Part shown: in pieces, positions 1-64,000 of the stretch | Layout of the letters: every line of letters starts with the position of its first letter | How positions within the stretch are numbered: the stretch's first letter is position 1 | Assembly: GCA_963773605.1 (NCBI GenBank) | Contig: CAVZBT010000012.1 | Location: 780,865-844,864 of the forward strand | DNA: 64,000 bases | Direction of reading: 5' to 3' | Origin: an uncultured Acidobacteriota bacterium | Lineage (GTDB): Bacteria > Acidobacteriota > UBA6911 | Position numbers and translations under genes: made by a program | The notes under the pieces: model-generated | Seen by the model: the letters and a program-made list of their open reading frames with translations, nothing else | Databases searched by the model: none | What the model was told of the DNA's origin: nothing

Positions 1-294
1 GAGATTGTTGTGCAGCGCCGCGGAACCGGGCGCCAGCTCGATCGCCTTCAGGTAATATGGCTCTGCTTCGGCATAACGCCTTTGTCCATCGAGCACCACT
101 CCCAGCAGGCTCAAAGCGCGCACCTCCGAGGGGTGCGCCGTGAGCAACGCCCGAACCTGCGTTTCGGCATCGTCGAGGCGTCCCTGCGCGTAGGCGGCGG
201 TAATCTGAGCATAGGCGGGCTGGAGATTCGATCCCTGGCAAAAAAGAAAACCGGCCCAGAGCAAGGAAATCAGGCCGGCGGCGATTACTCTCAT
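1..294 (-). CDS. TPR-repeat protein with N-terminal signal peptide (partial, continues beyond window start)
   Basis: Minus-strand translation from ATG (rc) at 294 gives MRVIAAGLISLLWAGFLFCQGSNLQPAYA... followed by TPR-like AEPYYLKAIELAP. Not in the ORF track because it is truncated by the window edge. Start uncertain (alternative ATG at 312). Confidence 0.4.
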   Translation of the reverse strand, partial: MRVIAAGLISLLWAGFLFCQGSNLQPAYAQITAAYAQGRLDDAETQVRALLTAHPSEVRALSLLGVVLDGQRRYAEAEPYYLKAIELAPGSAALHNNL

Positions 295-372
295 CAGTCG
301 CAGCTGCAGCATGAGCAGGCGGAAACGCCGGCAAAGCGCATTCCCGCCTGCTCATGGAAAAGTCAGTTCAGT

Positions 373-3300
373 TTACCAGTAGAACTTCAGGGCCAACTGC
401 ACTTCACGCGGCGAGCCGGCCATGCTGTCTACCAGGCCGAAACTGCCGCTGTCGAGGCTCGAGTTGGGCCCGCTGAACATCGGGTGATTGAATGCGTTGA
501 AAAACTCCGCCCGGAACTCCAGGCGGGCGCCCTCTCTGATTCTGCCAAACTGAGTGAATTCTTTCAGCAGCGACATGTTCGCCACCTTGACGCCCGGATT
601 CCGGACGCTGCCGGTCGTTCGCGGCGCATTCCCCACCGTGTAAGGCTCGGGAGCGACCACCACCTCGGGGTTGGCGAAGTACTGCTCGCGCCAGTCGGAG
701 CCGGTGTTACGAACCAGGGTTCCCGTCAGGTTGGGCCTCTGGTCTCCGTAGGTCGGCAGACTGGTTCCGCAACAATAAGTCAGCCCAATCGGCTGGCCGG
801 AGCTGAAGCGCCAGATCCCGTTGGTCTTCCAGCCGCCCAGGAAGGCGTCGAGCACCGGGTGCAGGTTCTTCCCGAACGCCTTGCCCCGCCCGAACGGCAG
901 TTCCCAGATGTAGCTGAGGCCAAGGACCTGCGGTATGTCAAACTGGGACAGGCCGCGTTCCAGCGCCATGTTGTTCGGGTTCTGCAGGCTCGTGGAACCC
1001 CCAAGCCACGTGACGCCGTCATGGGTGACAGAAGCGTTGTCGATCGACTTGCTGTTTGTGTACGTCGCCAGGAACTGGAGTCCCCTGGAGAAGCGTTTCT
1101 CCACCCGCACCTGGAAGGCGTGGTAAATGGAGTTTGCCACAGGCGGGGCTATGCCGGCGACGTCGCCGTATTGCGGGAATGGGAGCAGCAGCTGCGATTG
1201 CTGGATGTACTCGCCCCCGACCCCGGTGTTCGGATCGATGACACCGTAGAACGGGTTCGGCACGTAGGTCTGCAGATCCGCAATCTGATCCAGGCTGTAC
1301 TTCTCGATTTCCGGTCCCAGATGGTTGGTGTTCTGGGCGCCGCCGAAGTATAGCTTGGTCCCCTTCTTCCCGACGTAGTTTGCCTCGAGGATAATCCCCG
1401 ACCCCAGTTCATGCTGGAACCCCAGGGTCCAGGTCTGTTCGTAAGGGGTGAGGTCCTGTCCGTGGATCGGCCCCCTGATTGACTGGCCGACATAGGACCA
1501 GTCTCCGAGCGCCGATCCCCTCACGGGTGGGATGCCGCCCGTGATGGCCGGGAACGGATCGCTCAGGCGTCCCCACGGGGTGACGCTGTCGTAATGCAGA
1601 CTCGTCATCCAGTCGGGCACCGAATCGAACCCTTGGAACCCGTAACCTCCCGTCCCCGCTGCGCCGCGGGTGGTGATGGTGTAGAAGAGGCCATAGCCGC
1701 CCCGCAGGACTGTCTTGTCCGTCAAACGGTACGCAAAACCGAAGCGGGGCGCCCAGTTGTTTTTGTCCCAACCGTAGTTGTGGGGATTGTTCTTGTCGGT
1801 GAACTTGAGCACGCCTTTCAGGTCGGGATAGCCCGGCACCTTCACCGGCGAAACGGCGTTCGGATCGATGTAGCTCATCCGGTCGTACCGTTCGGTGCGC
1901 GGCGTCTCCAGGTCGTAACGGAGCCCGAGGTTCAGGGTCAGCTTTTCGGTCGCCTTCCAGTTATCCTGGATGTAACCCGCATAGCGGAAGCTCTGCGTGC
2001 TGGCCCACGCCGGGATCTCGTATTCGCCGTACCAGCCGCTGGGCCCGGTGAACCCGGTGAGGAAGCTGGCCATCTCGTCACCCTGGGTGTAATTCGTGTC
2101 CTTCGACGTGCCGTTCTGGTCATACTCGTAGTACCCGGCGCCGCAGCAGGGCTGCACGAAATTGATCCGGTGCATGCGCGCTTCGCCGCCGATTTTCAGA
2201 TCGTGGCGGCCGCGTATTTGGCTCCAGCTTCCGGCCAGATGAAACTGCTCGGGAGATTGCCGCAGAATACCCCAGGCCTGGGACCCGATGTTGTTGCCGC
2301 TGGCCGCATTGTAATTGTGGATGACAATCGCCGGGGAGGCTTTGAACCCGGAGTCCGCCAGGTACGACGGGAGCCCCAGGTCTTTGATCGGATCGACGTC
2401 GGGATACGCCGTCATGATGTCCTTGCCGTCGTAGAAATTCCGCGTGTACCCCAGCGTCAGGCTCATCAGCGTGCTGTTACTGATGGTCCGGGTGTAGTTG
2501 AAATTGAACGCGTGCGTCTTGCTCCCGCCCGTGCCGATCGAGGTCGGATCGTAGGCGTTGCCGAACGCATTCGCGTTTATGTTGGAATCGACGCCGCGGG
2601 CGAAGCGGCTGCTGATCCGGTTCTTGTCGTTGAAGCTGTGGTCGATCTTGATGTCCCACTGGTCGTTGCGGCCCCTGCTCGAACCGGAACTGATCCAGTT
2701 GTTGAAGCGGTTGTAGCCGGACGTACCCACCGCGACGTTGGGCAGCGGGAAATAGCTCATCATCTTCTGCGCCGCCGGATCGATGAGGTTGCCGGGACGG
2801 GCCGCGGGCTGATAGCCGGCGGGAAGGTTGGGATTGCCGGGGCTCTGAAAGAGATCGAGCCGGTTGAACGGCACGAAGCGGGAGCGGACGGCACCGCCCA
2901 CCTCCTCGTCGTATTCGCCCGAGTAAGGATCCCAGAGCTGGCCGTCCCCTTGGCACAGGCCGTCGGCGTCAAAGCCCTCGGGGCAGATCTCCCCGAAATT
3001 GCCGGTGCGCATGGCGGCGCTCGGCACGCCTGCACGGAAGGTGCGGGCGTTGACGTCGCGCAGGCCTTCATAGCTGAAGAAGAAGAAAGTCTTCTGCTTC
3101 CGGATCGGACCTCCGACGGTGAGGCCGAACAGGTTGTAGCGGCGGGGCGCCAGCTTCACACCGTTCGCGTTATTGAACCAGTCGTTGGCTGTCAGGACGT
3201 TGTTGCGCAGGAATTCCCAGGCGCTGCCGTGGAATTCGTTGGTGCCCGACCGTGTGACCATGTTGATGATCGTGGCGCCGCTGAAACCGATTTCCGCGCT

Positions 3301-3993
3301 GAAGTTCGACTGCTGGATTTTGAACTCCTGCACCGAGTCGACCGACGGAGTATAGAGCGCGTTCAATATGCCGCTGTTCTGCTCGAAACTTGTGGCACTG
3401 ACGCCGTCCATGAGAATGTCGGCCGTAGAGTTGCGGCTGCCGTTGGATACAAAATTGAGGGTTCCCCCGACACCCCCGGGTGCCGGAATAACTCCGGGCG
3501 CCAGGTTGGCCAGATCGAGCACTCCTCTTCCCAGCAGCGGGAGTTCGTTGATCATGTTCCGATCGAGTTCCTGACCGGTCGACGCATCCTGGGTTGACAG
3601 CAGCGCCATTCCGGTCGCCGCGACCTCGATGGTCTGTGCGCTCGCCCCCACCTGCAGGGATACATCGATGTTCGCACTCTGGTTGACCGCGAGCACGACG
3701 CCGTCCCGTGAAGAGGTATTGAAGCCACTAACCTCCACCGTAAGCTTGTATGTGCTCGGCGGGAGCGCGCGGATGAGATAGCGCCCCACCTCGTCGGTGA
3801 CCGTTGTGTAATCCAACTGCTTGGCCACATCCGTCAGGGTGACCTTCGCTCCGGGGATCACGCCGCCCGTTTGGTCGGTGACCACTCCCGTGAGCGAACC
3901 GGTAAATACCTGCCCCCAGAGCAGGCCGCATGATGCGATCAGAAAAAGCAGCAACAGCGGTGTCCGAGGGGTTCTTCGCGTCCCGATCTGCAT
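373..3993 (-). CDS. TonB-dependent outer membrane receptor with N-terminal carboxypeptidase-regulatory-like domain
   Basis: 1245-aa ORF. Likely start is the internal M (MQIGTRRTPRTPLLLLFLIASCGLLWGQ, signal peptide) preceded by AGGAGG. N-terminal segment VFTGSLTGVVTDQTGGVIPGAKVTLTDV...GRY is CarbopepD_reg-like, followed by a plug-like region ending in INELPLLGRG. C-terminal LALKFYW is an aromatic terminal residue typical of a beta-barrel. Confidence 0.85.
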   Translation of the reverse strand: MQIGTRRTPRTPLLLLFLIASCGLLWGQVFTGSLTGVVTDQTGGVIPGAKVTLTDVAKQLDYTTVTDEVGRYLIRALPPSTYKLTVEVSGFNTSSRDGVVLAVNQSANIDVSLQVGASAQTIEVAATGMALLSTQDASTGQELDRNMINELPLLGRGVLDLANLAPGVIPAPGGVGGTLNFVSNGSRNSTADILMDGVSATSFEQNSGILNALYTPSVDSVQEFKIQQSNFSAEIGFSGATIINMVTRSGTNEFHGSAWEFLRNNVLTANDWFNNANGVKLAPRRYNLFGLTVGGPIRKQKTFFFFSYEGLRDVNARTFRAGVPSAAMRTGNFGEICPEGFDADGLCQGDGQLWDPYSGEYDEEVGGAVRSRFVPFNRLDLFQSPGNPNLPAGYQPAARPGNLIDPAAQKMMSYFPLPNVAVGTSGYNRFNNWISSGSSRGRNDQWDIKIDHSFNDKNRISSRFARGVDSNINANAFGNAYDPTSIGTGGSKTHAFNFNYTRTISNSTLMSLTLGYTRNFYDGKDIMTAYPDVDPIKDLGLPSYLADSGFKASPAIVIHNYNAASGNNIGSQAWGILRQSPEQFHLAGSWSQIRGRHDLKIGGEARMHRINFVQPCCGAGYYEYDQNGTSKDTNYTQGDEMASFLTGFTGPSGWYGEYEIPAWASTQSFRYAGYIQDNWKATEKLTLNLGLRYDLETPRTERYDRMSYIDPNAVSPVKVPGYPDLKGVLKFTDKNNPHNYGWDKNNWAPRFGFAYRLTDKTVLRGGYGLFYTITTRGAAGTGGYGFQGFDSVPDWMTSLHYDSVTPWGRLSDPFPAITGGIPPVRGSALGDWSYVGQSIRGPIHGQDLTPYEQTWTLGFQHELGSGIILEANYVGKKGTKLYFGGAQNTNHLGPEIEKYSLDQIADLQTYVPNPFYGVIDPNTGVGGEYIQQSQLLLPFPQYGDVAGIAPPVANSIYHAFQVRVEKRFSRGLQFLATYTNSKSIDNASVTHDGVTWLGGSTSLQNPNNMALERGLSQFDIPQVLGLSYIWELPFGRGKAFGKNLHPVLDAFLGGWKTNGIWRFSSGQPIGLTYCCGTSLPTYGDQRPNLTGTLVRNTGSDWREQYFANPEVVVAPEPYTVGNAPRTTGSVRNPGVKVANMSLLKEFTQFGRIREGARLEFRAEFFNAFNHPMFSGPNSSLDSGSFGLVDSMAGSPREVQLALKFYW

Positions 3994-4125
3994 GACATCC
4001 TCCTGGCTGAAACAAAAGACAAACGTCAATTCGGGCAGACTGAAGAATCCTTGAGCTTGTAGCTGGCCTATTCTAGCCCTATTGCTGTCAAGAATACCCA
4101 AAAAGCGCAAGCGAGGCCAGCGGCT

Positions 4126-4200
4126 CTGGAGTGCGGCGGCTCGACGCCGCTTTTCGGGCGGCGCCTGGGCGCCGCCCTTTGGCCGATGCTTACCGATCCA
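4126..4200. repeat. single partial copy of the dispersed palindromic intergenic repeat family (GGAGTGCGGCGGCTCGACGCCGCTTT...GGCGCCTGGGCGCC...)
   Basis: Shares the 5' half (ggagtgcggcggctcgacgccgcttt, ggcgcctgggcgcc) with the arrays at 9130-9418 and 23705-24225. Confidence 0.5.
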
Positions 4201-4523
4201 GTACCACCACGGAAAAGCGTGGCCGAGGGTAACTCTAATACGGATCTCGATACGTGTGCCGCCCTATGCGGGGACTTCTTTCAGGATACAGCGTCCGGCA
4301 GAGCTCACGCCCCGGGTGGTTAATGGTGGACTGCAAAGCGAGCCCTGCAGGGGCGACACAACAGCGTGAATGGCGATCCGTACAAAGTTCAGGCCGAGGC
4401 ACCGCACTTCCACAGACGCGGCACGGGCTCTCTGCGACAGGCCCAAAAACCCTCGAAGATCCCTCGGAGCTGGACGCCTGCCTCTGTATAATCCGTCTGA
4501 TCAATGGAGGCCCGATCACGTCC

Positions 4524-6179
4524 GTGTCCGTCCGTTTCTGTCTCGTGGGAATCCTGTTGCTCGCTTGGCGCGGCGCGGAGCTGGCCGCACCGGAGGGCGC
4601 CGAACGGCCGCAGTTCTCCGATGTCGCCGCCCGATCGCAATTCGCCTACACCTCCAACAACAACTACACGGGCAGGAAATACTTTCCGCAGCCGATGTGC
4701 GGCGGCGTCGCGCTGCTGGACTACAACAACGACGGACGGCTCGACATTTTCTTTACCAACGGGGCCAAGCTGCCGGAACTGAAAAAAACCGATCCTTCCT
4801 TTTACAACTGCCTCCTCGAGAACGCGGGCGGTGGCGTTTTCCGGGAGGTCACCTCCACCGCCCGGCTGACCGGCGCCGAGCTCGATTTCTGTTACGGCGT
4901 GGCTGCGGGCGACTACGATAACGACGGATTTGCCGACCTGTTCATCTGCGACAGCGGTCCGAACGCGCTCTACCACAACAACGGGGACGGCACCTTCTCG
5001 AATGTCGCGTCCGAGGCCGGACTCGCCGACAAGCCCCCCGATCTGCTCAGCGTGTGCGCCGCCTGGTTCGATTATGACAACGACGGCCGGCTCGACCTGG
5101 TCGTTTCCCAGTACACGAACTGGAACCCGCGCACGGACCGCCGCTGCGTGCGGCCCGATGCCGTCGACTACTACTGCAGTCCCCGAACCGTGACACCCGT
5201 GCCGCACTCGCTCTACCATAACGAGGGGAACGCCAGGTTCCGCAACGTGACCGCGGCTTCCGGGTTCGGGAAATCCCTGGGGAAAGGGATGGGGATCGGG
5301 ATCGCCGACTTCAACCGCGACGGCCTGATGGACGTCTTCATCAGCAACGACACCGAACCGAACTTCCTCTATCTCAACAAGGGGGACGGCAAGTTCGAAG
5401 AATCGGCCATGGTCTACGGCGTGGCCTACAACGATCAGGCCGCCATCGTTTCGGGGATGGGTTGCGACGTGAAGGACTACGACAACGACGGCTGGGTCGA
5501 CGTGTTCTACAACAACCTTCAGCACCAGACGTTCGGCCTGTTCCGCAACGAGGCCGGCAAGTATTTCGAGTACCTGAGCGCGCCCGCGAACATCGAGAAA
5601 CTGAGCCACAACTTTTCCGGCTGGAGCAACGCGTTTGTCGACTACGACAGCGACGGCTGGAAGGACATCTATTCCGCCAACGGCGACGTGGACTACTTCG
5701 GGGACAACGCCGCCCAGCACGACACGCTGTGGCGCAACGAAAACGGCAAGAGCTTCGTCGACGTTTCGGAGGGCCTGGGCAAGGATTTTCTGCGTGCCGG
5801 GTTCCAGCGGGGATCGGCCACGGGGGACTTGAACGACGACGGGTTCCCGGACCTCGTCGTCACGTCCCTCAATGCCAAGCCGCGGATCCTCATGAACTCG
5901 GGGGGGAAAAACCACTGGCTGCTGGTGGAAACCCGCGGCAGGAAGGCCAACCGCGACGGTATCGGAGCGAGCGTCACGGTGGTGACGGGATCCGGGCGAA
6001 AGCTCTATGGCCACGTGAATCCCGGCGTGGGATTCATGTCCTCCAGCGACAAGCGCGTCCACTTCGGCCTCGGGCCGGAAAGCGTCATCAAGGAAATCGA
6101 GATTCGCTGGCCGGGCGGCGCGGTGCAGCGGCTGGCCGGAGCTGCCCCGGATCGCGTCGTGAGAGTCGAAGAGCGGTGA
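4524..6179 (+). CDS. CRTAC1-family protein (FG-GAP/VCBS repeats plus ASPIC/UnbV C-terminal domain), secreted
   Basis: Repeated DYDNDGxxD(L/I)F calcium-binding FG-GAP motifs (LLDYNNDGRLDIFFTNG, DYDNDGFADLFICD, FDYDNDGRLDLVVS, ADFNRDGLMDVFISN ...). C-terminal NRDGIGASVTVVTGSGRKLYGHVNPGVGFMSSSDKRVHFGLG matches the UnbV_ASPIC signature. Start placed at GTG 4524 (signal peptide VRFCLVGILLLAWRGAELAAP, GGAGG at 4506-4510). The ORF-track start 4254 is probably too far upstream. Confidence 0.8.
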   Translation: MSVRFCLVGILLLAWRGAELAAPEGAERPQFSDVAARSQFAYTSNNNYTGRKYFPQPMCGGVALLDYNNDGRLDIFFTNGAKLPELKKTDPSFYNCLLENAGGGVFREVTSTARLTGAELDFCYGVAAGDYDNDGFADLFICDSGPNALYHNNGDGTFSNVASEAGLADKPPDLLSVCAAWFDYDNDGRLDLVVSQYTNWNPRTDRRCVRPDAVDYYCSPRTVTPVPHSLYHNEGNARFRNVTAASGFGKSLGKGMGIGIADFNRDGLMDVFISNDTEPNFLYLNKGDGKFEESAMVYGVAYNDQAAIVSGMGCDVKDYDNDGWVDVFYNNLQHQTFGLFRNEAGKYFEYLSAPANIEKLSHNFSGWSNAFVDYDSDGWKDIYSANGDVDYFGDNAAQHDTLWRNENGKSFVDVSEGLGKDFLRAGFQRGSATGDLNDDGFPDLVVTSLNAKPRILMNSGGKNHWLLVETRGRKANRDGIGASVTVVTGSGRKLYGHVNPGVGFMSSSDKRVHFGLGPESVIKEIEIRWPGGAVQRLAGAAPDRVVRVEER

Positions 6180-6359
6180 AAGGTCCCCACCCAAAGACGG
6201 CCTGTCGAGCCCGAGTGAGCCAAGCAGGCTCGGCCGCAGGAAGACCGCCGTGCCCCAAGACCGGAAAAGACAGGCCAAAAATCGCAAATAAGGGCCGGTT
6301 TAGACCCATTATTTGGTGCAGCTTACTGTAACCGCTACACTTATCCGGGTCCGTCCCTG

Positions 6360-7364
6360 TCAGTAGCCTTTCTGCTTGTCGACGACGTTGATCAACGGCT
6401 TCCCCTCGACAAAGCGGCGGATGTTCTGTTTGATCGTGTCGATCATGCGGGCACGGTCCTTGTCGGATCTCCCGGCGATGTGGGGCGTGATGATGGCGTT
6501 GTCGCACTTCCAGAGCGGGTGGCCCTTCGGAAGTGGCTCAGGGTCGGTCACATCGACACCGGCACCTGCCAGCTGTCTGCTTTGGAGCGCAGCGACCAGG
6601 GCATCGATGTCGTACAGCGGGCCGCGGCTCACCGCGATGAAGTAGGCGCCCTTCTTCATGGCGCCGAATTGCCGTGGGCCCAGCAGCTTGTTGCTCAGGG
6701 CGGTATGAGGGGCCGACACGAACACCACGTCCGCCTGGGGCAGAACCGAGTCAAGCTGGTCCGGCTTCACCACCTTCGCGATCACGGGCATATAGGGGAT
6801 ATCTTCCGGGTCGACGCCGATCACGGTCATACCGTGCGCCCAGGCCCGGAACGCGATCTGCGTCCCTATGCCGCCTACTCCGATCACGATCGCCGTGCGG
6901 CCGTTCAGTTCGATGCCGGAATAGGGTCGTGGCTTCCAGTCCTCCCGCTGCTTGTCGGCGAGGAATTCGTGAATGCCTCTCGAGAGCGTGAGCAGCATCG
7001 CCATCGCATGATCGGCGATCTCGGGCCCCTGCACGATCTGGTTGTTCGTGAGGGTGATGGGGCTATCGCGCAGGTCGTTGCCGCCCGAACGGTGCAGAAC
7101 GCGCTCGACGCCCGCGCTCATGGTCTGCACCCACCGGAGCTTCTTGCCGGCGCGCACCTGCGCCGGTGTGATGTCCCCGATGAAGGCGTCGGCGTCGACG
7201 ATCTCCCGCATCACGTTCTCCGCCGTGACCGGAACAATCTTCGCCGCCGGGGTGACGGTCTCAAATTCCTGCACAAGCGCCGGGTCGGCGTTGCTGATGA
7301 GAATCTTCGCTGTTTGCGCCTGCCCCCCGAACACCAGCAGCAAACACAGTGCCGCACCTCGCAT
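6360..7364 (-). CDS. D-isomer-specific 2-hydroxyacid dehydrogenase family protein (NAD-binding) with predicted N-terminal signal peptide
   Basis: NAD-binding GRTAIVIGVGGIGTQIA Rossmann motif and catalytic-domain layout of the PGDH/GyaR family. N-terminus MRGAALCLLLVFGGQAQTA looks like a cleavable signal peptide. Confidence 0.85.
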   Translation of the reverse strand: MRGAALCLLLVFGGQAQTAKILISNADPALVQEFETVTPAAKIVPVTAENVMREIVDADAFIGDITPAQVRAGKKLRWVQTMSAGVERVLHRSGGNDLRDSPITLTNNQIVQGPEIADHAMAMLLTLSRGIHEFLADKQREDWKPRPYSGIELNGRTAIVIGVGGIGTQIAFRAWAHGMTVIGVDPEDIPYMPVIAKVVKPDQLDSVLPQADVVFVSAPHTALSNKLLGPRQFGAMKKGAYFIAVSRGPLYDIDALVAALQSRQLAGAGVDVTDPEPLPKGHPLWKCDNAIITPHIAGRSDKDRARMIDTIKQNIRRFVEGKPLINVVDKQKGY

Positions 7365-7490
7365 CCTTCACCTCCTTCGCTTGGACACCCTGGACTTTCA
7401 GTGGACAGGGCCGGCGCGGCGGGGGAACCGTGGAATCGGCCCGATGTTGGGCCAGTTCCAGCGCCGCGTCCAACCGCCACGGCCCACCCG

Positions 7491-9065
7491 TCATTTCCGG
7501 ACGAGCTCGATGCCGCTGCCGGTGCCGAGGTTGCGGGTGTATTGCATAGACTCGGCGTTATTCCAGTGTTCGTGAACGCCCAGGCTCGCCAGCCGCCTCG
7601 TGGCCGTCGCGTGGTCCGGATCGTAGAATGTGCCCGAGGGAGGGTTGTCCGCCAGGGCGGCCTCGTGCAGGTAGTCGTCCGCCCCGGACATTCGCGGATG
7701 ATCGTTCCACTCGGCCCAGAGCATGTCGTACGCCACCGAATCGATGGCCACGGGGTCCTGCGAGACGAGCAGGCTCGAGCTCCAGTCGCCCCCGAAAGGC
7801 GCACGGTTCCATTTCTTCGGCGAAGTCTCGACCGGGTGCACGCCGGCATACAACCCGTCGACCAGGTACAGGATCGCCTTCCCCCCGATGTGCGCGTGGC
7901 CGGTGAGATCGACGAGGTCCCTGTAATGGCCGTAACCGGGAGTGTTGCGCGGGAGGCTCTGGTGCATGTCGAAGTAACCCTTCTCGACCGGGCGCCGCGC
8001 CAGCGAGCCGAAGTGGTTCTTGGCGCATAACGTCACGCCGGCCATGGTGTGGCTCTTCAGGTTCGCCAGGTTGATGAAATAGGTCGCCTCGGCGTAGGCG
8101 TCCGGGAGGTAGTCCTGCGCGGCGCCGGTCGGGCGCGAACTCCAGTAGAAGGCGACCGACGACGGGTGCACGCCGCGCCGCGGCTCGGCCGCGGTCCCGC
8201 CGTCGTGATCCATGTACCGGACCTCGGGAAACTCGCGGTGCAGGATCTCGTAGTACTGGCGGGGAAAACGCGAGAGCGGATCGCCGATAGATATGTCCGA
8301 CGGCCTCGCGCCCGCGCCCTTCACCAGCTGCCTCAAGAGCGCCGCCATCATTTGGGGAGCGGTGTTCATGTAATCCAGGTCCTTGGTCATCTCGTAGGAG
8401 TCCGGGTCGACGCTCCCGCCCCTGGAGGCGATGCAACCCACCAGATTGACCTTGATGGCGATCTTCTCCCCGGCCTTGTAGCCGCGCTCGGTCCCCGATC
8501 GGATTTTGTTGAAGTGGCGGAAGAGCGTCTGCCAGGCGGCCGCGTCGCTCCGGGTTCCGGTGAGCGCCTGCAGGGAGCCCGACATCATTTTGTCGACTTC
8601 AGCCTGATCCGTGTGGTTCGCCTCCCACCAGTGGCCCTGCCCAGGGCCGCCCCAGTCGGTGGCATTCGGGTCGTGGGTCCACACGACGCGCCCCGGGTGG
8701 ATTCCCCGGGCCACGCCGAGCGGGGCGTTCGGTTCGGGGTTGTCGGCCAGCGCCGGCCCGGGGGGAAGCAGCAGGAATGTCCCAAACCCGATCGCGAGAG
8801 CCACCGCCCCACAGGCGCAGGCGAGCCGCCAGCGGGATTGCCTCAGCAGCAGCCGACTCTTGCGAAACGCCGCCATCGAGGCGACCACGCCCGCCATCCA
8901 CAGCACGAAACTGCCCGCCAGCGGCGCCGCCATGCGCTGGCAGGGGTAGGCGGCGCGCGTCGGCTTCGGAATGACGCGAACCAGGAACCAGATGAGCGCC
9001 ATCACTCCCGAGAGGGGAAATATCCACTTCTTCCAACGAGCCTTGGTGCGATTATGGCAATACAT
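7491..9065 (-). CDS. DUF362-domain protein with N-terminal transmembrane segments
   Basis: Core region [16 protein letters not shown]...[28 protein letters not shown] resembles the DUF362 family. The N-terminal 110 aa contain two hydrophobic helices. Start at 9065 uncertain (alternative Met 21 codons downstream). Confidence 0.55.
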
Positions 9066-9129
9066 GGGTGGTCTCCGGATTGTGTACGGCTAGGATAAGC
9101 CAAAACATCGGCTGCCGCGCAAAACAAAA

Positions 9130-9418
9130 AGCATCCGGCTGCCGGCTCGACGCCGCTTTGGGGTCGGCGCCTAGGCGCCGACCTTTCCCAAACCCAGACA
9201 GCGGTGCCGAGGCACCGCACTCCACACTTTGGAGTGCGGCGGCTCGACGCCGCTTTGGGGTCGGCGCCTGGGTGCCGACCCTTCCCAAACCCAGACAGTG
9301 GTGCCGAGGCACCGCACTCCACACTTTGGAGTGCGGCGGCTCGACGCCGCTTTGGGGTCGGCGCCTGGGCGCCGACCCTTCCCAAACCCAGACAGTGGTG
9401 CCGAGGCACCGCACTCCA
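9130..9418. repeat. tandem array (about 3 copies, roughly 107-bp unit) of the palindromic intergenic repeat, immediately upstream of aqpZ
   Basis: Direct head-to-tail repeats of ggagtgcggcggctcgacgccgctttggggtcggcgcctgggcgccgacccttcccaaacccagacagtggtgccgaggcaccgcactccacacttt. Each unit carries the perfect palindrome tcggcgcc-ta/tg-ggcgccga and a 10-bp stem hairpin ccgcactcca-cactt-tggagtgcgg at unit junctions. The three copies differ by only a few substitutions. Confidence 0.85.
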
Positions 9419-9535
9419 TATGCTCTATTTATTGACTGGAGACGTGAACGGGCGGAGAATCGGGCCCAGCTTCACTTACATTCCCGCAATCAGGAGGATG
9501 ACTATCCAGAACCGTTTCCCTCGGAGGATAACTTC

Positions 9536-10255
9536 ATGAAACTGTCACAACGATGCACGGCGGAGTTGGTCGGTACTTTCTGGCTCGTTTTCGGCGGTTG
9601 CGGAAGCGCAGTTCTGGCCGCGGCCTTCCCAGAACTGGGGATCGGGTTCCTCGGTGTCGCGCTCGCTTTCGGGTTGACCGTCCTGACTATGGCCTTCGCC
9701 ATAGGCCACATCTCCGGCTGCCATCTGAATCCGGCCGTCACCTTCGGCCTGTGGGCAGGAAAGCGCTTCCCGCTGGCCGAAATCCCCGCCTATGTCATTT
9801 CTCAGGTTGTCGGCGCCACCGCCGCAGCGGGTCTGCTCTATGTAGTCGCGAGCGGGAAGGCCGGCTTTGACCTGAGCGGCGGCCTCGCATCGAACGGGTA
9901 TGGCGCGCATTCGCCCGGTGGGTATTCGCTGATGGCGGGATTGATTGTCGAGGCCGTCCTGACTTTCATGTTCCTGCTGGTAATACTCGGCTCCACAGAC
10001 AAGCGTGCACCCCAGGGGTTGGCTCCCATTGCGATTGGCCTCTGTCTCACCCTGATTCACCTGATCAGCATCCCCGTCACGAACACCTCGGTGAATCCTG
10101 CCCGCAGCACGGGACCGGCCCTTTTCGTCGGCGGTTGGGCTTTGTCACAGCTCTGGCTCTTCTGGGTGGCCCCGATCGCTGGCGCCCTGGTGGCCGGGGT
10201 CGTTCATGCCGCGGCCTTCGCCTCGAAGGATACGGCAGTGAAAACCCGGGCCTAG
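9536..10255 (+). CDS. aqpZ: aquaporin Z
   Basis: [23 protein letters not shown]..., two NPA boxes (HLNPAVT and NTSVNPARS), six-TM MIP family layout. GGAGGA RBS 8 nt upstream of ATG 9536. The ORF-track start 9068 lies within the repeat array and is spurious. Confidence 0.9.
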
Positions 10256-10349
10256 CGCCCGTAGCTGATCCTCTGGCCTTCGAGCCTTCGAGTTCAGCTT
10301 TCACAAGCCACCTCGGAGACTCGAAGGCGCGCAGGCTGACGATCCGGGG

Positions 10350-11030
10350 TCAGAATTCCCTGATCGCTATGTTGCGGAAGCGGTGGAAGCCGCCCGGGGC
10401 CCACCGGGGAGTGCGGCTGTTGGAAAAGTGCATCTGGAGGGCGATCATGCCCTCGACCGCACCCCCGACGGCATGGTTGGCGCTATCGGTCCAGTCGACC
10501 AGCTTCATTTCGTTGATCCACACCTGAATGTGCGGGACATCCCCCTCGATGCGGGCGCGCAGCGCATTCCACTCCCCCTTGCGCCATGACTTCTCCCATC
10601 CGTCGCCCGACAGGTCTCCGGCGCCGGCTTGAGACAAATCGGTCAGCCCTTCTCCATAGATGCCGCCGACCCTCCCCTGGTCGAGATAATCGATCATCAC
10701 CTGGTAGGCTTCTCCCTTTTCGTTGGAACGGAGGAAAAGCCCGCCGTCGCAGCCCCAGTCCGGTTTGATTTCGAGGGATATCTCGAAATTCCTGTACTTC
10801 CGGTCGGTGAGCAGGATCCCGCCATTCCCGGTCTTGTCCTGGGTCGCGAGGATGACCCCGTTTTCCACGGTCCAGCCGCGGCTGTTGCCATGGTGATTCA
10901 CCTCGCTGATGTGCCAGCCTTTCAGATCGACCCCGTTGAAAAGGGGGACAAAACCGGGTGGAATCTGAGGAATAGCCGGCATCGTGAGGGCGAACAGCAG
11001 CCACGTCACTGGTGCGGTGAAGTTCGTCAT
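10350..11030 (-). CDS. DUF1080 family protein (3-keto-disaccharide hydrolase-like, LamG/jelly-roll fold), secreted
   Basis: FNGVDLKGWHISE ... GILLTDRKYRNFEISLEIK ... IALQMHF are classic DUF1080 motifs. Start moved to the internal Met (MTNFTAPVTWLLFALTMPAIP signal peptide) with GGAGGA RBS. Confidence 0.8.
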   Translation of the reverse strand: MTNFTAPVTWLLFALTMPAIPQIPPGFVPLFNGVDLKGWHISEVNHHGNSRGWTVENGVILATQDKTGNGGILLTDRKYRNFEISLEIKPDWGCDGGLFLRSNEKGEAYQVMIDYLDQGRVGGIYGEGLTDLSQAGAGDLSGDGWEKSWRKGEWNALRARIEGDVPHIQVWINEMKLVDWTDSANHAVGGAVEGMIALQMHFSNSRTPRWAPGGFHRFRNIAIREF

Positions 11031-11124
11031 GGTTTCCTCCAGGTAAGCGCCGGATCCGACCGACTCCAACAGGCTCCCGAACCCAGACGGCGTCTTTCTG
11101 TGCTTTCTTTTCGATGGAGACCTT

Positions 11125-11130
11125 TATAAT
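11125..11130 (+). promoter_or_regulatory. candidate -10 hexamer (TATAAT) about 55 nt upstream of the AlkD-like gene
   Basis: Perfect TATAAT in an otherwise GC-rich intergenic region. No convincing -35 element, so this is weak. Confidence 0.2.
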
Positions 11131-11184
11131 CGAGACTATACATAGCGCGGAAAGGCGGGATGGTCCAATCAATCCGGAGCGACT

Positions 11185-11979
11185 ATGCACAGGTCTGCCA
11201 GCACCGGCGACACAGAGAATGCAGTCCCTTCACCTGAGGCCATGGCCGCCGAGATTTCGGCCGGGTTGCGACAGATGGGGGACCCGGCGCGCGCACGAGG
11301 CGCGCAGCAATACTTCAAGAACGAGATTATAGCCCTCGGGGTCACAACCCCCGCGCTCCGGGATTTCATGAAGCAGCGCGTCCGGGGTATCCGCAACGCA
11401 TGGAGTCTGCGCGATGCCATCCGGCTGTGCGACCGTCTGCTTCGGGAGCCGGAGATGGAGATTCGCGGCGCCGGCATCCTCGGCCTCGCGGCGTTCCGGG
11501 GAAAGCTGGCCCCCGAACTGCTGCCCCACGCCGACGGCTGGCTCGGCCGCCGGCTCGACAACTGGGCGTTGGTCGATCTCTTTTGCGGCTCCGTGCTCGA
11601 CCCGCTCCTGGAAGGTTACCCGGAAACAGAAGTGGCTCTCGCCGGCTGGTCTGCCGCCGAGTCCCTCTGGAGAAGGCGGGCTTCCCTGGTTACCCTCGTC
11701 CCTTCCGCCAGGCGGGGGCGGCGCCTCGACCTGGCGTACCGCCTTGCGCGCGAGCATTTCGGGGACGGTGAAGATCTGATGCACAAAGCGACGGGCTGGC
11801 TGCTGCGGGAAGCCGGCAAGACCGACGTCCCCCGGCTCAAGCGCTTCCTGCTCGAACACGGCCCCGCCATCCCGCGCACGGCGTTGCGTTATGCGATTGA
11901 ACGCTACGATGCGGCCGAACGCGCCGCACTGCTTGCCGCCACCCGCGGGCGCACGACCCCGACGGGCCGGAGAGAGTGA
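11185..11979 (+). CDS. DNA alkylation repair protein (AlkD/AlkC-like HEAT-repeat glycosylase family)
   Basis: All-helical layout with ARAQQYFKNEI...GVTTPALRDF...WALVDLFC...HKATGWLLRE, characteristic of the DNA_alkylation family. Confidence 0.7.
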   Translation: MHRSASTGDTENAVPSPEAMAAEISAGLRQMGDPARARGAQQYFKNEIIALGVTTPALRDFMKQRVRGIRNAWSLRDAIRLCDRLLREPEMEIRGAGILGLAAFRGKLAPELLPHADGWLGRRLDNWALVDLFCGSVLDPLLEGYPETEVALAGWSAAESLWRRRASLVTLVPSARRGRRLDLAYRLAREHFGDGEDLMHKATGWLLREAGKTDVPRLKRFLLEHGPAIPRTALRYAIERYDAAERAALLAATRGRTTPTGRRE

Positions 11980-12092
11980 TGCCGGGGCCTGCGCCATGGC
12001 TCACTTGCCGGCTCCGACGCGGTTCCGGCTCGCAACGCTTGTGACGCACGGCGACCCATCCTGCCTGAAACAGCTCCGAAGCCACCCAGACT

Positions 12093-12578
12093 CTACTGCC
12101 CGGGATCGTCGGCGGACGGCCCGTAAATCGACGGCACCTTTCCCCCCATTGGGCGCAGATACGTGCTGAGCTGGCCCCGGTGGTGGATGGCATCGAACAG
12201 GAAGCCCCACACCATCTGGGAAAGCTCGTCCTCCCAGGCTCCGCCGCTGCCCATCAGGAAGCGCACCTTCTTTGCCCACGCCGCCTCGTCCAAGCGCTCG
12301 AGCCGCGCGTTGACCTCGGCCGAGTCCCGCTCGAACGCCGCGACGATCGCGTCCACGCGCCCCGGCGGGGCCGAGTCTTTCCATTCGACGACGCCGGTGT
12401 CGATCAGGCTGAGCAGCGCCGCCTCCTCCACCGCCAGCACCCAGGCCAGTTCGGCCGCACTCCGGGCCTTCGGATCCGGGCGGTAGTCCGATCCTCCTTC
12501 GGGGATGGCCTTGAGCACGCGGATGAACGCGGGCCGCTCGGCCTTTCGACGGTCGATGCAGAATCCCAAGTTGGTCAT
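12093..12578 (-). CDS. DinB-family (DinB_2/YfiT-like) metal-dependent hydrolase
   Basis: C-terminal FDAIHHRGQLSTYLR motif of the DinB/YfiT superfamily. Start placed at the internal Met (MTNLGF...) with AGAGGAGG RBS. Confidence 0.7.
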   Translation of the reverse strand: MTNLGFCIDRRKAERPAFIRVLKAIPEGGSDYRPDPKARSAAELAWVLAVEEAALLSLIDTGVVEWKDSAPPGRVDAIVAAFERDSAEVNARLERLDEAAWAKKVRFLMGSGGAWEDELSQMVWGFLFDAIHHRGQLSTYLRPMGGKVPSIYGPSADDPGQ

Positions 12579-12759
12579 CACGCCTCCTCTCGCTCGTCTC
12601 GAGCCGAGTGAAGGATCATAGGCGCGGGCAAAGCGCAAAGTCAAACCTGCGGGCCGACGCGGCCCTCCCGGGCTGCCTTGACTTTGCGATTAGGCTGAAC
12701 TACGGTTTCAACAGACAGGGTGTCGTTGACTAAGTACCCGCTTCTCCGGGCTCCAACCC

Positions 12760-13911
12760 ATGACTCTTGCCCGTTTTGTCACACGAAACGCGTTCCGCAA
12801 CAAGCGGCGCGGCATATTAACGGTGCTGAGTATCGCGTTTTCGCTCCTGCTGCTGACCCTTATGATGTCGATCTGGCGCGCCTTTTTTCTGGACCAGGGG
12901 ACGGTCGAATCCGCCCAGCGGCTCATCACGCGTCACAAAGTGTCGCTCGTGTTCTATTTGCCGGCGTTCTACCGGGAAAAGATCCGCGTGATGCCGGGGG
13001 TGCGCCACGTGGTGAACGAATCCTGGTTTGGCGGGCAGTACAAGGACGACAGGCCGGAAAACTTCTTCGCCCAGTTCGGCACCGATCCGCAGGAGTTACT
13101 GCAGGTCTACCCCGAGTTGGAGATCCCGCCGGATCAGCTGGCAGCATGGCAGCGGGACAGGGCGGGCTGCATCGTTGACGCCGCGCTGGCAAAAAAACAC
13201 GGCTGGGGCATCGGTCAGCGGCTGTTTCTGAAAGGCACAATCTACCCTGTGGACCTCGAGCTCACGATCCGCGGCATATTCACTTCTCCGCAGCCGAACG
13301 AGGCACTGTACTTCAACAATGTCTATCTCGAGGAGGCGTACCCGGAGGAAAAGGGTCGTGTGGGGTTCTTCGGGGTGCTCGCCGATTCGGCCGAGGCGGT
13401 GCCGCGCGTCGCCGGGGAAATCGACGGTGCCTTCCGCAACTCCCCGCGTGCGACCAAGACGGAGAGCGAGCGGGCGTTCCAGTTGGGGTGGATCGCAATG
13501 CTGGGCAACGTCAAAGCATTTATCCTGAGCATCTGCACGGCCGTGGTTTTTGCCACCCTGCTGGTTTCCGCGAACACCATCGCCATGTCGATCCGGGAAC
13601 GCACCCGCGAGGTGGCCGTGATGAAAACGCTCGGGTTCCGCCGCACCACCGTGCTCGCCCTTTTCGTGGGTGAGGCTGTGGCGCTGGCCGTTGCGGGCGG
13701 GCTCCTGGGCAGTCTCGCGGCTTCGGGCCTTATCCGGCTGATGGCGCAATCGCCGCAGGGGGGCGTGTTCCTTGCCGGCATGAAGGTCACGCCGGCGACT
13801 GTGGCGGTGGCCCTGGTGGTGGCGGCTGTGGTGGGATTCGTCAGCGCTTGCCTGCCCGCGTACGGCGCCGCGCGCAAGAACATCGTCGAAGGGCTGCGGC
13901 ACATAGGCTGA
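12760..13911 (+). CDS. ABC transporter permease, FtsX/MacB-type (4 TM with large periplasmic domain)
   Basis: N-terminal TM helix (ILTVLSIAFSLLLLTLMMS), large extracytoplasmic domain, and C-terminal FtsX module (VAVMKTLGFRRTTVLALFVGEAVALAVAGGLLG). Confidence 0.85.
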   Translation: MTLARFVTRNAFRNKRRGILTVLSIAFSLLLLTLMMSIWRAFFLDQGTVESAQRLITRHKVSLVFYLPAFYREKIRVMPGVRHVVNESWFGGQYKDDRPENFFAQFGTDPQELLQVYPELEIPPDQLAAWQRDRAGCIVDAALAKKHGWGIGQRLFLKGTIYPVDLELTIRGIFTSPQPNEALYFNNVYLEEAYPEEKGRVGFFGVLADSAEAVPRVAGEIDGAFRNSPRATKTESERAFQLGWIAMLGNVKAFILSICTAVVFATLLVSANTIAMSIRERTREVAVMKTLGFRRTTVLALFVGEAVALAVAGGLLGSLAASGLIRLMAQSPQGGVFLAGMKVTPATVAVALVVAAVVGFVSACLPAYGAARKNIVEGLRHIG

Positions 13912-13924
13912 GCGGAGCAGAGGA

Positions 13925-15087
13925 ATGCCCCTCCCGATTAGCTACAACGCCAAGAATCTGCGTCGGCGCAAGGCTGCGACCGTCATGACCGCGCTGGGCA
14001 TTGCCCTGACCGTCACGACCGCGATCTTCATCATGGCGCTCCTTGCGGGGCTCGACGAGGCGTTCGCGACCAGCGGCGACGCCCGCAACGTGCTCGTGTT
14101 GCGCAAAGGGTCCACCTCCGAACTGGCCGCCGGTGGCGTGCCCCGGGACGCGCTGCAGGTTTTCAAGAACCTGCCCGGCGTTGCACGCGACTCCCAGGGA
14201 GAGGCTTTGGTGTCGGGCGAGGACATTCTGGTCATCGTCCTCCCGAGAAAAGACGGCACGGGCGAAGTGAACGTCACGGTGAGGTTTTTGGCCCCGCTCG
14301 GGATCGGGATGCGCCCGGGCGTGACCCTGGTCGCCGGCCGCTGGTTCACCCCAGGGCAGCGGGAAGTGGTCGTCAGCGACGCGATCCACAAACGATTCGG
14401 GCAAGCGAACGTCGGCGACACCATGCAGATCGGGAGCGGTCAATGGACGGTGGTCGGCATCTTCGATGCCGGCGGGAACGCACACGAGTCCGAGATCTGG
14501 GGCGACATCAACCAGATCACGAACGACCTCGATCGCGCCGTGTTCTCGTCGGTCCTGATCCGGGGCGTCGACGCGGTCGCCGCCGAAGGCCTGAAAAACC
14601 GCGTGGACACGGATCAGCGGCTGAAGCTCAACGGGATGCTGGAGACCGACTACTATGCCTCGCAGACACGCTCCGGGGCCCCCATCAAGTTCGTCGGGAT
14701 CATTGTCGCCGCGATCATGGCCATCGGCTCCTGTTTTGCCGCCATGAACACGATGTTTGCCGCCGTCGGCTATCGCGCGCAAGAGATCGCCACCTTGCGG
14801 ATCCTCGGGTTCTCCCGGCCGAGTATCCTGACGTCGTTCGTGCTGGAATCGCTCTGCTGTCGTTGCTCGGGGCGCTGATCGGTATCGTCCTGATGCTCCC
14901 CTTCAACGGCATGACCACCGGCACCTCGAACGCGGTCACCTTCAGCGAAGTGGTGTTCAGCCTGCGCATGACCCCCGCCGTAATCGGGGTAGCCGTCCTG
15001 TTTGCCGTCGTCATGGGCCTGTTCGGCGGGCTGGCCCCTGCCTGGCACGCCGCCCGTCAGAACATTGTCGCCGCCCTGCGCGGCTGA
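13925..15087 (+). pseudogene. second FtsX-type ABC permease, interrupted by a frameshift near 14840-14860
   Basis: ORF 13925-14878 carries the N-terminal TM, periplasmic domain and start of the FtsX module (IATLRILGFSRPSILTSFVLES) and ends in a junk tail (LCCRCSGR*). The remainder (ALLSLLGALIGIVLMLPF...AARQNIVAALRG) continues in the +1 frame as ORF 14443-15087. Single-nucleotide indel. Confidence 0.7.
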
Positions 15088-15124
15088 GCCCCGAGATTGA
15101 ACCTCTTCCCGGTCGTGACCGAGC

Positions 15125-16489
15125 ATGCCCATTGACGCCAAGCACAAGGAACTCGAGAACCTGCGCATCGACCGGTCCGAGCGCCGCAACGCCGGGGAGC
15201 CGGCGCCCTGGGCACGCCGCTACATCCTCGGCGGCACAGCCGTGGTCGCCCTGCTGAGCGCAGCGGCGCTGGCCTACCGCTGGCTGGCCCCCGATGTCCC
15301 GGAGGTGGAGGTCGTCCGGGCGGCAACGGAAAGCTCCGATGTTCCCGGGACCGTGCTCTCAGCCAGTGGCTACATCGTCGCGCACCACAAGATCAACGTG
15401 AACTCGAAGGTGACCGGCAGGGTAGCCTGGATCGGTGTGGAGAAGGGCGACAAGGTCAAGGAAGGGCAGATCCTGGTCCGCCTGGAGAACGACGAGTTCC
15501 AGGCGCAAGTGCAGCAGGCCTCGGGCGCGGTGGAGAACGCGCGGGCCGCGCTGCAGGAGCTCGAAAACGGATCCCGGCCCGAGGAAATCCAGCAGGCGAG
15601 GCACAACCTCGACCAGGCTCGGGCGACCCTGGCGGACGACCGGATCACGCTGGAGCGCACGAAGGAACTGGTCGCCAAGGGAGTCGCGCCCCGGCAGGCG
15701 CTCGACGACGCCACGGCCAAACAGGAAGCCGATCAGCAGCGCGTCAACTCGTTGCAGCAGGCCTACCAGCTCGCCCGGATCGGACCCCGCCCGGAGGCGA
15801 TCGCGCGCGCCAGGGGCGCGCTGCAGCAGGCGCAGGGCCAGCTGGCCTTCGCCCGATCGCAGCTCGAGGCCACGATTATCCGCGCCCCCGTGTCCGGCAC
15901 GATACTGGAGCGCACCGCCGAGAAAGGCGAACTCGTCACGACCCAGTTCGCCAGCGCCGCCGCAGGAGGGCCGGTCGGGTCGGTCGTGGCCCTGGCCGAC
16001 CTCTCGGATCTGCAGGTGGAGCTCGACATCGCCCAGGACGACTTTTCCAAGCTCGGCCCGAGGCAGAAGGGGGTGGTCACCACCGATGCCTACCCGGACC
16101 GGAAGTACGAGGGGACGATCGCGGAAATCTCCCCGGAGGCGAATCGTCAGAAGGCGACGGTGCAGGTAAAAGTGCAGATCACCAGCCCGGACGAATACCT
16201 GCGCCCCGAAATGAACGCCACCGTCCGGTTCCAGCCCCAGGAGAGCGCAACCCGCGTGGTCAGACCCGCCGGCGTATTCGTCCCGACGCGTGCGGTGCGC
16301 GACCGGTCCGGCCGGAAGATCGTGTTTGTGGCCTTCCACGGCAAGGCGGCGGCGCGCGAGGTGCGCATCAACGCCACCCGGAGCGAAGGTTACCTCGTGG
16401 AAGGGCTCACCGGGGGAGAGGATGTCATCACGGCCGGGCCTGCGGACTTGCAGGACGGGGACAAGATCAGGATCAGGGGGCAATCATGA
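15125..16489 (+). CDS. HlyD/MacA-type periplasmic adaptor subunit (membrane fusion protein)
   Basis: N-terminal TM anchor, biotinyl/lipoyl-like hairpin ([13 protein letters not shown]), long coiled-coil ([22 protein letters not shown]...), then beta-barrel and MP domains. Its stop overlaps the start of the ATPase gene (ATGA). Confidence 0.85.
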
Positions 16490-17194
16490 GCTCGGCGGCT
16501 GCCAACGTGGCGACGGACGCGATGGTCGTCCAGGCGCGAAACGTCAGCAAGGTCTTCAAGCGTGACGCCTTCGAGGTCATGGCCCTGGATCACGTCTCCA
16601 TCGAGATCGGCAGTGGGGAGTTCCTGGCCCTGATGGGGCCCTCGGGCTCGGGCAAGACGACGCTGCTGAACATGATCGCCGCGATCGATCCGCCCACCTC
16701 GGGGGAGCTGCTCGTCATGGGGGACAACATCTTCCGCTACAGCGACCGCCAGGCGGCGCGCTGGCGCAACGAGCACATCGGATACGTCTTCCAGACTTTC
16801 AACCTCGATCCCGGTGCTCACGGCCGCCGAAAACGTCGAGTTTCCGCTCCTCCTGACCAAGCTCCCGTCAAGGAAACGGCGCGAGCACGTCATGACGGCG
16901 CTGAAACTCGTAGGCCTGGAGGATCGCGCCCACCACCTGCCCAAACAGCTGTCCGGCGGGCAGGAACAGCGCGTCGCCATCGCCCGCGCCATCGTCTGCG
17001 ACCCCACCCTGGTCCTGGCCGACGAGCCTACGGGAGATCTCGACAGCCGCTCGGCCACCGAGGTGCTGGAGATCCTCTCGCTGCTGAATCAGCAGTTTCA
17101 CAAGACCGTCGTCATGGTAACCCACGACCCGCACGCCGCCTCCTACGCACACACCACCCGACACCTCGAAAAAGGCATGCTGCTGCCGGCATGA
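16486..17194 (+). pseudogene. ABC transporter ATP-binding protein (MacB/LolD-type), interrupted by a +1 frameshift near 16808-16812
   Basis: Walker A (GPSGSGKTT) and Q-loop in ORF 16486-~16810. ABC signature ([14 protein letters not shown]), Walker B ([12 protein letters not shown]) and H-loop (VTHDP) continue in ORF 16814-17194 in another frame. The expected sequence [18 protein letters not shown] is restored by removing one g from ctc-g-atc-ccg. Confidence 0.75.
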
Positions 17195-17332
17195 AAAAGT
17201 GGGGACGGCCGGCCGAAGCTGCGGCGATCCTCCTCAACGTTCTCCCAAAAACATTAACTGAGGAAAATTGTGCCGAGGTTAGACGATCTGCAGTATAAAA
17301 GAACTATTCCGGAATCGGTCTTTGGAGGATGT

Positions 17333-17599
17333 ATGGCCACGGAACTGGAAAACGGAAAAGAGTGGGTGTATCGCACCGCAGAAACCGTCGCGCGAGAACT
17401 CGGTATGGACGGAAGCGTCGAGTGGATTGCAGGCAACCGCGGTAAGCTCTCGCTCGTGCTCAAGGCTGGGGAGTCCGCTACCGAGGTCATGGCGTTCGAC
17501 GAACAGCAGCTCAAGCGGTCGACTTACGATTTCGCGATACAGCACAGCCTGCGCGCCGAAATACGATCCGCAGTGATGGACGTCCACCTGCGCGGCTGA
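17333..17599 (+). CDS. hypothetical small protein (88 aa)
   Basis: ATG with GGAGGA RBS 4 nt upstream, directly downstream of the ABC operon. No recognisable domain. Confidence 0.35.
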   Translation: MATELENGKEWVYRTAETVARELGMDGSVEWIAGNRGKLSLVLKAGESATEVMAFDEQQLKRSTYDFAIQHSLRAEIRSAVMDVHLRG

Positions 17600-17813
17600 G
17601 CCCGCCGTGGGGTGTTCGTGGGCTCGCCGCAGGGCAAGCGATGTTGTCAATCCAGCGCTCTCTTTGCGCTGCACTCTGCCGGAACGGGATCGTTTACCCT
17701 CGCTCTGAAGATATCGCCCGCATGCGAAAACCCCGCGCACGATTGATGTCGCGTCCGCAGAACAAACACCGCAGCGCGCCTCTGATGTTCGCCTGAATGT
17801 CGCCCACTCGAAT

Positions 17814-18320
17814 TCAGTTCTTGATCGGGTCGTCTGCCGTGGGGACGTCCTGTCCTGCGCCGCAACACGGGCCGGTCTGGAGCCCCCCGCCCCCACCCTG
17901 GAGCCGCAGGCCGAGCGCCGGGACACCGGTAAGCGCGTGCTGTGACGTCAACAAGCGCAATCTCGCTCGCGTAAGACTGCGGTCGAGTTGATCGGAAACC
18001 CACGGATTGGAGTTGGCCGGGGCGCTCCGGTTCCGCCCGGACCTGTCGATTGCGCGGCCGATGAAATAGCCCCCGACGGCCCCGCCAGCGGCGGCAATCA
18101 GGGCGGTAGTCCACACCTTTCTCGTGGCGTAGCGCGCGTCGTCGAACGCTACGAGGCCGCCGAAGACGCCGAGGGTGAACGCGCCACCCGCCCCTGCGGT
18201 CGACAGTATCACGCGATACTTGTGGGATTCGGGCGGCGGTGGCGCCGTTTGCGAAAAAACCGGCCCACGCGCCATCAGGACAAGCAGCAGCCCACCACAG
18301 ACAGGTATTCGAGTTTTCAT
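17814..18320 (-). CDS. secreted glycine-zipper (Gly-zipper 2TM-like) protein
   Basis: Start at the internal Met MKTRIPVCGGLLLVLMARGPVFSQ (signal peptide, GGAGGA RBS). Contains GAGGAFTLGVFGGLVAF and ALIAAAGGAVGGYFIGRAIDRSG glycine-zipper segments. Confidence 0.5.
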   Translation of the reverse strand: MKTRIPVCGGLLLVLMARGPVFSQTAPPPPESHKYRVILSTAGAGGAFTLGVFGGLVAFDDARYATRKVWTTALIAAAGGAVGGYFIGRAIDRSGRNRSAPANSNPWVSDQLDRSLTRARLRLLTSQHALTGVPALGLRLQGGGGGLQTGPCCGAGQDVPTADDPIKN

Positions 18321-18459
18321 ATTTTCCTCCGCAACGCCTCCCTGCAAGGGGCGTTCCGGAGCCAAGGGCCTGATTTGCGGGGTGTTTCGGGCCTCTTAAG
18401 AAGTGCAGAGGCCAAGAACCGCGTCGAGTGGTGCCAAATCATGCAGGGTCTGGAGTGCG

Positions 18460-18592
18460 GCGGCTCGACGCCGCTTTCGGGGCGGCGCCTGGGCGCCGCC
18501 CCTTCGCAGCTGCCTGCCGGCCCGGCAAAACCGAGACAGCGGTGCCGAGGCCCCACTCCGCAGGCTCTTTTCGAGTGCGGCGCCGCCGGAAA
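18460..18592. repeat. single copy of the palindromic intergenic repeat family
   Basis: tggagtgcggcggctcgacgccgctttcggggcggcgcctgggcgccgcccctt...cagcggtgccgaggccccactcc...cgagtgcggcgccgcc. Confidence 0.6.
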
Positions 18593-18599
18593 GCGTCAG

Positions 18600-18974
18600 C
18601 TACTGCTTCGTGATTTTGAAGTCTCCTTTGCGATTGTCGTGACTCCAACTTCCGCTCATCGTGCTCTGTTCGACCTTGCCGTCAATCACGTAGTGGATCG
18701 GAGCGCCCCTGCGGTTCTTGGCGTCGGCCTCGAAGTGAACCGCCCCGGTTTTCGGGTTGAAGGTGGCGTTTTTGAGCTCGACCGCATTCGCGCCGGGGTT
18801 GACAGTTCCTGTCAGGTTCTTGCCGTCCCATTTGAGCTCGACGGTGACCTGGTTGCGGTCATCCGCGCTGGGCCCCCAGTCACCGGTCCAGGTGCCGCTC
18901 AGCGGGTCCGCGGCGAAGACGGATATCGTAAGAAGCAGACAAACTGCCAGGCAGAAGCAATATACGGTTTTCAC
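18600..18974 (-). CDS. small secreted protein (lipocalin-like beta-rich fold?), 124 aa
   Basis: GTG start with AGGAGG 6 nt upstream (VKTVYCFCLAVCLLLTISVFA signal peptide). The ORF-track start 19013 is too far upstream. Confidence 0.5.
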   Translation of the reverse strand: MKTVYCFCLAVCLLLTISVFAADPLSGTWTGDWGPSADDRNQVTVELKWDGKNLTGTVNPGANAVELKNATFNPKTGAVHFEADAKNRRGAPIHYVIDGKVEQSTMSGSWSHDNRKGDFKITKQ

Positions 18975-19007
18975 TTGTTTCCTCCTTCGTTGAGAATTCC
19001 AACAGAC

Positions 19008-19023
19008 GATCATGCGTTTAAAC
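19008..19023. promoter_or_regulatory. 16-bp perfect palindrome ATGCGTTTAAACGCAT in the divergent promoter region (candidate operator)
   Basis: Perfect dyad, AT-rich centre (TTTAAA) in a 66% GC genome. It lies 34 bp upstream of the GTG start of the 18600-18974 gene and about 245 bp upstream of the 19269 gene. Confidence 0.3.
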
Positions 19024-19268
19024 GCATCGTAAGGCGTAGCCCGAACAAACCGCTCTGGATATGATACCTGAACCCGGGCTCGAGCGGCGTGTCAACATTC
19101 CCGAACAGGAACCCCTGTTTTGTTGTATAAACTTAGTCCCACGGCGGGATTACTGATCGGGTGGCCAGGCATCCCGGGCCATCCGTCCGGATACACGAGG
19201 ATTTATCGAACACCGTCGCTCCGTCTCAGCACCCAACGGTTTGGATCGGAATTGAAAGGAGATGCGGC

Positions 19269-19592
19269 ATGAAACGCCTGATCGGATTGTGCCTGGTTCT
19301 GGCTCTCGTCGTTACGCTCGCAGCGCCGGCCTTTGCCCAAGGGGACGCGAAGAGAATCCGTTACAGCGGCACCATAATACTGGTGAGCCACGACAAGTCC
19401 ACGTTCACCATCCAGAAGGACAATCTCAAGATCCCGATGTCCTTCGACGCCCAGACGGTGTTCACGACCCGCAACAAGCCGGGTGCTTCGGCGCAGGACC
19501 TGAAGGAAGGCCGAAGGGTCATCTGTCTCGTCGACGCGGCCCAGAAGGACAACCTGGTCGCGCGCCGGGTGGATTTCAGGACGGACAAGTAG
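19269..19592 (+). CDS. small secreted protein, 107 aa
   Basis: MKRLIGLCLVLALVVTLAAPAFAQ signal peptide. AAAGGAGA RBS 8 nt upstream of ATG 19269. Confidence 0.55.
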   Translation: MKRLIGLCLVLALVVTLAAPAFAQGDAKRIRYSGTIILVSHDKSTFTIQKDNLKIPMSFDAQTVFTTRNKPGASAQDLKEGRRVICLVDAAQKDNLVARRVDFRTDK

Positions 19593-19750
19593 CTCAGAGC
19601 TTCAACGCCGAGGACGCGGAGGGTCGCAGAGGCCGTCCTGTAAATTGAAGAGGGCCTGCTCGTTTCCCCTGCGGATCTTTGCGACTCCCCGCCCGGCAGT
19701 CGCGACCGGGACCAAGGCATGTTTGGCATGTGCGCCCCCGCACGAAGGGT

Positions 19751-20164
19751 TTAACGGGTTACCACGGCGTCCGCTTCGACTTCCAGCACGGCGGCAGGGT
19801 CCGCCAGGGCTGCGATCTGGACCATCGTTGCGGCGGGCCTGACGTCTCCGAGCAATTCGGCGTGCACCCGCCCGATCTCCTGCCACACGCCGATGTCCGT
19901 CACAAACATCCGGGTACGGATGATGTCGGTCCGCTTTCCCCCGAGTGCTTCCACGGCCGCGATAATAATTCCCAAGGCCTGGCGCATTTGCTCTTCGGCC
20001 GTCGGCGGACACGTCCCGTCCGGCCTGAGCCCGATTGTCCCGGTCACCGCAATCCAGTCGCCGGCCCGGACGGCCCGGCTATATCCGATCACGGGTTCCC
20101 AGCGTGTCGCCGTGGAAACCACCTGGCGCCCCGCAACGCTACTGACCTTCATGACCCTGTCCAT
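19751..20164 (-). CDS. RidA/YjgF family reactive-intermediate deaminase
   Basis: 137 aa, chorismate-mutase-like fold motifs (IGYSRAVRAGDWIAVTGTIG...TRMFVTDI...AALADPAAVLEVEADAV). Confidence 0.85.
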   Translation of the reverse strand: MDRVMKVSSVAGRQVVSTATRWEPVIGYSRAVRAGDWIAVTGTIGLRPDGTCPPTAEEQMRQALGIIIAAVEALGGKRTDIIRTRMFVTDIGVWQEIGRVHAELLGDVRPAATMVQIAALADPAAVLEVEADAVVTR

Positions 20165-20204
20165 TGGCTCCTCCGCCGCGGCCGCACGCCCCAGGCAGCA
20201 AATC

Positions 20205-21152
20205 TCAGAGCTGCGGCTCCGAGAGGATGCGGCTCACCAGCGCCACGTTTTCCCGCACCTCGTCTTTGAACCGGGGGAACATGCCGACGATGATGGCGTC
20301 CGTAGGCTTGATGCGGGTCAGGGCAAACCGGAACGCAGCTTCGAGCGTCGTTCGCGAGTTGATGTTACGCCCGGCACCGAGCACTTTGAAAGCCAGGCAG
20401 GGACGCCGGGTCTGGCGCACAACCCTGCACATGCGCTCCGGGTCCTTCTCGAGAAACGCCTCGCCGAGCGGCGCCTCGCCCCCGAGTTCCTTCCTTGTTT
20501 CCTCGAGGGTCCGCGACACCCGGTAAAGGCAGGTCATGTAGTAGTCGATGTCCCAGTCCTGGCTCTCCACTTCCTCGATGACGTGCGGGTTGTGGGTCGA
20601 CAGACCCACCATGACTCCGCTGTCTCGGACGGCCTTGAGGAAGTCGCGCACCTTGCCTGTCTCGCCGCTGCGGAACCGCTCGTCGGTGCGGTTGCCGTGG
20701 TGCCCGATCCCGAGCGGCCCCATCTCCTTGACCACCTTCGGCATCAGCCCGGGATTCTGCATCAGCGCAAAATCCGCGAGGAGGATCAGGTTCATCGCTC
20801 CCCCCTCGGCGCGGTAGCGTTTGAAATCCTCGACGGGCTGCTCGTTGTAGTGCAGTTGCCACGCGTTGATGCCGGCGTTCTCGCACCGGTGCAGCACCTC
20901 CATCTTCCGGTCCTGCGTCATCCACTCGCGCATGTGGCTGTCGAGCAGGGCGTTGAAGTGCGAATACCCGTAAAACGGATTCGAGCCGATCAGGAGGCGC
21001 GTGATCGGCGTTTTACCGAAACTCACCCGGGGCAGGGCCGGCAAATCATCGGCCTGCGGGCGCGCCGAGCGGGACAGGGCCAGTCCGGCCCCCGCGCCGC
21101 CCGCCGTTCGCAAGAAATTTCGCCGCGACACCGAGTGGTTATTCGTATCCAT
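20205..21152 (-). CDS. twin-arginine (Tat) signal hypothetical protein
   Basis: Start moved to MDTNNHSVSRRNFLRTAGGAGAGLALSRSA (RRxFL Tat motif, GGAGGG RBS). The mature domain (about 285 aa) has no family I can name with confidence. Confidence 0.55.
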   Translation of the reverse strand: MDTNNHSVSRRNFLRTAGGAGAGLALSRSARPQADDLPALPRVSFGKTPITRLLIGSNPFYGYSHFNALLDSHMREWMTQDRKMEVLHRCENAGINAWQLHYNEQPVEDFKRYRAEGGAMNLILLADFALMQNPGLMPKVVKEMGPLGIGHHGNRTDERFRSGETGKVRDFLKAVRDSGVMVGLSTHNPHVIEEVESQDWDIDYYMTCLYRVSRTLEETRKELGGEAPLGEAFLEKDPERMCRVVRQTRRPCLAFKVLGAGRNINSRTTLEAAFRFALTRIKPTDAIIVGMFPRFKDEVRENVALVSRILSEPQL

Positions 21153-21258
21153 GGCAACCCTCCATTGTTCGGGAAAGCGCGAAACAGGCGCCAGTTTAGC
21201 ACCGTCGGAGTCAAAGGAGGAAGCAACGATGGTGCCCGGGCGTCTCTTCCGAATAGTA

Positions 21259-21340
21259 TGGAGTGCGGCGGCTCGACGGCTCGACGCCGCTTTGGGGGCG
21301 GCGCTTGGGCGCCGCCCGTGGCGACCATTTCGATCCAATA
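21259..21340. repeat. single copy of the palindromic intergenic repeat family (with internal gctcgac duplication)
   Basis: ggagtgcggcggctcgacggctcgacgccgctttgggggcggcgcttgggcgccgcc... Confidence 0.6.
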
Positions 21341-21377
21341 CAACCGTGGAAAGCTGTGGCCGGAGCGCCGCACGCGG

Positions 21378-23420
21378 TCACTGCAGCCATTGCCGGAGCC
21401 AGGCGAGCACCGTCTCGTGCCACTGGATGGTATTCGCGGGCTTCAGCACCCAGTGGTTTTCGTCCGGGAAATACAGGAAACGCGAAGGTATGCCTTTGCG
21501 TTGAAGCAGGTTGAAGGTCGCGATCCCCTCGGTGTCGACGACGCGATAATCCTTTCCTCCGTGTATGACCAGCATTGGTGTCTTCCAGTTCCGGGCGTAG
21601 CCGAGCGGGCTGTGCTTAGTGTACGCCTCCGGGTCGTCATACGCCGGTCCACCATGTTCCCACTCGGGGAACCAGAGCTCCTCGGTGTTGTAGTAGGCCA
21701 TGTGCTCGTCGAGGTTGCCGTCATGGACGACCAGGCACTTGAACCGATCGGTGTGGCCGGCAATCCAGTTGATCATGTACCCGCCATAGGATGCGCCGAG
21801 CGCGCCTACCCGGCCGCCGTCCAGGAAAGGGTACTTCTGGAGCGCGAAGTCGAGGCCCTTCATCAGATCCTCATAAGGGGCCCCGCCCCAGTCCCCGTTG
21901 ACGGCATCGGTGAAGGCTTGTCCGTACCCGGTCGACGCATGGAAATCGACCGTCAGGGCCACGTAGCCGGCCCCCGCGTAGGCTTGCGGATTCCACCGGT
22001 AGTGGAAATCGTTGCCGAAGGATCCTTGCGGGCCGCCATGGATGAGGAAGGCGACCGGGTACTTCTTCGCCGGATCGAAATCGACCGGATAGACGAGATA
22101 GCCGTAAACGGGTTCTTCCTTCGCTCCTTTGAAAACGAATTGCTCGGGCCTTCCGAATCTGGCGGCGGCGACCCTTGCATCATTGAAGCGGGTGACCCGG
22201 TGCGCATCCGTACCGTCGCGCGCCGCATCGTAGAGTTCGGCGGGACCGAGCAGCGAATGCATGCTGTACAAGATCCGCCCGTTGGGGCGGGGCTGCGGAG
22301 CCGCCGTCGTCCCATCCCGGATCACGATGCGGGTCCCACCGGCGGCGTCGACGGCGAAAAGCGAGTGCTGCCCAAGGTGATCGGCGGTGCAATACAGCTC
22401 GCTGCCGTCGGAGGACCATGCCAGTTCCCCCGCCGAACGGTCACCGCGCGGAGTCTCGTCGGCGCGGAGCACGATCCTGCGTTCCGAGGCGCTTGCCCAG
22501 TCGCGCAGGACGATGTCGTATCGATCCGCTTCATATCCGGCGCGGCTCATGGCCAGGTAGGCCAGGGTTCTGCCGTCGGGAGAAAAGACCGGCTGCGTAT
22601 CCCACGCCGGGTTGCTGGTGAGCTTTCTCGGGGCCTCTGGCGCACCGGCGCGCGCCAGGTAGAGATCGTAGTTTGTCGACCATGCCTCCTCGCGTCCCGC
22701 ATTCTTCGCGGCGAAGACAATCCGCTGGCCGTCGGGCGATATGCCGTACTCCTCGGCGCCGCCGAATGGCCTGGACGGGCAGTCCGCGTCCATCCCCGGC
22801 ATGAGATCGCGCGCGGGTCCTGCGGGGAGCGGATAGATGAACAGGTGATTGCGCGTGCCATCCTCCCACGTGTCCCAATGGCGGATGAACAGTCGGTCGT
22901 ACAGAACGCCGGTGGACTTGGCCTTTGCCCTTTCGTCCAGTAGGCGCCGCGTCTCCTCCGGCGACTTGCCCGGAAAGATCGCGACGGAGAAGGTGAGAAA
23001 CCCGGCGTCGGGAGCAACCCTCAAAGCGTCGACGCCCAGTGGCAACCGCGTCACCTGCTCGGCTTCACCACCGTCGATCCCGAGCCTCCAGACCTGCGGA
23101 GAGCCTCCGCGCGAAGACAGGAAATAGATCCATTTGCCATCCCCGGTCCAGCGCGGCTGGGTGTCGCTCGCCGCGTCGCTGGTCATGCGACGCACGAAGG
23201 AGCCGTCGACGGACGCGACATAAATGTCGGAACGCCGCCCGTTCGCCGCCAGATCGGTTACGCTGACCGTAAAAGCCACCAGCTTGCCATCGGGCGAGAC
23301 CTGAGGATCCGCGATGCGGTCCATCGCCAACATGTCATGCACCGAAAAAGGGTGCGGGGCTGCGCCCTGGCCCCAGACCGCCACAGCCGCGACGAACATC
23401 AGCACCAGCGCCTTACGCAT
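21378..23420 (-). CDS. S9 family serine peptidase (prolyl oligopeptidase/acylaminoacyl-peptidase type) with N-terminal beta-propeller and signal peptide
   Basis: Signal peptide MRKALVLMFVAAVAVWGQ, TolB-like propeller repeats, and a C-terminal alpha/beta hydrolase domain with nucleophile elbow GASYGGYM plus DGNLDEHM/HG acid-His region. Confidence 0.85.
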   Translation of the reverse strand: MRKALVLMFVAAVAVWGQGAAPHPFSVHDMLAMDRIADPQVSPDGKLVAFTVSVTDLAANGRRSDIYVASVDGSFVRRMTSDAASDTQPRWTGDGKWIYFLSSRGGSPQVWRLGIDGGEAEQVTRLPLGVDALRVAPDAGFLTFSVAIFPGKSPEETRRLLDERAKAKSTGVLYDRLFIRHWDTWEDGTRNHLFIYPLPAGPARDLMPGMDADCPSRPFGGAEEYGISPDGQRIVFAAKNAGREEAWSTNYDLYLARAGAPEAPRKLTSNPAWDTQPVFSPDGRTLAYLAMSRAGYEADRYDIVLRDWASASERRIVLRADETPRGDRSAGELAWSSDGSELYCTADHLGQHSLFAVDAAGGTRIVIRDGTTAAPQPRPNGRILYSMHSLLGPAELYDAARDGTDAHRVTRFNDARVAAARFGRPEQFVFKGAKEEPVYGYLVYPVDFDPAKKYPVAFLIHGGPQGSFGNDFHYRWNPQAYAGAGYVALTVDFHASTGYGQAFTDAVNGDWGGAPYEDLMKGLDFALQKYPFLDGGRVGALGASYGGYMINWIAGHTDRFKCLVVHDGNLDEHMAYYNTEELWFPEWEHGGPAYDDPEAYTKHSPLGYARNWKTPMLVIHGGKDYRVVDTEGIATFNLLQRKGIPSRFLYFPDENHWVLKPANTIQWHETVLAWLRQWLQ

Positions 23421-23704
23421 GCCAGCCTCCCTCCGTTTGAGTCAATGGATCGCACTATATTGAACGCGGGCGGACTCCGGCGGCAATGCGAAAAGTCCGC
23501 GCCCCCCCCCGCACGCGATAAATTCGGGCAACCGGATCCACTGGCCCACGGACGGTGCGGCGCCCCGGCCGAAAGGGAGAACACGGTGAACGAGCTGAAA
23601 CGGGCTGCGTTGATTCTGCTCGCCCTTTTGCCGGTCGCAGCGTGCAAGCGTCCTGCCGAGCAGGACTGGACGGCGGTTCTGCAACCGATCCAGGCGAGGT
23701 ACGC

Positions 23705-24225
23705 CCCCGACACCGCTTTTGCGGTCGGCGCCTAGGCGCCGACCTTGCGCACCCCCTGCCGATCCAGCCAAACCCAGACAGCGGTGCCCAGGCACCGCAC
23801 TCCATACTTTGGAGTGCGGCGGCTCGACGGCTCGACGCCGCTTTTGCGGTCGGCGCCTAGGCGCCGACCTTGCGCACCCCCTGCCGATCCAGCCAAACCC
23901 AGACAGCGGTGCCCAGGCACCGCACTCCATACTTTGGAGTGCGGCGGCTCGACGGCTCGACGCCGCTTTTGCGGTCGGCGCCTAGGCGCCGACCTTGCGC
24001 ACCCCCCTGCCGATCCAGCCAAACCCAGACAGCGGTGCCCAGGCACCGCACTCCATACTTTGGAGTGCGGCGGCTCGACGCCGCTGTGGGGTCGGCGCCT
24101 AGGCGCCGACCTTGCGCACCCCCCTGCCGATCCAGCCAAACCCAGACAGCGGTGCTCAGGCACCGCACTCCATACTTTGGAGTGCGGCGGCTCGACGCCG
24201 CTTTTGCGACCGCGCCGACACATTC
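23705..24225. repeat. tandem array (roughly 4.3 copies, about 125-bp unit) of the palindromic intergenic repeat, between the S9 peptidase and Maf-like genes
   Basis: Long variant of the unit with an extra about 18 bp (ccttgcgcaccccctgccgatccagcc) relative to the 9130-9418 array. Copies are nearly identical. They differ by ccccc versus cccccc runs and a gctcgac duplication. Confidence 0.85.
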
Positions 24226-24286
24226 GTGCGCGCGCGGCATCTCACTCCGTAGAACCGAACCGTGCGTGACCCGCGCTGAGCGGGGT

Positions 24287-26158
24287 TCAGCCTCGCTTGC
24301 CGGCCTGTGTCGGCTCAGCGAGGGCGCGCCGGATTTCCTGCAGGCTGGGGGAGATGCGGCCCAGGGCCTCGCCTACCGAGGCGAAGTAAGCGCCGTAAAC
24401 GGACTGGATGCTCGCGGCCGGAGGCTCGGGCGTCTGCGTCAAACGCGTGCGGCCGCGCAGAAACGAGACGTTGCCCATCTGATTGAAGGCGTCCAGCAGT
24501 GACGCCAGCTGCGGGGCCGTAGAGTAGATCGACTGCTTGATCTTTTCGAAGGCCCCGAGCAACGCGACGGGGGAACCGGTCGGCGTCTGCCGCGCGAGCG
24601 CCAGCCCCTCGTTCAGGGCCTGTGCCAGGCGCGTCGATTCCGCGTCGAGGAGATCGACCGTGTCGCGTTTCACCGGGCCTGCCCGCCTCGCAGCCGCTTC
24701 ATACAACGTCCGCACCCGGCCGACCAGGGCCGGGTCGCGCGAGCAATGCCTGTGCAGCGCCTCGCGCAGGCTCAAAATCTCCACACCCTCCCGCAGGATG
24801 CCCCCTTCGGTCGCATTGATGAAGCGGGTCCCGGGGTGCGTCCCGATCTCTTTGACCATCCAATTCCAGTACGCGGCCAGCTTGTCCGTGGTTTCGACCG
24901 GATGGCCGAAGAGGTCCTCCATGACGACGATCTTGTGCCCCTCTCTCAGTCGCTCCCACCGGCTTTTCCACTCCTGCGGGTTGGATACTCCGGCGAACCA
25001 TTCCGCCTCGGTGTGCAGGCCCGTGCAATAGGTCCTGCCCTCGCTGTGCGCAAGATCCTGGCCTGCGAAAATGACCGGGTCGCACCCGAGGTGCAAAGCA
25101 AAATCCAGGGCCATCGTCGCCACCGACCCCCATGCTTTAAGGCAGCCTTTATCGGCAAGGATGGCCGAAAGCGCCCGCAACGAAGAATCCCGAAACGTGC
25201 AGGTCACCGTCCTGCCCGGAAACTCAGCGAAGACCGCGGGATAGGCCGTGGCTTCGGCGACCAGCAGCGCGCGACGGGTCACTGCGCCTTTGATGTGGAG
25301 AAAGTTCCGGTGGGCCGGGTCCGCGGTGAGAACGAAGTGCGGCTCGATGCCCGCCGCCAGCAGGGGTTTCAAAGCCGTGTCGGTCGCGAGGATGAGGACC
25401 TGCCCCTCCAGGCCGCGTATTTCGTGGATGTTCTTGTCCAGCGACGGACCGGCCGAGACGATCACCGCCGGCTCCCTGGTGAACGCCCCGGCGAACCCCG
25501 AAACGCCTGGGCAGGCAAGCGCCGGCCGGAGGTTCTCCGTGAAATTCCGCAGGAACTCGAGCGACCGGGCGACCAGCGTGTTGATATCGGTCAGGATCTG
25601 AAACGTCCCGCTCCGGATGGTTTCGGCAGCCGCCTTGAACAACCCCGGCGCCTGAGCGATCGAAGGGGCGTGCATGATGAACGTGCACTTCTCCGCCTTC
25701 ACAGGATCAAAGAACTGTCGCCATTGTTCTCCGAGGTCGGGGCCGGACGGAGGCCACGCCAAGTGCAGTTGCGGCAACGAGAGGACGCCCGCCATATCCC
25801 GGGCTTCGAATGCAGCCCTGAGGATCTGGAGATTGGATTCCACCACGAAATAACCGACACTCCGGCCGCAGTTTCTTTCGAGCAGCGCGTCGAGCACATA
25901 CCCGAGTCCGAACCCGAGCAACACATAGCAGTCGCCGGCGGAATATTCCTGTTCCGCGAGCAACGCCCGGGCCTCCTTCACCGGGTCATACCGGCTGTGC
26001 AGCAGGATCGTCGAAGATGGGCCCGCCCAACGGGCGGTTGGCGCTCCGCTGGCCGACGGAAGGACTTCGATCGGAGCCGGACTCGTGCACGACAACAGCC
26101 GGGCGAGCGCGGGCTGGCGCCGCGACAGCAGATCCAGGTTCGCGTTCAAATAGTCCAA
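24287..26158 (-). CDS. Maf-like (motility-associated-factor) DUF115 family glycosyltransferase (6-hydroxymethylpterin diphosphokinase MptE-like fold)
   Basis: Central region REPAVIVSAGPSLDKNIHEIRGLEGQVLILATDTALKPLLAAGIEPHFVLTADP is the hallmark of PF01973 (Maf/DUF115). The 623-aa size and TPR-like flanks are typical of flagellin/pilin nonulosonic-acid transferases. Confidence 0.7.
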   Translation of the reverse strand: MDYLNANLDLLSRRQPALARLLSCTSPAPIEVLPSASGAPTARWAGPSSTILLHSRYDPVKEARALLAEQEYSAGDCYVLLGFGLGYVLDALLERNCGRSVGYFVVESNLQILRAAFEARDMAGVLSLPQLHLAWPPSGPDLGEQWRQFFDPVKAEKCTFIMHAPSIAQAPGLFKAAAETIRSGTFQILTDINTLVARSLEFLRNFTENLRPALACPGVSGFAGAFTREPAVIVSAGPSLDKNIHEIRGLEGQVLILATDTALKPLLAAGIEPHFVLTADPAHRNFLHIKGAVTRRALLVAEATAYPAVFAEFPGRTVTCTFRDSSLRALSAILADKGCLKAWGSVATMALDFALHLGCDPVIFAGQDLAHSEGRTYCTGLHTEAEWFAGVSNPQEWKSRWERLREGHKIVVMEDLFGHPVETTDKLAAYWNWMVKEIGTHPGTRFINATEGGILREGVEILSLREALHRHCSRDPALVGRVRTLYEAAARRAGPVKRDTVDLLDAESTRLAQALNEGLALARQTPTGSPVALLGAFEKIKQSIYSTAPQLASLLDAFNQMGNVSFLRGRTRLTQTPEPPAASIQSVYGAYFASVGEALGRISPSLQEIRRALAEPTQAGKRG

Positions 26159-26353
26159 GGCAGCCCCCGAAAAAAGAACGAACGTACTGCGCGCGACACA
26201 TCTTACAACCAGTGAGTGAATTCCCGACGGATTCCGTGACCGGCCCCTGCAGCTCGGGTGAGCAAACCTTAAAGCCTGCAGTCGCTTCCGACGATGAGCT
26301 GGTTGTGGCTGGCCCGGTCAGCCGGTGATGTACCGGGTTGAACCATTCACTGG

Positions 26354-27091
26354 ATGAAACCGATGCGAATCCGGGCCCCACGAAGCCTCTACAGTCCCGC
26401 GCCGAGACTCAATCAGCTGCGTATCCTGGAGCAGATTGCCGCCGACCACGGCATCACGCAATCCGAACTGGCCCAGCGGTGCTCCCTTTCTGTGGCGATG
26501 GTTAACAACTACATGAAGGAACTGTGCGCCCGCGGCCTGCTGGAATACCGCCGTCGGACGGCGAAAACCATTTCCTACCATGTGACGCCGGGCGGCCGGC
26601 AAAGCGCCGAGGCAACCCAGAACGAGCTGCTGCGCGAGAGCATAGCATCGTTCGCGGACACGAAGGACTGGGTGCGGAAAATCATCATGGGCCAGGCTCG
26701 CCGCAAACTTTATCGGGCGGTCTTGTACGGGAGCGGGGTCCTGGCCGAGATTGCTTTCCACGCGCTGGAATCGGCCCGGGTGAGTATCGTCGGTGTGTGC
26801 AGCGGCGACCCGGCGGAAATCGGGAAGGAGTGGTGCGGTCGTGAAATGTCGAGTCCCGCGCAAATCCGCTACCTGGCTCCGGACGCAGTGGTGATCGCGC
26901 TGGAAGAGGGCGCCGACCCCGTCTGGCGGGCGCTGACTTACCTGGCCCGCTACGACATCGACCTGATACGGACAGACCGCGTCCCCGCCTGCCTCCAGGT
27001 CGACGACCCCGAACTTGCCGGGTCCAGCGCGACACTCGCGGGACGCGCAGCGCATCCATCGGACACCGGAACGCTTGCAGGTGACAGATGA
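26354..27091 (+). CDS. winged-helix (MarR/IclR-like) transcriptional regulator fused to a C-terminal Rossmann-like module
   Basis: N-terminal wHTH (LNQLRILEQIAADHGITQSELAQRCSLSVAMVNNYMKELCARGLLEY). C-terminal about 90 aa (RKLYRAVLYGSGVLAEIAFHALESARVSIVGVCSGD...YDIDLIR) has a GxGxxA dinucleotide-binding-like motif. Transcribed divergently from the Maf-like gene. Its stop overlaps the GT4 start (ATGA). Confidence 0.65.
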   Translation: MKPMRIRAPRSLYSPAPRLNQLRILEQIAADHGITQSELAQRCSLSVAMVNNYMKELCARGLLEYRRRTAKTISYHVTPGGRQSAEATQNELLRESIASFADTKDWVRKIIMGQARRKLYRAVLYGSGVLAEIAFHALESARVSIVGVCSGDPAEIGKEWCGREMSSPAQIRYLAPDAVVIALEEGADPVWRALTYLARYDIDLIRTDRVPACLQVDDPELAGSSATLAGRAAHPSDTGTLAGDR

Positions 27092-28473
27092 CGGACTTAG
27101 AGAAAAAGGTGCTCTATATCGCCCACGCGCATCCGGCCTTCTCGCGCGGGGGCGGTGAGCTCGCCGCGTATTACCTCTACCAGGCCATGAAACTGCATGG
27201 GCACTACCGGCCATTCCTGCTGGCGAGGTTCGCCGACCCGTCATGCCAGGTCCAGCATCCGGGCTCGCGCCTGCTAGGCTGGGAGAAAGACGCCGCGACG
27301 CAACTGCTGGTGAGCAACAGCTCCAACTACGATTACTTCTACCATACCAAGCTGGACGCTAAGCTCGCCGAGGCGGACATGTATGCCGACGTGCGCGAGT
27401 TCCTGCTGGCGCTCAAACCCGACGTCGTGCATTTCCAGCACTTCATGCACATGGGCGTGGATCTGATATCGTACGTCAAGAAGCTGCTGCCGGAAGCACG
27501 GGTCCTGCTGACCCTGCACGAGTATGGCGCCATCTGTGCGCACGACGGTTCCATGCTGAAAACAGACCGCAGACAGCTGTGCCGTCGCGCGTCCACCCTG
27601 GACTGCTGCCGGTGCTTCCCACGGCGAAAACCCCGCGAGTTTTTTCTGCGCGAGCGCCTGATCAAGTCCAACTTCTCGGCCGTCGACCTGTTTCATGCCC
27701 CGAGCGAGTTCCTCAAGGAGCGTTACGTCGAATGGGGTGTCGCCCCCGAGCGCATCGTGGTCATGGACCATGGGCGTCCCGCCTGGGCCGCGACAAAACG
27801 CTCCGCGGGTCCTGCGGCGGGCCAGCCTTTCAGGGTGGCGTTTTTCGGCCAGATGGTCTTCCACAAGGGCTGGGACGTATTCCTGCAGGCCGCCGGCGAG
27901 TACGCGCGGTTACGGTCACAGACCGCCCCCGGCGGGCACGATTTGCCGGAACTCCATTTCAGCCTTCACGGGAACCGCCACCTCCCGGAGGAACTGTGCG
28001 GCCGGCTCGACGCTCTCCTGGAGGCCACACGCAGCGTGGTGCACGACCACGGCCCGTACGAGATGGATGGCATGCAGGATCTGCTCTCACGTGTGGACTG
28101 CGTGGTCGTCCCGTCCATCTGGTGGGAAAACTCGCCGCTGGTGATCCAGGAAGCCTTCATGGCGGGGCTGCCGGTCATTTGTTCCAACATAGGGGGAATG
28201 GCGGAGAAGGTGCAGGACCGGGTTAACGGGCTGCATTTCGCGGTGGGCGACCATTTCGACCTCCTCGACCGGATACTGGAACTGGCGGGGTCAGCGGAGC
28301 TCTATCGCCGCCTTGTGCAAGGCATCCCCGAAATCCTGCCCGACCGGGAGATGGCCCAACGGTTCAATTCCATCTATGACGGCTTGCTGCAGGGTGCCCA
28401 GCCGGCGCAGCCGCGGCACGGAGCGCAGGGGAGAAGGCCGGATCCCACCCGCTCCCTGGCCGCCGTCGAATAG
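27088..28473 (+). CDS. glycosyltransferase family 4 (GT-B fold, group 1), copy A
   Basis: C-terminal GT4 signature VVPSIWWENSPLVIQEAFMAGLPVICSNIGGMAEKVQDRVNGLHF (EX7E-type). Contains a Cys cluster LCRRASTLDCCRCFP. Confidence 0.85.
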   Translation: MTDLEKKVLYIAHAHPAFSRGGGELAAYYLYQAMKLHGHYRPFLLARFADPSCQVQHPGSRLLGWEKDAATQLLVSNSSNYDYFYHTKLDAKLAEADMYADVREFLLALKPDVVHFQHFMHMGVDLISYVKKLLPEARVLLTLHEYGAICAHDGSMLKTDRRQLCRRASTLDCCRCFPRRKPREFFLRERLIKSNFSAVDLFHAPSEFLKERYVEWGVAPERIVVMDHGRPAWAATKRSAGPAAGQPFRVAFFGQMVFHKGWDVFLQAAGEYARLRSQTAPGGHDLPELHFSLHGNRHLPEELCGRLDALLEATRSVVHDHGPYEMDGMQDLLSRVDCVVVPSIWWENSPLVIQEAFMAGLPVICSNIGGMAEKVQDRVNGLHFAVGDHFDLLDRILELAGSAELYRRLVQGIPEILPDREMAQRFNSIYDGLLQGAQPAQPRHGAQGRRPDPTRSLAAVE

Positions 28474-28479
28474 CCGATT

Positions 28480-29781
28480 ATGAAGAGAAAAGTGCTCTAC
28501 GTCGCGCACGGACATCCGGCATTCTCTCCGGGGGGAGGGGAACTGGCCGCCGCGCACCTGCATCAGGCGATGAAGGCCACTGCCGGCTATGAGCCCCACC
28601 TGTTGGCCAGGGTCGACGATGCCGACGGCCGTTTCCGCCACTCCGGCGCGCCGCTGATCGGGTATCAGCGGGACGACTCCACCCACCTCATTGCGAGCAA
28701 CAGCGGCCACTACGACTACTTCTTCCACACCAAGATCGATTCCCGCCTTGCGGAGGCGGACATGTTCGCCTCATTTCGCGAGTTCCTCCTTGCGCTCCAA
28801 CCGGACGTGGTGCACTTCCAACACTTCATCCACCTCGGTGCGGACCTGATGTGCTATGCCCGGTCCCTGCTCCCGCACGCGAAAATCGTCCTCACGCTGC
28901 ACGAATACGAGGCCATCTGCGCCAACCAGGGTCTGATGCTCACGACAGACGGACGACGGTGCCGCCGCGCATCGACACTGGAGTGCTGCCGTTGCTTCCC
29001 GCACCGCAAGCCGCGAGAGTTCTTCCTGCGGGAGCGCCTGATCAAATCCAACTTCGCGGTCGTCGACCGGTTCATCGCACCCAGCCATTTCCTGAAGACC
29101 CGCTACGTGGAGTGGGGGATCGCTCCTGGGCGCATCCTGGTGATGGACAACGGGCGACCGGTCTGGCGCGGGCGGGAGCGCCCGCCCAGGCGGCTGGGGC
29201 AGCTGTTTCGACCCGCCTTCTTCGGGCAAGTCGTCGCGCACAAAGGCTGCGACGTCTTCCTCCGGGCCGCCGAGGAATACCTCCAATCTCAGTCGCGCCC
29301 CGGCCGGGAGCTGCCCCAGGTCCGCTTTGGCCTCTACGGGGCACGACACTGGATGTCGGGATCGCCGGCAGAAGAGCTCGACCGCCTGATCGAGCGGACG
29401 CGCGGCGTGGTGCATCATCACGGCGCCTACGACATGGACTGCATGCCGGACCTGCTGAGCGGTGTCGATTGCGTCGTGCTTCCCTCGCTCTGGTGGGAAA
29501 ACTCCCCGCTGGTGATCCAGGAAGCGTTCATGGCGGGACTGCCGGTCGTCTGTTCAAACATCGGCGGCATGGCGGAGAAGGTGACCGACGGCGTCAACGG
29601 CCTGCACTTCGCCGTCGGCGATCATTTCGATCTGCTGCGGAGGATCCTCGAACTCGCGGCCTCTCCGGAGCTCTACGGCCGGCTCGTAACGGGCATCCCC
29701 GGAATTCTCTCCGCGGGGGAGATGGCCGGCCGGATCACGACACTCTACGACGAACTGCTCGAAGGCAACCCAGCGTCATGA
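28480..29781 (+). CDS. glycosyltransferase family 4, copy B (tandem paralog of 27088-28473, about 65% aa identity by eye)
   Basis: Same architecture and motifs (VLPSLWWENSPLVIQEAFMAGLPVVCSNIGGMAEKVTDGVNGLHF, RCRRASTLECCRCFP). Its stop overlaps the start of the next gene (ATGA at 29778-29781). Confidence 0.85.
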   Translation: MKRKVLYVAHGHPAFSPGGGELAAAHLHQAMKATAGYEPHLLARVDDADGRFRHSGAPLIGYQRDDSTHLIASNSGHYDYFFHTKIDSRLAEADMFASFREFLLALQPDVVHFQHFIHLGADLMCYARSLLPHAKIVLTLHEYEAICANQGLMLTTDGRRCRRASTLECCRCFPHRKPREFFLRERLIKSNFAVVDRFIAPSHFLKTRYVEWGIAPGRILVMDNGRPVWRGRERPPRRLGQLFRPAFFGQVVAHKGCDVFLRAAEEYLQSQSRPGRELPQVRFGLYGARHWMSGSPAEELDRLIERTRGVVHHHGAYDMDCMPDLLSGVDCVVLPSLWWENSPLVIQEAFMAGLPVVCSNIGGMAEKVTDGVNGLHFAVGDHFDLLRRILELAASPELYGRLVTGIPGILSAGEMAGRITTLYDELLEGNPAS

Positions 29782-32700
29782 CCATGAATAGCACGATCGG
29801 GCACCAGTACATCACCGACGCAAGAGACTACCGGCATCTGGCGGACCGAAAGCGCTACAAGGCCCTGTACGACGACGTAGGCACGCTCGAGGCCAACCGC
29901 CAGGTCCGCCGGCGCGAAGAGCGGATGAAATATTTCAACCCGAGGCCGGCGGCCCGCATCCTGGAACTGGGCGCGCACAACGGGCCGAACCTGATCCACT
30001 ATGCCCGGAAGGGGCATGTGGTTCACGGCGTGGAATTATCCGACACCCTCGCCGAAACGTTCGTGTCCGCCCTCGCCGGTGAACCTCCGGACGTGCAGGC
30101 CCGGATCCGCATGTACCGGGGATGGATAGCGGACTTCAAACCCGAGGAGTCTTACGACCACGTGCTCTGTGCCGAGATACTCGAGCACGTCACCGACCCG
30201 GTGGAAGTCCTGAAGGTCGCGCGCGCGGCCCTCACCGCTTCGGGCACGCTCTACCTCTCGGGCCCCTCCCGCCACTGGGGGAACAACACCTACGTCCGGG
30301 GCGTGCCGGCAGCAGACCTGGAACGCTGGCTGAAGTCCGCCCGCCTCACGTACTCGGAGATGTGGGAGGAAGAAGGACGGACATTCTGCATCGCCCATGC
30401 AACCGATTTGCGAGTGATTGGCCTGACGAGGGTCCGGAACGAGGCGGCCATCATCCGGGAAACATTGGATCACATGGCGCGGTTCTGCAACGGCGGCATT
30501 GTCGTGTACGACGACGTCTCGTCGGACTCGACCCCCGAGATCTGCCGCGCGCACCCTGCAGTCCTCGACGTCGTGCGGGGAGAACTCTGGGACGGCAATA
30601 GGGGTCGGGCAGAATACGCCGGCCGGGCGGTCCTCCTTGCCCGTGGAAAGCGAGAAGCCGGGCCGCGCGATTGGTTCGTTTACATGGACGCGGATGAAAG
30701 AATCGAGTTCGACTGGAGCAGTCTCCTGCTCTGCCCTGACGACGTCGTGGGCGTGCGGATGAAGCTATTCGACTACTACATCACGGAAGAGGACGTGCAG
30801 AGATCCTACGCGGAACGCAGGTGGCTAGGACCCGAGTACCGGCCCATTCTGATGGCATTCCGCAACCTGCCGTCGCTTTCCTACAGCCGTCCGGACCAGC
30901 GCCAAGCGGACCTCGGGCCCGACGGCACGATCCTGGATGCCGGCCACGTCAAGCACTACGGCAAGGCGGTTTCCGTCGCGCAGTGGGAGGACGCCTGCCG
31001 GTACTACAGCGGTTACTTTGCCGGCTACGCGGCGAAATGGAACGCGCGCAAGGGAAAGGCCGTCCACACGCACTCGGACTTCGGCAACCCCTTGATCAGG
31101 TGGGAGGAGAAGGAAGCCAAGGGCATCCCGCTGACGCCCGAGATCGAGGCGGCCGCGGCGCAGAAGACGCTCGCCGAGCCGCGGCCCGGTCTGAGGGTGC
31201 TCCTGACGAATCATCAACTGCTGGACTTCACAGGCTCCGAGCTCTTCACCTATACCGTCGCCGATTTCCTGAGGAGAGAGGGGCACGAAGTCGTCGTCTA
31301 CTCCCGGTACGTCGACAAGATCGGCCGCCGGCTCCGCGGCATCGGCGTGCGGGTCGTGCAGGACCTGGACGAAATCGCCGGCGAGCGGTTCGACATTGCC
31401 CACGTGCATCACAATCTCAACGCGATGGAAATCCGGCACCGCTTCCCACAATTGCCGATCATCATGGTCTCCCATGGCGTTCTTCCCTTCCTGGAGCAAC
31501 CGCCGGCCGTCGACCTGAGGATCGCCCGGTACCTCGCGGTGAGTGAGGAGGTCCGAGAGAATCTCCTGTCAAGGGGCGTGCCGGCCGGAACTGTTTCGGT
31601 TTTCAGAAACGTCGTGGACTCACAGCGCTTCAGCCCCACTTGCCCGATCCGGGAGAAGCCGGAGCGCGCGTTAGTCCTGAGTTCACGGCTCGACTCCGGG
31701 CGGGAAAGGACCGTTCGGGAAGCGTTCTCGGCCCTGGGCATCCTGGGACGCTTTGTGGGGGGGCGCTTCGGAGAGGCTGACCCGTCGCTGTTGCCCTCGT
31801 ACATCAACGAGGCCGATATCGTGTTTTCCCTCGGAAGAGGCGCAGTCGAGGCCATGCTGTGCGGCCGCATCCCGGTGATATACGACTATCTCGGCGCAGA
31901 CGGGCTCGTGACCCCGGGAAACCTCGGGGACCTGATGGCGCGCAATTTCTCGGGCCGGACGCACCGCACGGAATACACCCCGGCACAACTGGCCGATGAG
32001 ATCCGGCAATACCGAAGAGAGTATGGATGGCAGCTCCGCACCCTTGCGTTGGAGCACTTCGACGCCGGGACGAGGATGCCGGGGTTGATCCGGATCTACC
32101 ACGAGGCGCTTTCCGTCGCCGTCCCCGAAATGTCTACGCGAGACAAAGAACAACTGTCGGCCTTCGTCGAAACCGTCCGTGAGACCCGGAATTACTCCTA
32201 CAGCCAGGTGATCCGGAAGCACGGCCGGGATCTCCAGGCCCTATCCCGCACGACCATACCGGCCCCCGGGCTGCCCACGGGCGCAGAGGCGGCGCGATCG
32301 GCAGCGGAGCTCAGGGATCTGCTCTGGCTCGACGGCACGGAATCCGGCGCACACCACGAGCTCGGACTGTTGCACTATGCGCGGGGCAGCAAACACGACG
32401 CGCTGGAGTGTTTCCGAAAGGCGGTGGAGCTTGACCGTGAAGATGCCGCGGCCAGCAAGGACCTGGCCCTGCTTTATCTGGAAATGTGGCCGGCGCTCGC
32501 GCGGGAAAGAGATGAGCGCACGGAGCAGCTGCAACGGCAGGAATGCCGGATAAAGGAACTCGAGGCCCACAATTCGAACCTCCGGCAAATCGTGGAGTGC
32601 ACCATGCCGCGGATGCGCACCGAGCTCTACGAGGAGAAGATGTTGAGGCTGGCGAGCCGTATCCGGCGGCGCGGCATTCGCGACGTGCTCGTCTACGGCG

Positions 32701-32957
32701 CAGGCGAAGCGGGCCGGGCCTTTGCCAGGGCAGCCCAAACCGTCGGGCTGCGCCCCTGCGGTTTTGTGGATAAGAAGCCATCCCTGTGGGGATCGCAGGT
32801 GGAGGGCGTGGAGGTCCTGTCCCTCGACGCCGCCATGGGCAGAGGCATTCACGTGTACGCGGTCGGATCGTTCGCCTTTGCTTCCGAGATCCAGCACGAG
32901 ATCCGCCTCGCCTACGCCGCGGCCGGGTGCAGACCGCGGATTTTTGCGATCCATTGA
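29778..32957 (+). CDS. 1059-aa multidomain enzyme: class I SAM-dependent methyltransferase, GT2-like domain, GT4-like domain, TPR/coiled-coil, and C-terminal Rossmann-like module
   Basis: MT: ILELGAHNGPNLIHYARKGHVVHGVELSD...VLCAEILEHVTDP. GT2-like: VIGLTRVRNEAAIIRETLDHMARFCNGGIVVYDDVSSDST...YMDADE. GT4-like: LRVLLTNHQLLDFTGSELFTY...GRIPVIYDYLGADGLV. TPR: HELGLLHYARGSKHDALECFRKAVELD, then a coiled coil. C-terminus: VLVYGAGEAGRAFARAAQTVGLRPCGFVDKKPSLWGSQVEGVEVLSLD. The ORF-track start 28851 is an artifact of an open frame overlapping the GT4-B gene. Confidence 0.8.
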   Translation: MTMNSTIGHQYITDARDYRHLADRKRYKALYDDVGTLEANRQVRRREERMKYFNPRPAARILELGAHNGPNLIHYARKGHVVHGVELSDTLAETFVSALAGEPPDVQARIRMYRGWIADFKPEESYDHVLCAEILEHVTDPVEVLKVARAALTASGTLYLSGPSRHWGNNTYVRGVPAADLERWLKSARLTYSEMWEEEGRTFCIAHATDLRVIGLTRVRNEAAIIRETLDHMARFCNGGIVVYDDVSSDSTPEICRAHPAVLDVVRGELWDGNRGRAEYAGRAVLLARGKREAGPRDWFVYMDADERIEFDWSSLLLCPDDVVGVRMKLFDYYITEEDVQRSYAERRWLGPEYRPILMAFRNLPSLSYSRPDQRQADLGPDGTILDAGHVKHYGKAVSVAQWEDACRYYSGYFAGYAAKWNARKGKAVHTHSDFGNPLIRWEEKEAKGIPLTPEIEAAAAQKTLAEPRPGLRVLLTNHQLLDFTGSELFTYTVADFLRREGHEVVVYSRYVDKIGRRLRGIGVRVVQDLDEIAGERFDIAHVHHNLNAMEIRHRFPQLPIIMVSHGVLPFLEQPPAVDLRIARYLAVSEEVRENLLSRGVPAGTVSVFRNVVDSQRFSPTCPIREKPERALVLSSRLDSGRERTVREAFSALGILGRFVGGRFGEADPSLLPSYINEADIVFSLGRGAVEAMLCGRIPVIYDYLGADGLVTPGNLGDLMARNFSGRTHRTEYTPAQLADEIRQYRREYGWQLRTLALEHFDAGTRMPGLIRIYHEALSVAVPEMSTRDKEQLSAFVETVRETRNYSYSQVIRKHGRDLQALSRTTIPAPGLPTGAEAARSAAELRDLLWLDGTESGAHHELGLLHYARGSKHDALECFRKAVELDREDAAASKDLALLYLEMWPALARERDERTEQLQRQECRIKELEAHNSNLRQIVECTMPRMRTELYEEKMLRLASRIRRRGIRDVLVYGAGEAGRAFARAAQTVGLRPCGFVDKKPSLWGSQVEGVEVLSLDAAMGRGIHVYAVGSFAFASEIQHEIRLAYAAAGCRPRIFAIH

Positions 32958-32970
32958 CGGAGCCAGGAGC

Positions 32971-34032
32971 ATGACCGAATCGGACAAGCTCAGCGTCATC
33001 GTGCTGATGCACAACAACGTTCCCATGACACGGAACTGCCTGGAGACCCTGTCGAAGGCGGTTACGGGATTGGACCACGAAGTCCTTCTGCTGGACAACG
33101 CCTCGACCGATGACACGGGACCGCTGCACGAGTGCGGTGGCTGGTTCCAACGGTTCAAGATCTGCAGGAACGAGGACAACAGCCCGTTCGCCTCGGCGAA
33201 CAACCGGGCCGTGCGCGAGACCTCGGGGCAATGGCTTCTTTTCCTCAACAACGACGTGACCGTGGGGCGCGACAGCGTCGAGCGGCTGCTGGCGCCGCTC
33301 CGCGAAGACCAGGGAATCGGCATCACGGGGGCCAAGCTGCTTTTCCCCGGCGAGGCGGCAGTCCAGCACGCGGGCATCGGACAGATGTTGTGGGGTTACC
33401 CAAGCAACTACGGGGTAGGCGCCTCGCCCGTGGATGCCAGGGTGAACCAGCGTTGCGAGCGGTTCGCGCTGACGGGCGCGATGCTCTGCCTGAGACGCAG
33501 TGTCTTCGAAACGGTCGGCGGTTTCGACGAGCGCTACGTCTGGGGCGTCGAGGACGTCGACCTCTGTCTGAAGATCAGGGCCGCCGGCCTCAAACCGGTC
33601 TATCAACCGGAGGCCGTCAGTGTGCACGTCGAATCCGCTACCCTGAAGGTCACCCGGACGTGGGACCTGGACCACAACTACAGGCTTTACCGGAACCTCT
33701 GGGACAGGGAGCTGCGCGCGCGTGAACAGGGCTATGTGCGCCGGCTCGAACGCGAGGGGATTCGCAGGGTCGCTGTGTTCGGAACCGGAGTCGCCGCCCG
33801 GGGACTGGCGCGGGTGCTCGACGACAGTGGCATCCGGATCGTGACCTTCACGTCATCGCAAACGGCAGGCACGGGCGAAATCTTCCTCGATAGGCCGGTG
33901 CTCCCGCTTGTCTCCCTCAAGAGGGTCGCCTACGACAGGCTGATCGTGGCGACGCAGTACTTTTTCGAGGTGGAGCCGATCCTCCGTGCGTTGGACCCGG
34001 TGGGGGAGCCGATTTTCCCGGTCTTGATGTGA
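32971..34032 (+). CDS. glycosyltransferase family 2 fused to C-terminal Rossmann-like module
   Basis: GT-A motifs (LSVIVLMHNN...LLLDNASTDDT...ANNRAV...LFLNNDV (DxD)...GVEDVDLCLK). C-terminal VAVFGTGVAARGLARVLDDSGIRIVTFTSS...YDRLIVA is homologous to the C-termini of 26354-27091 and 29778-32957. Confidence 0.8.
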   Translation: MTESDKLSVIVLMHNNVPMTRNCLETLSKAVTGLDHEVLLLDNASTDDTGPLHECGGWFQRFKICRNEDNSPFASANNRAVRETSGQWLLFLNNDVTVGRDSVERLLAPLREDQGIGITGAKLLFPGEAAVQHAGIGQMLWGYPSNYGVGASPVDARVNQRCERFALTGAMLCLRRSVFETVGGFDERYVWGVEDVDLCLKIRAAGLKPVYQPEAVSVHVESATLKVTRTWDLDHNYRLYRNLWDRELRAREQGYVRRLEREGIRRVAVFGTGVAARGLARVLDDSGIRIVTFTSSQTAGTGEIFLDRPVLPLVSLKRVAYDRLIVATQYFFEVEPILRALDPVGEPIFPVLM

Positions 34033-34051
34033 ACCGGAGCCTGGGAGCCAA

Positions 34052-35200
34052 ATGAGCGCTGAACCGTTGACGATTTTTCACATGATTGCCCAGCTGCGGC
34101 TCGGCGCGGGCCGGGTGGTGGCCGACGCCGCGATCGAGCAGGCGCGCGGAAGGGGGCACCGGGTGACGGTCTGTGTGAGCGCCGACGCGGAGGCGCACTG
34201 GCGCACGGATCCGAGACTCGCCGCCGAACTGGAGCGCCACAACATCGAGGTCCACACCCTCGGGGACTTCTTCCATCGCCGGCCCGATCAGCTTCGCCGC
34301 GCCGCGGAGCAACTGCGGGGCGCGCTGTCGAGGGACGGCGGCGCGGTCGTAGTGCATGCGCACACGGCCATGGCCGCAGCCGTCGGGCACTGGGCGCAGC
34401 CCGACGCCCTGGTTGCGACCTGTCACGGATGGGGCGCCGGCAGGCCTCAGGACATGGACCTGCAGGACGCCCTGGCTTACCAGCTGTGCGACGCGGTCCT
34501 CACCTACTCCCGCCACTGGGCAGCCCGGCTCAGTCAGGACCTGGGAGTGCGCTCTCCGAGGCTGATCCCGATGGGCCTCGACCTCGAACGGTTCCCGGAA
34601 TCGCGCATGACGCGCCGCGCTCAATCGACGCCATTCCGGGTGGTCACGGTCTGCGAGTTGACGGCGCGCAAGGGCGTCGACCTGCTTCTCGATGCCATGC
34701 CGGCAGTCTGGAGCCGCCTCCCGGACGCGGAGCTGCACATCATGGGTACCGGGGACCTGGCCGCCGAGCTGCGGTTCAGGGCGGCGGACCTTGACCCCGG
34801 TGCGAAGCGCATCGTTTTCTACGGCGCCGTCGCGAACCCGTATGCGCGGTTGGCGGAATTCGACCTCTTCGCCCTCGCCAGCAGGTCCGATAACCTGCCG
34901 GTCGTTCTGCTGGAAGCCATGCTGGCCGGGCTGCCGATTGTGGCCGCGGGGGTGGGCGGGGTTCCCGATCTCCTCTGCGCCGCAGGGTGCGGCGCCGTCG
35001 TTCCCTCGGGCTCCCCCCAGGCGCTCGCGGACGAAATCCTCGCCATGGCCCGGCTCGACCAGTCTAAGCGGGTCGAACAGGGATACAGCGGCGAGCAGTA
35101 TGCCCGCCGCGAATTCGACGCGCGCAGGGCAACCGCGTGCCTGGAGCAAATCTATCTCGAGGCGCTCGACAAGAAGCGCACCGAGGCTTCGCGCGGATAA
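34052..35200 (+). CDS. glycosyltransferase family 4
   Basis: GT-B fold with C-terminal FALASRSDNLPVVLLEAMLAGLPIVAAGVGGVPDLL motif. No membrane segments. Confidence 0.85.
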   Translation: MSAEPLTIFHMIAQLRLGAGRVVADAAIEQARGRGHRVTVCVSADAEAHWRTDPRLAAELERHNIEVHTLGDFFHRRPDQLRRAAEQLRGALSRDGGAVVVHAHTAMAAAVGHWAQPDALVATCHGWGAGRPQDMDLQDALAYQLCDAVLTYSRHWAARLSQDLGVRSPRLIPMGLDLERFPESRMTRRAQSTPFRVVTVCELTARKGVDLLLDAMPAVWSRLPDAELHIMGTGDLAAELRFRAADLDPGAKRIVFYGAVANPYARLAEFDLFALASRSDNLPVVLLEAMLAGLPIVAAGVGGVPDLLCAAGCGAVVPSGSPQALADEILAMARLDQSKRVEQGYSGEQYARREFDARRATACLEQIYLEALDKKRTEASRG

Positions 35201-35207
35201 ACCGATC

Positions 35208-37670
35208 ATGGGCATGCGGCCACCCCACATCATTCAGACAATCCCACTCCCCCGCTCAGGCGCTGCGCAGCCCGGCCCGCTCCACACGATCGTTTCGGAC
35301 GCCGCGGATAACCTTTACTACTCGGACGAAATCAACCACAGCATCGTCTCGCTGGACGACAAACGACAGGTCCGCTGGCAGAGGACGGCCTGCGGCAGCG
35401 CCCCAGGTGAGTTTCAATACCCGCGCGGCCTCTCCATCGGCTGGGTTGAACGGGACGGGCAGACGGTGCAGTGCGTGGCCATATGCGACGCCTGGAACCG
35501 TCGCGTGCAATTCCTGGATTTGTCTGGGAACCCGGTCCTGTCGTGGACGGGTGCGGGACAAAAACCGTTCGGGGAGGTCGCCGACGTCAGGTTCATCGCC
35601 GGCGACTTCAATCAAGGCCGCGCCGGCAAACCGATGAGCTTCTGGTTTGTGCTCGACCGGGGCAATCACCGTCTCTGCGCGATGTCCCTCGGCGGACAGC
35701 TTCTGTTTGAAATCGGGCGCGGTTTCCCTCCACATATGGGAACCCGCTGGGCGGTCCCGGGTCTGTTTCTCGAAAGCGAGCTGGAGCACGCCGGTCTGGT
35801 AAAAGACTTCCCTGCCCTCGATTTCACCTTCTACCCGGAGCGCATACTCGGGGATTCGGAGAACGCTCTCTACGTGTGGGAACCTTCCCCGCGGATCCTC
35901 AGGCAGGTCCTGCTCGGGAATTTGCTCCCGGTGAGGATCGCCGCGGAGAGACCGCTCGACTGGGTGTCCGCCGATGAATCCGGGTTGATCGGCTGGGACA
36001 GGCCACGCCGCCTCCTGTTCTACGGCTGGACCGGGGAACTCGAGCAGACGCTGGAAATCGCCGGCAACCCGATCGGGACCAGCAACTCGCCCGAGGGGTT
36101 CTGGCTCCAATGCGGCAGACAGATCGAACGGTGGGCCCGCGACGGCTTCGATCGGATCCGTTGTGAGCCGCGATTCCTCGATATCCGGGCTCCGCTGCTG
36201 CGGACCGCGCAGGCCGAGCTCGAGCGGTTCGATGGTGTCGCGTCGAGCACAGCGATCCGGCAGTGGACGGCCGTTGTGGACGACGGCCTGGCCCTGGCCG
36301 ACGAAGTGCTGACGCCGGAGCGGGACGAGGCCGCGCCGGACCTGAACCACACCCTGGCCGCGCTATGCGACCTGCCGCACAAACTGGGAGCCGCCGAGCA
36401 GCGGGTGCACGAGACCCTTCATGGTTTCTGCCTCGGCACCCTCGAGTGTCATCTGTCCGGAAGCCCGAACGGTGCCGGCAGCAACTCGATCGCCGGGGCG
36501 CGCAAACGATGGGCGCCGCTTTTTGAGCCCATCCGCACCAGGTTCGCGCCCCTGGCCGCGCGGTTGGACGACCTCCGGGCGCGCCGGCTCGGCATTGCCG
36601 CCGAAAGCCTGTCCCATCGACGCTGGGCGGATTCGTGGTGCCAGGCGGCCGGGGCCTGCGAAGAGCATCTCCAGCGCACCTTGGAATGGATCTACCGGTG
36701 GTCCGGCGTGGTCGAGGGGACCCAGGAACTGTTGCCTCTGCCGTGGATCCTGCCTCTGCCCGAGACACTGCGAGACCAGGCGCGCGCGCCAGGCCACGCG
36801 GCGTCCCGCAGGTCCCGCTGGAGCTACACACCGAAGCCGTCACGCCTTCGGGAAGTCCACAGGATGCCACTGGGCGCCGCTCCCTCGCCGCTGCATCCTC
36901 ACGGCCTCGCCTTCCTCGACGAGCGCCTGTTTGTGAGCCTCAACGGCGGCCACGAGGTCGTCGAGCTTCACCCGGCAGGCAACGTGACCCGCCGCATTGG
37001 AACGGGGGGAAGCGCCGCCGGCGCACTACGAAGGCCGGCGGGAATCGTGTTCGACGGTCGTGGGCGGCTCTGGGTGGTCGATTCCGAGAACCGGCGCGTG
37101 GTGTTATTGGACCTGGAACGCGGCTCCGCCGACCGCATCCCATCGGGCGCCGAATCGCCCTGGCTGAACTGCCACCCGTTCGGGATCGGCAGGATGGCCG
37201 ACGGATCGATGCTCGTGAGCGACTCGGGCAACCGCCTTGTGCGGGTCCGGCTCGACGGCGCCTGGGACATCCACACCGGGATTCAAGGAACGGGGTTAGG
37301 AGAGTTCCGGAATCCGACCCAGGTCAGCCCCGGGCTGGGGGGCACTCTCTGGATCGTGGACCGAAATAATCACCGCGTCCAGAAGCTTGACTCGGAAGGG
37401 CGATGCCTCCAGGCGATCGGCCGTTGTGGCCTGGGCCACGGGGAGCTGTTCACACCGGAGAGCGTCGCCCAGTTTGAAGACGGCGTCGTCGCCGTCGCGC
37501 AGAACCGCTGGAACCGCTGCATCAAGCTGTTCACGCCCGAGGGAGTTGAATTCGACAGGACGGTGCTCACCTACTTCGCGGAAGGCATGCGGGTCCACGG
37601 CGGCCGGCTGTACGTGGCGGCCATGGACCAGGATGCGATCGTCGTCTACGAACGCGAACAGGGCACTTGA
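35208..37670 (+). CDS. NHL-repeat (six-bladed beta-propeller) protein with central helical domain, cytoplasmic
   Basis: N-terminal NHL-like repeats (LYYSDEINHSIVSLD..., FVLDRGNHRLCAMSLGGQLL) and C-terminal NHL repeats (LWVVDSENRRVVLLD, LVSDSGNRLVRVRLDG, LWIVDRNNHRVQKLDSEG, AVAQNRWNRCIKLF) flank a roughly 330-aa alpha-helical region. No signal peptide. Start at the internal Met 35208 (MGMRPP). Confidence 0.75.
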   Translation: MGMRPPHIIQTIPLPRSGAAQPGPLHTIVSDAADNLYYSDEINHSIVSLDDKRQVRWQRTACGSAPGEFQYPRGLSIGWVERDGQTVQCVAICDAWNRRVQFLDLSGNPVLSWTGAGQKPFGEVADVRFIAGDFNQGRAGKPMSFWFVLDRGNHRLCAMSLGGQLLFEIGRGFPPHMGTRWAVPGLFLESELEHAGLVKDFPALDFTFYPERILGDSENALYVWEPSPRILRQVLLGNLLPVRIAAERPLDWVSADESGLIGWDRPRRLLFYGWTGELEQTLEIAGNPIGTSNSPEGFWLQCGRQIERWARDGFDRIRCEPRFLDIRAPLLRTAQAELERFDGVASSTAIRQWTAVVDDGLALADEVLTPERDEAAPDLNHTLAALCDLPHKLGAAEQRVHETLHGFCLGTLECHLSGSPNGAGSNSIAGARKRWAPLFEPIRTRFAPLAARLDDLRARRLGIAAESLSHRRWADSWCQAAGACEEHLQRTLEWIYRWSGVVEGTQELLPLPWILPLPETLRDQARAPGHAASRRSRWSYTPKPSRLREVHRMPLGAAPSPLHPHGLAFLDERLFVSLNGGHEVVELHPAGNVTRRIGTGGSAAGALRRPAGIVFDGRGRLWVVDSENRRVVLLDLERGSADRIPSGAESPWLNCHPFGIGRMADGSMLVSDSGNRLVRVRLDGAWDIHTGIQGTGLGEFRNPTQVSPGLGGTLWIVDRNNHRVQKLDSEGRCLQAIGRCGLGHGELFTPESVAQFEDGVVAVAQNRWNRCIKLFTPEGVEFDRTVLTYFAEGMRVHGGRLYVAAMDQDAIVVYEREQGT

Positions 37671-37717
37671 CGCTGGGGCGTGGCGCCGCGACTATTGTGG
37701 CAGAGCGCTTCCTGTCC

Positions 37718-39430
37718 TTATGCGATCAGTTCGGAGATGACCGCGCCCCACTTCCGCTCGTGCCGCCGGGCGTTGATGAAATGCAGGGAGCGGCGCACGT
37801 CGGAGGCCCACGACGCCCCCTCGAGGTGATAGAGCTCAACCCGGTTGTCGCAGAGTGTCCTCCTGCCCTGCTCCCTGAACCGCAGGCAGATGTCCGAGTC
37901 CTCGTAGTCGCCGCGGACAAAGCCGCTGTCGAGCATCCCGAGCGCCCGGTACTCCGCAGTCCTGAACATCATGCAGGCGCCGGTGACGGCGTGCACTTCG
38001 GTCAGCCCGTGGCATGGGACCAAGGCCGGGCTCATTCCCTTGTACGGGTGGTAGTTCACCAACAGATCCTGGAGGGCGGGATCGCGGCGCCAGGTCAGCC
38101 CGGCGTGCTGTAGCGACTCATCAGGGTACAGGAGCCGCGCTCCGACGATCCCGGCGGAGGGGTCGGCTTCCAGGTCCGAAATCAGGGTCTGCAGCCACTC
38201 CCTGGACTTCGGGAAGACGTCGGAGTTGAGCAGGAGGAGGTAGGTCGCGCGGGCAGCGGTTGCGCCGATGTTGCACGCCATGCTGAAACCGCACGTGCGA
38301 TTGGTGACCAGAAGCCGGACGGGCACGCCATACAAATCGTACAACCGGTGCAGCCGGACCTTGAACCGCTCCGGGTCGTCTTCCTCATCGTCGACATGGT
38401 GCTGGACCAGTATCAGTTCCTGCTGTTTGAGGAACGGATCGGCGGAGAAGTCCGAAAGCTGGTGCCGGATCAAATCGTAGGCCCGGAAGAAAGGCACCAC
38501 GATGCTGACCTTGGGATGCCGCGGCGCGTCGCCGAACTGGTACGCGGCAATCACCTTCACGCCGCTGTTCGCCTCGGCGTTCAAGGCTGCAATCACGTCG
38601 AGGAAGCGCTCTTCGGCGCCCATGCTCCGCTCGACGGATCGGCGGGCCGGGCCGCAGCAACGATTGAAGGCGACGACGAATTCGTCCAGCAGCGCTGCGG
38701 TGTCGGATGAGGGGTCGAGGTCGAGCGTACGCTCGCACCCGTCGGGATAACGGATGCGCAGCGCCGTTGAGTGGAATCGGGGAGGAACGAAGATCGCAAC
38801 CCCGGTCTTGTCGTCGGGCGCGCCGGCATCCGGGCCCGGATACCGAAACACGGCGGCTTCAACCGGCGCGGAGCCGGCATCACCGAGCAACGTCAGTCTA
38901 TCCGCGGGAACGCCGCCATCGGGGAGCCGGCCGACAATCGCCAGCGCGCCGTCATCGCTGCGGAAGCAGCTAATTGCCTGTTGATGGCAAACCGAGCCGG
39001 CCACAGCCATCGCCCCGCGCGCCGGCCAGGGAGAGAGGCTGCGCAGGCTCAGGTCGGGAGTCATGACATAGGCCGGAACCTCGCCGCACCCCCGGGCAAA
39101 ACCGACGAGCTGCTCGAATCCCTTGCCGTCCTTATTCCCCAGCGGCACCACGACGGCCGCGCACTTGTCCCAGTCCAGTTTCCCCTCGAGTTGCGAGCGC
39201 ATATCCGCTTCCAGGAACCGCTGCCCGCGATAATGTATGGTCTCGGCCCACGAGGGGTAGCGCTGGAGGTTGCCGGCGTTTGCTTCGAAAACCACCACAC
39301 GGTGGCGGGGGAACTGTGTGCGGATTTTGCCCAGGCATTCCGTGAAGGCATCCCACGGGACGCACCTCGGAACCAGGACGGCGGACGAATCGGCGGCAGG
39401 CATCAACACCTCCGGGGAAAAGGGCTTCAA
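37718..39430 (-). CDS. glycosyltransferase family 2 with about 300-aa N-terminal domain of unknown function
   Basis: C-terminal GT-A: VSIVVPFF...ACNIGATAARATYLLLLNSDVFP...DYEDSDICLR. The N-terminal half has no recognisable motifs. Its start overlaps the rfbD stop. Confidence 0.8.
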   Translation of the reverse strand: MKPFSPEVLMPAADSSAVLVPRCVPWDAFTECLGKIRTQFPRHRVVVFEANAGNLQRYPSWAETIHYRGQRFLEADMRSQLEGKLDWDKCAAVVVPLGNKDGKGFEQLVGFARGCGEVPAYVMTPDLSLRSLSPWPARGAMAVAGSVCHQQAISCFRSDDGALAIVGRLPDGGVPADRLTLLGDAGSAPVEAAVFRYPGPDAGAPDDKTGVAIFVPPRFHSTALRIRYPDGCERTLDLDPSSDTAALLDEFVVAFNRCCGPARRSVERSMGAEERFLDVIAALNAEANSGVKVIAAYQFGDAPRHPKVSIVVPFFRAYDLIRHQLSDFSADPFLKQQELILVQHHVDDEEDDPERFKVRLHRLYDLYGVPVRLLVTNRTCGFSMACNIGATAARATYLLLLNSDVFPKSREWLQTLISDLEADPSAGIVGARLLYPDESLQHAGLTWRRDPALQDLLVNYHPYKGMSPALVPCHGLTEVHAVTGACMMFRTAEYRALGMLDSGFVRGDYEDSDICLRFREQGRRTLCDNRVELYHLEGASWASDVRRSLHFINARRHERKWGAVISELIA

Positions 39431-40344
39431 GAGTGAGAACGGCCGGCCAGAGAAGCCTCGCGACGGGCGTCCGGGCTGCGCCCGGCCTCCAGGTACTCCT
39501 GCAGCGCGTGCCGCCAGGGCGGCATGCGGTCAATGCCCAGCATGGCGAGGTTGCGGTTTTCCAGAACCGAAAACGAGGGACGGGCCGCGACGGCTCCCGA
39601 TTGGGATGTCGACTGACGGCCGAGGTCGGGCGCCAGACCCGCCAACTCGAAAATCGCTGCCGCGAACTCGAACCACGAGCATGCCCCCTGGCAGGTCGCG
39701 TGGTAGGTGCCGTAATGGCCGAGCCGACACAGAGAGGCGATCTGGCGCGCCAGCGACGCTGTCGGCGTCGGCGTCAGGGTTTGATCGTCCACCACCCGGA
39801 TCGGCTTGCCCGAACGGGCCAGCCGCAGCATCAGTTCGACGAAGTTGCTCCCTTTGCCGGAGGGCCCGGCCGCCCCATAGAGCCCGCTGGTGCGCACGAT
39901 GAAATGCCTGCGCCACAAGGAGCGGACCGCCATCTCGCCGGCGGCCTTGCTGATACCGTACATGTTGATCGGATCGACCGGGTCGGACTCGTAGTACGGG
40001 CCCCCTTTCCGTCCAGAGAACACGTAATCCGTGCTGAGGTGGACAAGGACCGCATCGAGTTGCCGGCACACCACGGCCAGGTTTCTCGGGCCGAGCACGT
40101 TGACACGGAAAGCGCACCCGGGAGCGGCTTCGATGTCGTCCACGCGGTGACAGGCCGAGGTATTGACCACCACCCCGGGCGCGAGCGGAAACAGCGCCGC
40201 CCGGACCGACTCGATCTCGGAGACCTCGATATCGGCGTGAGTGAGCGCGCGCGGCCCGGCACCGGCCGGGTCAGCCGGCCATAAACGCATCAGGTCGGCC
40301 CCCAGCTGCCCATTCGCGCCGACGATCGCCACCGGCCTGCCCAT
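39427..40344 (-). CDS. rfbD: dTDP-4-dehydrorhamnose reductase
   Basis: MGRPVAIVGANGQLG (GxxGxxG), HLSTDYVFSG, and YGISKAAGE (YxxxK), the RmlD signature set. Confidence 0.85.
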   Translation of the reverse strand: MGRPVAIVGANGQLGADLMRLWPADPAGAGPRALTHADIEVSEIESVRAALFPLAPGVVVNTSACHRVDDIEAAPGCAFRVNVLGPRNLAVVCRQLDAVLVHLSTDYVFSGRKGGPYYESDPVDPINMYGISKAAGEMAVRSLWRRHFIVRTSGLYGAAGPSGKGSNFVELMLRLARSGKPIRVVDDQTLTPTPTASLARQIASLCRLGHYGTYHATCQGACSWFEFAAAIFELAGLAPDLGRQSTSQSGAVAARPSFSVLENRNLAMLGIDRMPPWRHALQEYLEAGRSPDARREASLAGRSHS

Positions 40345-40420
40345 CCTGCCCCCTTGCCCCGCAACGCAGCGTGGTCTCGATAGGTTGAGTCTTCGATCTT
40401 CGCGTCTTTGAGATGGCTTC

Positions 40421-41493
40421 TCAGGCGCTCTTTGCGAGGTTTGGCAACTCCCTCGCGTCGAAGACGGCCCCTGTTATCTGAACGATCCTGTTGGCCTCTT
40501 CCAGCAGGCGCATCCAATCGATGTTGTAATACCGGGGATTTTCGAAATCGGTGTAGCGCGCGCGCCGGATTTCCTGGACCAGGTTGCGCACCGATTCCTC
40601 GACAGAGACCTTAGGCCTGAAGTTCAGGACGCGGTAGAGTTTCTCGCCCGTGACCCGGTAATTGCGCACGCCCTTGTAGGCGTAGTCCGCTTTGATCTCG
40701 ACCTCGATGCCGAGCTCGCGCAGCACTTCGCGGATGCGCAGGGCAAGCTCGCTGATCCGCAGATTGCCATAGACCAGGTTGAAGACCTGCCCGTTGACAG
40801 CCTCGGGCTCCGCCTGGATCAAAGCAATGTAGGCACGGGCGGCGTCACGAATCTCGACCAGCGGCCGCCACATCTCTCCACCGTAGTGCAGCCGCATTTC
40901 TCCCTTGCTCATGGCGTCCTTCACGAACGTGTTGACCACGAGGTCATAGCGCATCCGGGGGAGAAGCCGAACAGCGTGCCCTTGCGCAGAACCGAGACGC
41001 AGAACTTCTCGGATGCCATCGGGAGCAGCTCCTTCTCGGCCGCGAACTTGGAGCTCGAGTACGCGGCCCGCGGATTGACCGATGCGGTCTCGTCCAGAAT
41101 CAGGTCCTGGTTGTGGTCCAGGATGCCGAAGTCATAGATAGAACACGAGGATGCGTAAATGTACCTGCGGACCCCCCGCTGCATGCACGCCCTGGCCAGC
41201 GCCACGCTGGCCGTCGTGTTCATCGCGTAGTTCGCGGCGGGATTGTACTCGGCGGTGGGATCGTTGGAGAGCCCGGCGATGTTCACTACCGCCTCGACAT
41301 TGTCGAGAGCGGCTGCGGGCGGGGTTCGCATGTCCGCCACGACGACCTCGACGCGGTCGCGGATGTCGGCCAGCCCCTGGTCCCCGAAATACATGCGGTC
41401 CAGGATCCGCACCGCGTAGCCCCTCTCGAGCAATTCATGAGCCAGCACCGATCCGATGTAACCTGCGCCCCCGACGAGCAGAATCTTTTTCAT
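40421..41493 (-). pseudogene. NAD-dependent epimerase/dehydratase family protein (UDP-sugar 4-epimerase-like), interrupted by a frameshift near 40950-40960 (G5 run)
   Basis: N-terminal part (ORF 40921-41592; true start MKKILLVGGAGYIGS at 41493 with GGAGGA RBS) has GxxGxxG and YSSSKFAAE. The C-terminal part continues in another frame (ORF 40421-40954: RYDLVVNTFVKDA...). The junction FGFSP|RMRYDL is restored by adding one base in the ccccc/ggggg run. Confidence 0.75.
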
Positions 41494-41665
41494 GAATGCC
41501 CGCTCCTCCGTTCGGTGAATGAAAACCGGGGCCCTGACGCAGCCCTTGCTCTTCATCGGCAGGCCGGCGCACGTACTTGACGAATTACTCATTCAGGAAA
41601 TGAAGTCCTTGCAGGGTGCATCGTGGTGGCCCGACGCAGGCCGGGAGACCGGGCATATCGGCACG

Positions 41666-42343
41666 ATGACGGAATCTGATAGTATGGCGCGTCTCGATTA
41701 TCACGGAGGGGCGGCGGTGAGAATCCTGGATGTGAAGAACCTGGTTGTCCCGGAGATCCGAGTGATCCGATTCGCGCGTTTTCAGGATCACCGGGGTTAC
41801 TTCGCGGAGCACTTCCGCAGGAGCGATTTCGACGGCCTGCCCTTCATGAAGGGCGTGCGGTTCCGCCAGGCCAACGAGAGCTTCTCCCGTCCGGGAACCA
41901 TCCGGGGTCTGCACTTCCAGTGGAATCCCTACATGGGGAAGCTGGTGCGGACACTGAGCGGGCGCATGGTCGACCTGGTCCTGGACATCCGCCGGGGGTC
42001 GCCGACGTTTGCGAAAATTCTCGCCTATGATATGCCCGCGACGCCGGAGCGTGAGTTCGCGGAATGGATCTGGGTGCCGCCGGGGTTCGCGCACGGGAAC
42101 TTTTTCACCGAGCAGACCCTGATCGAGTACTTCTGTTCCGGGGAATACAGCCCCGGATGCGAAGCAGGCATATCGCCCATGGCGCCCGACATCGACTGGT
42201 CCCTGTGCGACCCGCAGCTGAAGGAGCTTTTCGACGGCATACGCACCGGCGGTGGTCTGATGACCGAGAAAGACAGAAACGGGTACGCCCTGGCCTCATG
42301 GGCGCTGTCCGCCGACTCGCAGCGTTTCCTCTACCAAGGTTGA
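41666..42343 (+). CDS. rfbC: dTDP-4-dehydrorhamnose 3,5-epimerase
   Basis: Cupin-fold RmlC motifs: FQDHRGYFAEHF, RGLHFQ, VPPGFAHGF-like (VPPGFAHGNF). Start uncertain (41666 or 41684). Confidence 0.85.
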   Translation: MTESDSMARLDYHGGAAVRILDVKNLVVPEIRVIRFARFQDHRGYFAEHFRRSDFDGLPFMKGVRFRQANESFSRPGTIRGLHFQWNPYMGKLVRTLSGRMVDLVLDIRRGSPTFAKILAYDMPATPEREFAEWIWVPPGFAHGNFFTEQTLIEYFCSGEYSPGCEAGISPMAPDIDWSLCDPQLKELFDGIRTGGGLMTEKDRNGYALASWALSADSQRFLYQG

Positions 42344-42425
42344 ACCTGGATACTCCCGCACGCATATCCACCTGCGCGGATGGGGGCGGGCGCTTCCCCC
42401 CCCCGCGCCCGTCAGAGCACGGGCG

Positions 42426-44534
42426 CTACGGCGCCGTCAGGAACCCCAAAAACGCGGCATCGGTGACCGCTGCGGCGCCGTGCACGACCAGCCTGGCCCC
42501 GGTGCGCGCGGCCTGATCCCGATACCAGTTCAGGTCGAACCCCGGACCGGGATTGACCAGGTGAACCTGGCCGGGGATGAGAAACACCGCGGTCCTGAGA
42601 TCCCCGACCCGGCGGATCGCCCCGGCGGGCATCAGCCTCGACAAAGTCCGGTCGTAACCGGGATCCTCGCCGTTCAGGTCCGCGACGACACGGTCCGCCC
42701 CCCCCTGGAGGGCAGCCGCGAAGACTGCGCTCAGCCCCGCCCTGTCCAGCCCGATCACCGTCAGCGGCACACCGGGCAGCTCCTGCCGTATAGTTGCCAT
42801 CGCGGCCATGATCTCCTGGACGGCGAGCTCTTCGTTGGAGCGATTATACGAGTCGGGCCATGAAACGGCGTCCCAGGCGCGGTCGCTGATGCGCGCCGCA
42901 CCCGAGGCATAGCCGTGCACGCGGAACACCGCATTCCCCTTCTCGAGCAGACCGGCAACCCAGGGGAGAGCGGCTCCCGAACGGTCGTCGGCAACCAGCG
43001 ATCCGAACGAGTCCGGCGCCGCTATCAGGATGGCTCCCGCCGGGCCGCCGCTCCCCCGCACGGACTCGAGCAACATGGAATCACCCCCGGCCTTCCGGCC
43101 GATGCGATCGCTCCTGGCCTGGCGGCCGCGACGCGTCTCGGGCGCTCCCGGAATCCTGTTCAACGTTTCGGGGGACACTCTCTCGACATTGAGCACGAGC
43201 GCCAGGGCATCGGCGAACGCGGTCTGAAACGGCGCCAGTTCAGCGGCGTTCTTCGGAAAGGCCCGGGCGAGCGCTTCTTCGGATGTCTTCTGCCAGTCCT
43301 GGGCGATCGCTCGCCCCGGTTTCGCGACCTCCGGCAGGATGCCGTCGGGAAAGACGCGGAGATCCCCGAGAGACTTCATTTCCGGGGAGACCGGGGGCGG
43401 GGCGTCCACCGCGGGGCCGGGGGGGTTCAGGTACGTGCGGAAAAACGCGTACACGGCGGCCCGGCTTTGCGCGTTGTAGTTGTGCGCCGCCGCGACATGG
43501 ACGTTGGCAATCCGATCCTGGGCTCCGAACAACGCGTAGTACTTTGTGAGCATCGGCAGCTCGCGCGTGGGCGTGGAGTGGGTCCACGGGTCCTCGGTGG
43601 CCGAAACCAGAAGGAGCGGCCGAGGGGCGAAGGTCGCGGCCACCTCGATCGTGGACGTGTCCACCCACAGCCCCGGCAGGTTTTCGCAGCCGCAACCCGG
43701 ATGCTTCTCGGCGCCGATGATGTTCACGGGCGCCGCGACGCGCACGCGGGGATCCGCAGCCATCAGGAGGATCGTTTGGGTCGCTCCTCCGGATGCCCCC
43801 GTCACCCCGATCCGCGTCGGGTCGACTTCCGGTAGCGAGGTCAGGAAATCCAGGGCGCGCATGCCGTTCCACAACTGCATCCCCCCGAGGTTGAACCCGT
43901 ACAGTTGCGCGTCGGGGAACGACCAATCGGCCCGGAACAGCCGCGGCTCATAGGGCAGAGGGATGTCGGCAGACAGTTGCGCCCGGCTTTTCGCCCCATC
44001 GTGCGGCAGCTGGAAGGAGTCGTTGTACCCGACCATGTCGATCGAAAACACCACATATCCCTGCCGTGCGAAATCGATGCATCGGGCCGGTATGGAGCCG
44101 GACTCGCTGTTTTGCAGCCGGCCGTATTCCCAGTGCCCGTGCGGCGTCAGGATCGCGGGATAGGGCGGCTTGCCGGAGGTCGGGTAGTAGAGGTTCCCGG
44201 TGGCGAGGAAACCCGGGAAGCTCTCGAAATAGACCTTGGCGACTCTGAAGCCCTTGCCCTCCCTGACGTCGAAGATGCTGGGTCGAAGCGGCGTCCGCTC
44301 CCGTTCCGGCCACAGGCCCGCCGAAATCAGGATCTTCCGGCGCAGCTGCGCGGCGCGCCGCTCCCACTGCTGCCGGGTGGGAAACGGGTCGGGTAGACCC
44401 CAGCGGAAATGGTCCGGGTCCTGCAATGCGGGCCCCTGCGGCGCAGGCTTGTCCCGAGGGTCCTGACCGGCGTACAGCGCCGGGTAAAGGGAAACCAACA
44501 AAATGACGCCCGCCCAAAGTGCAGATCTCCTCAT
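42426..44534 (-). CDS. secreted alpha/beta-hydrolase (acetyl-xylan-esterase/dienelactone-hydrolase-like) with about 250-aa C-terminal extension
   Basis: Start at the internal Met (MRRSALWAGVILLVSLYPALYAG signal peptide, GGAGG RBS). Nucleophile elbow GVTGASGGATQ. The C-terminal region (from about NRIPGAPETRRG) is of unknown function. Confidence 0.7.
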   Translation of the reverse strand: MRRSALWAGVILLVSLYPALYAGQDPRDKPAPQGPALQDPDHFRWGLPDPFPTRQQWERRAAQLRRKILISAGLWPERERTPLRPSIFDVREGKGFRVAKVYFESFPGFLATGNLYYPTSGKPPYPAILTPHGHWEYGRLQNSESGSIPARCIDFARQGYVVFSIDMVGYNDSFQLPHDGAKSRAQLSADIPLPYEPRLFRADWSFPDAQLYGFNLGGMQLWNGMRALDFLTSLPEVDPTRIGVTGASGGATQTILLMAADPRVRVAAPVNIIGAEKHPGCGCENLPGLWVDTSTIEVAATFAPRPLLLVSATEDPWTHSTPTRELPMLTKYYALFGAQDRIANVHVAAAHNYNAQSRAAVYAFFRTYLNPPGPAVDAPPPVSPEMKSLGDLRVFPDGILPEVAKPGRAIAQDWQKTSEEALARAFPKNAAELAPFQTAFADALALVLNVERVSPETLNRIPGAPETRRGRQARSDRIGRKAGGDSMLLESVRGSGGPAGAILIAAPDSFGSLVADDRSGAALPWVAGLLEKGNAVFRVHGYASGAARISDRAWDAVSWPDSYNRSNEELAVQEIMAAMATIRQELPGVPLTVIGLDRAGLSAVFAAALQGGADRVVADLNGEDPGYDRTLSRLMPAGAIRRVGDLRTAVFLIPGQVHLVNPGPGFDLNWYRDQAARTGARLVVHGAAAVTDAAFLGFLTAP

Positions 44535-44624
44535 GCTCGAGCCTCCATGCCGGGGATAATATACGCCGAAACGGGAATCCCCGGTAAGGTAGTGCAAGTG
44601 GGCGTCTCCCGTTGTAGTATTTGG

Positions 44625-44745
44625 GATCCCGCGGCGGTCGGCGGGTGTGGAGCGCCGCGGCCCAACGCCGCTTTGGGGGGCGGAGCCCGGGCGCTGCCCT
44701 CCGGCCGATGCCTTCCGATGCGGGAAGCGATGCCGAGGACACCGC
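44625..44745. repeat. degenerate copy of the palindromic intergenic repeat family
   Basis: ggagcgccgcggcccaacgccgctttggggggcggagcccgggcgctgccctccggccgatgcc...gccgaggacaccgcacagcgg retains the family backbone with many substitutions. Confidence 0.3.
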
Positions 44746-44882
44746 ACAGCGGGGTTGATGTCTTGAATGCCAGACAGGACTGACTGCTGATAACCGAGGG
44801 TATCTCACCGTTTGGTTCCGGCCTGCCCGAATCGGGTGTGGGGCCGAAACCCGAAACCCAACACCCAATCCCCGTACTGACT

Positions 44883-45809
44883 ATGGATGCACCTGAAATG
44901 AAGCTCGACGAAGAACTCCGCGACGGCGCGCACTACCTTTCCCAGAGACTGATGCCGACGACGGGCGCGATACCGCAACTGCCCGGGATCGATATCCACG
45001 GTGTCAGCCTGCCCCTGAACGGCGTGGTCGGGGGGGACCTCATCACGTATGTCGATTTCCAGGAACGCTTCGACCTCGACGCCCGGATCCGCCACGCCGT
45101 GGCACGGGGACAGGACAGGAAGGCGCACGCGCTCCAGAAGCTGAAACGCAAAGGAGCCGTCCTCGTCGCGGACGTCGCCGGCCACGGTTTCACGGACGCC
45201 GCCCGGGCGCTGCTGCTGCACCAGGCCTTCCACACGGGCGCCCTGTACGAGATGGATTTGAACGGGGAGATCACGGTGCGACTGTTCGAGCAGATCAACA
45301 CCCGCTTCCTGAAATCGTCCACCCTGCGCAACCTCGCGGCGGACCCCGACGCCGCATCCTTCATCACGCTGATTTACGGCGAGATTTCGCACAGCGGCAG
45401 GTTCAGGTTCCTGAGCGCCGGCCACCCGCCGCCGCTGGTCTTCTCCCGCGAGTACGATCGCTTCGTCGAAATCTCGCCCGACCGCCTGGTCAGCTACCCG
45501 CCCATCGGGCTGCAGCCGAGCGAAGACCTGGCCGATGCGCGGCGTTACCAGCTGGCACTCGGGTACAAGAAACGCTACACGGTCAATGAACTCAATCTCA
45601 TGGGTCACGGGGACGTGCTGCTGCTGTACACCGACGGCCTGCTCGATCCCCTGTCGCCGTTCACGCAGGCACAGCTGGAGCGCGCCGTCTCGCGCACGGT
45701 CCAAGGGAGCGCACGGGAGATCTGCGACGCGCTCGTCCAGGAGCGGAAGGCTGTCGCGGAACAGACCGACGACCTGAGCCTGGTGGTCATCAAACGCAGC
45801 CGGGACTGA
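44883..45809 (+). CDS. PP2C-family serine/threonine phosphatase (SpoIIE-like stand-alone phosphatase domain)
   Basis: Metal-binding motifs GGDLITY, VADVAGHG, LLLYTDGLLD. Start at the internal Met 44883. Confidence 0.8.
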   Translation: MDAPEMKLDEELRDGAHYLSQRLMPTTGAIPQLPGIDIHGVSLPLNGVVGGDLITYVDFQERFDLDARIRHAVARGQDRKAHALQKLKRKGAVLVADVAGHGFTDAARALLLHQAFHTGALYEMDLNGEITVRLFEQINTRFLKSSTLRNLAADPDAASFITLIYGEISHSGRFRFLSAGHPPPLVFSREYDRFVEISPDRLVSYPPIGLQPSEDLADARRYQLALGYKKRYTVNELNLMGHGDVLLLYTDGLLDPLSPFTQAQLERAVSRTVQGSAREICDALVQERKAVAEQTDDLSLVVIKRSRD

Positions 45810-45825
45810 TCCGGGGCACCCGTCC

Positions 45826-46335
45826 TCAGCGCACCCGCTCGTAATTAAACGGGTGCGGCGGCTCGTCTTTCCCGTCCTTGCGGAAAATCCACTCCTGCGA
45901 CATGTGGTTTTCGTCTTGGAACTTGACCGTCAGGTCGCGCATGTGGCCGGCGTTCCGGTCCGCCAGGTTGGTGGCGTCGATGAATCGGAACCGCAGCTCT
46001 CCCGGGCGGCTGGTGCCCAGGTCCGCTTTCATCCGGGGCTGGTTTTTCGCCGCGCAATAGTGGGTCAGGATCAGGTTGCTGCCGTCCACGTGATACATGG
46101 TAATCATCGACCCGCCGTCGGGGGTCGTCAACTCCTCCATGAGAACGCTGCCGTTGGACACAACCCTGTAGTTGGCGGTCGCAACCTTGCCGTCGGGCGT
46201 CTGCGCTTTCCATTGGCCAGCCAGCGTCGCCAGCTTTTCGAACCCTGCCTGCGCGGTCGTCTCCGCGCGGGTGCGCACCGGCGCAAGCAGCACCAGGGAA
46301 AAGATCGCGATCGTGCTTGAGCCCCAAACCTTCAT
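45826..46335 (-). CDS. secreted hypothetical protein (169 aa)
   Basis: Start at MKVWGSSTIAIFSLVLLAPVRTRA (signal peptide, GGAGGG RBS). The ORF-track start 46659 is too far upstream. Confidence 0.55.
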   Translation of the reverse strand: MKVWGSSTIAIFSLVLLAPVRTRAETTAQAGFEKLATLAGQWKAQTPDGKVATANYRVVSNGSVLMEELTTPDGGSMITMYHVDGSNLILTHYCAAKNQPRMKADLGTSRPGELRFRFIDATNLADRNAGHMRDLTVKFQDENHMSQEWIFRKDGKDEPPHPFNYERVR

Positions 46336-46474
46336 ACACCCTCCGTCTGCTACAATTGTGGGTAGAATCGTTGGGAAAATACAGCGCAATCCCCCCTCCC
46401 GCGGAAGAAGGGCATGAACCTGACGAACGCGGGCCGCATCTGGAACATCAGGCAGAAAGAACCGGCGACTCTCC

Positions 46475-48257
46475 ATGAGGTTTCGCATTGCATTATACGG
46501 GTGGCTGCTTTGCCTCCCGACGGCGCTGCGGGGTGCCCAGTCGACCCCGCCTGGAGCCATGGCGCCCGAGGCGGGAGTCCTAAGCATCGATGCGGGCGAG
46601 AAACTCGTGATCGAACTCGAGACTTCCCTGCACACCCGGTCGACGCGCAAGGGAGACAAGGCGGCGTTCCGGGTGCTGCGGGACGTGCGCGTCGGCGACC
46701 GGGTCGCGCTGCCCCGCGGCAGCGTGGTTCAAGGCACCGTCACGCTCGCCAAGCGCGCCGGGCGCATCGCGGGGCGCTCGGAAATCCGCCTGCGCCTGGA
46801 CGACGTGCGCCTCCCCGACGGGACCAGCAGCCCGCTGGCGGCCTCGATCGTGCGCGTGGGGGTCAGCCCGGTCGAGAAGGCGAAGGACTCGGACCCGAAA
46901 GTCCGCGGAGAGTCGGGCAGCGGCGGTAGCCCCGCCGCCGTTCTTCACGGCGGGATGCAGGGCGCCGTAATCGGAATATTGGGCGGCGGTGCGCGGGGAG
47001 CGATGTACGGCGGCGCCATCGGCGCCGGCGTCGGGCTCGCACAGGTGCTGCTGCAGCGCGGCCCCGATGTGGACCTGCCGCGCAACACCATTTTCGAGGC
47101 GAGGTTTGACCGCCGGCTGGACATCCCCACGGAAACGGCGCGCCGCGCCGCCGAGATCGCGGGGCGCACCGGCGCGCCATCCGCGGGCGCACTCCGGATA
47201 CCGGAGGAAGAACCGCTCCCCGAACTCCGGGACGTGCGCAGGCCCGCCCTGACCCGTCGCACGCCGGCGCAAACGCCGCCCCCCGCCGAAACCGTCACGA
47301 TCGAGCCACCGCCGCCGGCACCCGAGCCGCCGGCTCCGGCACCGGCGCCCCGTTCCGAGGCATCCGCCGAACCCCGGTGCCTTCAAGCTGAGCATCGCGG
47401 TTCAACTGGTGCAGGTCGATGCGCTGGTGCGCGATCGCAGGGGCAGGCCCATGGACAACCTTACCCGCGGGGATTTCCGGCTGTTTGAAGACGGCGTCGA
47501 GCAACCGGTCCACTCCTTCTCGCGCGACGAGCTTCCGCTCGCCGTCGCGCTGGTCGTGGACCGCAGTGGCAGTGTCGCCCCGTATATGAACGAAATCCGC
47601 CACGCCGCCTATCGCGCCCTGATGCAGCTGAAGCCTGGCGACCAGGTCTGCCTGTTCTCCTTCGCCGCCACCGCCGAGCGGCTCGAGGAGCTGACCACGG
47701 ATCGCCAGCGCATCGCGGACCGCATCGCGACCATTCATGGCGGGGGCGGGACCAACATCGTCGACGCTGTTCACGACTCGGTCAACTATCTCGGGATGGT
47801 GGCGCCCGAGAGCCGCCGTGCCGTGATCCTGATTTCCGACAACCAGGCCACGACACGACCTCGCGCGGACCTCGGCCAGACGATCCGGCTGGCCATCGAG
47901 ACCGAGACGGTCGTCTACAGCGTCAGGACCGCCGGGGAAACGCTGCCGCTGACCCTGCAGCTCCCGAATCTCATCGGGCGCTCTGGCCCGGTGCCCAGAA
48001 TCACGGAGGAAACCGGCGGAGAGATCATCGAGGTCGCCGGCAACCGGTCGCTCGACGCGGCCCTCAAGACCGCCGTCGAGCGGCTGAAACTGAGGTACAC
48101 GCTCGGCTACTACCCGCAGAATCCCCAACCGGGAACATTCAGGCGCATCAAGGTCAGACTCGCCGACCCCTTCGGCCAGCCGCCGGCGGATTACCAGGTC
48201 TACTCCCGTTCCGGGTATTATTACCCCGCCCCGAGAACATCCGCGCAAACGCCCTAG
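46475..48257 (+). pseudogene. signal peptide, beta-rich domain, glycine-zipper, Pro-rich linker and VWA-domain protein; probably one gene split by a frameshift near 47370-47385 (C4 run)
   Basis: ORF 46475-47488 has MRFRIALYGWLLCLPTALRGAQS, GAVIGILGGGARGAMYGGAIGAGVG and a PAPEPPAPAPAP linker, then degenerates into a junk tail. The +1 frame carries the conserved VWA N-terminal motif GAFKLSIAVQLVQVDALVRDRRGRPMDNLTRGDFRLFEDGVEQ and the VWA MIDAS region (LVVDRSGS ... GGTN) to 48257, with no in-frame ATG or RBS of its own and an 80-nt overlap. Alternative: two genes with a GTG start at 47409. Confidence 0.55.
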
Positions 48258-48488
48258 GACAGGTCTGCCAGACCGGCGGTGGGGCGGATCCGCCGGGTCA
48301 CTATGCCCCGCACAAGCGAACTTCCGCTTTCCAAGGTAGAACGCCATGAGTCCACACGCGCCGGCGGTGACGCCGGGATCGGAGAACGCCGAAACATTCT
48401 CGTGCGCCTGGGTGCGTCGCCCCCCGAGACTGCTTTCTGGGTAACAGCTCCGAAGGTGGTAGTCTTATATCAAGGGAGAGGGAGCCCT

Positions 48489-48686
48489 ATGGGGGTGGCA
48501 ATCGTCGGGACCCGAATTTCATGCCCCGAATGCGCCTCGGACCGCGTCCGTCGCGCCACCCGGCACGGTCTGGCCGAGTGGCTGCTCAAGAGGGTGCGCG
48601 TCGTCCCCTATCGATGCCTGCAGTGCGACACCCGTTTCCTGTACGGTCGCATTCTGCCCTGGAGATCCGGGAGATCGACTGCCTAA
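48489..48686 (+). CDS. small zinc-ribbon protein (65 aa, CPEC...CLQC)
   Basis: Strong RBS GGGAGAGGGAG 4 nt upstream of ATG 48489. Two CxxC pairs 30 residues apart. Confidence 0.4.
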   Translation: MGVAIVGTRISCPECASDRVRRATRHGLAEWLLKRVRVVPYRCLQCDTRFLYGRILPWRSGRSTA

Positions 48687-48921
48687 CTATTCGTGAGGGT
48701 CTCGGTCGGCAGCGCATCGCTCGGGGAGGGCGTGTGATGCCCAACGCCCGAAGGCAAGCGACTTGACGCTGCCTGGCGCCGCCGCTGGACTGAAGCAGTA
48801 CGGGGGGCTGCAGGATCACGTCCGAGAGCAGACGGCGGCCGTCAGCATAAAACCTTCAAAGCAGCCGGCCCCACCCAGCCCCAGTGAGCTGCAACCGGCG
48901 TTTCCGAGCAACGGCGCTCCT

Positions 48922-49653
48922 CTACTGGCCGCCGACCGCCGGTGCTGCCTGTGTGTCGGCAGTAACGCCGGGGGGCAACTCCATGATTTTAATGTTCCTG
49001 AAATGGATCTCGGCCCCCTCCGACTCCAGGCAGATGTATCCCTTCTTCACCGAAGCGCGGCTGATGCCGTTGACGAACTTCCCGTTGACGGACAGCTTGA
49101 CGACTCCGTCGACGGCCACGACGTCGTAAACGTTCCATTCTCCCTTGCCCTTGCAGCGGTTCTCAATCGACATGCTGCGCGTGCCGCGGGGATTGTCCGG
49201 TGTCGTGGTCACGCCGTTGGCGCCGAAGAGCTCCCCGTGCACATACGCGATGGGGCGCGGGTTGCCCTGGGCGTCGCGGTTGAGGTTAACCCAGTCGAGT
49301 TCGAGCATTTGCACTTCAAGACCCTTCGGCAGCGGCCCGTCGGCGGCCGGCGTCCCCTCGCTCCAGATGAACGTTCCCGAGTTTCCGCCCGGCTCCATGT
49401 GCATCCACTCGATGTGCAGGATGAAGTTTTCATACTGCCGGTCGGTGCGCATCACCCCGATCGGCTTGCCCTTGCATATGATCATCCCGTCCCGCACAGA
49501 CCAGGTGTCCTTATCGGTGTTGACGTTCACCCAACCGGTGAGGTCCTTCCCGTTGAACAGGTTCCTGAACTCCGGCAAATCTGCCGCGCCTACCCGCCGG
49601 CCCGCCGCCAGGGCCAGCAGCAGACCCAACACGAGCGCCGCCGTGTTCCGCAT
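48922..49653 (-). CDS. DUF1080 family protein (3-keto-disaccharide hydrolase-like), secreted, second paralog in window
   Basis: [12 protein letters not shown]...[13 protein letters not shown]...[20 protein letters not shown]. Signal peptide [18 protein letters not shown]. Confidence 0.8.
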
Positions 49654-49772
49654 TTTCCTTGTGACCATCGCACTTTCCTTTCCTCTAAACTCCGGGTTCG
49701 AGCCAGGGCCCCAAAAAACGATCGCCGCCGCTGAGAGTATCAGACAAGCCTCGCCTGGTCACGCGATCGAGG

Positions 49773-50342
49773 TCAGATCCACTTGACCAGCGCGGCCCTG
49801 CGAGGCGGGGCTTGCGGCTGCTCCTTCGGGAAACCGAGCAGAATCGGCCCGAAAATCCGTTCGCCTTCCTTGAGCTCGAGCCCACGGACGATTTCGGGAT
49901 GGTCCGTTACGAGCGAACCGAGCTTGACCCAGCACGTGCCCAGCCCGAGCGATTGCGCCGCCAGCATCAGGTTTTGACAGGCGAGCGGACACGAGTCGCA
50001 GGCATATGTCCCGGAGCCTATGACGAAGATGATGGCGGGGGCGGAGTAGTAGACGGGGTCCTCCAACTCGTCGTACCTCCTCATGATCGCCTCGAACCTG
50101 GCCGGATCCACGTCCCGCATCGGCTCCAGGTACTTCCTGGAATTGGGCACGGCCGCCGCGGCCAGCCTTTGGTGGAAAGCCTGATCCTCGACGACGACGA
50201 ACCGCCACGGCTGGGTATTCATACCGGAAGGAGCCTCAATCGCAGCCTGGATCACGGCCGTGATCAGGTTTCGGGGAACGGGGCGCGGCTCATACGCCCG
50301 AACCGACCTGCGCATGCGTATTGTCTGGAGCACGGGGTTCAC
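49773..50342 (-). CDS. nitroreductase family protein (FMN-dependent)
   Basis: VLQTIRMRRSVRAY...QPWRFVVV...CQNLMLAAQSLGLGTCWV. Start set at GTG 50342 (AGGAGG 4 nt upstream). ATG 50315 is an alternative. Confidence 0.75.
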   Translation of the reverse strand: MNPVLQTIRMRRSVRAYEPRPVPRNLITAVIQAAIEAPSGMNTQPWRFVVVEDQAFHQRLAAAAVPNSRKYLEPMRDVDPARFEAIMRRYDELEDPVYYSAPAIIFVIGSGTYACDSCPLACQNLMLAAQSLGLGTCWVKLGSLVTDHPEIVRGLELKEGERIFGPILLGFPKEQPQAPPRRAALVKWI

Positions 50343-50731
50343 AAAGCCTCCTGCTGAAGGGGTCGGGGCTCGATTGGTGGTTCGGCCGCCTGATTTCCCG
50401 CCGGAAAACCGACAATCAAGACCTGACCCGGCACTTTTGCCCATGGTGAGGCACTGGGTATATCATCCGTTGTATCTTTGGACAACCCGGTTGCGCATCT
50501 GGGGGCGCAAGACTATGGCAACGGCTCGGTGGCATTCATGCGAGGACTGCAAACTGCGGAAGTACTCGGAGCGGAGACCCGGATCGCTGATCGCCCGCCT
50601 GTGGCGGTGGCACACCGGGTGGTGCCCCGGCTGGAAGGCCTACCAGCGCCGTTTGGCGCAGCGGCAGGATACGGCCCAACAGCCCTGAAAGCGCGCGGGG
50701 CGAGGAGGATTCCGGGTTCGAATGCCCCGCC

Positions 50732-51778
50732 CTATGGGTGAGCGGGTTCGGCGGCACCGTCGCGGAGCGGGCGCGATTTGAACGAGAAGAATCCCGAGAC
50801 GTTTTCGCGCAGGAGTTGCGGGAAGGTCTTGTCGAGATAGCTGCGTATCGAGACGTAACACTGGTCGCAGTTGTTGGCGGCGGTGAACTCCCGCACCATG
50901 CGCCGCTGCTCGGTCAGGCCGTAGCGTTTGAACTGCATGGAGCAGGGCTGCAGCGCGCCCTGGTTTGTCACCACGAGCCAGCGCTGGCCGGCCTTGCAGC
51001 CCGACGCGCCGCCGGCTTCGAAATAGCGCAGGGTCGCTTCGATCGTGCTCTCGGTCGTGGCGATCCAGCGGTTGCCCTCCAGCCGGGATTTTACGCGGCC
51101 CAACTCCCGGCGCAGGATTTCCAGCTGCTCGGGAGAATCGGGAAAGTAATCGCGGCAGCCGGTGCGTCGCGGGGAATATGCGCTGAAGTTGATATTCACG
51201 CCCCACTCGCGCGCCTTGTCGGCGCACTTGTTGATCTCCGAGACGTTCTCCGCCGTAATGCAGTTGTTCAGGAGTATGTCGTCGTAGCCGTACGCCGCCA
51301 GCTTCGGCATGATCTTGTTCAGGTGCCGGTACAGGCCCTTATGCTGCCGGAATTCGTCGTGCCGCTCGTCGGGAAAATCGAGACTGACGCAGAACTCGTC
51401 CACGCCGGCCTGGCGGAGCGCGAGGTAGCGCTCCTCGGTCATCAGAGACCAGTTGGAGACCAGGATTATGAACGGCAGCCCGGATGCACACTTGATGTTG
51501 CGCACGACCTCGGCCAGATCGCGCCGCATCAGCGGTTCCCCGCCCGAAACCTGCACCACTACCGGCCGCAGTGCATCCATGTACCGGCGGTAATCGGCGG
51601 GCTGCATGTCCCGGGACGTGTCCTTCGGCCCCCCGTGGTCGCAGTGCTTGCACCAGCAGGTGCAGGAATCGGTCACCTCGAACGAAACGACAATGGGTCG
51701 CTCGAAGAACCAGTTGAGGGAACCGCGCCCGATGATCCGGAGCGATTCGGATAGAGGAACCTTGCGCATGATCGCCAC
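50732..51778 (-). CDS. radical SAM domain protein
   Basis: VTDSCTCWCKHCDHGG contains CxxxCxxC (C-TCW-C-KH-C) with an extra Cys at -2. GGE-like VSGGEPLMRRD follows. 348 aa with no SPASM-like Cys cluster that is obvious by eye. Confidence 0.75.
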   Translation of the reverse strand: MAIMRKVPLSESLRIIGRGSLNWFFERPIVVSFEVTDSCTCWCKHCDHGGPKDTSRDMQPADYRRYMDALRPVVVQVSGGEPLMRRDLAEVVRNIKCASGLPFIILVSNWSLMTEERYLALRQAGVDEFCVSLDFPDERHDEFRQHKGLYRHLNKIMPKLAAYGYDDILLNNCITAENVSEINKCADKAREWGVNINFSAYSPRRTGCRDYFPDSPEQLEILRRELGRVKSRLEGNRWIATTESTIEATLRYFEAGGASGCKAGQRWLVVTNQGALQPCSMQFKRYGLTEQRRMVREFTAANNCDQCYVSIRSYLDKTFPQLLRENVSGFFSFKSRPLRDGAAEPAHP

Positions 51779-51991
51779 CTTCCGCCGCCGCGACCCCGGC
51801 GGCCTTCCTGCGTATGAAGTCAGTCCGGCCCAGCGAGTTTATAAGCTAGAGATCCTATCATCAGGAGCGCGGATCATGCAAGATCCCAAAAGCTTCCGCC
51901 AGTTCGCAGTTATCACGGTCGGATCTCGGCGGTGCCTCCGGATTCCCACCCGCTCCCGCGAAGACTCTACCTTCAAGACCTGACCCCGATC

Positions 51992-54900
51992 TTAGATGCG
52001 GGCGCGGACTGCGGCCAGCACCTTGCCTGCATCGCTGACGCGATCGCCCGCCAGCCGGGTCCGGGCGGCGGCGGCCAGCGCCGATTCGATCTCGACGAGC
52101 AGTTCGTGTTCGCCCTTGGCGGTCTGTCCGGACTGGAGCACCCGTAGCCGCAGCTCCGCCGCGCCGGCGTCGCGGTCCGCCGCGAGGTAGGCCGCCAGGA
52201 CGGGGCCGATTTCACCCTTGGCGGCCGCCATCAGCCGCGGGATCAGCATTATCCCCGCGTTGTTGACGACATAGTTGACCGCGCCGGTCGCGACGATCTC
52301 GCGGCGCAACGCGTGGTCCTGGAAATATTCCGCGAAACTGTCTTTGAGTCGCTTCGGGAAGTAGTCGTCCAGGAACCGACGTGCCAGCGGGCTGTCCGGC
52401 AGCTCGCCCTGCATCGCAAGGCTGAACGCCCACATCTTCGTGTACCCGAGCAGCACGGCGAGCAACGGGCGCGGCAGGCCCCGTTCCCGCCGCGGGCTGG
52501 CGAGCAGATCGTCGCGGGTCGGGACATCCGCATCGGCCCGGTGTACGACGCCGTTGGCGACCAGTTCCTCGACGAAGCCGGCATACTCGGCGTAAGCGGC
52601 GACGCTGCGCAACCCATCCAGCGTGATGGCGCGCGCCTGGTTGTCGTTGTCCGCAAGCACGAGGTTGGCGACCTCGTCGGTCATTTCGGCGAGTATCCGG
52701 TTGCGCTCCTCCCGTCCGCGGATCACCCCTCGTTTCACGAGCATGTCGAGCAGGATCTTGATGTTCACCTCGTGGTCGGACATGTCGACGCCACCCGAGT
52801 TGTCGACCGCGTCGGTGTTCGACAACCCTCCCGCAGCCCAGTATTCGAGCCGGCCGAGCTGCGTGCACCCGAGGTTGCCCCCTTCGGCGAGCACGCGGGC
52901 GCGCACCTTCCCGCCGTCGACGCGCACCCGGTCGTTGGCGTGGTCGCCGACGTGGGCGTTCTCTTCGTTGGAAGCCTTTATGTAGGTGCCGATGCCGCCG
53001 TTGTACAGCAGATCGACCTGGGCGAGCAGGATGCGCCGGATCATTTCCTCGCCCGTCACGCTATCGGCTTCGATGCCGAGCGCGCACCGCACTTCGGCAC
53101 TCACCGGGATGGCCTTGTCCGACCGGTCGAAGATCCCCCCGCCCTCGCTGATCAGGGCGACGTTGTAGTCTCGCCACGAGGACCGCGGCAGGTTGAACAG
53201 GCGCAGGCGCTCCTGGTAGCTCGTCGCGGGATCCGGGTCGGGATCGAGGAAGATATGCGCGTGGTTGAAGGCCGCGATCAGCCTCGTCGCCCGGCTCATG
53301 AGCATGCCGTTGCCGAAGACGTCGCCGGCCATGTCGCCGATGCCGCAGACCGTGAACGGCTCCTTCTGGATGTCCATCCCGAGGTTGCGGAAGTGGTGCT
53401 TGACGCACTCCCAGGCGCCGCGGGCCGTGATGCCGATCTTCTTGTGGTCGTAGCCGTGGCTGCCGCCGGACGCGAACGCGTCGCCCAGCCAGAAACCGTA
53501 CTGGATGGAGATGCTGTTGGCGGTGTTCGACAGGTGCGCCGTGCCCTTGTCGGCGGCCACGACAAGATAGGGATCGTCCTCGTCCAGGCGGACCACTTCC
53601 GGCGGATGGATGACCTGGCCGTCGACGATGTTGTCGGTGACGTCGAGCAGCCCGGAAATAAACTCGCTGTAGCGGTCGACCAGATAGGCATCGAGGGCGG
53701 GCGGTGACGGGACGTTCCCCTTCAGCACGAATCCGCCCTTGGAACCGACCGGGACGATGATCGAGTTCTTCAGCATCTGGGTCTTCATCAGGCCGAGGAT
53801 CTCGGTCCGGAAATCGTCATGCCGGTCGCTCCAGCGGATGCCGCCGCGGGCCACGCGGCCGCCGCGCAGGTGAATGCCCTCGAGGAGCCTGGAGTGCACG
53901 TAGATCTCGAACATCGGCCGCGGCGACGGCATCCCTTCGACTTTCCGGCTGTCGATCTTGATGGCGAAAACAGGGCGTTCCGGGCTCTGGAAGAAGTTCG
54001 TGCGCAGGGATGCGCTCCGGAGGTTGTAGAGGGCGCGCAGGATTTCGTCTTCTGCCAGCAGCCGACCGACTCGAGCGCCGCCTGGAGGCCCCGCGCCCCC
54101 TCCTGCATCGCGTCCTCGCGATCGCCGGTCAGGGCCGGATCGAAGCGGGCCGCGAAGGACCGGAACAGAGCCGCGGCGACGGCGCTGTTGCGCAGGAGCA
54201 CGCTGTTGATCGTCTCGGCGTTGTAGTGGGGGCGGATCTGCAACAGGTGGTTGCGCACGGTGCGCAGCATCTCGACCTCGCGCCAGGACAAGCCGGCGTC
54301 CAGGATCAGGCCGTTCAGGACGTCTTCCGTCGTGCGCTCCTCGTCGATGGCGCGGAGCGCGTCGATGAAGCGCTCTCCGCCGGCCTGCAGGTGCGCGATG
54401 CGCGCCGGGGGAGCCTGTATCTCCAGGCGGTAGAGATAACACTTCCTCCCCTCCGGGAGCGTCAGGGGAACCCGCATCTCCTCGACTACGGTGAGCCCGA
54501 GATTTTTCAGCGTCGAGAGGATCCCTGTGAGGCCGAGCGCCCGCATCGAGTACAGGTGCAGCATCGCGCTTTCTGCGGTGCGTGGCACAACCCGGACCTC
54601 GAGCCGGCTCTCCAGGTTCTCCAGGTGACGGATGTCATCGGGGACCAGTTCCGGCGGGGTTACTTCGCGGTAGAGCCCGCTGCGGCTCTCCTGACGCACC
54701 CAGCGGTTGTACAACCGCCGCCCTTCCCGCTCGCCGAACTCCTGCTCCAGCGCCGAGGCGACGCGGCCCTCCCACGTCATGACAAGGGGCTCGGTCATGC
54801 GGCGCACGACTTCCGGGTCGACGGGATGATCCAACCCGGCCGCGTCGAAGTAGAACATGATCAGGCTGACGGCGCCGCAATCGGCCGAGGTGTGGAAGTG

Positions 54901-56271
54901 GATCGGCCCGAACGACCGGGCAAACGCCTGCGTGAGGCTCTCTTCGACCCCGTAGGAGTACCGCAGCCGCGAAAAGGCAATCAGCAGGGCGATGTAGCCC
55001 CTGCCGTTGCGAATGTGCACGGCCATCTCGTCGTCCCCCATCATGAACACGATCTGATCGATGATCGACTTGAGCGAGGCCGGGTCGGAATAGAACAGTT
55101 CCCGCAGCGGCAGGCGGTTGAACGTGGCGCGGATCTCGCGGTAGATATGCGAATTGGGCAGGGCGCCGCTGGCCTGCAGAATCGACTCGACTTTCTCCCG
55201 GAGCACCGGAATCCTGTCGGCCCTTTGCACGAAGGTGCCGCGCGCGAAACGGCCCAGCAGGAGGGTCGCACCGCTGAAGGTGCCGGCGGCGTCCCACTCG
55301 CGGATCACCACGTAGTCGATCGGGTCGAGGTGGTGGAGCGCCGCGGCGTTCTTGCAGTAGTCGAGCCCCACGATGTGATCGACGCCCGGAGCCGGGGGAA
55401 TCCGGGCCTCGATCTCCTCGAGCAACCCGGGGAAGACGACCGGAAGCAGGGTCGGATCCTTGAAAACCCCGTGTACGGTGTCCTCCACCCGGACCGGGAC
55501 GCCGTCGCTCCCCACCTCATAACGAGCTGTTCCCATGAATATATAGTTCTCGTCGGCGAGCCAGCAGAGGAACTCGCGGGAAGATTTCACCTGCTCGGGA
55601 TCGCCGGCGCGGGCCTGCAGTCTCTGCGCGATGTCGTCCAGGGTGCAGACCATCGCCGGGAAATCCTCGACGGCCAGGAAAACGGATTTCAGCACCGAGA
55701 AGATTTCGTGCTCTATCCGGCGCAGCCGTTCCTTCGAATCCACTCGCTCTATCTGGAACTGGCAATAGACCTCCCTGGTGCCTTCCTCATGGGGCCCGGC
55801 GATGCCGACCACGCGCTCCCACTGGCGCCGCACGGTAAAAATAGGGTGCACGGCGGAGAATACCCGCAAACCCGCCTTGCTGAAGTAGTTCTTGAGGCTC
55901 TCGAAAATGAACGGCGCATCGAGCGTGTGGGTCCGGACGACGGTGGTCTCCAGCGGAAGCCCCGACCCGCCCCCCGTTGCGCGGGCCTCGGCCTCGCTGG
56001 GGTTCTGCGCCGAAACGTGGATCCCGGGCAAGCCGCGGTATAGCTGAATGGCAGGCGGCATCTCGCGCGCGAAAAAGCGGAAGTGCGCCTCGATCCTCTC
56101 AACCACGGCCTCGGTCGGGAGTTTCAGGGCGATGCTGTCCGGCATCTCCGCAAACATGACCGGCGTGAAGGCACATAAGAGCTCCAGGTCTTCTTTGGGG
56201 GCCTGCTGCCGAAGCCGTTCCTCCACCTGTGCATAAACCTGCGCTCTGCGATCCGGATCTTCTGTAATCAT
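51992..56271 (-). pseudogene. gdhB: NAD-specific glutamate dehydrogenase, large (about 1400-1600 aa) GdhB type, interrupted by a frameshift near 54060-54110 (C5 run)
   Basis: N-terminal regulatory domains in ORF 53788-56271 degenerate to junk after ...LQAALESVG. The catalytic part (GGIRWSDRHDDFRTEILGLMKTQMLKNSIIVPVGSKGGFVLK ... GGSHGYDHKKIGITARGAWE) is in ORF 51992-54442 in another frame. Together they match bacterial NAD-GDH (PF05088). Confidence 0.8.
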
Positions 56272-56364
56272 GGCTTATCCGTCCGATCAGTGAGTGTTGG
56301 CCGACGCTTGAGAATTCCCGTAACATAGAGAATTGTACACCTTTACGGGCGGAATCGGAGTGTC

Positions 56365-56470
56365 AAAGTGGGCGGCGGCGGCTCGACGCGGCCCGGCGCC
56401 TTTGCCTGCCCGTCCGGGTCGTTCGAAGCCTCTGAATAGCTATTTGGGGCGGGCCGACCCGGCCCACTTT
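56365..56470. repeat. degenerate copy of the palindromic intergenic repeat family
   Basis: ggagtgtcaaagtgggcggcggcggctcgacgcgg...gggccgacccggccc retains the ggagtg...ggcggctcgacgc core and a GC palindrome. Confidence 0.3.
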
Positions 56471-57108
56471 CAAAGGTGTAGAAGCACCTCGTGCACGCTC
56501 TCCAGCAGGAGGTCGGGGCAGGCCGCGGGCAGGCGGTCGCTTCCGGGGTAGGCGCTGCGCACCCCGACGGTGAAAACGCCGGCCTCTTTTCCCATCAGGA
56601 TGTCTTCGGGACTGTCGCCCACATAGCAGCATTCGTGTTTCGGGCAGCCGAGGGCGCGCATGGCCAGCTCGAGACCTTCGGGGTGGGGCTTCTTGTGTGT
56701 GGTGCTTTCGTTGCAGACAACCACTTGGAAAAGGCGGGCAAGGTCCAGCTGCGCGATTTCCCGGCGGACGCGGCACTCGGAGCCGCTGCTGACGACGCCG
56801 AGGCTGTAGCCTCTGCCCGCGAGGCCGATCAGGGTGCGGTTTGCCCCGTCGACCAGCTCCGGGGATTCCTCACCGTAATGCTTGAGCCACAAACGGTCGG
56901 CAGTGGCCCAGGATTCGCTGGGGAGGCGCAACGCCTCGTACATCGCGTACCAATTGGGGGAATACACGGACCGGTACAGTTCCTCGGGGAACGCGATGCC
57001 GAGGTCGGCGAAGGTCGCGCGGAACGCAATCAGGCTCAGGCGCGCCGAATCCAGCAGCGTGCCGTCCCAGTCGAAGAGTACGGTCGAGAACCTCCCGTTG
57101 CCCGGCAT
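56470..57108 (-). CDS. HAD-superfamily hydrolase (phosphoglycolate-phosphatase-like, subfamily IA)
   Basis: Motif I VLFDWDGTLLDS, motif II/III (VVSSGSE ... K ... YVGDSPEDILMGKEAG). Confidence 0.8.
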   Translation of the reverse strand: MPGNGRFSTVLFDWDGTLLDSARLSLIAFRATFADLGIAFPEELYRSVYSPNWYAMYEALRLPSESWATADRLWLKHYGEESPELVDGANRTLIGLAGRGYSLGVVSSGSECRVRREIAQLDLARLFQVVVCNESTTHKKPHPEGLELAMRALGCPKHECCYVGDSPEDILMGKEAGVFTVGVRSAYPGSDRLPAACPDLLLESVHEVLLHL

Positions 57109-57139
57109 CGCCGGCCACCTCAGGGTTGGGCCAACAGGG

Positions 57140-58492
57140 CTAGCGGATGCTCGCTTCGACGGTCGTCACGTCCACCAGGCCGTTGCACCCGTATAGGGCC
57201 GGCAAGACCTTCGCAGTCGGGTATCTGCGGCGCAGCTCGGCCACCAGCTCCGTTCCCACTCGGTAGGCCGGCAGGTACATGCGGCCGAGCAGGGGATGGC
57301 GCCCCCAGGCGCCCGAGAGCTTTTGCGCGCGCTCCTCGGTGACCAGGAAATCCCTGCGCAGCGTCGCGGCGACCTCCGGCTGCGGCAGACCTTCTTTCCA
57401 TGTGAGATAGGAGGCCTGGTTCTTGGCATCGTCCTGGAGCAGGGCGAGCAACAGGCCCAACTGCAGGTCCTCATCGGCGAGCTGGTCCACCTCGGTCACG
57501 CCGTGGGCGATGAGGAGCGCGTTGTTGGCGATCCCTTCAAAGAGGGCGGCAGCCCGCGTGTTCATGGTCAGGACCGAGGCTTCGAACCCGACTTTGCCCC
57601 GCCAGAAGAGGTTCTGCAAGTAGGCGAAACAGGTCACGTGACCGGGGACCACCTCGTGGCTGACCAGCTGCTCGAACTCCGGCACCGAGATCTCGAGCGA
57701 GGCGTTGATCTCGTAGGACGCCTCATACTCGGGGCTGCCGTCCGCCTTGCGCGCGTGCCCAAGGTAGTTCATCGACCCGGAGAACCACGCGTCCTTGATC
57801 GGCAGGAACCGGATGTTGGCGCGCGGGACGCGCTGGAGCGCGGAAGGCAGGTAGGGGACGAGGCTGCGGGTCGACAGCGCATCGTAGTGGGCGATGAACG
57901 CGGCGCCGAGCGCGGCAATCGACTTGGAAGGGACGAGCCGTTCGCGGCGCCATGCATTGATAGCCGAGAGCAGCTCATCGTTGGTGCCGGTAGGGTAGCC
58001 GGCCCGTGCCAGGATCTCCGCGGCCCTCTGCCGCTTCGCTTCGGGCTGTGACGGTTCCGGAGCCCGACCTGTCGAAGCGAGCACGCAGCGGTCGTACGGG
58101 ACCGCATCGCCCTTGCCGAGAATCTCCATTGCCAGGTCCCACATCGTCTCGAAGCAGACGGCCAGGCCCTTGATGTAGGCGTGCCGGCGCCGCCCGACCG
58201 TCTTGGCCACTCCGGCCATCCCCTTGATAGCGGCGTGGATATCGATCGCCCCGAGGTACTCCTCGATTGCGTTCTTGTCGGGTTGCGGCGCCGAGACTCC
58301 CCCGCTCGCGCGCACCCGTGCCGCCAGCGGGTGGGTGTAGGCGGGAGGGAGCGGCTCGTCGGAAAACCACGAGTCGGCGATGAAGCGCCCCGTCCCGGAA
58401 GGGTTCATCACATCCCCGCCCCAGAGCGTGTCGATGCCGAGAATGGCGTCTGCCACCAGTCGATTCAAGGATTCTTCAGGTTTCGAGTTCAC
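57140..58492 (-). CDS. DUF885 family protein (putative metallo-hydrolase, HExxPGH motif)
   Basis: SHEVVPGHVTCF matches the HE(A/V)xPGH signature of DUF885. 450 aa. Confidence 0.6.
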   Translation of the reverse strand: MNSKPEESLNRLVADAILGIDTLWGGDVMNPSGTGRFIADSWFSDEPLPPAYTHPLAARVRASGGVSAPQPDKNAIEEYLGAIDIHAAIKGMAGVAKTVGRRRHAYIKGLAVCFETMWDLAMEILGKGDAVPYDRCVLASTGRAPEPSQPEAKRQRAAEILARAGYPTGTNDELLSAINAWRRERLVPSKSIAALGAAFIAHYDALSTRSLVPYLPSALQRVPRANIRFLPIKDAWFSGSMNYLGHARKADGSPEYEASYEINASLEISVPEFEQLVSHEVVPGHVTCFAYLQNLFWRGKVGFEASVLTMNTRAAALFEGIANNALLIAHGVTEVDQLADEDLQLGLLLALLQDDAKNQASYLTWKEGLPQPEVAATLRRDFLVTEERAQKLSGAWGRHPLLGRMYLPAYRVGTELVAELRRRYPTAKVLPALYGCNGLVDVTTVEASIR

Positions 58493-58589
58493 CGCTGCAC
58501 CTCCTTTACCCGGCGCACAGGCCGACAGACAGTATGAACGAGACGCCCCCGGAAATCACGCCGTCGCGTGGAGTGAGCATTGAATTCCG

Positions 58590-58700
58590 AATGGTTGAAG
58601 CCTGCGGGTGAGGTGCGCGGCTCGACGGCGCTTTCCGGAGGGCGCCTGGGCGCCGTCCCGAGGCCGATGCCTGCCACGGCAACCCCAACCTGCCGTCCTG
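58590..58700. repeat. degenerate copy of the palindromic intergenic repeat family
   Basis: gcgcggctcgacggcgctttccggagggcgcctgggcgccgtcccgaggccgatgcctgcc. Confidence 0.35.
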
Positions 58701-58802
58701 CGGCTCCCCGCGCCTTGCTTCCGCCGCCCGTCCCCCCTAATCTTAGGGTATGCATCGTACCGAAGCCCCTGAAACCCGATCCCCTTTCCCGCTGATTCCC
58801 AC

Positions 58803-59564
58803 GTGAAAAATGTAGAGCATTCGGTGCGCCTGGAAGGCACCGTTCCCGGCGGCAGGCGCATGTTCCTGGATTTCCGCTGGGAAGGGGAGCGGCTCCCGAG
58901 CATATTGCTCATGCCGGAACAGACCGGCACCCTCGTGCCGGCGGCGCTTCTGCTGCACGGGTTCACGCTCGACAAGGAGCGCATCTCCGATTCGGTGGGG
59001 CATGCTTTGTTGCGGCTTGGGGTGGCGAGCCTCGCCCTGGACCTGCCCCTGCACGGGGAGCGCTTCGAGGCGCTCGACCCCACCAGGCTCAAGACCCCTT
59101 TCGAGCTTGTCCGGCGCTGGCGCGCCGCGCTGGAGGAGTGCGCCGTGGCGCTCAGTTACCTGCGCGAACACCCGCAGGTCGACCCGAACCGCTTGTCACT
59201 GGTCGGCTACTCGCTCGGAGCGTTCCTGGGCTTGAAGGTGGCGGCGAGCGACGCGTCCGTGCGCAGCGTCATCCTGGCCGCCGCGGGCGACCTGCCCGAC
59301 TACATCCCGTTTGTCAGCGTCGCCCGGATGCTCGCCGATCCGGTCAAGCTGATACGACGGCTCGCCGGCAGGCCGCTCCTGATGGTCCACGGGCGGTGGG
59401 ACCGGACGATCCCGCCGGAACAGGCGGAGCGGCTGTTCCAGGCGGCGCCGGGCCCAAAGACGATCAGGTGGTGGGACTCGGGGCACATCCTGCCGCCCGC
59501 GGCCATCGACGACGCCGCGCTCTGGCTGGCCGACTCGCTGAGCGCCTCGCCCGCCGGCGCCTGA
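58803..59564 (+). CDS. alpha/beta hydrolase (dienelactone-hydrolase-like)
   Basis: GTG start. LLLHGF, nucleophile elbow GYSLGA, and C-terminal His region (WWDSGH). Confidence 0.7.
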   Translation: MKNVEHSVRLEGTVPGGRRMFLDFRWEGERLPSILLMPEQTGTLVPAALLLHGFTLDKERISDSVGHALLRLGVASLALDLPLHGERFEALDPTRLKTPFELVRRWRAALEECAVALSYLREHPQVDPNRLSLVGYSLGAFLGLKVAASDASVRSVILAAAGDLPDYIPFVSVARMLADPVKLIRRLAGRPLLMVHGRWDRTIPPEQAERLFQAAPGPKTIRWWDSGHILPPAAIDDAALWLADSLSASPAGA

Positions 59565-59719
59565 CTTGGGCGCCCGGTGCGCGAGCAAGTGGGCCGCCGC
59601 GGCCCTGGGATGGAGCTCAGCCGGAGGTTTGGTCGATGCGCTATGGCCGCAGCCCAGGGAACAGGAACGGGCCGAGCCATTGATCATAGCGGCAACCGGA
59701 AAGCGACCCGACCCTGGGC

Positions 59720-60502
59720 TCAAACAAGCTTCCGTCTCTGCCACCAAAGCAGCAGCGACACGACGGTGAGCAGCAAGGCGATGAACTGGGATGTGGACAG
59801 CAGGCCGTGCAGAATAAAACCCCGATCCTCGTCGCCGCGGACGAATTCCAGGAGGAACCGCGCGGCCGCATACAACAGCGTGTAAGCCAGGATGACCTGC
59901 CCATCGAAGCGCTTGCGCCGTGCGCGCCAGACCAGAAATAGGAACAACGCCAGGCACGCGGCGGATTCATACAGCTGCACGGGGTGCAGCGGCACCCCGA
60001 GCGGCGCACCTCCGATTCTGTATGCGTCCGGGTCGGTGAACGTCACCGCCCACGGGACCGACGCGGGGCTGCCGTAGTCATCACCCGCCATGAAACAGCC
60101 GATACGGCCGATCGCCTGCCCGAGCGCGATGGCCGGTGCGCAAATGTCCGCGGTCTGCCAGACGGGCAACTGCGGCGTGCGCGCGAAGTACACCGCCACG
60201 GCGGCCAGGGCGCCCAGAAAGCCACCATAGAAATCTCCGGCGCTTTGCAGGGTGGACAGCGCCCAGAGTTGCGACGGGTCGTCCAGGTAATCCGGCAACG
60301 TCCGCAACACCATCAGGAGCTTGGCGCCTGCCACCGCGCCGAGGATCGCCCAAAGCCCGAGCGACATAACCCGGTCTGGGTCGAGCCCGTCGCGTTTCGC
60401 CGAACGGGTGATCCACCAGAGCGCGGCCAGGTAACCCGCGGCGAGAAATACGCCGAAGGTGTGAAGCGTGAAATAGGGGGTCGTCAGTAGCCTTGGATGC
60501 AT
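59720..60502 (-). CDS. lgt: prolipoprotein diacylglyceryl transferase
   Basis: Lgt signature region GRIGCFMAGDDYG, HPVQLYES, seven-TM layout, 260 aa. Confidence 0.9.
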   Translation of the reverse strand: MHPRLLTTPYFTLHTFGVFLAAGYLAALWWITRSAKRDGLDPDRVMSLGLWAILGAVAGAKLLMVLRTLPDYLDDPSQLWALSTLQSAGDFYGGFLGALAAVAVYFARTPQLPVWQTADICAPAIALGQAIGRIGCFMAGDDYGSPASVPWAVTFTDPDAYRIGGAPLGVPLHPVQLYESAACLALFLFLVWRARRKRFDGQVILAYTLLYAAARFLLEFVRGDEDRGFILHGLLSTSQFIALLLTVVSLLLWWQRRKLV

Positions 60503-60671
60503 CTTCGAATATCCTTCCGCGAGCCTGACTATAACGGTCGGGTCCCTTCAGAGCAACAACCCAGCGAGCGGAGGCGCAGAATTCGTGCGGCTCCGCAATG
60601 TCGCCGTTGCTAATCGGGGGCAGCACAATATAATCGGTGGATGACGGGCGGACAGCGAGGAGGAACGGGGC

Positions 60672-61064
60672 ATGGACAACGAGAAGAATGTCGGAGCCGG
60701 TGGGACACCCGGAGGAATCGGCCAGTTTTTCGCCGGCTTGATAATGGCAGGGATCGGCGCCTACCTGTTCCTCAACCAGGTGGAAGTGACCACGTCGTGG
60801 GGACGGCTCTGGGGCTTTAACGCCTTCGGTCTGAGCCTGGTCCCGATGCTCGTCGGCGTCGGCATGCTCTTTTTCAACGGGAAATCGGCCGCCGGCTGGA
60901 TTCTGACGATCCTCGGTTTCGGGATCATCGTGGCGGGAGTATTGATGAACATGGACATCTACTTCCGGCCGACCTCGCTGTACAACACGCTTTTCATGCT
61001 CGCGCTGCTGGCCGCGGGGCTCGGGCTGATCACCCGTTCTCTGGCCCCGAGAAAAAGCGCCTGA
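60672..61064 (+). CDS. small integral membrane protein (3-4 TM), 130 aa
   Basis: GAGGAGGAA RBS. Hydrophobic helices GIGQFFAGLIMAGIGAYLFL, LSLVPMLVGVGMLFF, WILTILGFGIIVAGVLM, LFMLALLAAGLGLI. Confidence 0.6.
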   Translation: MDNEKNVGAGGTPGGIGQFFAGLIMAGIGAYLFLNQVEVTTSWGRLWGFNAFGLSLVPMLVGVGMLFFNGKSAAGWILTILGFGIIVAGVLMNMDIYFRPTSLYNTLFMLALLAAGLGLITRSLAPRKSA

Positions 61065-61066
61065 CG

Positions 61067-61813
61067 TCAGGGGGCCCGCCACACGACGTCCTTGTCGTTG
61101 CGGAACTCGAGGCCGGGGCCGCGGGGGAACAGCAGCATCATCACCCGCGAGATTCCCGCGACGTCGTTGAGGACCAGCCCCGGTGTGTTTTCCTTTTCGA
61201 GCATTCCCAGTACGGCCCTGGGCTTGTCCGCGGCGTCGAAGACGCGCACGACGGCGCGATCCGAACCGGCCGAGAGCTGCACGCCCCCGTGCTCCTTGGC
61301 GGCGAACAGGTGCAGGTAGGTGTTGTCCGCGCCCGAAGCGCCGAAGGCGGCCCTGGCCTCCCCCGCGATCCCGAGCAATCCGATTACAGGGCCTTGCGCC
61401 GCGACGCTCATGTTCAGCCGCCTCACCCCTGAACGGGAGAACATGCTCAGCACCGGGCCGTTCTGGGCGGCGCTCAGAACCATCGCCTGCTGGCCGGCGG
61501 GGTTATACAGGGTCAGCCCGGGACCATCCTCCTCGACCCCGACCGACACGGACGCCCTCTCCGTCTCGTCATAGAAGATCAGGACCGGGCGGCCGAGCTC
61601 GATGGCCATCTCCGCCCTCCTCTTGCCCTTTGCATCCCTCAGGGTGAACCTCCGGGCCTCGACATTGCGCACAACCTTGGCCTGCCCCATCCAGAAAAGC
61701 GCTCCGGCCGAGACGAGCACAAGCAGGCCAATCCTCTTGATGATCCGGTTCTGCACCTCGAGCTTGCGCAAACGCGCAAGGATTTCGCCCTGCGTCCGGT
61801 CATGGTCGCTCAT
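61067..61813 (-). CDS. membrane-anchored hypothetical protein
   Basis: Start at the internal Met (MSDHDRTQGEILARLRKLEVQNRIIKRIGLLVLVSAGALFWM, single TM anchor) with AAGGAGAA RBS. Confidence 0.5.
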   Translation of the reverse strand: MSDHDRTQGEILARLRKLEVQNRIIKRIGLLVLVSAGALFWMGQAKVVRNVEARRFTLRDAKGKRRAEMAIELGRPVLIFYDETERASVSVGVEEDGPGLTLYNPAGQQAMVLSAAQNGPVLSMFSRSGVRRLNMSVAAQGPVIGLLGIAGEARAAFGASGADNTYLHLFAAKEHGGVQLSAGSDRAVVRVFDAADKPRAVLGMLEKENTPGLVLNDVAGISRVMMLLFPRGPGLEFRNDKDVVWRAP

Positions 61814-62324
61814 GATTGTTCTCCTTGCGCCGGGGGTGCCGACGCGAGCACCCGTTGGTTTCATTGGGGGACCTCACTTGAAGCCTATCACCGCACTCGG
61901 GCGGTGGAAAGAAGCGACACGGGCACCCAGGCACGTACTTCCTGAGCGCTCCACAGGGCCTTGTGCATCGGCGGCGATTTTTTCACGGCTGCATAGGGGC
62001 TACGACCTCCTGGCCCCGCGCGGCAGGGTAGCGTGGCGCACGGGGCATCGTGACATGCCGCGGAGCAAACTCCCCCAGGCGTCGTACACGAGCGCCCGCT
62101 CGGGCGGGTCGTTGCCCTGACCTCCCTCATTCGTTGCAGCCCTGCTCTCTCCGGAAAAATTCCGCTGAGGGAATGGATTCGGGCAAACCAGGGATTACCA
62201 TGTTATGTGGCTGATGGAGGCACCAAATGTCTTCTGCCACGCCGCCGCCTCCGGGCTTCCGGGCCTGCGCGAGGCCTGAGAGCCGAACGTCACGTTAACC
62301 GAGGGAAATGGAGAGACACGAGCC

Positions 62325-63722
62325 ATGGACTACGACGCTATCGTAATCGGTGCGGGACAGGCGGGCGGACCTCTGGCTCAGGGGCTAGCGGATCAGGGCT
62401 GGAACGTCGCGCTGATCGAGAAAAGGCACCTGGGCGGAACGTGTGTGAATACCGGCTGCACGCCGACGAAAGTCATGGTTGCGCACGCCCAGATCGCCCA
62501 TTACGCGCGCCACGCTGGCCGCTGGGGAGTTCGAACGGGTCCTGTGAGCGTTGATCTGGCCGCAGTTGTCGCACGGAAGAACCAGGTCGTCGAGAACTTT
62601 AGAGGCGGACAGGAGAAGAAGGTGGATAGCCGCAAGACCCTGCACCTCTATCGGGGACAGGGCCGCTTTCTCGACCAGCATCGCGTGAAAGTCAACGGCA
62701 ACATTCTGGAGAGCCCCAGGATCTTCATCAACACAGGGACACGCCCTTCCACACCACGGATTGAGGGCCTGGATTCGATCGACTGGCTCACAAACGAAAG
62801 CATCATGGAATTGCAGCACATTCCCGGGCACCTTCTCATCCTGGGGGCGGGTTACATTGGGCTTGAATTCGGACAGATGTTCGAGCGCTTCGGAAGCCGC
62901 GTGACCATCATGCACAGCCACGGTCAGATTCTCCCCAGGGAAGATGCCGATGTCTCGGCGGAGCTCCAGAAAACTCTCCAGGCTGAAGGCGTCAGCTTCG
63001 TCCTGAATGCCCGATCCACTCACGCATCCGAAAAGAACGGGCAGATCGAGCTCGAGGTGGAGACGCCGACGGGCGCGCGCACGGTTGTGGGATCTCATCT
63101 CCTTGCGGCTGTCGGGAGAGCGCCAAATACTCCGGATCTTGGCCTCGAGAACGCGGGAGTCGAAACCGACAGCCGGGGCTACATAAAGGTGAACCACCGG
63201 CTGGAAACGAACATCCCCGGCATCTGGGCTCTGGGAGACGTTAAGGGAGGACCAGCCTTCACACACATTTCCTACAATGATTACCAGATCCTGTATGAAA
63301 ACGTCGTCGAGGGAAAGGCGCTCACGACGGCGGATCGTATCGTCCCATACTCGGTCTTCACCGATCCGCAACTCGGCCGCGTCGGGATGACCGAACGAGA
63401 AGCAAGGGAAAGCGGGATTCCGCTGAAGATCGGCAGGACTCCCATGACCTCCGTCGCACGCGCGATTGAGCGGGATGAAACCTCCGGTATCATGAAGATC
63501 ATCGTGGATGCGCGCGATGACCGTATTCTCGGCGCCGCGGTCCTGTCCACGGAGGGCGGGGAACTGGTTCAGATCCTGGGAACGGTGATGCTGGCACGGC
63601 TCCCGTACACCCTGCTGAAAGGAGCCGTATACATCCATCCGACGCTGGCCGAAGGCTTCTTCGCACTCATGGAGGATGTTCAACCTGCTGAAATCGACCA
63701 ACCTGCAGCAGCACGGCAGTAG
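62325..63722 (+). CDS. FAD-dependent pyridine nucleotide-disulfide oxidoreductase, class I (mercuric reductase/dihydrolipoamide dehydrogenase-like, no NmerA domain)
   Basis: FAD fold IVIGAGQAGGP, redox-active disulfide GGTCVNTGCTPTK, NAD fold LILGAGYIGLEFGQMF, C-terminal dimerisation domain ending in HPTLAEGF. Confidence 0.85.
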   Translation: MDYDAIVIGAGQAGGPLAQGLADQGWNVALIEKRHLGGTCVNTGCTPTKVMVAHAQIAHYARHAGRWGVRTGPVSVDLAAVVARKNQVVENFRGGQEKKVDSRKTLHLYRGQGRFLDQHRVKVNGNILESPRIFINTGTRPSTPRIEGLDSIDWLTNESIMELQHIPGHLLILGAGYIGLEFGQMFERFGSRVTIMHSHGQILPREDADVSAELQKTLQAEGVSFVLNARSTHASEKNGQIELEVETPTGARTVVGSHLLAAVGRAPNTPDLGLENAGVETDSRGYIKVNHRLETNIPGIWALGDVKGGPAFTHISYNDYQILYENVVEGKALTTADRIVPYSVFTDPQLGRVGMTEREARESGIPLKIGRTPMTSVARAIERDETSGIMKIIVDARDDRILGAAVLSTEGGELVQILGTVMLARLPYTLLKGAVYIHPTLAEGFFALMEDVQPAEIDQPAAARQ

Positions 63723-63819
63723 CAGCTTCCCGCAGCCTCACTCTGCCGTACCGAGGGTACGACGCGTCGGGGGTACGACGCGTCGGCCCCCGCGCGCCAA
63801 CCAGCCCACAACTCTGCTC

Positions 63820-64000
63820 ATGAGCACGGGGCTGACAATGGGAACGATCAGTTCGCTGTTCCGTTGCCAGACGGGAATCATCAACCAGGCGCAGTTCTCG
63901 GTGCTGGTGGCAGGTGCGGTATTCCCTACGTTCCTTGCCCAAAGGTACTTCCACCCGCACCATCTGCTTGACGCGCTGCCGGGAGGCAAAGTGGATCCCG
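63820..64000 (+). CDS. partial ORF at window edge, hydrophobic (membrane protein fragment?)
   Basis: MSTGLTMGTISSLFRCQTGIINQAQFSVLVAGAVFPTFLAQRYF... runs off the window end. No upstream in-frame stop for more than 100 nt, so the true start is unknown. Confidence 0.25.
   Translation, partial: MSTGLTMGTISSLFRCQTGIINQAQFSVLVAGAVFPTFLAQRYFHPHHLLDALPGGKVDP

Follow-up and report, generated by a model that had tools for sequence, protein, structure and literature searches.

A glycosylation island without membrane proteins

We asked what acceptor is modified by a cluster of glycosylation genes that includes a Maf-type glycosyltransferase and lies in a 64-kb stretch of DNA (the window) from an uncultured acidobacterium. 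Frame analysis by GC3, together with the open reading frame lists, resolved positions 24287-42343 into 12 genes whose coordinates correspond to real genes, and domains were assigned by Pfam and NCBIfam profile searches (Table 1). The island encodes a Maf/DUF115 protein, a winged-helix protein, six glycosyltransferase (GT) genes, a methyltransferase domain, an 820-aa NHL protein, an RmlD, an SDR and an RmlC-like epimerase. Genes g2 to g8 form a seven-gene operon on the (+) strand, with g2 first and g8 last. A preliminary description had counted six GT domains in seven genes; we find seven classical GT domains in six genes, with Maf in addition.

Table 1. Genes and intergenic elements of the island (positions in the window)
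Feature	Position	Strand	Description	Basis
g1	24287-26158	(-)	Maf (motility-associated factor) family glycosyltransferase, 623 aa, TTG start	Pfam PF01973, E=6.5e-36
Second conserved maf-g2 intergenic block	26200-26228		ATCTTACAACCAGTGAGTGAATTCCCGAC	upstream-region comparison
Candidate sigma-28 (FliA)-like promoter	26270-26296	(+)	TAAAG-N13-TTCCGACGATG	PWM
g2	26363-27091	(+)	winged helix (MarR-like), long helix, small Rossmann-like domain	Pfam HTH_24/MarR
g3	27088-28473	(+)	GT4, 461 aa, soluble	Pfam Glycos_transf_1 + Glyco_trans_4_4, no TM
g4	28480-29781	(+)	GT4, 433 aa, g3 paralogue	Pfam, no TM
g5	29778-32957	(+)	methyltransferase + GT2 + GT4 + TPR, 1059 aa	Pfam
g6	32971-34032	(+)	GT2, 353 aa	Pfam
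g7	34052-35200	(+)	GT4, 382 aa	Pfam
g8	35208-37670	(+)	cytoplasmic NHL-repeat protein, 820 aa	Pfam NHL, NCBIfam ScyF-like
g9	37718-39430	(-)	570 aa, GT2 in C-terminal half (residues 300-550)	Pfam
g10	39427-40344	(-)	RmlD, dTDP-4-dehydrorhamnose reductase	TIGR01214, Pfam RmlD_sub_bind
g11	40421-41493	(-)	SDR nucleotide-sugar epimerase/dehydrogenase, 357 aa after frameshift repair	
g12	41519-42343	(+)	RmlC-like 3,5-epimerase (cupin), N-terminal extension ~70 aa	Pfam dTDP_sugar_isom, E=4e-36

The same description had called the products soluble enzymes throughout, without a transmembrane segment. A Kyte-Doolittle hydropathy scan (19 residues) of all 12 products bore out the solubility: the sole membrane-like stretch, in g7, is the buried core helix of its GT4 (GT-B) fold. 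Not all products are enzymes, as one of the 12 is the winged-helix protein. The reported lack of a priming transferase, flippase, polymerase and exporter extends to the entire 64 kb, where WbaP/WecA, Wzx, Wzy, Wzm/Wzt and Wza are all absent and polytopic proteins are limited to MacB/FtsX permeases, Lgt, a DUF362 protein and a small 4-TM protein. A priming transferase or flippase nearby had been named as evidence that would count against a cytoplasmic pathway; the flanks of six related islands also contain no membrane export or priming machinery, which fits such a pathway (PMC4065374).

Could the island nevertheless make a common surface polysaccharide (O-antigen, EPS or S-layer glycan), with its priming and export genes elsewhere and maf adjacent by chance? 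The combination of GT4 and GT2 enzymes with RmlC and RmlD is typical of such loci, and a g5-like methyltransferase-GT-GT protein recalls what we take to be the chain-terminating or polymerising proteins WbdD and WsaE of ABC-transporter-dependent pathways. Some Aeromonas flagellin islands also share genes with O-antigen synthesis (PMC7874193). However, neither the window nor the flanks of the six relatives holds a phosphoglycosyltransferase, flippase, polymerase, ABC-2 transporter or Wza, Maf occurs together with a g2-like gene in two other phyla as well as in the relatives described below, and the operon bears a sigma-28-like promoter. We therefore consider a polysaccharide locus quite unlikely.

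The Maf protein is orthologous to Mafs of flagellin loci

Besides its N-terminal domain, g1 has the MptE-like/DUF115 domain, which is catalytic, and a helical domain at the C-terminus. The DUF115 homology held at the level of HMM, sequence and fold: the Maf structure 5MU5 was matched with E=2.7e-7 by sequence, and was the only strong Foldseek match of the predicted fold (E=5.8e-16). This long three-part architecture, including a C-terminal helical domain of its own, is shared with Maf of Magnetospirillum magneticum AMB-1 (5MU5) and with Maf-1 of Shewanella oneidensis. Structural alignment to 5MU5 gave 17% identity and a TM of about 0.44, the latter because domain orientations differ in the medium-confidence g1 model. 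In Maf-1 the C-terminal helical domain binds flagellin, so that the system is bipartite and GlfM is not needed (bioRxiv 10.1101/2023.12.03.569772). We found no GlfM-like small gene in the window.

We then asked where the closest relatives of g1 reside. Orthologs in acidobacterial flagellin loci align over the full length with 48-60% identity and many invariant residues in every domain. Flagellar markers stood beside maf in 18 of 18 acidobacterial loci from representative genomes (48-56% identity), and the same setting was seen in L001, L088 and L089, of which L001 is identical to L011, itself one of the 18. The maf genes at these loci sit among flagellin, FliD/FliS and nonulosonic-acid genes. 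In L001 (OY761556) and L082, for example, the gene for a Maf of the same protein family as g1 stands between fliC and fliD, accompanied by genes of the NeuB, ATP-grasp and CMP-transferase types, whereas the window maf is divergent from the g2 operon and has none of these genes nearby.

In a neighbour-joining (NJ) tree, g1 grouped with P0002-P0004 (61-76% identity to the window Maf in the tree alignment), as sister to the clade of P0005 (~60%), whose gene is flanked by flagellin and FliD with NeuB, CTP_transf_3 (CMP-transferase-type) and MotAB nearby. In all four members of the g1 clade maf is paired with g2 and lies outside the flagellin locus, beside GT and rml genes, and a NeuB-type or CMP-transferase gene is absent from its vicinity. 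As had been noted for the acceptor, the 64-kb window contains no flagellin; it also lacks flagellar genes, fliA and genes that make nonulosonic acids, and none of these is within reach in the three closest relatives. Among the best 120 of 4811 matches of a flagellin search there was no protein from the 1.65-Mb source contig.

This relocation raises the possibility that Maf was retargeted, so that the island modifies a protein other than flagellin (pilin, adhesin, S-layer or cytoplasmic) and/or Maf uses a donor other than a nonulosonate, such as a 6-deoxy-L-hexose made by g10-g12. Branches in the g1 clade are somewhat longer than those of its sister clade, and other Maf-like proteins (e.g. in L076) are accompanied by GT, RmlC and methyltransferase genes and lack flagellar neighbours. 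Nevertheless, the identity between the window Maf and flagellar-locus Mafs (58/67/59/37% for the N-terminal, MptE, middle and C-helical domains) equals that among flagellar-locus Mafs themselves (60/69/52/38%), so that no domain, the C-terminal helical one included, shows a sign of retargeting. Moreover, the neighbouring operon retains a flagellin-type promoter, and a genome whose flagellin-Maf locus is normal also has this module: a g2 island (L086) and a flagellin-Maf-NeuB locus (L014) are contigs of one assembly, GCA_041501225.1. Retargeting is thus, in our view, unlikely.

A candidate flagellin-type promoter precedes the operon

Flagellin genes in acidobacterial loci carry the motif TAA-N15/16-(C/G)GACGATA, mostly ~120-180 nt upstream of the start codon. 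A position weight matrix (PWM) was built from 14 flagellin-upstream sites; these were picked by regular expression, which makes the matrix partly circular, and in 22-kb loci it recovers held-out flagellin promoters and little else. Its top match in the 64 kb, on both strands, scored 18.4 bits and stops 66 nt short of the g2 start codon (ATG at 26363), on its upstream side; the next independent match had 13.1 bits (maximum in random windows: mean 12.7, highest 17.0). The exact pattern occurs once in the window, with 0.03 occurrences expected. The score is below that of the flagellin sites (24.7-29.7 bits), and the final base is G, not A. The candidate promoter is of the same type as those upstream of acidobacterial flagellin genes, and its resemblance to the textbook consensus suggests that it is sigma-28-like.

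Of six such operons elsewhere, five share this promoter type. The site is kept upstream of the g2 orthologs in L002, L083, L084 and L086, while L085 has the canonical sigma-28 form TAAA-N16-GCCGATTA instead. Comparison of the upstream regions of six g2 loci also revealed a second, partly conserved block, possibly an operator, and a conserved g2 start codon and SD; an alternative ATG lies at 26354. The AF2 model of g2 (pLDDT 81.5) matched MarR, CggR and wHTH-Rossmann methyltransferases, and in Gemmatimonadales and Glassbacteria, flagellar loci carry g2-like genes after Maf-FliS. The gene at the head of the operon is probably a regulator, and g2-g8 would be transcribed from the sigma-28-type promoter together with flagellin.

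The island resembles flagellin glycosylation islands

Because Maf is orthologous to flagellin-locus Mafs and the GT operon bears a flagellin-type sigma-28-like promoter, the acceptor is most simply a flagellin encoded elsewhere. We therefore favor the reading that this is a flagellin O-glycosylation island located away from the flagellar genes (probability about 0.68). The earlier suggestion of cytoplasmic, protein-directed glycosylation, as opposed to a classical undecaprenyl-phosphate locus, is supported, and the DUF115 homology is confirmed. Its view that no described system matches is not supported: Maf flagellin islands are known to bring together numerous soluble GTs with methyltransferases and rml genes, and are sometimes found away from flagellar genes, as are Aeromonas islands IIB and IIIB (PMC7874193, PMC5109656).

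The group II islands of the Aeromonas polar flagellum and those of Geobacillus combine Maf with soluble GTs, methyltransferases and sugar-nucleotide genes (type V of Geobacillus carries rmlABCD; PMC7874193, PMC5109656). They are Maf-type islands with heterogeneous glycans and, like the island studied here, have no membrane export machinery. In contrast to them, this island has no pse/leg/neu genes in or near it and is missing RmlA and RmlB. It also differs in that maf has been relocated beside a GT module, with no nonulosonic-acid genes nearby, and in that the operon has a winged-helix and Rossmann-like protein as its first product and the 820-aa NHL protein as its last, partners undescribed in the known islands.

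Predicted assembly of the glycan

Under the flagellin reading, g1 would attach a linking sugar to flagellin serine or threonine in the cytoplasm, before flagellar type III export; by family precedent the donor would be a CMP-activated nonulosonic acid from genes elsewhere in the genome. The soluble GT2 and GT4 enzymes (g3-g7 and g9) would then lengthen this sugar into an oligosaccharide. In the flagellar loci examined, no relatives of the island GTs could be detected. Orthologs of g6 (66% identity in L084, 45% in L085, 77% in L002, and one in a minimal island beside P0003) and of g7 (64%, 47% and 74% in the same three loci) place both genes, by sequence comparison, in the conserved core of g2-type islands. 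The g9 protein weakly matched polypeptide GalNAc-transferase 12 in the PDB, and its N-terminal 300 aa received no domain assignment.

Alternatively, the island might make a natural-product-like small-molecule glycoconjugate, either soluble or bound to lipid, or be an anti-phage 'conflict' system with GT4 enzymes. Weak cross-matches of g3, g4 and g7 to PF20706 (GT4-conflict) point that way, as do radical-SAM, AsnB and aminotransferase genes in related islands. The PF20706 scores are, however, far under those of the general GT4 families, PADLOC yielded only generic winged-helix and methyltransferase matches, and a scaffold-forming enzyme such as a PKS, NRPS or terpene synthase is lacking. As Maf orthology and the flagellin-type promoter also point elsewhere, we regard this explanation as very improbable, and the soluble methylated glycoconjugate proposed earlier gained no support.

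Which sugar would g10-g12 supply to the flagellin glycan? Rhamnose had been predicted from rfbC and rfbD. The RmlD half of that prediction stands, since g10 scored 272.5 bits against TIGR01214 (NCBI equivalog, cut-off 224; RmlD_sub_bind E=1.5e-76). The RmlC-like g12 reached 116.6 bits against TIGR01221, under the cut-off of 155.75, and RmlA and RmlB are absent among the island genes, which leaves rhamnose plausible but not established. The g11 frame is broken in a C-run near 40935 that is one C short, probably through a long-read sequencing error; next to P0003 the ortholog encodes 357 aa without interruption. Rebuilt g11 scored far below the RmlB and GalE cut-offs and best matched 6VO6 (E=2e-22), which is deposited as a putative sugar-nucleotide epimerase/dehydratase and which we take to be Cj1427 of Campylobacter jejuni; it is closer to Cj1427-type C4-dehydrogenases than to RmlB. 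In C. jejuni, Cj1427, Cj1430 and Cj1428 remodel a sugar as C4-dehydrogenase, 3,5-epimerase and C4-reductase. The same enzyme logic (SDR, RmlC-like cupin, RmlD-type reductase) in g11, g12 and g10 could account for the absent RmlA and RmlB. Unlike that trio, g10 is a true RmlD equivalog by score, so that the usual dTDP-rhamnose pathway, its RmlA and RmlB encoded elsewhere, is at least as likely. The product would be L-configured in both cases: L-rhamnose if RmlA and RmlB exist elsewhere, or else a related sugar formed by C4-oxidation, 3,5-epimerisation and reduction.

Finally, g5 combines a SAM methyltransferase (residues ~46-211), a GT2 (~220-320), the N-terminal half of a GT4 (~486-617) and a TPR segment (~848-902) that matches consensus TPR proteins in the PDB. 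Its methyltransferase domain, with the sugar O-methyltransferase EvdMO1 (5T38) as best PDB match, would methylate a sugar. Caulobacter FlmG likewise joins a glycosyltransferase to a TPR segment, which recognises flagellin (PMC7591256). Compared by architecture, g5 is far larger, with a methyltransferase, two GT domains and the TPR near the C-terminus. This TPR tail and g8 may recognise or hold the acceptor. In g8 neither a signal peptide nor a catalytic domain was recognised; full-length orthologs occur in the g2 islands L083 and L084 (33-34%) and in L002 (63%), and its repeats are weakly similar to those of a 798-aa protein that adjoins a g2-like gene in Gemmatimonadales.

Gene content and solubility of the island

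Gene calling by GC3 frame analysis and ORF lists placed 12 genes in the island (window 24287-42343), and their domains were assigned with Pfam and NCBIfam. The genes g2-g8 form a tight operon in which intergenic gaps are at most 20 nt or stop and start codons overlap, and no terminator was found between the convergent g8 and g9. A 19-residue Kyte-Doolittle scan detected no membrane segment in any of the 12 products, the sole hydrophobic stretch being the GT-B fold core helix of g7. Judged by annotation and by the hydropathy of all coding-like ORFs, the remaining window genes are unrelated (TonB-type barrel, FG-GAP/ASPIC, MacB-HlyD, peptidases, NAD-GDH, Lgt and others). In the 64-kb window there was no Pfam match and no polytopic candidate for a priming phosphoglycosyltransferase of the WbaP/WecA type, and no flippase, polymerase, ABC-2/Wzm/Wzt exporter or Wza-type channel; the only transporters present are MacB/FtsX-HlyD, with unrelated genes lying between them and the island. 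The gene content, the lack of membrane segments and the lack of priming and export genes in the window thus confirm the all-soluble island of the preliminary description. Its six glycosyltransferase (GT) domains in seven genes are in fact seven domains in six genes, besides Maf, and the island does not consist only of enzymes, as one of the 12 genes encodes a winged-helix protein.

Features of the island and its surroundings (window positions), with two comparison loci (positions within the locus)
Feature	Position	Assignment
g1 (maf)	24287-26158(-)	MptE-like/DUF115 (Pfam, E=6.5e-36)
g2-g8 operon	26363-37670(+)
g2		winged helix, MarR/HTH_24 (Pfam)
g3, g4, g7		GT4 (Pfam)
g5		1059 aa; methyltransferase + GT2 + GT4 + TPR (Pfam)
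g6		GT2 (Pfam)
g8		820 aa; NHL repeats (Pfam/NCBIfam)
g9	37718-39430(-)	GT2 in C-terminal half (Pfam)
g10	39427-40344(-)	RmlD, exceeds equivalog cut-off (NCBIfam)
g11	40421-41493(-)	SDR epimerase/dehydrogenase (Pfam/NCBIfam)
C-run in g11	40921-40954	one C missing
g12	41519-42343(+)	RmlC-like cupin (Pfam/NCBIfam)
Split NAD-GDH gene	51992-56274	large NAD-glutamate dehydrogenase
MacB/FtsX-HlyD	12.7-16.5 kb	transporters
Sigma-28-like site	26270-26296(+)	TAAAGCCTGCAGTCGCTTCCGACGATG
Second conserved block	26200-26228	…TACA.C.A.TGAGTGAAT…
Element around g2 start	26351-26365	CATTCA(C/T)TGG(A/G)TGAAA-N4-ATG
String inside maf	25113-25139(-)	TAAAG-N17-CGACGAT, coding strand
125-bp unit, four in tandem	23708-24197	94% matches
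125-bp unit, core copies	9203-9239, 9300-9336	in unannotated 9.1-10.3 kb region
Remnant of NlpC/P60-SH3 gene	23586-23726	47 aa
L028 (Gemmatimonadales) flagellar locus	5731-18710	FliD (1188 aa), 201-aa ORF, Maf, FliS, g2-like winged-helix/Rossmann, 798-aa NHL-like, NTP-transferase/CDP-alcohol phosphatidyltransferase fusion, GT9
L076 (Acidobacteria MAG-255)	1-13748	1205-aa MptE-like protein adjoining 848-aa double-GT2 protein

The flanks of the related islands that we read likewise contained no flippase, polymerase, exporter or Wza gene. It is therefore improbable that the island is an ordinary polysaccharide locus whose membrane partners are encoded elsewhere, since genes for such partners are absent around seven independent islands and the pairing of maf with g2 is conserved. 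A small-molecule or defence system, towards which only cross-family matches point, is very improbable; a defence or 'conflict' system was rejected, PADLOC giving generic domain matches only.

Two genes of the window are split, g11 by a missing C and the NAD-GDH gene. Because of this second split gene, and because many genes are likewise split in sister long-read assemblies (L002 and L082), both frameshifts are probably long-read homopolymer sequencing errors and not signs of pseudogenes. The divergent g11 and g12 are only 25 nt apart (41493-41519), which leaves no space for two promoters. The g12 product has an N-terminal extension of ~70 aa, and its length seems to be kept in a relative (263 aa, encoded beside the Maf homolog P0003).

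Orthologs of the island Maf lie in flagellar loci

The MptE-like domain PF01973 (DUF115, MAF_flag10) matched residues 205-373 of g1 with 124 bits (cut-off 34.6), and the Maf N-terminal domain PF20157 scored 17.3 bits against a cut-off of 23.5 and has a precomputed match in many g1 orthologs. The sole PDB sequence match was the Magnetospirillum Maf structure 5MU5 (E=2.7e-7, phmmer alignment spanning residues 65-279), and 5MU5 was also the sole PDB match at E<1e-3 in a Foldseek search with the AlphaFold model of g1 (built on 11 orthologs, pLDDT 73; E=5.8e-16, full-length alignment, TM 0.44).

What g1 is was decided by the neighbourhoods of its orthologs. There are more than 1000 homologs, the best of which are acidobacterial (50-78% identity). 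In a complete 6.9-Mb genome the ortholog (~53%) is located between two flagellin genes and fliD-fliS, with NeuB-type synthase, ATP-grasp, aminotransferase and CMP-transferase-type genes on one side and FliW, CsrA, a third flagellin, FlgK, FlgN and FlgM on the other. When one genome per species was scanned and flagellar markers were scored with a tblastn panel, flagellar genes adjoined maf in all 18 acidobacterial loci (48-56% identity), and P0005 (a 60% ortholog) and two metagenome loci had the same context. A metagenome scan with the window Maf yielded three loci only, two of them ordinary flagellar loci, and no Maf of the window clade was among the three.

In a neighbour-joining tree the window Maf formed a monophyletic clade with P0002, P0003 and P0004 (78, 64 and 62% identity in the homolog search), sister to the P0005 clade. 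In all four members maf is divergent from the winged-helix gene, which is followed by GT2/GT4 genes; the P0003 locus continues with RmlD, an intact 357-aa SDR, RmlC and an AXE1-like esterase, the one also found at the flank of the window island, and the window is collinear with the related island L002 (79% DNA identity across 12 kb). No flagellar or nonulosonic-acid biosynthesis gene was found in the 64-kb window or beside P0002, P0003 and P0004; this linkage is thus missing from the window clade, whereas it holds for the orthologs at 48-60% identity. The simplest history is a relocation of maf, in the window clade's ancestor, out of the flagellin locus and into the g2 island.

The lost linkage to flagellin and nonulosonate genes speaks for a Maf that was retargeted to another acceptor or donor. 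We consider this unlikely, given the flagellin-type promoter described below and the unchanged divergence pattern of the protein: in the N-terminal, MptE, middle and C-terminal helical domains the window Maf is 58, 67, 59 and 37% identical to flagellar-locus Mafs, which among themselves are 60, 69, 52 and 38% identical, so that nothing hints at a changed acceptor. In Maf-1-type enzymes, flagellin is bound by the C-terminal helical domain (bioRxiv 10.1101/2023.12.03.569772). The flagellin of the nearest flagellar-locus relative served as query against 5.8 billion proteins; none of the 120 matches listed of 4811 was on the 1,646,296-bp source contig or on the contig of 405,005 bp that carries maf in the 78% relative.

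A predicted flagellin-type promoter precedes g2

Acidobacterial flagellin genes carry the upstream motif (C/T)TAA(A/G/T)-N15/16-(C/G)GACGATA, mostly ~120-180 nt before the start codon (one site deviates with GCCGATA). The motif resembles the textbook sigma-28/FliA consensus TAAA-N15-GCCGATAA, and by this likeness we assign it provisionally to that factor. A two-block weight matrix was built from 14 flagellin sites chosen by regular expression. This matrix recovered flagellin promoters outside the training set (L001 8711, L005 7648 and 8784, L007 7201, L014 7049) and found almost nothing else in the 22-kb loci. By far its top match on both strands of the 64-kb window was the sigma-28-like site upstream of g2, with 18.4 bits versus 13.1 for the next independent match (the maxima of 30 random windows had a mean of 12.7, an sd of 2.4 and a highest value of 17.0). 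The string TAAA-N14/15-CGACGAT occurred once in the window versus 0.03 times expected.

The distance from the end of the site to the conserved g2 start codon is 66 nt. The same element was the top match at the same position upstream of the g2 orthologs in L002, L083, L084 and L086, and the most distant g2 locus, L085, has the canonical form TAAAG-N15-GCCGATTA. The flagellin-type promoter is kept in five of the six g2 loci, with the canonical variant in the sixth, although the intergenic sequence around it has otherwise diverged; the last base is G at the g2 sites versus A at the flagellin sites. Such a promoter would couple expression of the island to that of the late flagellar genes and, if the flagellin reading is right, TAAAG-N13-TTCCGACGATGA is a testable marker of the regulon.

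Three further elements were seen besides this promoter. The second conserved block, ~45 nt upstream of the sigma-28-like -35 element, is common to g2 loci with and without a divergent maf and may be an operator, perhaps for g2 itself. The element around the g2 start is kept in six loci and thereby places the start codon at 26363, which gives the same 242 aa as the public g2 protein P0241; its GGATGA looks like a ribosome-binding site. A CsrA-type site was also considered at this position, but not all loci keep the GGA. For the string within the coding sequence of maf, 0.03 occurrences per window are expected; its spacer exceeds by one base the longest seen in a flagellin promoter, and it could be due to chance or be an internal promoter.

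The g2 module in other lineages

About 290 g2 homologs are detectable, nearly all of them acidobacterial. The four g2 loci that we read at 51-64% identity are all islands headed by g2, with genes for soluble GT2/GT4 enzymes and for methyltransferases, and two of them encode an 816-aa NHL protein. Orthologs of g6 (66%), g7 (64%) and g8 (34%) are present in L084, of g8 in L083 (33%) and of g6 and g7 in L085 (45% and 47%), while acetyltransferase, aminotransferase, AsnB and radical-SAM enzymes make up the variable contents. None of the four contained maf or a membrane export gene. The g2 island L086 (contig JBGQNR010000002) and the flagellin-Maf-NeuB-FliD/FliS locus L014 (contig JBGQNR010000008) both belong to assembly GCA_041501225.1, so a single genome combines a flagellar Maf locus of the classical kind with a g2 island that lies apart from it and bears the flagellin-type promoter.

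It is also conceivable, though we judge it improbable, that in this acidobacterial lineage Maf was captured by the g2/GT/NHL module and has ceased to act as a flagellin nonulosonic-acid transferase, using instead a rhamnose-type donor or a non-flagellar acceptor. The island would then represent a new cytoplasmic protein-glycosylation system, in which the NHL protein g8 and the TPR tail of g5 would recognize the acceptor.

In flagellar loci of Gemmatimonadales and Glassbacteria, a g2-like gene follows maf-fliS. The alignment of its product with that of g2 runs along the entire protein and takes in the C-terminal Rossmann-like domain (E=2e-16), and the next gene encodes a protein of ~800 aa with NHL-like repeats; an order like that of L028 is also found in L023, L025-L030 and L041. 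This suggests that the association of Maf, g2 and NHL proteins predates Acidobacteria. We do not claim that g8 is a homolog of the 798-aa Gemmatimonadales protein, the NHL-repeat similarity being weak (E=4e-5, a single comparison). Acidobacterial flagellar loci have a GT gene next to csrA, but no tblastn match at E<=1e-8 linked it to the island GTs. L076 is a different Maf-like and GT island, with another GT2, a TPR protein, RmlC, a sugar C-methyltransferase and a nucleotidyltransferase as further genes and no flagellar gene within 13.7 kb.

Comparison with known flagellin glycosylation systems

With most of the testable features of the class present, the island most likely works like a Maf-type flagellin glycosylation island: it holds a predicted flagellin-directed transferase and soluble glycan-building enzymes, without lipid-carrier or export machinery. 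The usual donors for Maf are CMP-nonulosonates. Maf modifies flagellin Ser/Thr in the cytoplasm, ahead of chaperone binding and type III export (PMC4065374); extra soluble GTs extend the linking sugar, as with Fgi-1 in Aeromonas group II islands (PMC7874193), and Geobacillus islands contain methyltransferases and rml genes (PMC5109656). As expected of its family, g1 would transfer the sugar from a CMP-nonulosonate to flagellin Ser/Thr in the cytoplasm before export; the soluble GTs would, by precedent, extend the linking sugar, and the methyltransferase domain of g5 would methylate a sugar of the glycan.

A described system thus fits the island, which the preliminary description had been unable to match to one, and a glycosylation island that lacks membrane proteins is what flagellin modification would be expected to look like and no anomaly. 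In the 64-kb window, neither physical linkage to flagellin nor nonulosonate genes near the island were found. Three things are new compared with described islands: a conserved g2 operon with a sigma-28-type promoter and genes for winged-helix/Rossmann and NHL proteins, the location of this operon usually apart from flagellar genes in Acidobacteria, and the capture of maf by it in the window clade.

Acidobacteria are among the most abundant soil bacteria, whose flagella have, to our knowledge, received little attention in this respect: nearly all work on flagellin glycosylation concerns pathogens and a small number of model bacteria, and a literature search found no paper on it in Acidobacteria. 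If the flagellin reading is right, Acidobacteria put an elaborate, probably methylated, deoxy-sugar-containing glycan on their flagella, by means of a conserved sigma-28-controlled module (winged-helix/Rossmann, GT2, GT4, large NHL protein and methyltransferase) that usually lies apart from the flagellar genes. The window island is a coherent, testable module in an under-studied phylum.

Sugar supply and accessory proteins

The g10 product is a true RmlD (272.5 bits, cut-off 224), and that of g12 passes Pfam as RmlC with a TIGR01221 score of 116.6 bits against a cut-off of 155.75. RmlA and RmlB were not found in the window (g11 scored 47 bits against the 365-bit RmlB cut-off), and the four enzymes of the dTDP-L-rhamnose pathway (RmlABCD) are thus incomplete there. 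The best PDB match of g11 is 6VO6, which we take to be Cj1427. With g10 a true RmlD, g12 RmlC-like and g11 matching 6VO6 but not RmlB, two candidates are left for the sugar: L-rhamnose, for which RmlA and RmlB would have to be encoded elsewhere, or a different L-sugar that arises through oxidation, epimerisation and reduction. For the methyltransferase domain of g5, the closest match is the sugar O-methyltransferase 5T38.

The confident model of the g2 product shows a winged helix together with a long helix and a small domain of Rossmann-like fold. Its fold matches (MarR, CggR and wHTH-Rossmann methyltransferases, TM 0.2-0.3) are too generic to indicate any specific ligand or function, and g2 may, with low certainty, be a regulator. 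If g8 and the TPR tail of g5 are analogous to GlfM and to the TPR of FlmG and Maf-1, they may serve to recognize the acceptor; g2 and g8 would be two candidate accessory factors, to be compared with GlfM and the TPR specificity factors that were recently described for Maf systems. The small proteins of the flagellar loci had no match in the window. We also considered a GlfM-like gene in the 866-bp gap downstream of maf, but the GC content of the ORFs there is flat across the three codon positions and they consist of a 125-bp tandem repeat, and therefore are not genes.

The palindrome-rich unit of this repeat is found in four tandem copies immediately downstream of maf and as two further core copies elsewhere in the window, and so behaves as a dispersed REP/MITE-like element. 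The repeats sit where the 78% relative has an NlpC/P60-SH3 gene, of which a short remnant is left in the window.

Follow-up and report, generated by a model that had tools for sequence, protein, structure and literature searches.

Here we show that three different proteins encoded in a glycan biosynthesis island of an Acidobacteriota bacterium, namely a winged helix-turn-helix (wHTH) regulator, a fusion enzyme and a GT2 glycosyltransferase, carry homologous copies of one Rossmann-like module. All positions given refer to the window, i.e. the whole 64-kb stretch of DNA that was analysed. The explanation that accounts best for the observations, and that we regard as probable rather than secure, is that the module is an accessory domain on the two enzymes, and that on the regulator it forms part of a Rex-like transcription factor that senses a nucleotide-containing molecule.

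The three tails are homologous

The original prediction, made by eye, was that the C-termini of three island proteins share a module of about 90 aa. The quoted tail sequences were all located in their respective genes, and the prediction is borne out by profile comparison: homology extends over residues 119-207 of the regulator (26354-27091) and over the C-terminal ~110 and ~117 residues of the fusion enzyme and the GT2 protein, respectively, with profile-profile E-values between the tails of 6e-11 to 1e-15 over 72-94 columns. BLASTP aligned the regulator tail with the GT2 tail (E 4e-6, 25% identity over 76 aa) and the fusion tail with the GT2 tail (E 2e-6, 41% identity over 37 aa, the first 37 residues only), and gave no match between the regulator and fusion tails. 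Using hhalign profiles built from four clean GT2-tail orthologues, 40 regulator tails and 153 fusion-type tails, the GT2-tail profile matched that of the regulator tails with 97.1% probability (E 6e-11, 72 columns) and that of the fusion-type tails with 98.6% probability (E 1e-15, 90 columns), and the fusion-type and regulator tails matched each other with 97-98% probability (E 5e-13 and 2e-10, 94-95 columns). Controls with reversed sequences gave E-values of 0.27-0.48 and probabilities of at most 0.2%. The HMM-HMM comparison, in which E > 1 was to stand for unrelated tails, therefore finds the three related. When all six-frame ORFs of the window were scanned with the fusion-type-tail HMM, only three matches were obtained (fusion enzyme 4.5e-43, GT2 7.4e-10, regulator 1.3e-5), and none to the other Rossmann proteins of the window, such as RmlD. 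The GT2 tail alone, compared with 150 proteins related to the fusion tail, gave 148 domain-level matches at E up to 10, the best at ~1e-9.

The three window tails share a pairwise identity of 14-27%, whereas the fusion tail is 40-50% identical to relatives in other phyla, for example in Heliomicrobium. Because the relatives that each tail has elsewhere are far closer, a recent duplication inside the island is excluded. Judged from their sequences, the three tails represent old subfamilies of one module that have diverged from each other, i.e. ancient paralogues that were each recruited independently. Some details of the original prediction had to be corrected. In the regulator the module does not form the last ~90 residues; it is followed, up to residue 245, by an extension of ~38 residues that is non-conserved and has low AF2 confidence. 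Likewise, the D-x-L/V-I/V-A motif that had been read in all three tails is lacking in the fusion tail.

Features of the regulator, the two enzymes and the 5' region

Table 1. Positions in the window of the genes, protein domains and conserved upstream blocks described in the text.
Feature	Position	Strand	Basis or remark
Conserved 5' region of regulator gene	26209..26359	+	alignment of 10 contexts
Box A	26209-26224	+	conserved block, 10 contexts
Promoter-like block	26262-26297	+	conserved block, 10 contexts
Small hairpin	26307-26323	+	conserved block, 10 contexts
Box C, near-palindrome TTCA-N5-TGAA directly 5' of ATG	26344-26359	+	conserved block
Regulator gene	26354..27091	+	245 aa counted from 26354
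Winged helix-turn-helix, HTH_24 / MarR_2 type, residues 17-77	26402..26584	+	Pfam HTH_24; AF2 pLDDT ~97
Long single helix linking wHTH and module, residues 79-114	26588..26695	+	AF2 secondary structure
Regulator Rossmann-like module, residues 119-207	26708..26974	+	strands b1-b5
Fusion enzyme, 1059 aa	29778..32957	+	domain composition
Fusion-enzyme module, residues 950-1059	32625..32954	+	lead-in helix + Rossmann core
GT2 glycosyltransferase, 353 aa, C-terminal module	32971..34032	+	domain composition
GT2 module, residues 237-353	33679..34029	+	lead-in helix + Rossmann core

The conserved start of the regulator is probably the ATG at 26363 (MRIRA; 242 aa) and not 26354, and its stop codon overlaps the ATG of a downstream GT4 gene (ATGA, 27088-27091). 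In the AF2 model (pLDDT 88, ~97 inside the domains), a long helix connects the wHTH with a Rossmann-like domain of five strands; the tail modelled alone also has a pLDDT of 88. The wHTH scores 41.6 bits with HTH_24 (cutoff 21.9) and 31.3 with MarR_2 (cutoff 27), the Pfam match being confined to residues 20-67, and the full MarR dimerisation fold is absent. The linker helix, which shows weak similarity to the Sso10a family and HTH_45, is in this model likely to be a coiled-coil dimerisation element. The module itself contains a GxGxxA loop and the motifs CSGDP (family consensus CDDDP), EWCGRE and APD. In Foldseek searches with the regulator tail alone, Rex, 3NKL and 2G6T head the list, and together with the AF2 fold this agrees with the original assignment to a dinucleotide- or CoA-binding Rossmann type.

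The fusion enzyme combines a SAM methyltransferase, a GT2-like domain, a GT4, TPR and a coiled coil with the module, whose core reads VLVYGAGEAGR...FVDKKP...LWG...GSFAF. The corresponding core in the GT2 protein is VAVFGTGVAARG...FTSSQ...RPVLPL...LIVATQYFFEVEP.

The conserved blocks upstream of the regulator gene (Table 1) are candidate operator and promoter elements; in one context (L004) box C lies outside the aligned stretch, yet it is present in the L004 sequence. The motif AKTGRRTGAA occurs in the window at box A itself and nowhere else. Searches of the 5' region revealed no simple inverted repeat, no Rfam family, no sigma-70 consensus promoter and no terminator. Since the box A-box C pairing proposed by RNAalifold is weak (-2.2 kcal/mol, one covarying column), we do not claim an RNA element.

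Relatives, distribution and genomic context

Local Pfam and NCBIfam scans left all three window tails below threshold. PF22674 ('C2185-like_N') is precomputed on many regulator homologues, several at E<=1e-5, and also on GT2+tail orthologues, where matches at E<=1e-5 stand beside weak or faint ones. PF22674 is not precomputed for the window regulator (P0001), and the PF22674 model in the local Pfam copy gave no match even where a precomputed one exists. Against solved structures, the fusion-tail profile matched 3NKL (9e-7), Rex (1e-4) and VioB (7e-3) and, more weakly, residues 303-392 of TylC3 (0.03) and WbaP (0.07), and the regulator-tail profile matched a DapB-N-like domain (1e-4) and Rex (0.018). 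The relatives that had been named from the sequence were thus recovered: PglD_N and CoA_binding weakly, NeuD/VioB, WbaP and the PglF-type 3NKL. Literature searches for C2185, PF22674, CAC2185, HI1244 and 2G6T returned nothing relevant, and the wHTH+module regulators appear to be an uncharacterised family.

An exhaustive search of representative proteins yielded 303 relatives of the fusion tail, on scaffolds that include GT2, GT4, methyltransferase, HAD and radical-SAM enzymes; word-indexed searches for homologues of either the GT2 tail or the fusion tail alone found no relatives. The module is therefore an accessory domain widely distributed among glycan enzymes, and it is not peculiar to the window island. 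Some proteins carry two copies of it in tandem.

It had also been proposed to search for wHTH proteins with the same tail, and these do exist: the genome scan found the combination in Acidobacteriota MAGs only, in at least 293 clusters from 35 species. The regulator gene is usually the first gene of glycan operons, and nine of the ten contexts inspected adjoin glycosyltransferase clusters, the remaining one being without any glycan genes. A second module-bearing ORF within 10 kb of the regulator was lacking in 5/10 and 26/35 sampled contexts. Module-bearing enzymes do occur within this distance in about one quarter to one half of the contexts sampled, and some clusters are rich in them (four in L040, three in L028). 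This co-occurrence may merely reflect the abundance of the domain in glycan clusters.

Conserved residues and a possible mode of action

Five residues are invariant in all 121 regulators compared (G126, C149, G162, R163 and P176), and several others nearly so: H136 (120 of 121), Q170 (119), D177 (118), A131 (116), G128 (115) and D151 (101). All of these conserved residues lie in the loops that follow b1 and b2, surround b3 and precede b4. Two cysteines are invariant in the regulator family. The position after b2 that is acidic in the fusion tail (D in FVDKKP) has no acidic residue in the GT2 tail (FTSSQ), and in the regulators it is D in 64/121 and S in 36/121, including the window protein. 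Because the tails diverged anciently and their pocket signatures differ, the three copies need not share one ligand. The original idea that the module couples regulation to a single pathway metabolite is weakened by this divergence, with its different conserved pocket residues, and by the fact that half or more of the contexts have no other module-bearing gene near the regulator.

The likeliest role of the module would be to sense a nucleotide or NDP-sugar and to mediate dimerisation. It would be a Rossmann-like nucleotide-binding domain of ~90 residues with the predicted order b1-aA-b2-b3-aB-b4-aC-b5, preceded by a lead-in helix, and its probable kin are PF22674, the PF08484 domain, 'CoA_binding_3' of PglF/WbaP and the N-domain of PglD/NeuD/VioB, with the Rex sensor more distant. 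In the fusion enzyme and the GT2 protein it is an add-on to catalytic domains and may bind a nucleotide, be it to capture substrate, for allosteric control and/or to dimerise; the WbaP domain offers the precedent. In the regulator, the long helix joins it to the wHTH, giving a one-component Rex-like transcription factor encoded by the first gene of a glycosyltransferase operon. Such a regulator would dimerise and bind the conserved sites of its own promoter/5' region, the strictly conserved loop face of its Rossmann domain would take up a small molecule that contains a nucleotide, and DNA binding would change with this occupancy. The most plausible ligand would be an NDP-sugar or its NDP/NMP by-product, NAD(H) being less likely.

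Other explanations deserve consideration. It is conceivable, but in our judgement rather unlikely, that the regulator is a genuine redox sensor of the Rex type, its binding of NADH/NAD+ coupling glycan synthesis with the redox state, while the enzyme tails are functionally unrelated. Rex repressors do top the Foldseek lists of the regulator, with the whole chain and with the tail only, they are matched by sequence from both the regulator and the fusion-tail profiles, and the b2 segment GVCDDDPxxIGrE of the regulators closely resembles GIFDSDPSKIGKE of Rex. Yet 2G6T, 3NKL and VioB, domains of nucleotide-sugar pathways, are equally good structural neighbours, the aspartate after b2 is variable, and what follows b5, the site of the swapped helix in Rex, is neither conserved nor confidently modelled in the regulator. 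The neighbourhood is one of glycan biosynthesis rather than of fermentation or respiration; the differences in Pfam matches and in the glycine-rich loop, which also argue against a redox sensor, are given with the comparison below.

The Rossmann domain of Rex forms the dimer interface. A quite improbable role for the module would be mainly that of an oligomerisation or docking tag without a ligand, whose tails pair homo- or heterotypically, assemble the enzymes and possibly sequester the regulator. The dimer interface formed by the related WbaP domain (PMC10942596), the tandem double copies and the several module enzymes that often accompany one regulator are compatible with such a tag, but conservation of the regulator tail is strongest in the Rossmann ligand loops (GxGxxA, the acidic stretch after b2, GR and PD) and not on the helix surface, and the regulator is often without module-bearing neighbours. 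That the tails resemble each other only through a generic beta-alpha-beta GxGxxG motif, or arose by recent duplication within the island, is extremely improbable. Their low identity, the empty BLASTP comparison of regulator and fusion tails and the short fusion-GT2 match could be read in this way; nevertheless, the profile alignments cover 72-95 columns of a module of ~100 residues with E-values of 1e-10 to 1e-15, reversed controls fail, the other Rossmann proteins of the window go unmatched by the module HMM, and the GT2 tail matches the relatives of the fusion tail broadly, each tail having far closer relatives elsewhere.

Acidobacteriota are a dominant and poorly cultured phylum of soils, and to our knowledge the regulation of their surface-glycan or exopolysaccharide clusters is essentially unknown. 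The regulator family is a testable candidate for this role, being Rex-like, heading glycosyltransferase operons and having a sensor akin to the accessory domains of the enzymes. If the ligand is a nucleotide-sugar or UMP/UDP, the allosteric logic of the WbaP domain would reach transcription, and there would be a hint to the function of a very common unannotated C-terminal domain found in ~300 representative proteins. If it is NAD(H) only, the regulator would be a divergent Rex. A more far-reaching possibility, which we consider doubtful, is a 'shared-sensor regulon', in which the regulator and several enzymes of its pathway in Acidobacteriota glycan clusters, each with a homologous copy of the domain, read the same pathway nucleotide (an NDP-sugar or the NDP/NMP by-product) or dock mutually, so that one signal tunes both transcription and activity.

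Comparison with known systems

Small Rossmann-like accessory domains of glycan enzymes are also represented by 'CoA_binding_3' (PF13727) of WbaP, PglF and WbpM, and the module is similar to the solved representative of that family, 3NKL, a fragment structure. The PF13727 HMM has no match in the window tails and is absent among the top families of 68 relatives, and the WbaP-type domain lies between a 4-TM bundle and the catalytic domain, whereas the module here is C-terminal and soluble. Experiments on WbaP (PMC10942596) showed that its domain mediates dimerisation and binds UMP, UDP and UDP-sugar, with UMP acting as an inhibitor of WbaP; such a part in dimerisation and uridine-nucleotide sensing is also what is proposed for the module. 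The likeness to the N-domain of PglD/NeuD/VioB (PF17836, TIGR03570) is weak in sequence and always below the curated cut-offs: PglD_N gave E 0.05 with a window tail (14.5 bits, cutoff 23.4) and 2e-4 with a homologue, and TIGR03570 gave 7e-4 (19.2 bits, cutoff 160.8). The module here differs in being five-stranded and in not being followed by a left-handed beta-helix (hexapeptide-repeat) acetyltransferase domain.

The second half of PF08484 (Methyltransf_14, the C-domain of sugar C-methyltransferases) is matched by some regulators and by 12/68 fusion-type proteins. The cutoff of 23.5 is passed by P0044 (25.1 bits), by P0076 (24.5 bits) and by ORFs in L028; the window tails have no significant match. 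The C-domain of TylC3 (4RV9) aligns with the fusion-tail profile, and in TcaB9 the PF08484 domain holds the dTDP-sugar; the modules described here lack the zinc ribbon and an adjacent C-methyltransferase core. In fold, the regulator module also agrees with the N-domain of CAC2185 (2G6T), from which PF22674 was apparently derived, with no HMMER-level sequence match from either the regulator-tail or the fusion-tail profile. In 2G6T, an uncharacterised protein of 305 aa, the domain is N-terminal, whereas the regulator and enzyme modules follow other domains.

The closest counterpart of the whole regulator is Rex (e.g. 1XCB, 2VT3, 3WG9 and 5ZZ5), likewise a one-component protein, with a winged helix at the N-terminus and a sensor of Rossmann type at the C-terminus. 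The 23 top whole-chain Foldseek matches are all Rex-family chains; the first 20 of them align over 208-235 columns with a TM of only 0.3-0.4, because the domain arrangement differs. GVCDDDPaeIGrE after b2 of the regulator family aligns with GIFDSDPSKIGKE of Rex. On the other hand, the regulator wHTH is of the HTH_24/MarR_2 type, without a PF06971 match at E<=0.1, and CoA_binding (PF02629) is not matched by the window regulator and only below threshold by homologues (E 0.016-0.12, 13.6-16.4 bits, cutoff 22.3). Furthermore, a 36-residue helix separates the two domains, a conserved equivalent of the swapped C-terminal helix is lacking, the loop reads GxGxxA instead of GxGxxG, and the genomic context is that of glycan gene clusters. 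The original prediction knew of no description of this architecture. Its layout is nonetheless that of Rex, and homologues already carry the labels HTH_24 and PF22674 in the precomputed Pfam annotation; the regulator is a Rex-like variant and not a new kind of system.

Results

Homology and fold of the tails

The original prediction, made by eye, that the C-termini of the regulator, the 1059-aa fusion enzyme and the GT2 glycosyltransferase are one module is, by the sequence comparisons, correct and statistically solid. In pairwise BLASTP the GT2 tail matched both the regulator tail (E 4e-6, 76 aa) and the fusion tail (E 2e-6, 37 aa), with no link between the regulator and fusion tails. Therefore, one profile was built per tail: for the regulator from an alignment (A1) of 40 trimmed tails taken from 293 full-length homologues, for the fusion from the 303 proteins obtained at E<=1e-3 when 1.84 billion representatives were searched exhaustively with HMMER, and for the GT2 from four clean orthologues at loci adjoining regulator homologues. 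Profile-profile comparison joined the GT2 and regulator tails (probability 97.1%, E 6e-11, 72 columns), the GT2 tail and the fusion-type tails, i.e. the relatives of the fusion tail (98.6%, E 1e-15, 90 columns), and the fusion-type and regulator tails (97-98%, E 5e-13 and 2e-10, 94-95 columns); reversed-sequence controls gave probabilities of 0.2% or less, with E 0.27-0.48. Furthermore, a search of all six-frame ORFs of the window with the fusion-tail HMM returned only three matches (E 4.5e-43, 7.4e-10 and 1.3e-5), namely the fusion, the GT2 and the regulator, and left the other Rossmann enzymes of the window unmatched. Thus, no pair of tails reached an E-value above 1 in the profile comparisons, and these and the window search did not divide the tails among three different families.

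In the profile alignments the three tails share 14-27% identity, versus 40-50% between the fusion tail and relatives elsewhere. These values rule out local duplication as their origin, and the three copies are thus old paralogues.

An AlphaFold2 model of the regulator, built with a 51-sequence alignment, was confident (mean pLDDT 88; about 97 within domains). The folds named alongside this model were succinyl-CoA synthetase alpha (10.4), KijD10 (10.1), Rex (10.0), FkbM (8.7) and VioB (8.6), and Foldseek with the tail alone gave Rex, 3NKL and 2G6T as its leading hits. The original prediction assigned the Rossmann-like fold rightly. The fusion-tail profile matched 3NKL (9e-7), Rex (1e-4), VioB (7e-3), the TylC3 C-domain (0.03) and WbaP (0.07), and the regulator-tail profile matched a DapB-N-like domain (1e-4) and Rex (0.018). 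The window's three tails obtained no significant score against local Pfam and NCBIfam; PF22674 (C2185-like_N) is precomputed on many regulator homologues and on orthologues of the tailed GT2, and some module relatives pass PF08484, the C-methyltransferase C-terminal domain. Based on these structural matches, profile matches and labels, the module falls into an established group of small accessory domains that bind nucleotides and occur in sugar-pathway proteins.

Fusion-tail relatives carry the module nearly always C-terminally, on proteins of many lengths. Partner domains in a sample of 68 of them include GT2 (13), GT4 (9), HAD hydrolases (7), radical SAM (2) and several methyltransferase families, and the family has members outside the Acidobacteriota, e.g. 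in Heliomicrobium modesticaldum. Two tandem copies occur in P0121, P0128, P0150, P0155, P0157, P0171 and P0242; in P0121, a multi-domain protein of 2300 aa, they lie at about 2007-2097 and 2153-2272. Since some enzymes near regulator homologues, e.g. an FkbM-type methyltransferase, carry it N-terminally (L020:10989-12437, minus strand; L028:16440-17645, plus strand), the module behaves as a position-independent mobile domain.

The regulator family and its gene cluster

The full-length regulator homologues (at least 293) are all about 226-250 aa long with the winged-helix-plus-tail layout, and the species-representative genomes encoding this family are Acidobacteriota MAGs (35/35). Sources name these proteins only MarR or winged-helix regulators. 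Whole-chain Foldseek placed Rex repressors at positions 1-23, the winged helix plus Rossmann domain is a Rex-like architecture, and the segment following b2 (family consensus GVCDDDPxxIGrE) is closely similar to GIFDSDPSKIGKE of Rex. However, the regulator does not match PF06971, the Rex N-terminal domain, CoA_binding is only sub-threshold in the family, an inserted helix of 36 residues separates the two domains, and a conserved C-terminal helix is missing from the family. By sequence, the family is thus not a member of Rex; it is a Rex-like variant. Because of this likeness, and because its domain labels already exist in databases, the suggestion that the architecture is undescribed was overstated. 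On one Acidobacteriota contig, two paralogous regulators of this type lie about 1.7 kb apart (L018:1147-1863 and L018:3535-4227).

Features of the regulator and its surroundings in the window
Feature	Position	Strand	Remark
MptE-like/PseD-like gene	24287-26158	-	flanking
Box A	26209-26224		upstream of regulator
Conserved block	26262-26297		upstream of regulator
Hairpin	26307-26323		upstream of regulator
Box C	26344-26359		near-palindrome TTCA-N5-TGAA (perfect in L002), 4 nt before conserved ATG
Regulator	26354-27091	+
Winged helix	residues 17-77		AlphaFold2
Single long helix	residues 79-114		AlphaFold2
Five-stranded parallel beta/alpha domain	residues 121-206		AlphaFold2
Disordered, non-conserved tail	after beta/alpha domain		AlphaFold2
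GT4 glycosyltransferase	27088-28473	+
Second GT4 glycosyltransferase	28480-29781	+
1059-aa fusion	29778-32957	+	SAM-methyltransferase, GT2-like, GT4, TPR, coiled coil, tail
GT2, 353 aa	32971-34032	+	with tail
Additional GT4	34052-35200	+
NHL-repeat-like ORF	ends 37670	+	identified by synteny with L001 and other loci
GT2	37718-39430	-	flanking
RmlD-type dTDP-4-dehydrorhamnose reductase-looking ORF	39427-40344	-	translation read by eye

The module genes sit in a plus-strand series of glycan-biosynthesis genes, and the regulator probably heads the operon, because its stop codon overlaps the ATG of the downstream gene. Translation of the regulator itself probably begins with the ATG at 26363 (MRIRA..., 242 aa, matching its public record P0001) rather than at 26354; in three orthologous loci (L006, L012 and L013) the DNA immediately before the conserved ATG contains a TAA stop. 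The gap separating the peptidase S9 gene from the MptE-like gene holds a tandem array (23708-24197) that resembles a REP-like intergenic repeat, in which a 125-bp unit with many internal palindromes occurs four times (94% matches).

Three DNA blocks 5' of the regulator gene (26209-26359) are kept in an alignment of 10 distinct family contexts, even though the proteins of these contexts are just 45-75% identical; box C lies outside the L004 stretch in this alignment and was seen in L004 in a separate comparison. The blocks are candidate operator and promoter elements. Boxes A and C share about 8 nt of complementarity, and RNA pairing in this region is only weakly supported.

Discussion

The original prediction envisaged a module shared by regulator and enzymes that couples regulation to a pathway metabolite. 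The pattern of a regulator with several module-sharing enzymes does recur, since at 9 of 35 genome loci between one and four other ORFs with the module lie no more than 10 kb away (GT2s, radical-SAM/SPASM enzymes, an FkbM methyltransferase and unknown proteins). However, it is not obligatory: a second copy is absent from five of the 10 inspected contexts and, within 10 kb, from 26 of the 35 loci. Nine of the 10 contexts have glycosyltransferase clusters next to the regulator, and one context lacks glycan genes. In three of the nine (L004, L006 and L011) a tailed GT2 gene directly follows the regulator; GT4 and fusion genes intervene in the window and L001. Because the module is common in glycan clusters generally, co-occurrence alone is no proof of coupling, which is nevertheless plausible. 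Several contexts (the window, L002, L004 and L011) have a large NHL-repeat/Vgb-lyase-like protein near the regulator, and in the window and L001 an MptE-like (PseD/Maf-type) protein is encoded divergently from the regulator; these neighbours hint at a possible role of the cluster in protein modification or in the synthesis of a specific surface glycan.

Among 121 regulator-family members, no change occurs at G126, C149, G162, R163 or P176, and each of G128, A131, H136, C161, Q170 and D177 is kept in 95% or more. This extreme conservation falls at the canonical Rossmann ligand loops, which favours a specific ligand or a functional surface over a passive spacer. On the other hand, the pocket signatures of the three subfamilies differ, both in the glycine loop (YGAGEAGR in the fusion, YGSGxLAE in the regulator, FGTGVAAR in the GT2) and after b2 (FVDKKP; CSGDP, with family consensus CDDDP; FTSSQ), which speaks against a single common ligand. 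C149 (121/121; 26798-26800), C161 (118/121; 26834-26836) and H136 (120/121; 26759-26761) of the regulator have no counterparts in the enzyme tails, and could form a candidate redox or metal site.

The regulator would dimerise via its long helix and/or Rossmann domain, bind the conserved boxes of its own 5' region, and respond to a nucleotide-containing ligand. Rex provides the precedent for a winged helix under the control of a Rossmann sensor. The WbaP domain mediates dimerisation of its enzyme and has UMP, UDP and UDP-sugar as ligands, and the enzyme is inhibited by UMP (PMC10942596); this domain is the nearest experimental precedent for the role proposed for the module.

Follow-up and report, generated by a model that had tools for sequence, protein, structure and literature searches.

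WsaE of Geobacillus stearothermophilus NRS 2004/3a is a trifunctional S-layer glycan enzyme in which an N-terminal methyltransferase is joined to two rhamnosyltransferase domains (PMC2943079). It is the nearest documented architectural analogue that we found for the protein studied here (the target), a 1059-residue enzyme encoded in a 64-kb stretch of DNA (the window, 64,000 nucleotides in all). Compared by description, both proteins place an N-terminal O-methyltransferase before two glycosyltransferase domains in one soluble polypeptide, and both are encoded in clusters with neighbouring single-domain glycosyltransferases and with stop codons that overlap the next start. WsaE works with dTDP-rhamnose genes (PMC2943079). 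Its substrate is a lipid-linked rhamnan and its gene adjoins wzm/wzt, whereas the target locus is without such an exporter: we found no adjacent Wzm/Wzt pair in the window or in L051, a related locus. The TPR, long helix and C-terminal Rossmann module of the target are likewise not described for WsaE.

GmaR of Listeria monocytogenes unites a GT2 domain with TPR repeats; it glycosylates flagellin in the cytoplasm and also serves as an anti-repressor (anti-MogR), a regulatory role that sets it apart from the target. It is a single-glycosyltransferase protein of ~637 amino acids that is not known to have a methyltransferase, GT-B domain, long helix or Rossmann module, all of which the target has. 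SunS and ThuS are GT2 glycocin peptide S-glycosyltransferases, and their peptide is glycosylated directly in the cytoplasm. They are single-domain enzymes that act on small bacteriocin precursors, whereas the target is multidomain; glycocin-type genes were not seen in the window. WbdD and WbbB, multidomain like the target, set a capping activity (a methyltransferase in WbdD) apart by a coiled coil, the length of which sets the length of the glycan chain; the helix of the target varies in length as well. Both require Wzm/Wzt and association with the membrane, and for the target there is evidence of neither. A terminator with a coiled-coil ruler of the WbdD/WbbB type fits poorly: the a/d heptad positions are hydrophobic at 11/22, the C-terminus is soluble and Rossmann-like, and no Wzm/Wzt was found in the window.

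FlmG of Caulobacter and Maf-1 of Shewanella share a modular logic with the target, in that a TPR binds flagellin and a separate glycosyltransferase domain transfers the sugar: flagellins are bound by the TPR domain in FlmG (PMC7591256), and in Maf-1 it is the C-terminal TPR that makes the enzyme specific for flagellin (PMC13317340). A Maf-like gene is, in addition, a conserved neighbour of the target. However, FlmG and Maf transfer nonulosonic acids, for the synthesis of which we found no genes in the window, and their TPR is long (FlmG residues 1-313) where that of the target is short. No sequence relationship was found between FlmG/Maf and the catalytic domains of the target.

Modules of the 1059-residue enzyme

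The AlphaFold2 (AF2) model of the target has a mean pLDDT of 90.8 and resolves six modules, with boundaries at residues 1-207 (methyltransferase), 213-465 (GT-A), 473-780 (GT-B), 787-885 (helical linker and TPR), 890-964 (helix) and 969-1056 (Rossmann-like). All five modules that an earlier, sequence-only reading had proposed are present among them by Pfam and AF2, the TPR_2 match lying below its cutoff.

29778..32957, plus strand: target gene, 1059 codons and stop, with an alternative start at 29784 (translation, GC3, matching gene model on record)
29778..30398, plus strand: module 1, residues 1-207, predicted class I SAM-dependent methyltransferase (Pfam, motif I, AF2 fold, Foldseek)
30414..31172, plus strand: module 2, residues 213-465, predicted GT-A/GT2 glycosyltransferase (Pfam, conserved motifs, profile match to GmaR)
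31194..32117, plus strand: module 3, residues 473-780, predicted divergent GT4-like GT-B glycosyltransferase (Pfam for the N-terminal half, AF2, Foldseek, invariant residues)
32136..32432, plus strand: module 4, helical linker (787-823) and short TPR of about two repeats (836-885) (Pfam TPR_2, phmmer, AF2 helices)
32445..32669, plus strand: module 5, single long helix (890-964), a coiled-coil-like spacer (AF2, heptad count)
32682..32954, plus strand: module 6, small Rossmann-like domain (969-1059) with YGAGEAG at 973-979 (AF2, Foldseek, Pfam of homologs)

By profile, motif I and predicted fold, module 1 is a class I SAM-dependent methyltransferase. Methyltransf_23 covers residues 46-211 at 46.2 bits (cutoff 27), and Methyltransf_12 (39.6 bits, cutoff 30), Methyltransf_11 (32.9, cutoff 21.2) and Methyltransf_25 (31.1, cutoff 27) also score above their cutoffs. 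Foldseek matched the modelled domain to the SAM methyltransferases MtfA, CcbJ and cg3271 (E 1e-8 to 1e-7). Two motifs had been singled out beforehand, ELGAHNG as motif I and a DxD in the GT2 part, and both were found: the first at residues 63-69, within ILELGAHNG (61-69), the second at 304-307.

The GT-A domain is recognised by Glyco_tranf_2_4 (36.6 bits, cutoff 27.5) and Glycos_transf_2 (27.2 bits, cutoff 23.3) over residues 220-317. D245, D246, S248 and D250 (DDxSxD) and the DxD motif D304-A305-D306-E307 (DADE) are invariant in 51 homologs, and the same residues are invariant in a 22-sequence alignment of the domain. When a profile of this domain was compared with all PDB sequences, the best match among solved structures was 22ao (E 4.3e-9), an entry for GmaR, the Listeria flagellin O-GlcNAc transferase; the match spans ~150 residues of the GT-A domain only. 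The second- and third-best relatives were the ThuS/SunS entries 7msk (E 4e-8) and 7msn (E 4e-6), glycosyltransferases that modify a peptide (peptide S-glycosyltransferases). Judged from these profiles, the GT-A catalytic domain is homologous to the flagellin glycosyltransferase GmaR.

The GT-B domain is more divergent. Its N-terminal half matches Glyco_transf_4 (residues 486-617, 35.3 bits, cutoff 28.5), whereas its C-terminal half gives no Glycos_transf_1 or Glyco_trans_1_4 match in Pfam at E <= 1. AF2 predicts two Rossmann halves, which Foldseek places with the GT4 enzymes ManT (7qsg), HepE (4xsu), MshA (3c4q) and BshA (5d00) at E 2e-9 to 2e-7 and target-normalised TM-scores of 0.53-0.62; the sequence profile of the domain finds weak GT4 matches only in the PDB (E 1e-4). 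Residues G486, E488, E591, G686, R687, E691, D708, G709 and S725-G-R727 are invariant in the 51 homologs, forming the motifs GSE, E591, GRGxxE and DG. By eye, the full EX7E motif is not found in the domain; only its second glutamate is present (G686-R-G-A-V-E691-A-M), and it is invariant. Alignment thus indicates that both glycosyltransferase domains keep residues of catalytic type, and it is plausible that the three catalytic domains serve successive steps.

The C-terminal modules differ in kind. TPR_2 matches residues 858-888 at 25.3 bits, just below its 27-bit cutoff, and phmmer matches module 4 to consensus TPR proteins; with only about two repeats, this TPR is much shorter than that of FlmG or GmaR. 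What had been read as a coiled coil is one predicted 75-residue helix of weak heptad periodicity. Among homologs, the TPR and the C-terminal module are separated by anything from ~30 to ~155 residues, and 7-residue repeats occur in the helix region of P0003 and P0004. Residues 951-1059 are modelled at pLDDT 95.6, and Foldseek matches module 6 to 3nkl (deposited as a UDP-D-quinovosamine 4-dehydrogenase), Rex, WbaP, VioB and the sugar C-methyltransferases KijD1 and TcaB9; in homologs, Pfam C2185-like_N or Methyltransf_14 covers this region. The helix and Rossmann-like module are common to the target and the adjacent GT2 (BLASTP of the C-termini, E 7e-7). They were gained in the target's subclade and are absent from relatives in flagellar loci.

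The operon and the settings of related genes

The operon runs, in order, from a winged-helix gene through two GT4 genes, the target, a GT2 and a further GT4 to a gene for an NHL protein. A Maf-like gene is divergent from the operon, which is followed downstream by another GT2 and by rml genes.

24287..26158, minus strand: Maf-like (MptE-like/DUF115) protein, divergently transcribed (Pfam MptE-like, E 6.5e-36; NCBIfam PseD, E 6e-13, below cutoff)
26354..27091, plus strand: winged-helix (MarR-like) protein, first operon gene (Pfam HTH_24/MarR_2; stop overlaps the next start; conserved in L006)
27088..28473, plus strand: GT4 glycosyltransferase A of a tandem paralog pair (Pfam Glycos_transf_1 and Glyco_trans_4_4; 63% identity to the sole GT4 of L051)
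28480..29781, plus strand: GT4 glycosyltransferase B, stop overlapping the target start (Pfam; 57% identity to the same L051 GT4)
32971..34032, plus strand: GT2 glycosyltransferase with a target-like C-terminal short-helix and Rossmann-like module (Pfam Glycos_transf_2, BLASTP, alignment)
34052..35200, plus strand: GT4 glycosyltransferase (Pfam, NCBIfam)
35208..37670, plus strand: 820-aa protein with NHL-type beta-propeller repeats, last operon gene (translation, Pfam NHL)
37718..39430, minus strand: 570-aa GT2 glycosyltransferase (Pfam; 43% identity to the L051 GT2)
39427..40344, minus strand: RmlD, dTDP-4-dehydrorhamnose reductase (NCBIfam TIGR01214, 272.5 bits, cutoff 224)
40424..41502, minus strand: NAD-dependent sugar epimerase/dehydratase (RmlB-like), frameshifted near 40957-41008 (Pfam Epimerase; tblastn with the intact L006 ortholog, two frames)
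41519..42343, plus strand: RmlC-like dTDP-sugar 3,5-epimerase (Pfam dTDP_sugar_isom, E 4e-36; NCBIfam rmlC 116.6 bits, below the 155.75 cutoff)

The dTDP-rhamnose genes are represented by RmlD above its cutoff, an RmlC-like gene below it, the true start of which is probably internal to the listed interval, and a frameshifted RmlB-like gene. We found no RmlA in the 64-kb window; L051 carries an RmlA-like gene. The ortholog of the adjacent GT2 in L046 carries C2185-like_N, and the 570-aa GT2 is the ortholog of a 590-613-aa GT2 that other acidobacterial loci (L045, L046) encode upstream of their target homolog. The Maf-like gene is kept by the target family in the window and in the acidobacterial loci L001, L002, L006, L045, L046 and L049-L051, and within the subclade the Maf-like gene, a GT4, GT2(613), the target and GT2(398) form a conserved set. 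In L001 and L002 it is the Maf-like protein to which the methyltransferase is fused, and the gene for this fusion is translationally coupled to the methyltransferase-less homolog P0019. Several genomes encode the GT2 and GT-B halves in two adjacent genes.

Relatives of the target occur in three further settings. Flagellin, FliD, FliS or FlaG genes lie within 10 kb of the close relatives P0011, P0021, P0032 and those of 14 more loci (17 loci, in the sister clade), the flagellar neighbours being drawn from flagellin, FliS, FliD, FlaG and FliT; P0021 has RmlC and two epimerases directly upstream. In nine loci (L005, L022, L023, L025, L026, L029, L031, L034 and L104) the GT2 and GT-B core is immediately downstream of Wzm and Wzt(+Wzt_C), and P0052 fuses a Wzt-like ATPase to the GT2 and the methyltransferase of this family. 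Lastly, 77 relatives lie in viral contigs without flagellin; a Maf-like gene accompanies 8 of the 77, so the Maf-like protein is not a flagellin-specific marker here.

A neighbour-joining tree of 184 GT2 domains, a crude method used without support values, places the 12 acidobacterial sequences as a monophyletic group whose nearest sisters are flagellar-locus sequences; the enclosing clade of 29 leaves holds 13 flagellar, 12 acidobacterial and four other sequences. The Wzt-context loci are the most distant relatives and fall outside the target's clade, with a median GT2-domain identity to the target of 40%, against 57.5% for flagellar loci. The 64-kb window yielded no flagellin and no other flagellar gene, and relatives of flagellin, FliD, FliS or FlaG were found in none of the 12 loci of the target's subclade, L050 and L051 being seen with flanks of 7-10 kb on each side.

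The source organism is an acidobacterium and not a Gram-positive bacterium, unlike the comparison group chosen in the sequence-only reading, and this counts against the flagellin interpretation.

Proposed function and competing readings

Our best explanation, held with roughly even confidence, is that the target is a soluble cytoplasmic multi-enzyme that builds a methylated rhamnose-type (6-deoxyhexose) oligosaccharide directly on protein before secretion, with flagellin as the likeliest acceptor. The GT-A domain, related to GmaR and SunS, would transfer one sugar from an NDP-sugar; because it relies on its DxD motif, we propose a metal-dependent, inverting mechanism. A further sugar would be added by the GT4-like GT-B domain, which is presumably retaining. 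Like the corresponding part of WsaE, the N-terminal methyltransferase would O-methylate one of the sugars as the glycan grows. The short TPR may recruit the acceptor protein or a partner enzyme, and the long helix and C-terminal Rossmann-like module could oligomerise the enzyme and possibly also dock it to the neighbouring GT2 that bears the same module. Cooperation of this kind is suggested by that shared module, by the fusion of methyltransferase and Maf-like protein in L001/L002 and by the split GT2 and GT-B genes. We infer the step order, the methylation target, the identity of the acceptor and complex formation, as well as the donor sugars; the latter are deduced solely from the neighbouring rml genes, one of them frameshifted and with no RmlA found in the window.

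The protein-glycosylation reading, already advanced from sequence alone by likeness to flagellin glycosylation islands, draws on the relatives in flagellar loci, the nesting in the tree, the match to GmaR, ThuS and SunS, the Maf-like and rml genes of the locus and the failure to find an exporter or priming transferase among the window ORFs scanned. Flagellins that carry rhamnose or methyl-rhamnose are on record, with rml genes close to fliC (PMC5207245, PMC5109656). The reading is supported in part: neither the window nor any of the 12 subclade loci yielded flagellin, and the Wzm/Wzt and phage contexts count against it. With no flagellin gene nearby in the genome, a role in flagellin modification is at most probable. 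Flagellin glycosylation genes can sit apart from flagellin genes, as flmG does in Caulobacter.

An enzyme that extends or terminates a lipid-linked polysaccharide (O-antigen, S-layer glycan or EPS; ABC-transporter-dependent) in the manner of WsaE, WbdD or WbbB seems unlikely to us. Its two glycosyltransferases would polymerise a rhamnan-type chain, its methyltransferase would cap the non-reducing end as an export signal and its helix would be a molecular ruler. WsaE has the same domain order and is accompanied by rml genes (PMC2943079), the helix varies in length among orthologs and bears 7-residue repeats in two of them, and the C-terminal domain resembles the Rossmann-like domain of the priming transferase WbaP. 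Because the distant GT2 and GT-B homologs adjoin Wzm/Wzt, and because P0052 joins a Wzt-like ATPase to this GT2 and this methyltransferase, the core can act on lipid-linked glycans. Those loci, however, are the most distant from the target. Among the scanned window ORFs and in L045, L046, L050 and L051 we found neither a Wzm/Wzt exporter nor a flippase, a polyprenyl-phosphate priming transferase or a ligase; the window's sole ABC system, at 12730-17194, is an efflux set of the MacB/FtsX/HlyD type. The heptad character of the helix is weak, and the C-terminus is a soluble Rossmann-like domain rather than a membrane anchor.

It is also improbable, in our judgement, that the acceptor is something other than flagellin, such as the co-operonic 820-aa NHL protein or another cytoplasmically modified secreted protein, or that the product is a soluble cytoplasmic methylated polysaccharide akin to the mycobacterial methylmannose polysaccharide. 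The acidobacterial subclade would then have been re-purposed after leaving the flagellar locus: none of its 12 loci has flagellin nearby, yet its gene set is conserved together, it gained the helix and Rossmann module that flagellar-locus relatives lack, and the phage relatives show the cassette working without flagellin. The NHL protein keeps its operon-end position in L047, at full length, and in L006, where it is fragmented. It is, however, not a conserved partner, because it is absent from L045, L046, L050 and L051, and by eye it has no obvious N-terminal signal peptide or serine/threonine-rich tract. For the polysaccharide, Foldseek ranks the methylmannose polysaccharide mannosyltransferase 7qsg first for the GT-B domain, but this match is no better than those to other generic GT4 enzymes. 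The separation of flmG from flagellin genes in Caulobacter further tempers what distance from flagellin can say.

Start codon and integrity of the reading frame

The open reading frame at 29778-32957 is a genuine coding sequence and not a fusion artefact. Its translation bears out the 1059 codons first proposed, with no internal stop; GC3 is 0.81 along the full length and 0.76-0.87 in each 300-nt block from 29778 to 32777. An identical 1059-aa protein is present in a second source (Logan assembly, run ERR15459707, a 3463-bp contig), and the full architecture recurs in P0002, L047 and L048 at 65-67% identity. That the frame is an assembly or frameshift artefact joining separate genes, or a decaying pseudogene, is extremely improbable: broken genes do occur in this assembly or genome (the epimerase at 40424-41502; a large NAD-glutamate dehydrogenase split into overlapping ORFs, 51992-56274), some genomes split the GT2 and GT-B halves into two genes and the L006 ortholog of the target has a frame break, but GC3 is even, the identical protein is known from a second source, the fused architecture is common to more than ten homologs (52-67% identity), catalytic-type residues are conserved, AF2 confidence is high for all modules, and indel errors break ORFs rather than produce an in-frame fusion.

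At the 5' end, the mechanical ORF list starts at a GTG at 28851, giving 1368 aa, and the nearest in-frame stop upstream of this extension lies at 28590. Codon-position GC places the change of coding frame at ~29780, and the stretch upstream codes in the GT4 frame, in agreement with the earlier view that the ORF track over-extends the gene. The ATG at 29778 shares ATGA with the TGA of the GT4 gene at 28480-29781, which upholds the proposed start inside the upstream stop and translational coupling to that gene. Translation could equally well begin at the ATG of codon 3 (29784), and with this start the tight coupling to the GT4 is kept.

The gene and its domain architecture

The reading frame at 29778-32957 on the plus strand runs uninterrupted through 1059 codons and a stop codon, and the gene is real, as a sequence-only reading had proposed. 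That reading was also right that the ORF track over-extends the gene, from a GTG at 28851 to a product of 1368 amino acids; the nearest upstream in-frame stop lies at 28590. The true extent is settled because codon-position GC switches frame at ~29780: from 29778 on, GC at third codon positions (GC3) in the target frame is 0.76-0.87 in each 300-nt block, and upstream of ~29780 it is the frame of the GT4 gene at 28480-29781, not that of the target, that shows high GC3. The ATG at 29778 sits, as first described, within the stop-codon overlap with this GT4 gene (gtcATGAccATGaat). Translation could begin equally well at another ATG, two codons further on (29784), and either start implies tight coupling to the upstream GT4. 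An identical 1059-aa product is present in public databases, and a Logan assembly of a sequencing run provides a second record of it; a fusion artefact as the origin of the 3.2-kb ORF is effectively excluded.

In this high-GC window, ORF length alone is an unreliable guide to genes. At one other place, codon-position GC and Pfam put the real genes on the minus strand:
19893-22943, plus strand: shadow ORF of 1016 aa with an ATG start
20205-21338, minus strand: TAT-signal protein, a true gene under the shadow ORF
21378-23420, minus strand: peptidase S9/PD40 protein, a true gene under the shadow ORF

An AlphaFold2 model built with 51 homologs as input (mean pLDDT 90.8) resolves the protein into the units listed here with the profile matches.

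Domain features of the 1059-aa protein (residues)
1-207: methyltransferase unit (AlphaFold2)
46-211: class I methyltransferase models (Pfam)
213-465: GT-A unit (AlphaFold2)
220-317: Glyco_tranf_2_4/Glycos_transf_2 (Pfam)
473-780: GT-B unit (AlphaFold2)
486-617: Glyco_transf_4 (Pfam)
787-885: helical linker and TPR, ~2 repeats (AlphaFold2)
858-902: TPR (Pfam)
890-964: single 75-residue helix (AlphaFold2)
957-1036: Rossmann-type, faint matches only (Pfam)
969-1056: small Rossmann-like domain (AlphaFold2)
970-1020: NeuD/PglB/VioB N-terminal domain, weak match (NCBIfam)

The individual domains belong to well-known superfamilies. In Foldseek searches the first unit resembles SAM methyltransferases, and the anticipated SAM motif I (ELGAHNG) is found at residues 63-69; the DxD motif sought in the GT2 part is present as DADE at residues 304-307. 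Both transferase domains look catalytically competent from their sequences, because across the 51 homologs D245, D246, S248, D250, D304, A305, D306 and E307 are invariant in the GT-A domain, as are G486, E488, E591, G686, R687, E691, D708, G709, S725, G726 and R727 in the GT-B domain. The second half of the GT-B unit has no Glycos_transf_1 match and only a partial EX7E-like motif. By fold this unit resembles the GT4 enzymes ManT, HepE, MshA, BshA and WaaB (Foldseek). We did not use the top Foldseek match, 7qsg, a methylmannose polysaccharide mannosyltransferase, as a functional clue, because other GT4 enzymes score at least as well. A search of the BFVD viral structures returned generic multi-GT proteins only.

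A whole-protein profile against the PDB was swamped by TPR matches, and the domains were therefore searched one by one. With the GT2-domain profile, the top-scoring PDB sequence was GmaR (E 4e-9), the flagellin O-GlcNAc transferase of Listeria; next in rank were the entries for ThuS and SunS, which are peptide S-glycosyltransferases. All of these enzymes glycosylate a polypeptide directly in the cytoplasm.

The TPR is short, and the 75-residue helix that follows it has weak heptad character. In two database homologs, P0003 (~900-1040) and P0004 (~925-1080), the helix that joins TPR and C-terminal module has grown to ~145-155 residues and consists of 7-residue repeats (xARNLExH) that are almost perfect; the corresponding spacer measures ~45 residues in the target and ~30 in the homolog P0020. 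Such length variation among orthologs suggested a molecular ruler, an idea that we dropped given the weak heptad signal and the lack of an exporter or membrane anchor. The C-terminal unit, modeled in isolation with a pLDDT of 95.6, gave nothing above cutoff when searched alone against Pfam and NCBIfam and was placed only through structure prediction and Foldseek. Its predicted fold is like those of 3nkl (deposited as UDP-D-quinovosamine 4-dehydrogenase), Rex NAD-sensing domains, part of the priming transferase WbaP, VioB, and the sugar C-methyltransferases KijD1 and TcaB9. On the strength of the model, it is a small domain that recurs among nucleotide-sugar-handling enzymes.

The operon and its surroundings

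GC content in the window is ~64%. The gene content is acidobacterial, with the closest relatives found in MAGs of Acidobacteriota and Vicinamibacterales. On the plus strand, the target occupies fourth place in an operon with tight gene spacing.

Genes of the operon and its flanks (window coordinates)
24287-26158, divergent from the operon: Maf-like (MptE-like/DUF115) gene; weakly matches PseD, a flagellin modification protein
26354-27091, plus strand: winged-helix protein, operon gene 1
27088-28473, plus strand: GT4, operon gene 2
28480-29781, plus strand: GT4, operon gene 3
29778-32957, plus strand: target
32971-34032, plus strand: GT2, directly after the target
34052-35200, plus strand: GT4, in the operon
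35208-37670, plus strand: NHL-propeller protein of 820 aa, last operon gene
downstream of the operon, minus strand: 570-aa GT2
downstream of the operon, minus strand: RmlD, above the NCBIfam cutoff
40424-41502, minus strand: sugar epimerase/dehydratase, frameshifted, between RmlD and the RmlC-like gene
after the epimerase/dehydratase, plus strand: RmlC-like gene

The GT4 genes 2 and 3 are tandem paralogs; they share 63% and 57% identity with the only GT4 of a related acidobacterial locus, L051. The C-terminal ~100 residues of the GT2 that follows the target (about 33740-34029) form the same short-helix and Rossmann-like module as in the target (BLASTP E 7e-7; alignment), which may be a docking module common to neighboring transferases; the ortholog of this GT2 in locus L046 has a weak Pfam C2185-like_N match. 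The NHL protein lacks an obvious signal peptide, and beta-propeller repeats of the NHL type lie at both of its ends. Its position is kept in L047 (full length) and L006 (fragmented), and it is absent from more distant acidobacterial loci. The ORFs scanned across the window yielded no flagellar gene and none for a Wzm/Wzt exporter, a flippase, a priming transferase or a ligase.

The epimerase/dehydratase is broken near 40957-41008, where the intact L006 ortholog aligns in two frames with 94% and 87% identity; the split gene is either a pseudogene or the product of an assembly indel. Elsewhere, the NAD-specific glutamate dehydrogenase (51992-56274, minus strand) appears as two overlapping ORFs, probably owing to a second frameshift or indel in the assembly:
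53788-56274, minus strand: ORF with ACT/HM domains
51992-54634, minus strand: ORF with the catalytic domain

A rearranging family in three genomic contexts

Word-seeded searching brought up 63 homologs of the target. An exhaustive search of 1.84 billion cluster representatives with residues 213-800 returned 470 of them at E <= 1e-30, including many stand-alone GT-B or stand-alone GT2 proteins. A metagenome scan with the single protein as query gave 0 loci; with a subclade alignment (A3) it gave 80. The closest locus from the genome scan is L006, from an Acidobacteriota MAG (81% identity). There the target's relative (9368-13172) is split into two ORFs at ~11763-11827, and the NHL gene is fragmented too; these breaks are probably indel errors in the MAG, and the first accounts for the truncated 609-aa database entry P0010.

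The conserved core of the family is the pair of GT2 and GT-B domains, to which methyltransferase, TPR, helix and Rossmann module are variably added. Several genomes encode the two halves as adjacent separate genes, in one case in swapped order. In a Vicinamibacterales MAG (L001 1-2156, from GCA_046331305.1; L002 6771-9389), a SAM methyltransferase is fused to a Maf-like protein, and this gene overlaps the start of a methyltransferase-less target homolog, P0019, to which it is translationally coupled. Judging from this gene order, the methyltransferase has changed fusion partner inside one gene set. The split, swapped and re-fused arrangements argue that the GT2, GT-B, methyltransferase and Maf-like parts work together.

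The core occurs in flagellar loci, in Wzm/Wzt(+Wzt_C) exporter loci and on viral contigs. In the first context, the homolog P0011 is followed by flagellin, FliS, FliD, FlaG and FliT; P0021 has flagellar rod/hook genes on one side and three flagellins on the other, RmlC and two epimerases being its immediate upstream neighbors; P0032 is transcribed divergently from flagellin, FlaG and FliD; and 14 more loci come from Ignavibacteria, Melioribacteraceae, Marinimicrobia, one Bacteroidetes MAG and one deltaproteobacterial MAG. The O-polysaccharide exporter context comprises 9 loci, mostly with 590-aa cores, Flavobacteriaceae and Aeromonas schubertii included. The viral context comprises 77 IMG/VR loci (L127-L203; 30-58% best-segment identity), 69 of which carry both halves; 5 have a methyltransferase, 8 a Maf-like gene nearby, and none a flagellin or Wzt. 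In L072, the core (9971-11583) shares one strand with PhoH+PIN, a phage-type exonuclease, a metalloprotease, an M23 peptidase, a cytidylyltransferase and several further GTs, which suggests that phages encode glycosylation clusters.

A neighbor-joining tree of 184 GT2 domains unites the 12 acidobacterial sequences (window, L001/2, L006, L045-L052) in one group whose nearest sisters are flagellar-locus sequences; the enclosing clade of 29 leaves holds 13 flagellar, 12 acidobacterial and 4 other sequences, and the viral and Wzt-context sequences lie farther out. Sequences from flagellar loci have a median identity of 57.5% to the GT2 domain of the target; the medians are 48% for viral and 40% for Wzt-context sequences. 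The acidobacterial loci conserve a Maf-like gene, a GT4, a ~600-aa GT2, the target and a ~350-400-aa GT2, sometimes with an RmlA-like gene and a PhyH gene, and none shows a flagellin, those with 7-10 kb of flank included.

Proposed protein glycosylation and its alternatives

We propose that a soluble enzyme complex would assemble a methylated, 6-deoxyhexose-containing glycan directly on a protein before its secretion, a reading that we regard as evenly poised between right and wrong. It is favored because the scanned ORFs include no export or lipid-carrier genes, because the GT-A domain is GmaR/SunS-like, because a Maf-like gene and rml genes are neighbors, and because the subclade nests within a clade of flagellar loci. 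The long helix and the Rossmann-like module, both shared with the next GT2 of the operon, would act in oligomerization or docking and are best read as such a device; for donor sugars, order of steps, methylation site and acceptor, the model states what we infer. The TPR element has precedents in the TPR domains of FlmG (PMC7591256) and Maf-1 (PMC13317340), both of which recruit flagellin. Rhamnosylated or methyl-rhamnosylated flagellins occur with rml genes near fliC (PMC5207245, PMC5109656), and WsaE, in which an N-terminal methyltransferase precedes two rhamnosyltransferase domains in one chain, is a precedent for the N-terminal methyltransferase and two GT domains of the target (PMC2943079).

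Flagellin is the leading candidate for the acceptor, held tentatively at somewhat below even confidence. The sequence-only reading, which had favored protein glycosylation by analogy with flagellin islands, stands in part: the flagellar-locus clade, the GmaR-like GT-A domain, the Maf-like gene and the rml genes speak for it, but neither the scanned window ORFs nor the subclade loci contain a flagellar gene. Its comparison with methyltransferase-GT-TPR giants of flagellin islands in Clostridium or Paenibacillus gained no backing from the literature searched, which yielded no such protein and only rml genes and separate methyltransferases from these islands. A different protein acceptor, or a cytoplasmic methylated glycan, is unlikely; it would fit the fact that flagellin is never adjacent in the target's subclade, and a cassette that we take to function in phages.

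We consider it similarly improbable that the protein plays a WsaE/WbdD-like role in ABC-transporter-dependent polysaccharide synthesis. Relatives in Wzt context and the variable helix length point that way, as does P0052 (868 aa, on a 3.9-kb Logan contig), in which a Wzt-like ABC ATPase with a C-terminal extension is followed by a family GT2 and then a family methyltransferase, the reverse of the order in the target; read from its sequence, this fusion would link the GT2 and methyltransferase pair directly to ABC-transporter-dependent glycan export. However, the Wzt-context relatives are distant from the target, and the scanned ORFs contain neither an exporter nor a priming transferase.

Rather doubtful, finally, is a broader proposal, in which GT-A and GT-B, with or without methyltransferase and Maf-like protein, form a portable cassette that moved among flagellar islands, Wzm/Wzt loci and phages and was rewired in Acidobacteriota for an acceptor other than flagellin, such as the NHL propeller protein of the operon. 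Acidobacteriota would then hold a self-contained multi-enzyme machine together via the helix and the Rossmann docking module on the target and the neighboring GT2, and the variable-length helix would set active-site spacing or glycan length.

Multi-GT enzymes with TPRs in flagellin or S-layer glycosylation follow an already known logic. We found no description of the GT-A/GT-B core family, its six-module form, the helix and Rossmann module common to neighboring transferases, the methyltransferase alternately fused to a Maf-like protein, or the spread of the core over flagellar, O-antigen and phage settings. To our knowledge, cytoplasmic protein O-glycosylation with multi-sugar, methylated glycans is poorly understood beyond a few pathogens, and we know of almost nothing on such systems in Acidobacteriota, Ignavibacteria and Marinimicrobia. 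The family offers a concrete, testable case, with a conserved GT-A/GT-B pair, a methyltransferase with changing fusion partners and a docking module common to neighbors. If the acidobacterial acceptor is flagellin, the system would be a useful, incremental extension of known flagellin glycosylation islands; if it is not, it would point to a new glycoprotein class in Acidobacteriota, an abundant soil phylum. That the core is found at flagellar loci, at loci for O-antigen exporters and on 77 viral contigs suggests a reusable cassette for capping or extending glycans, with the acceptor set by accessory domains.
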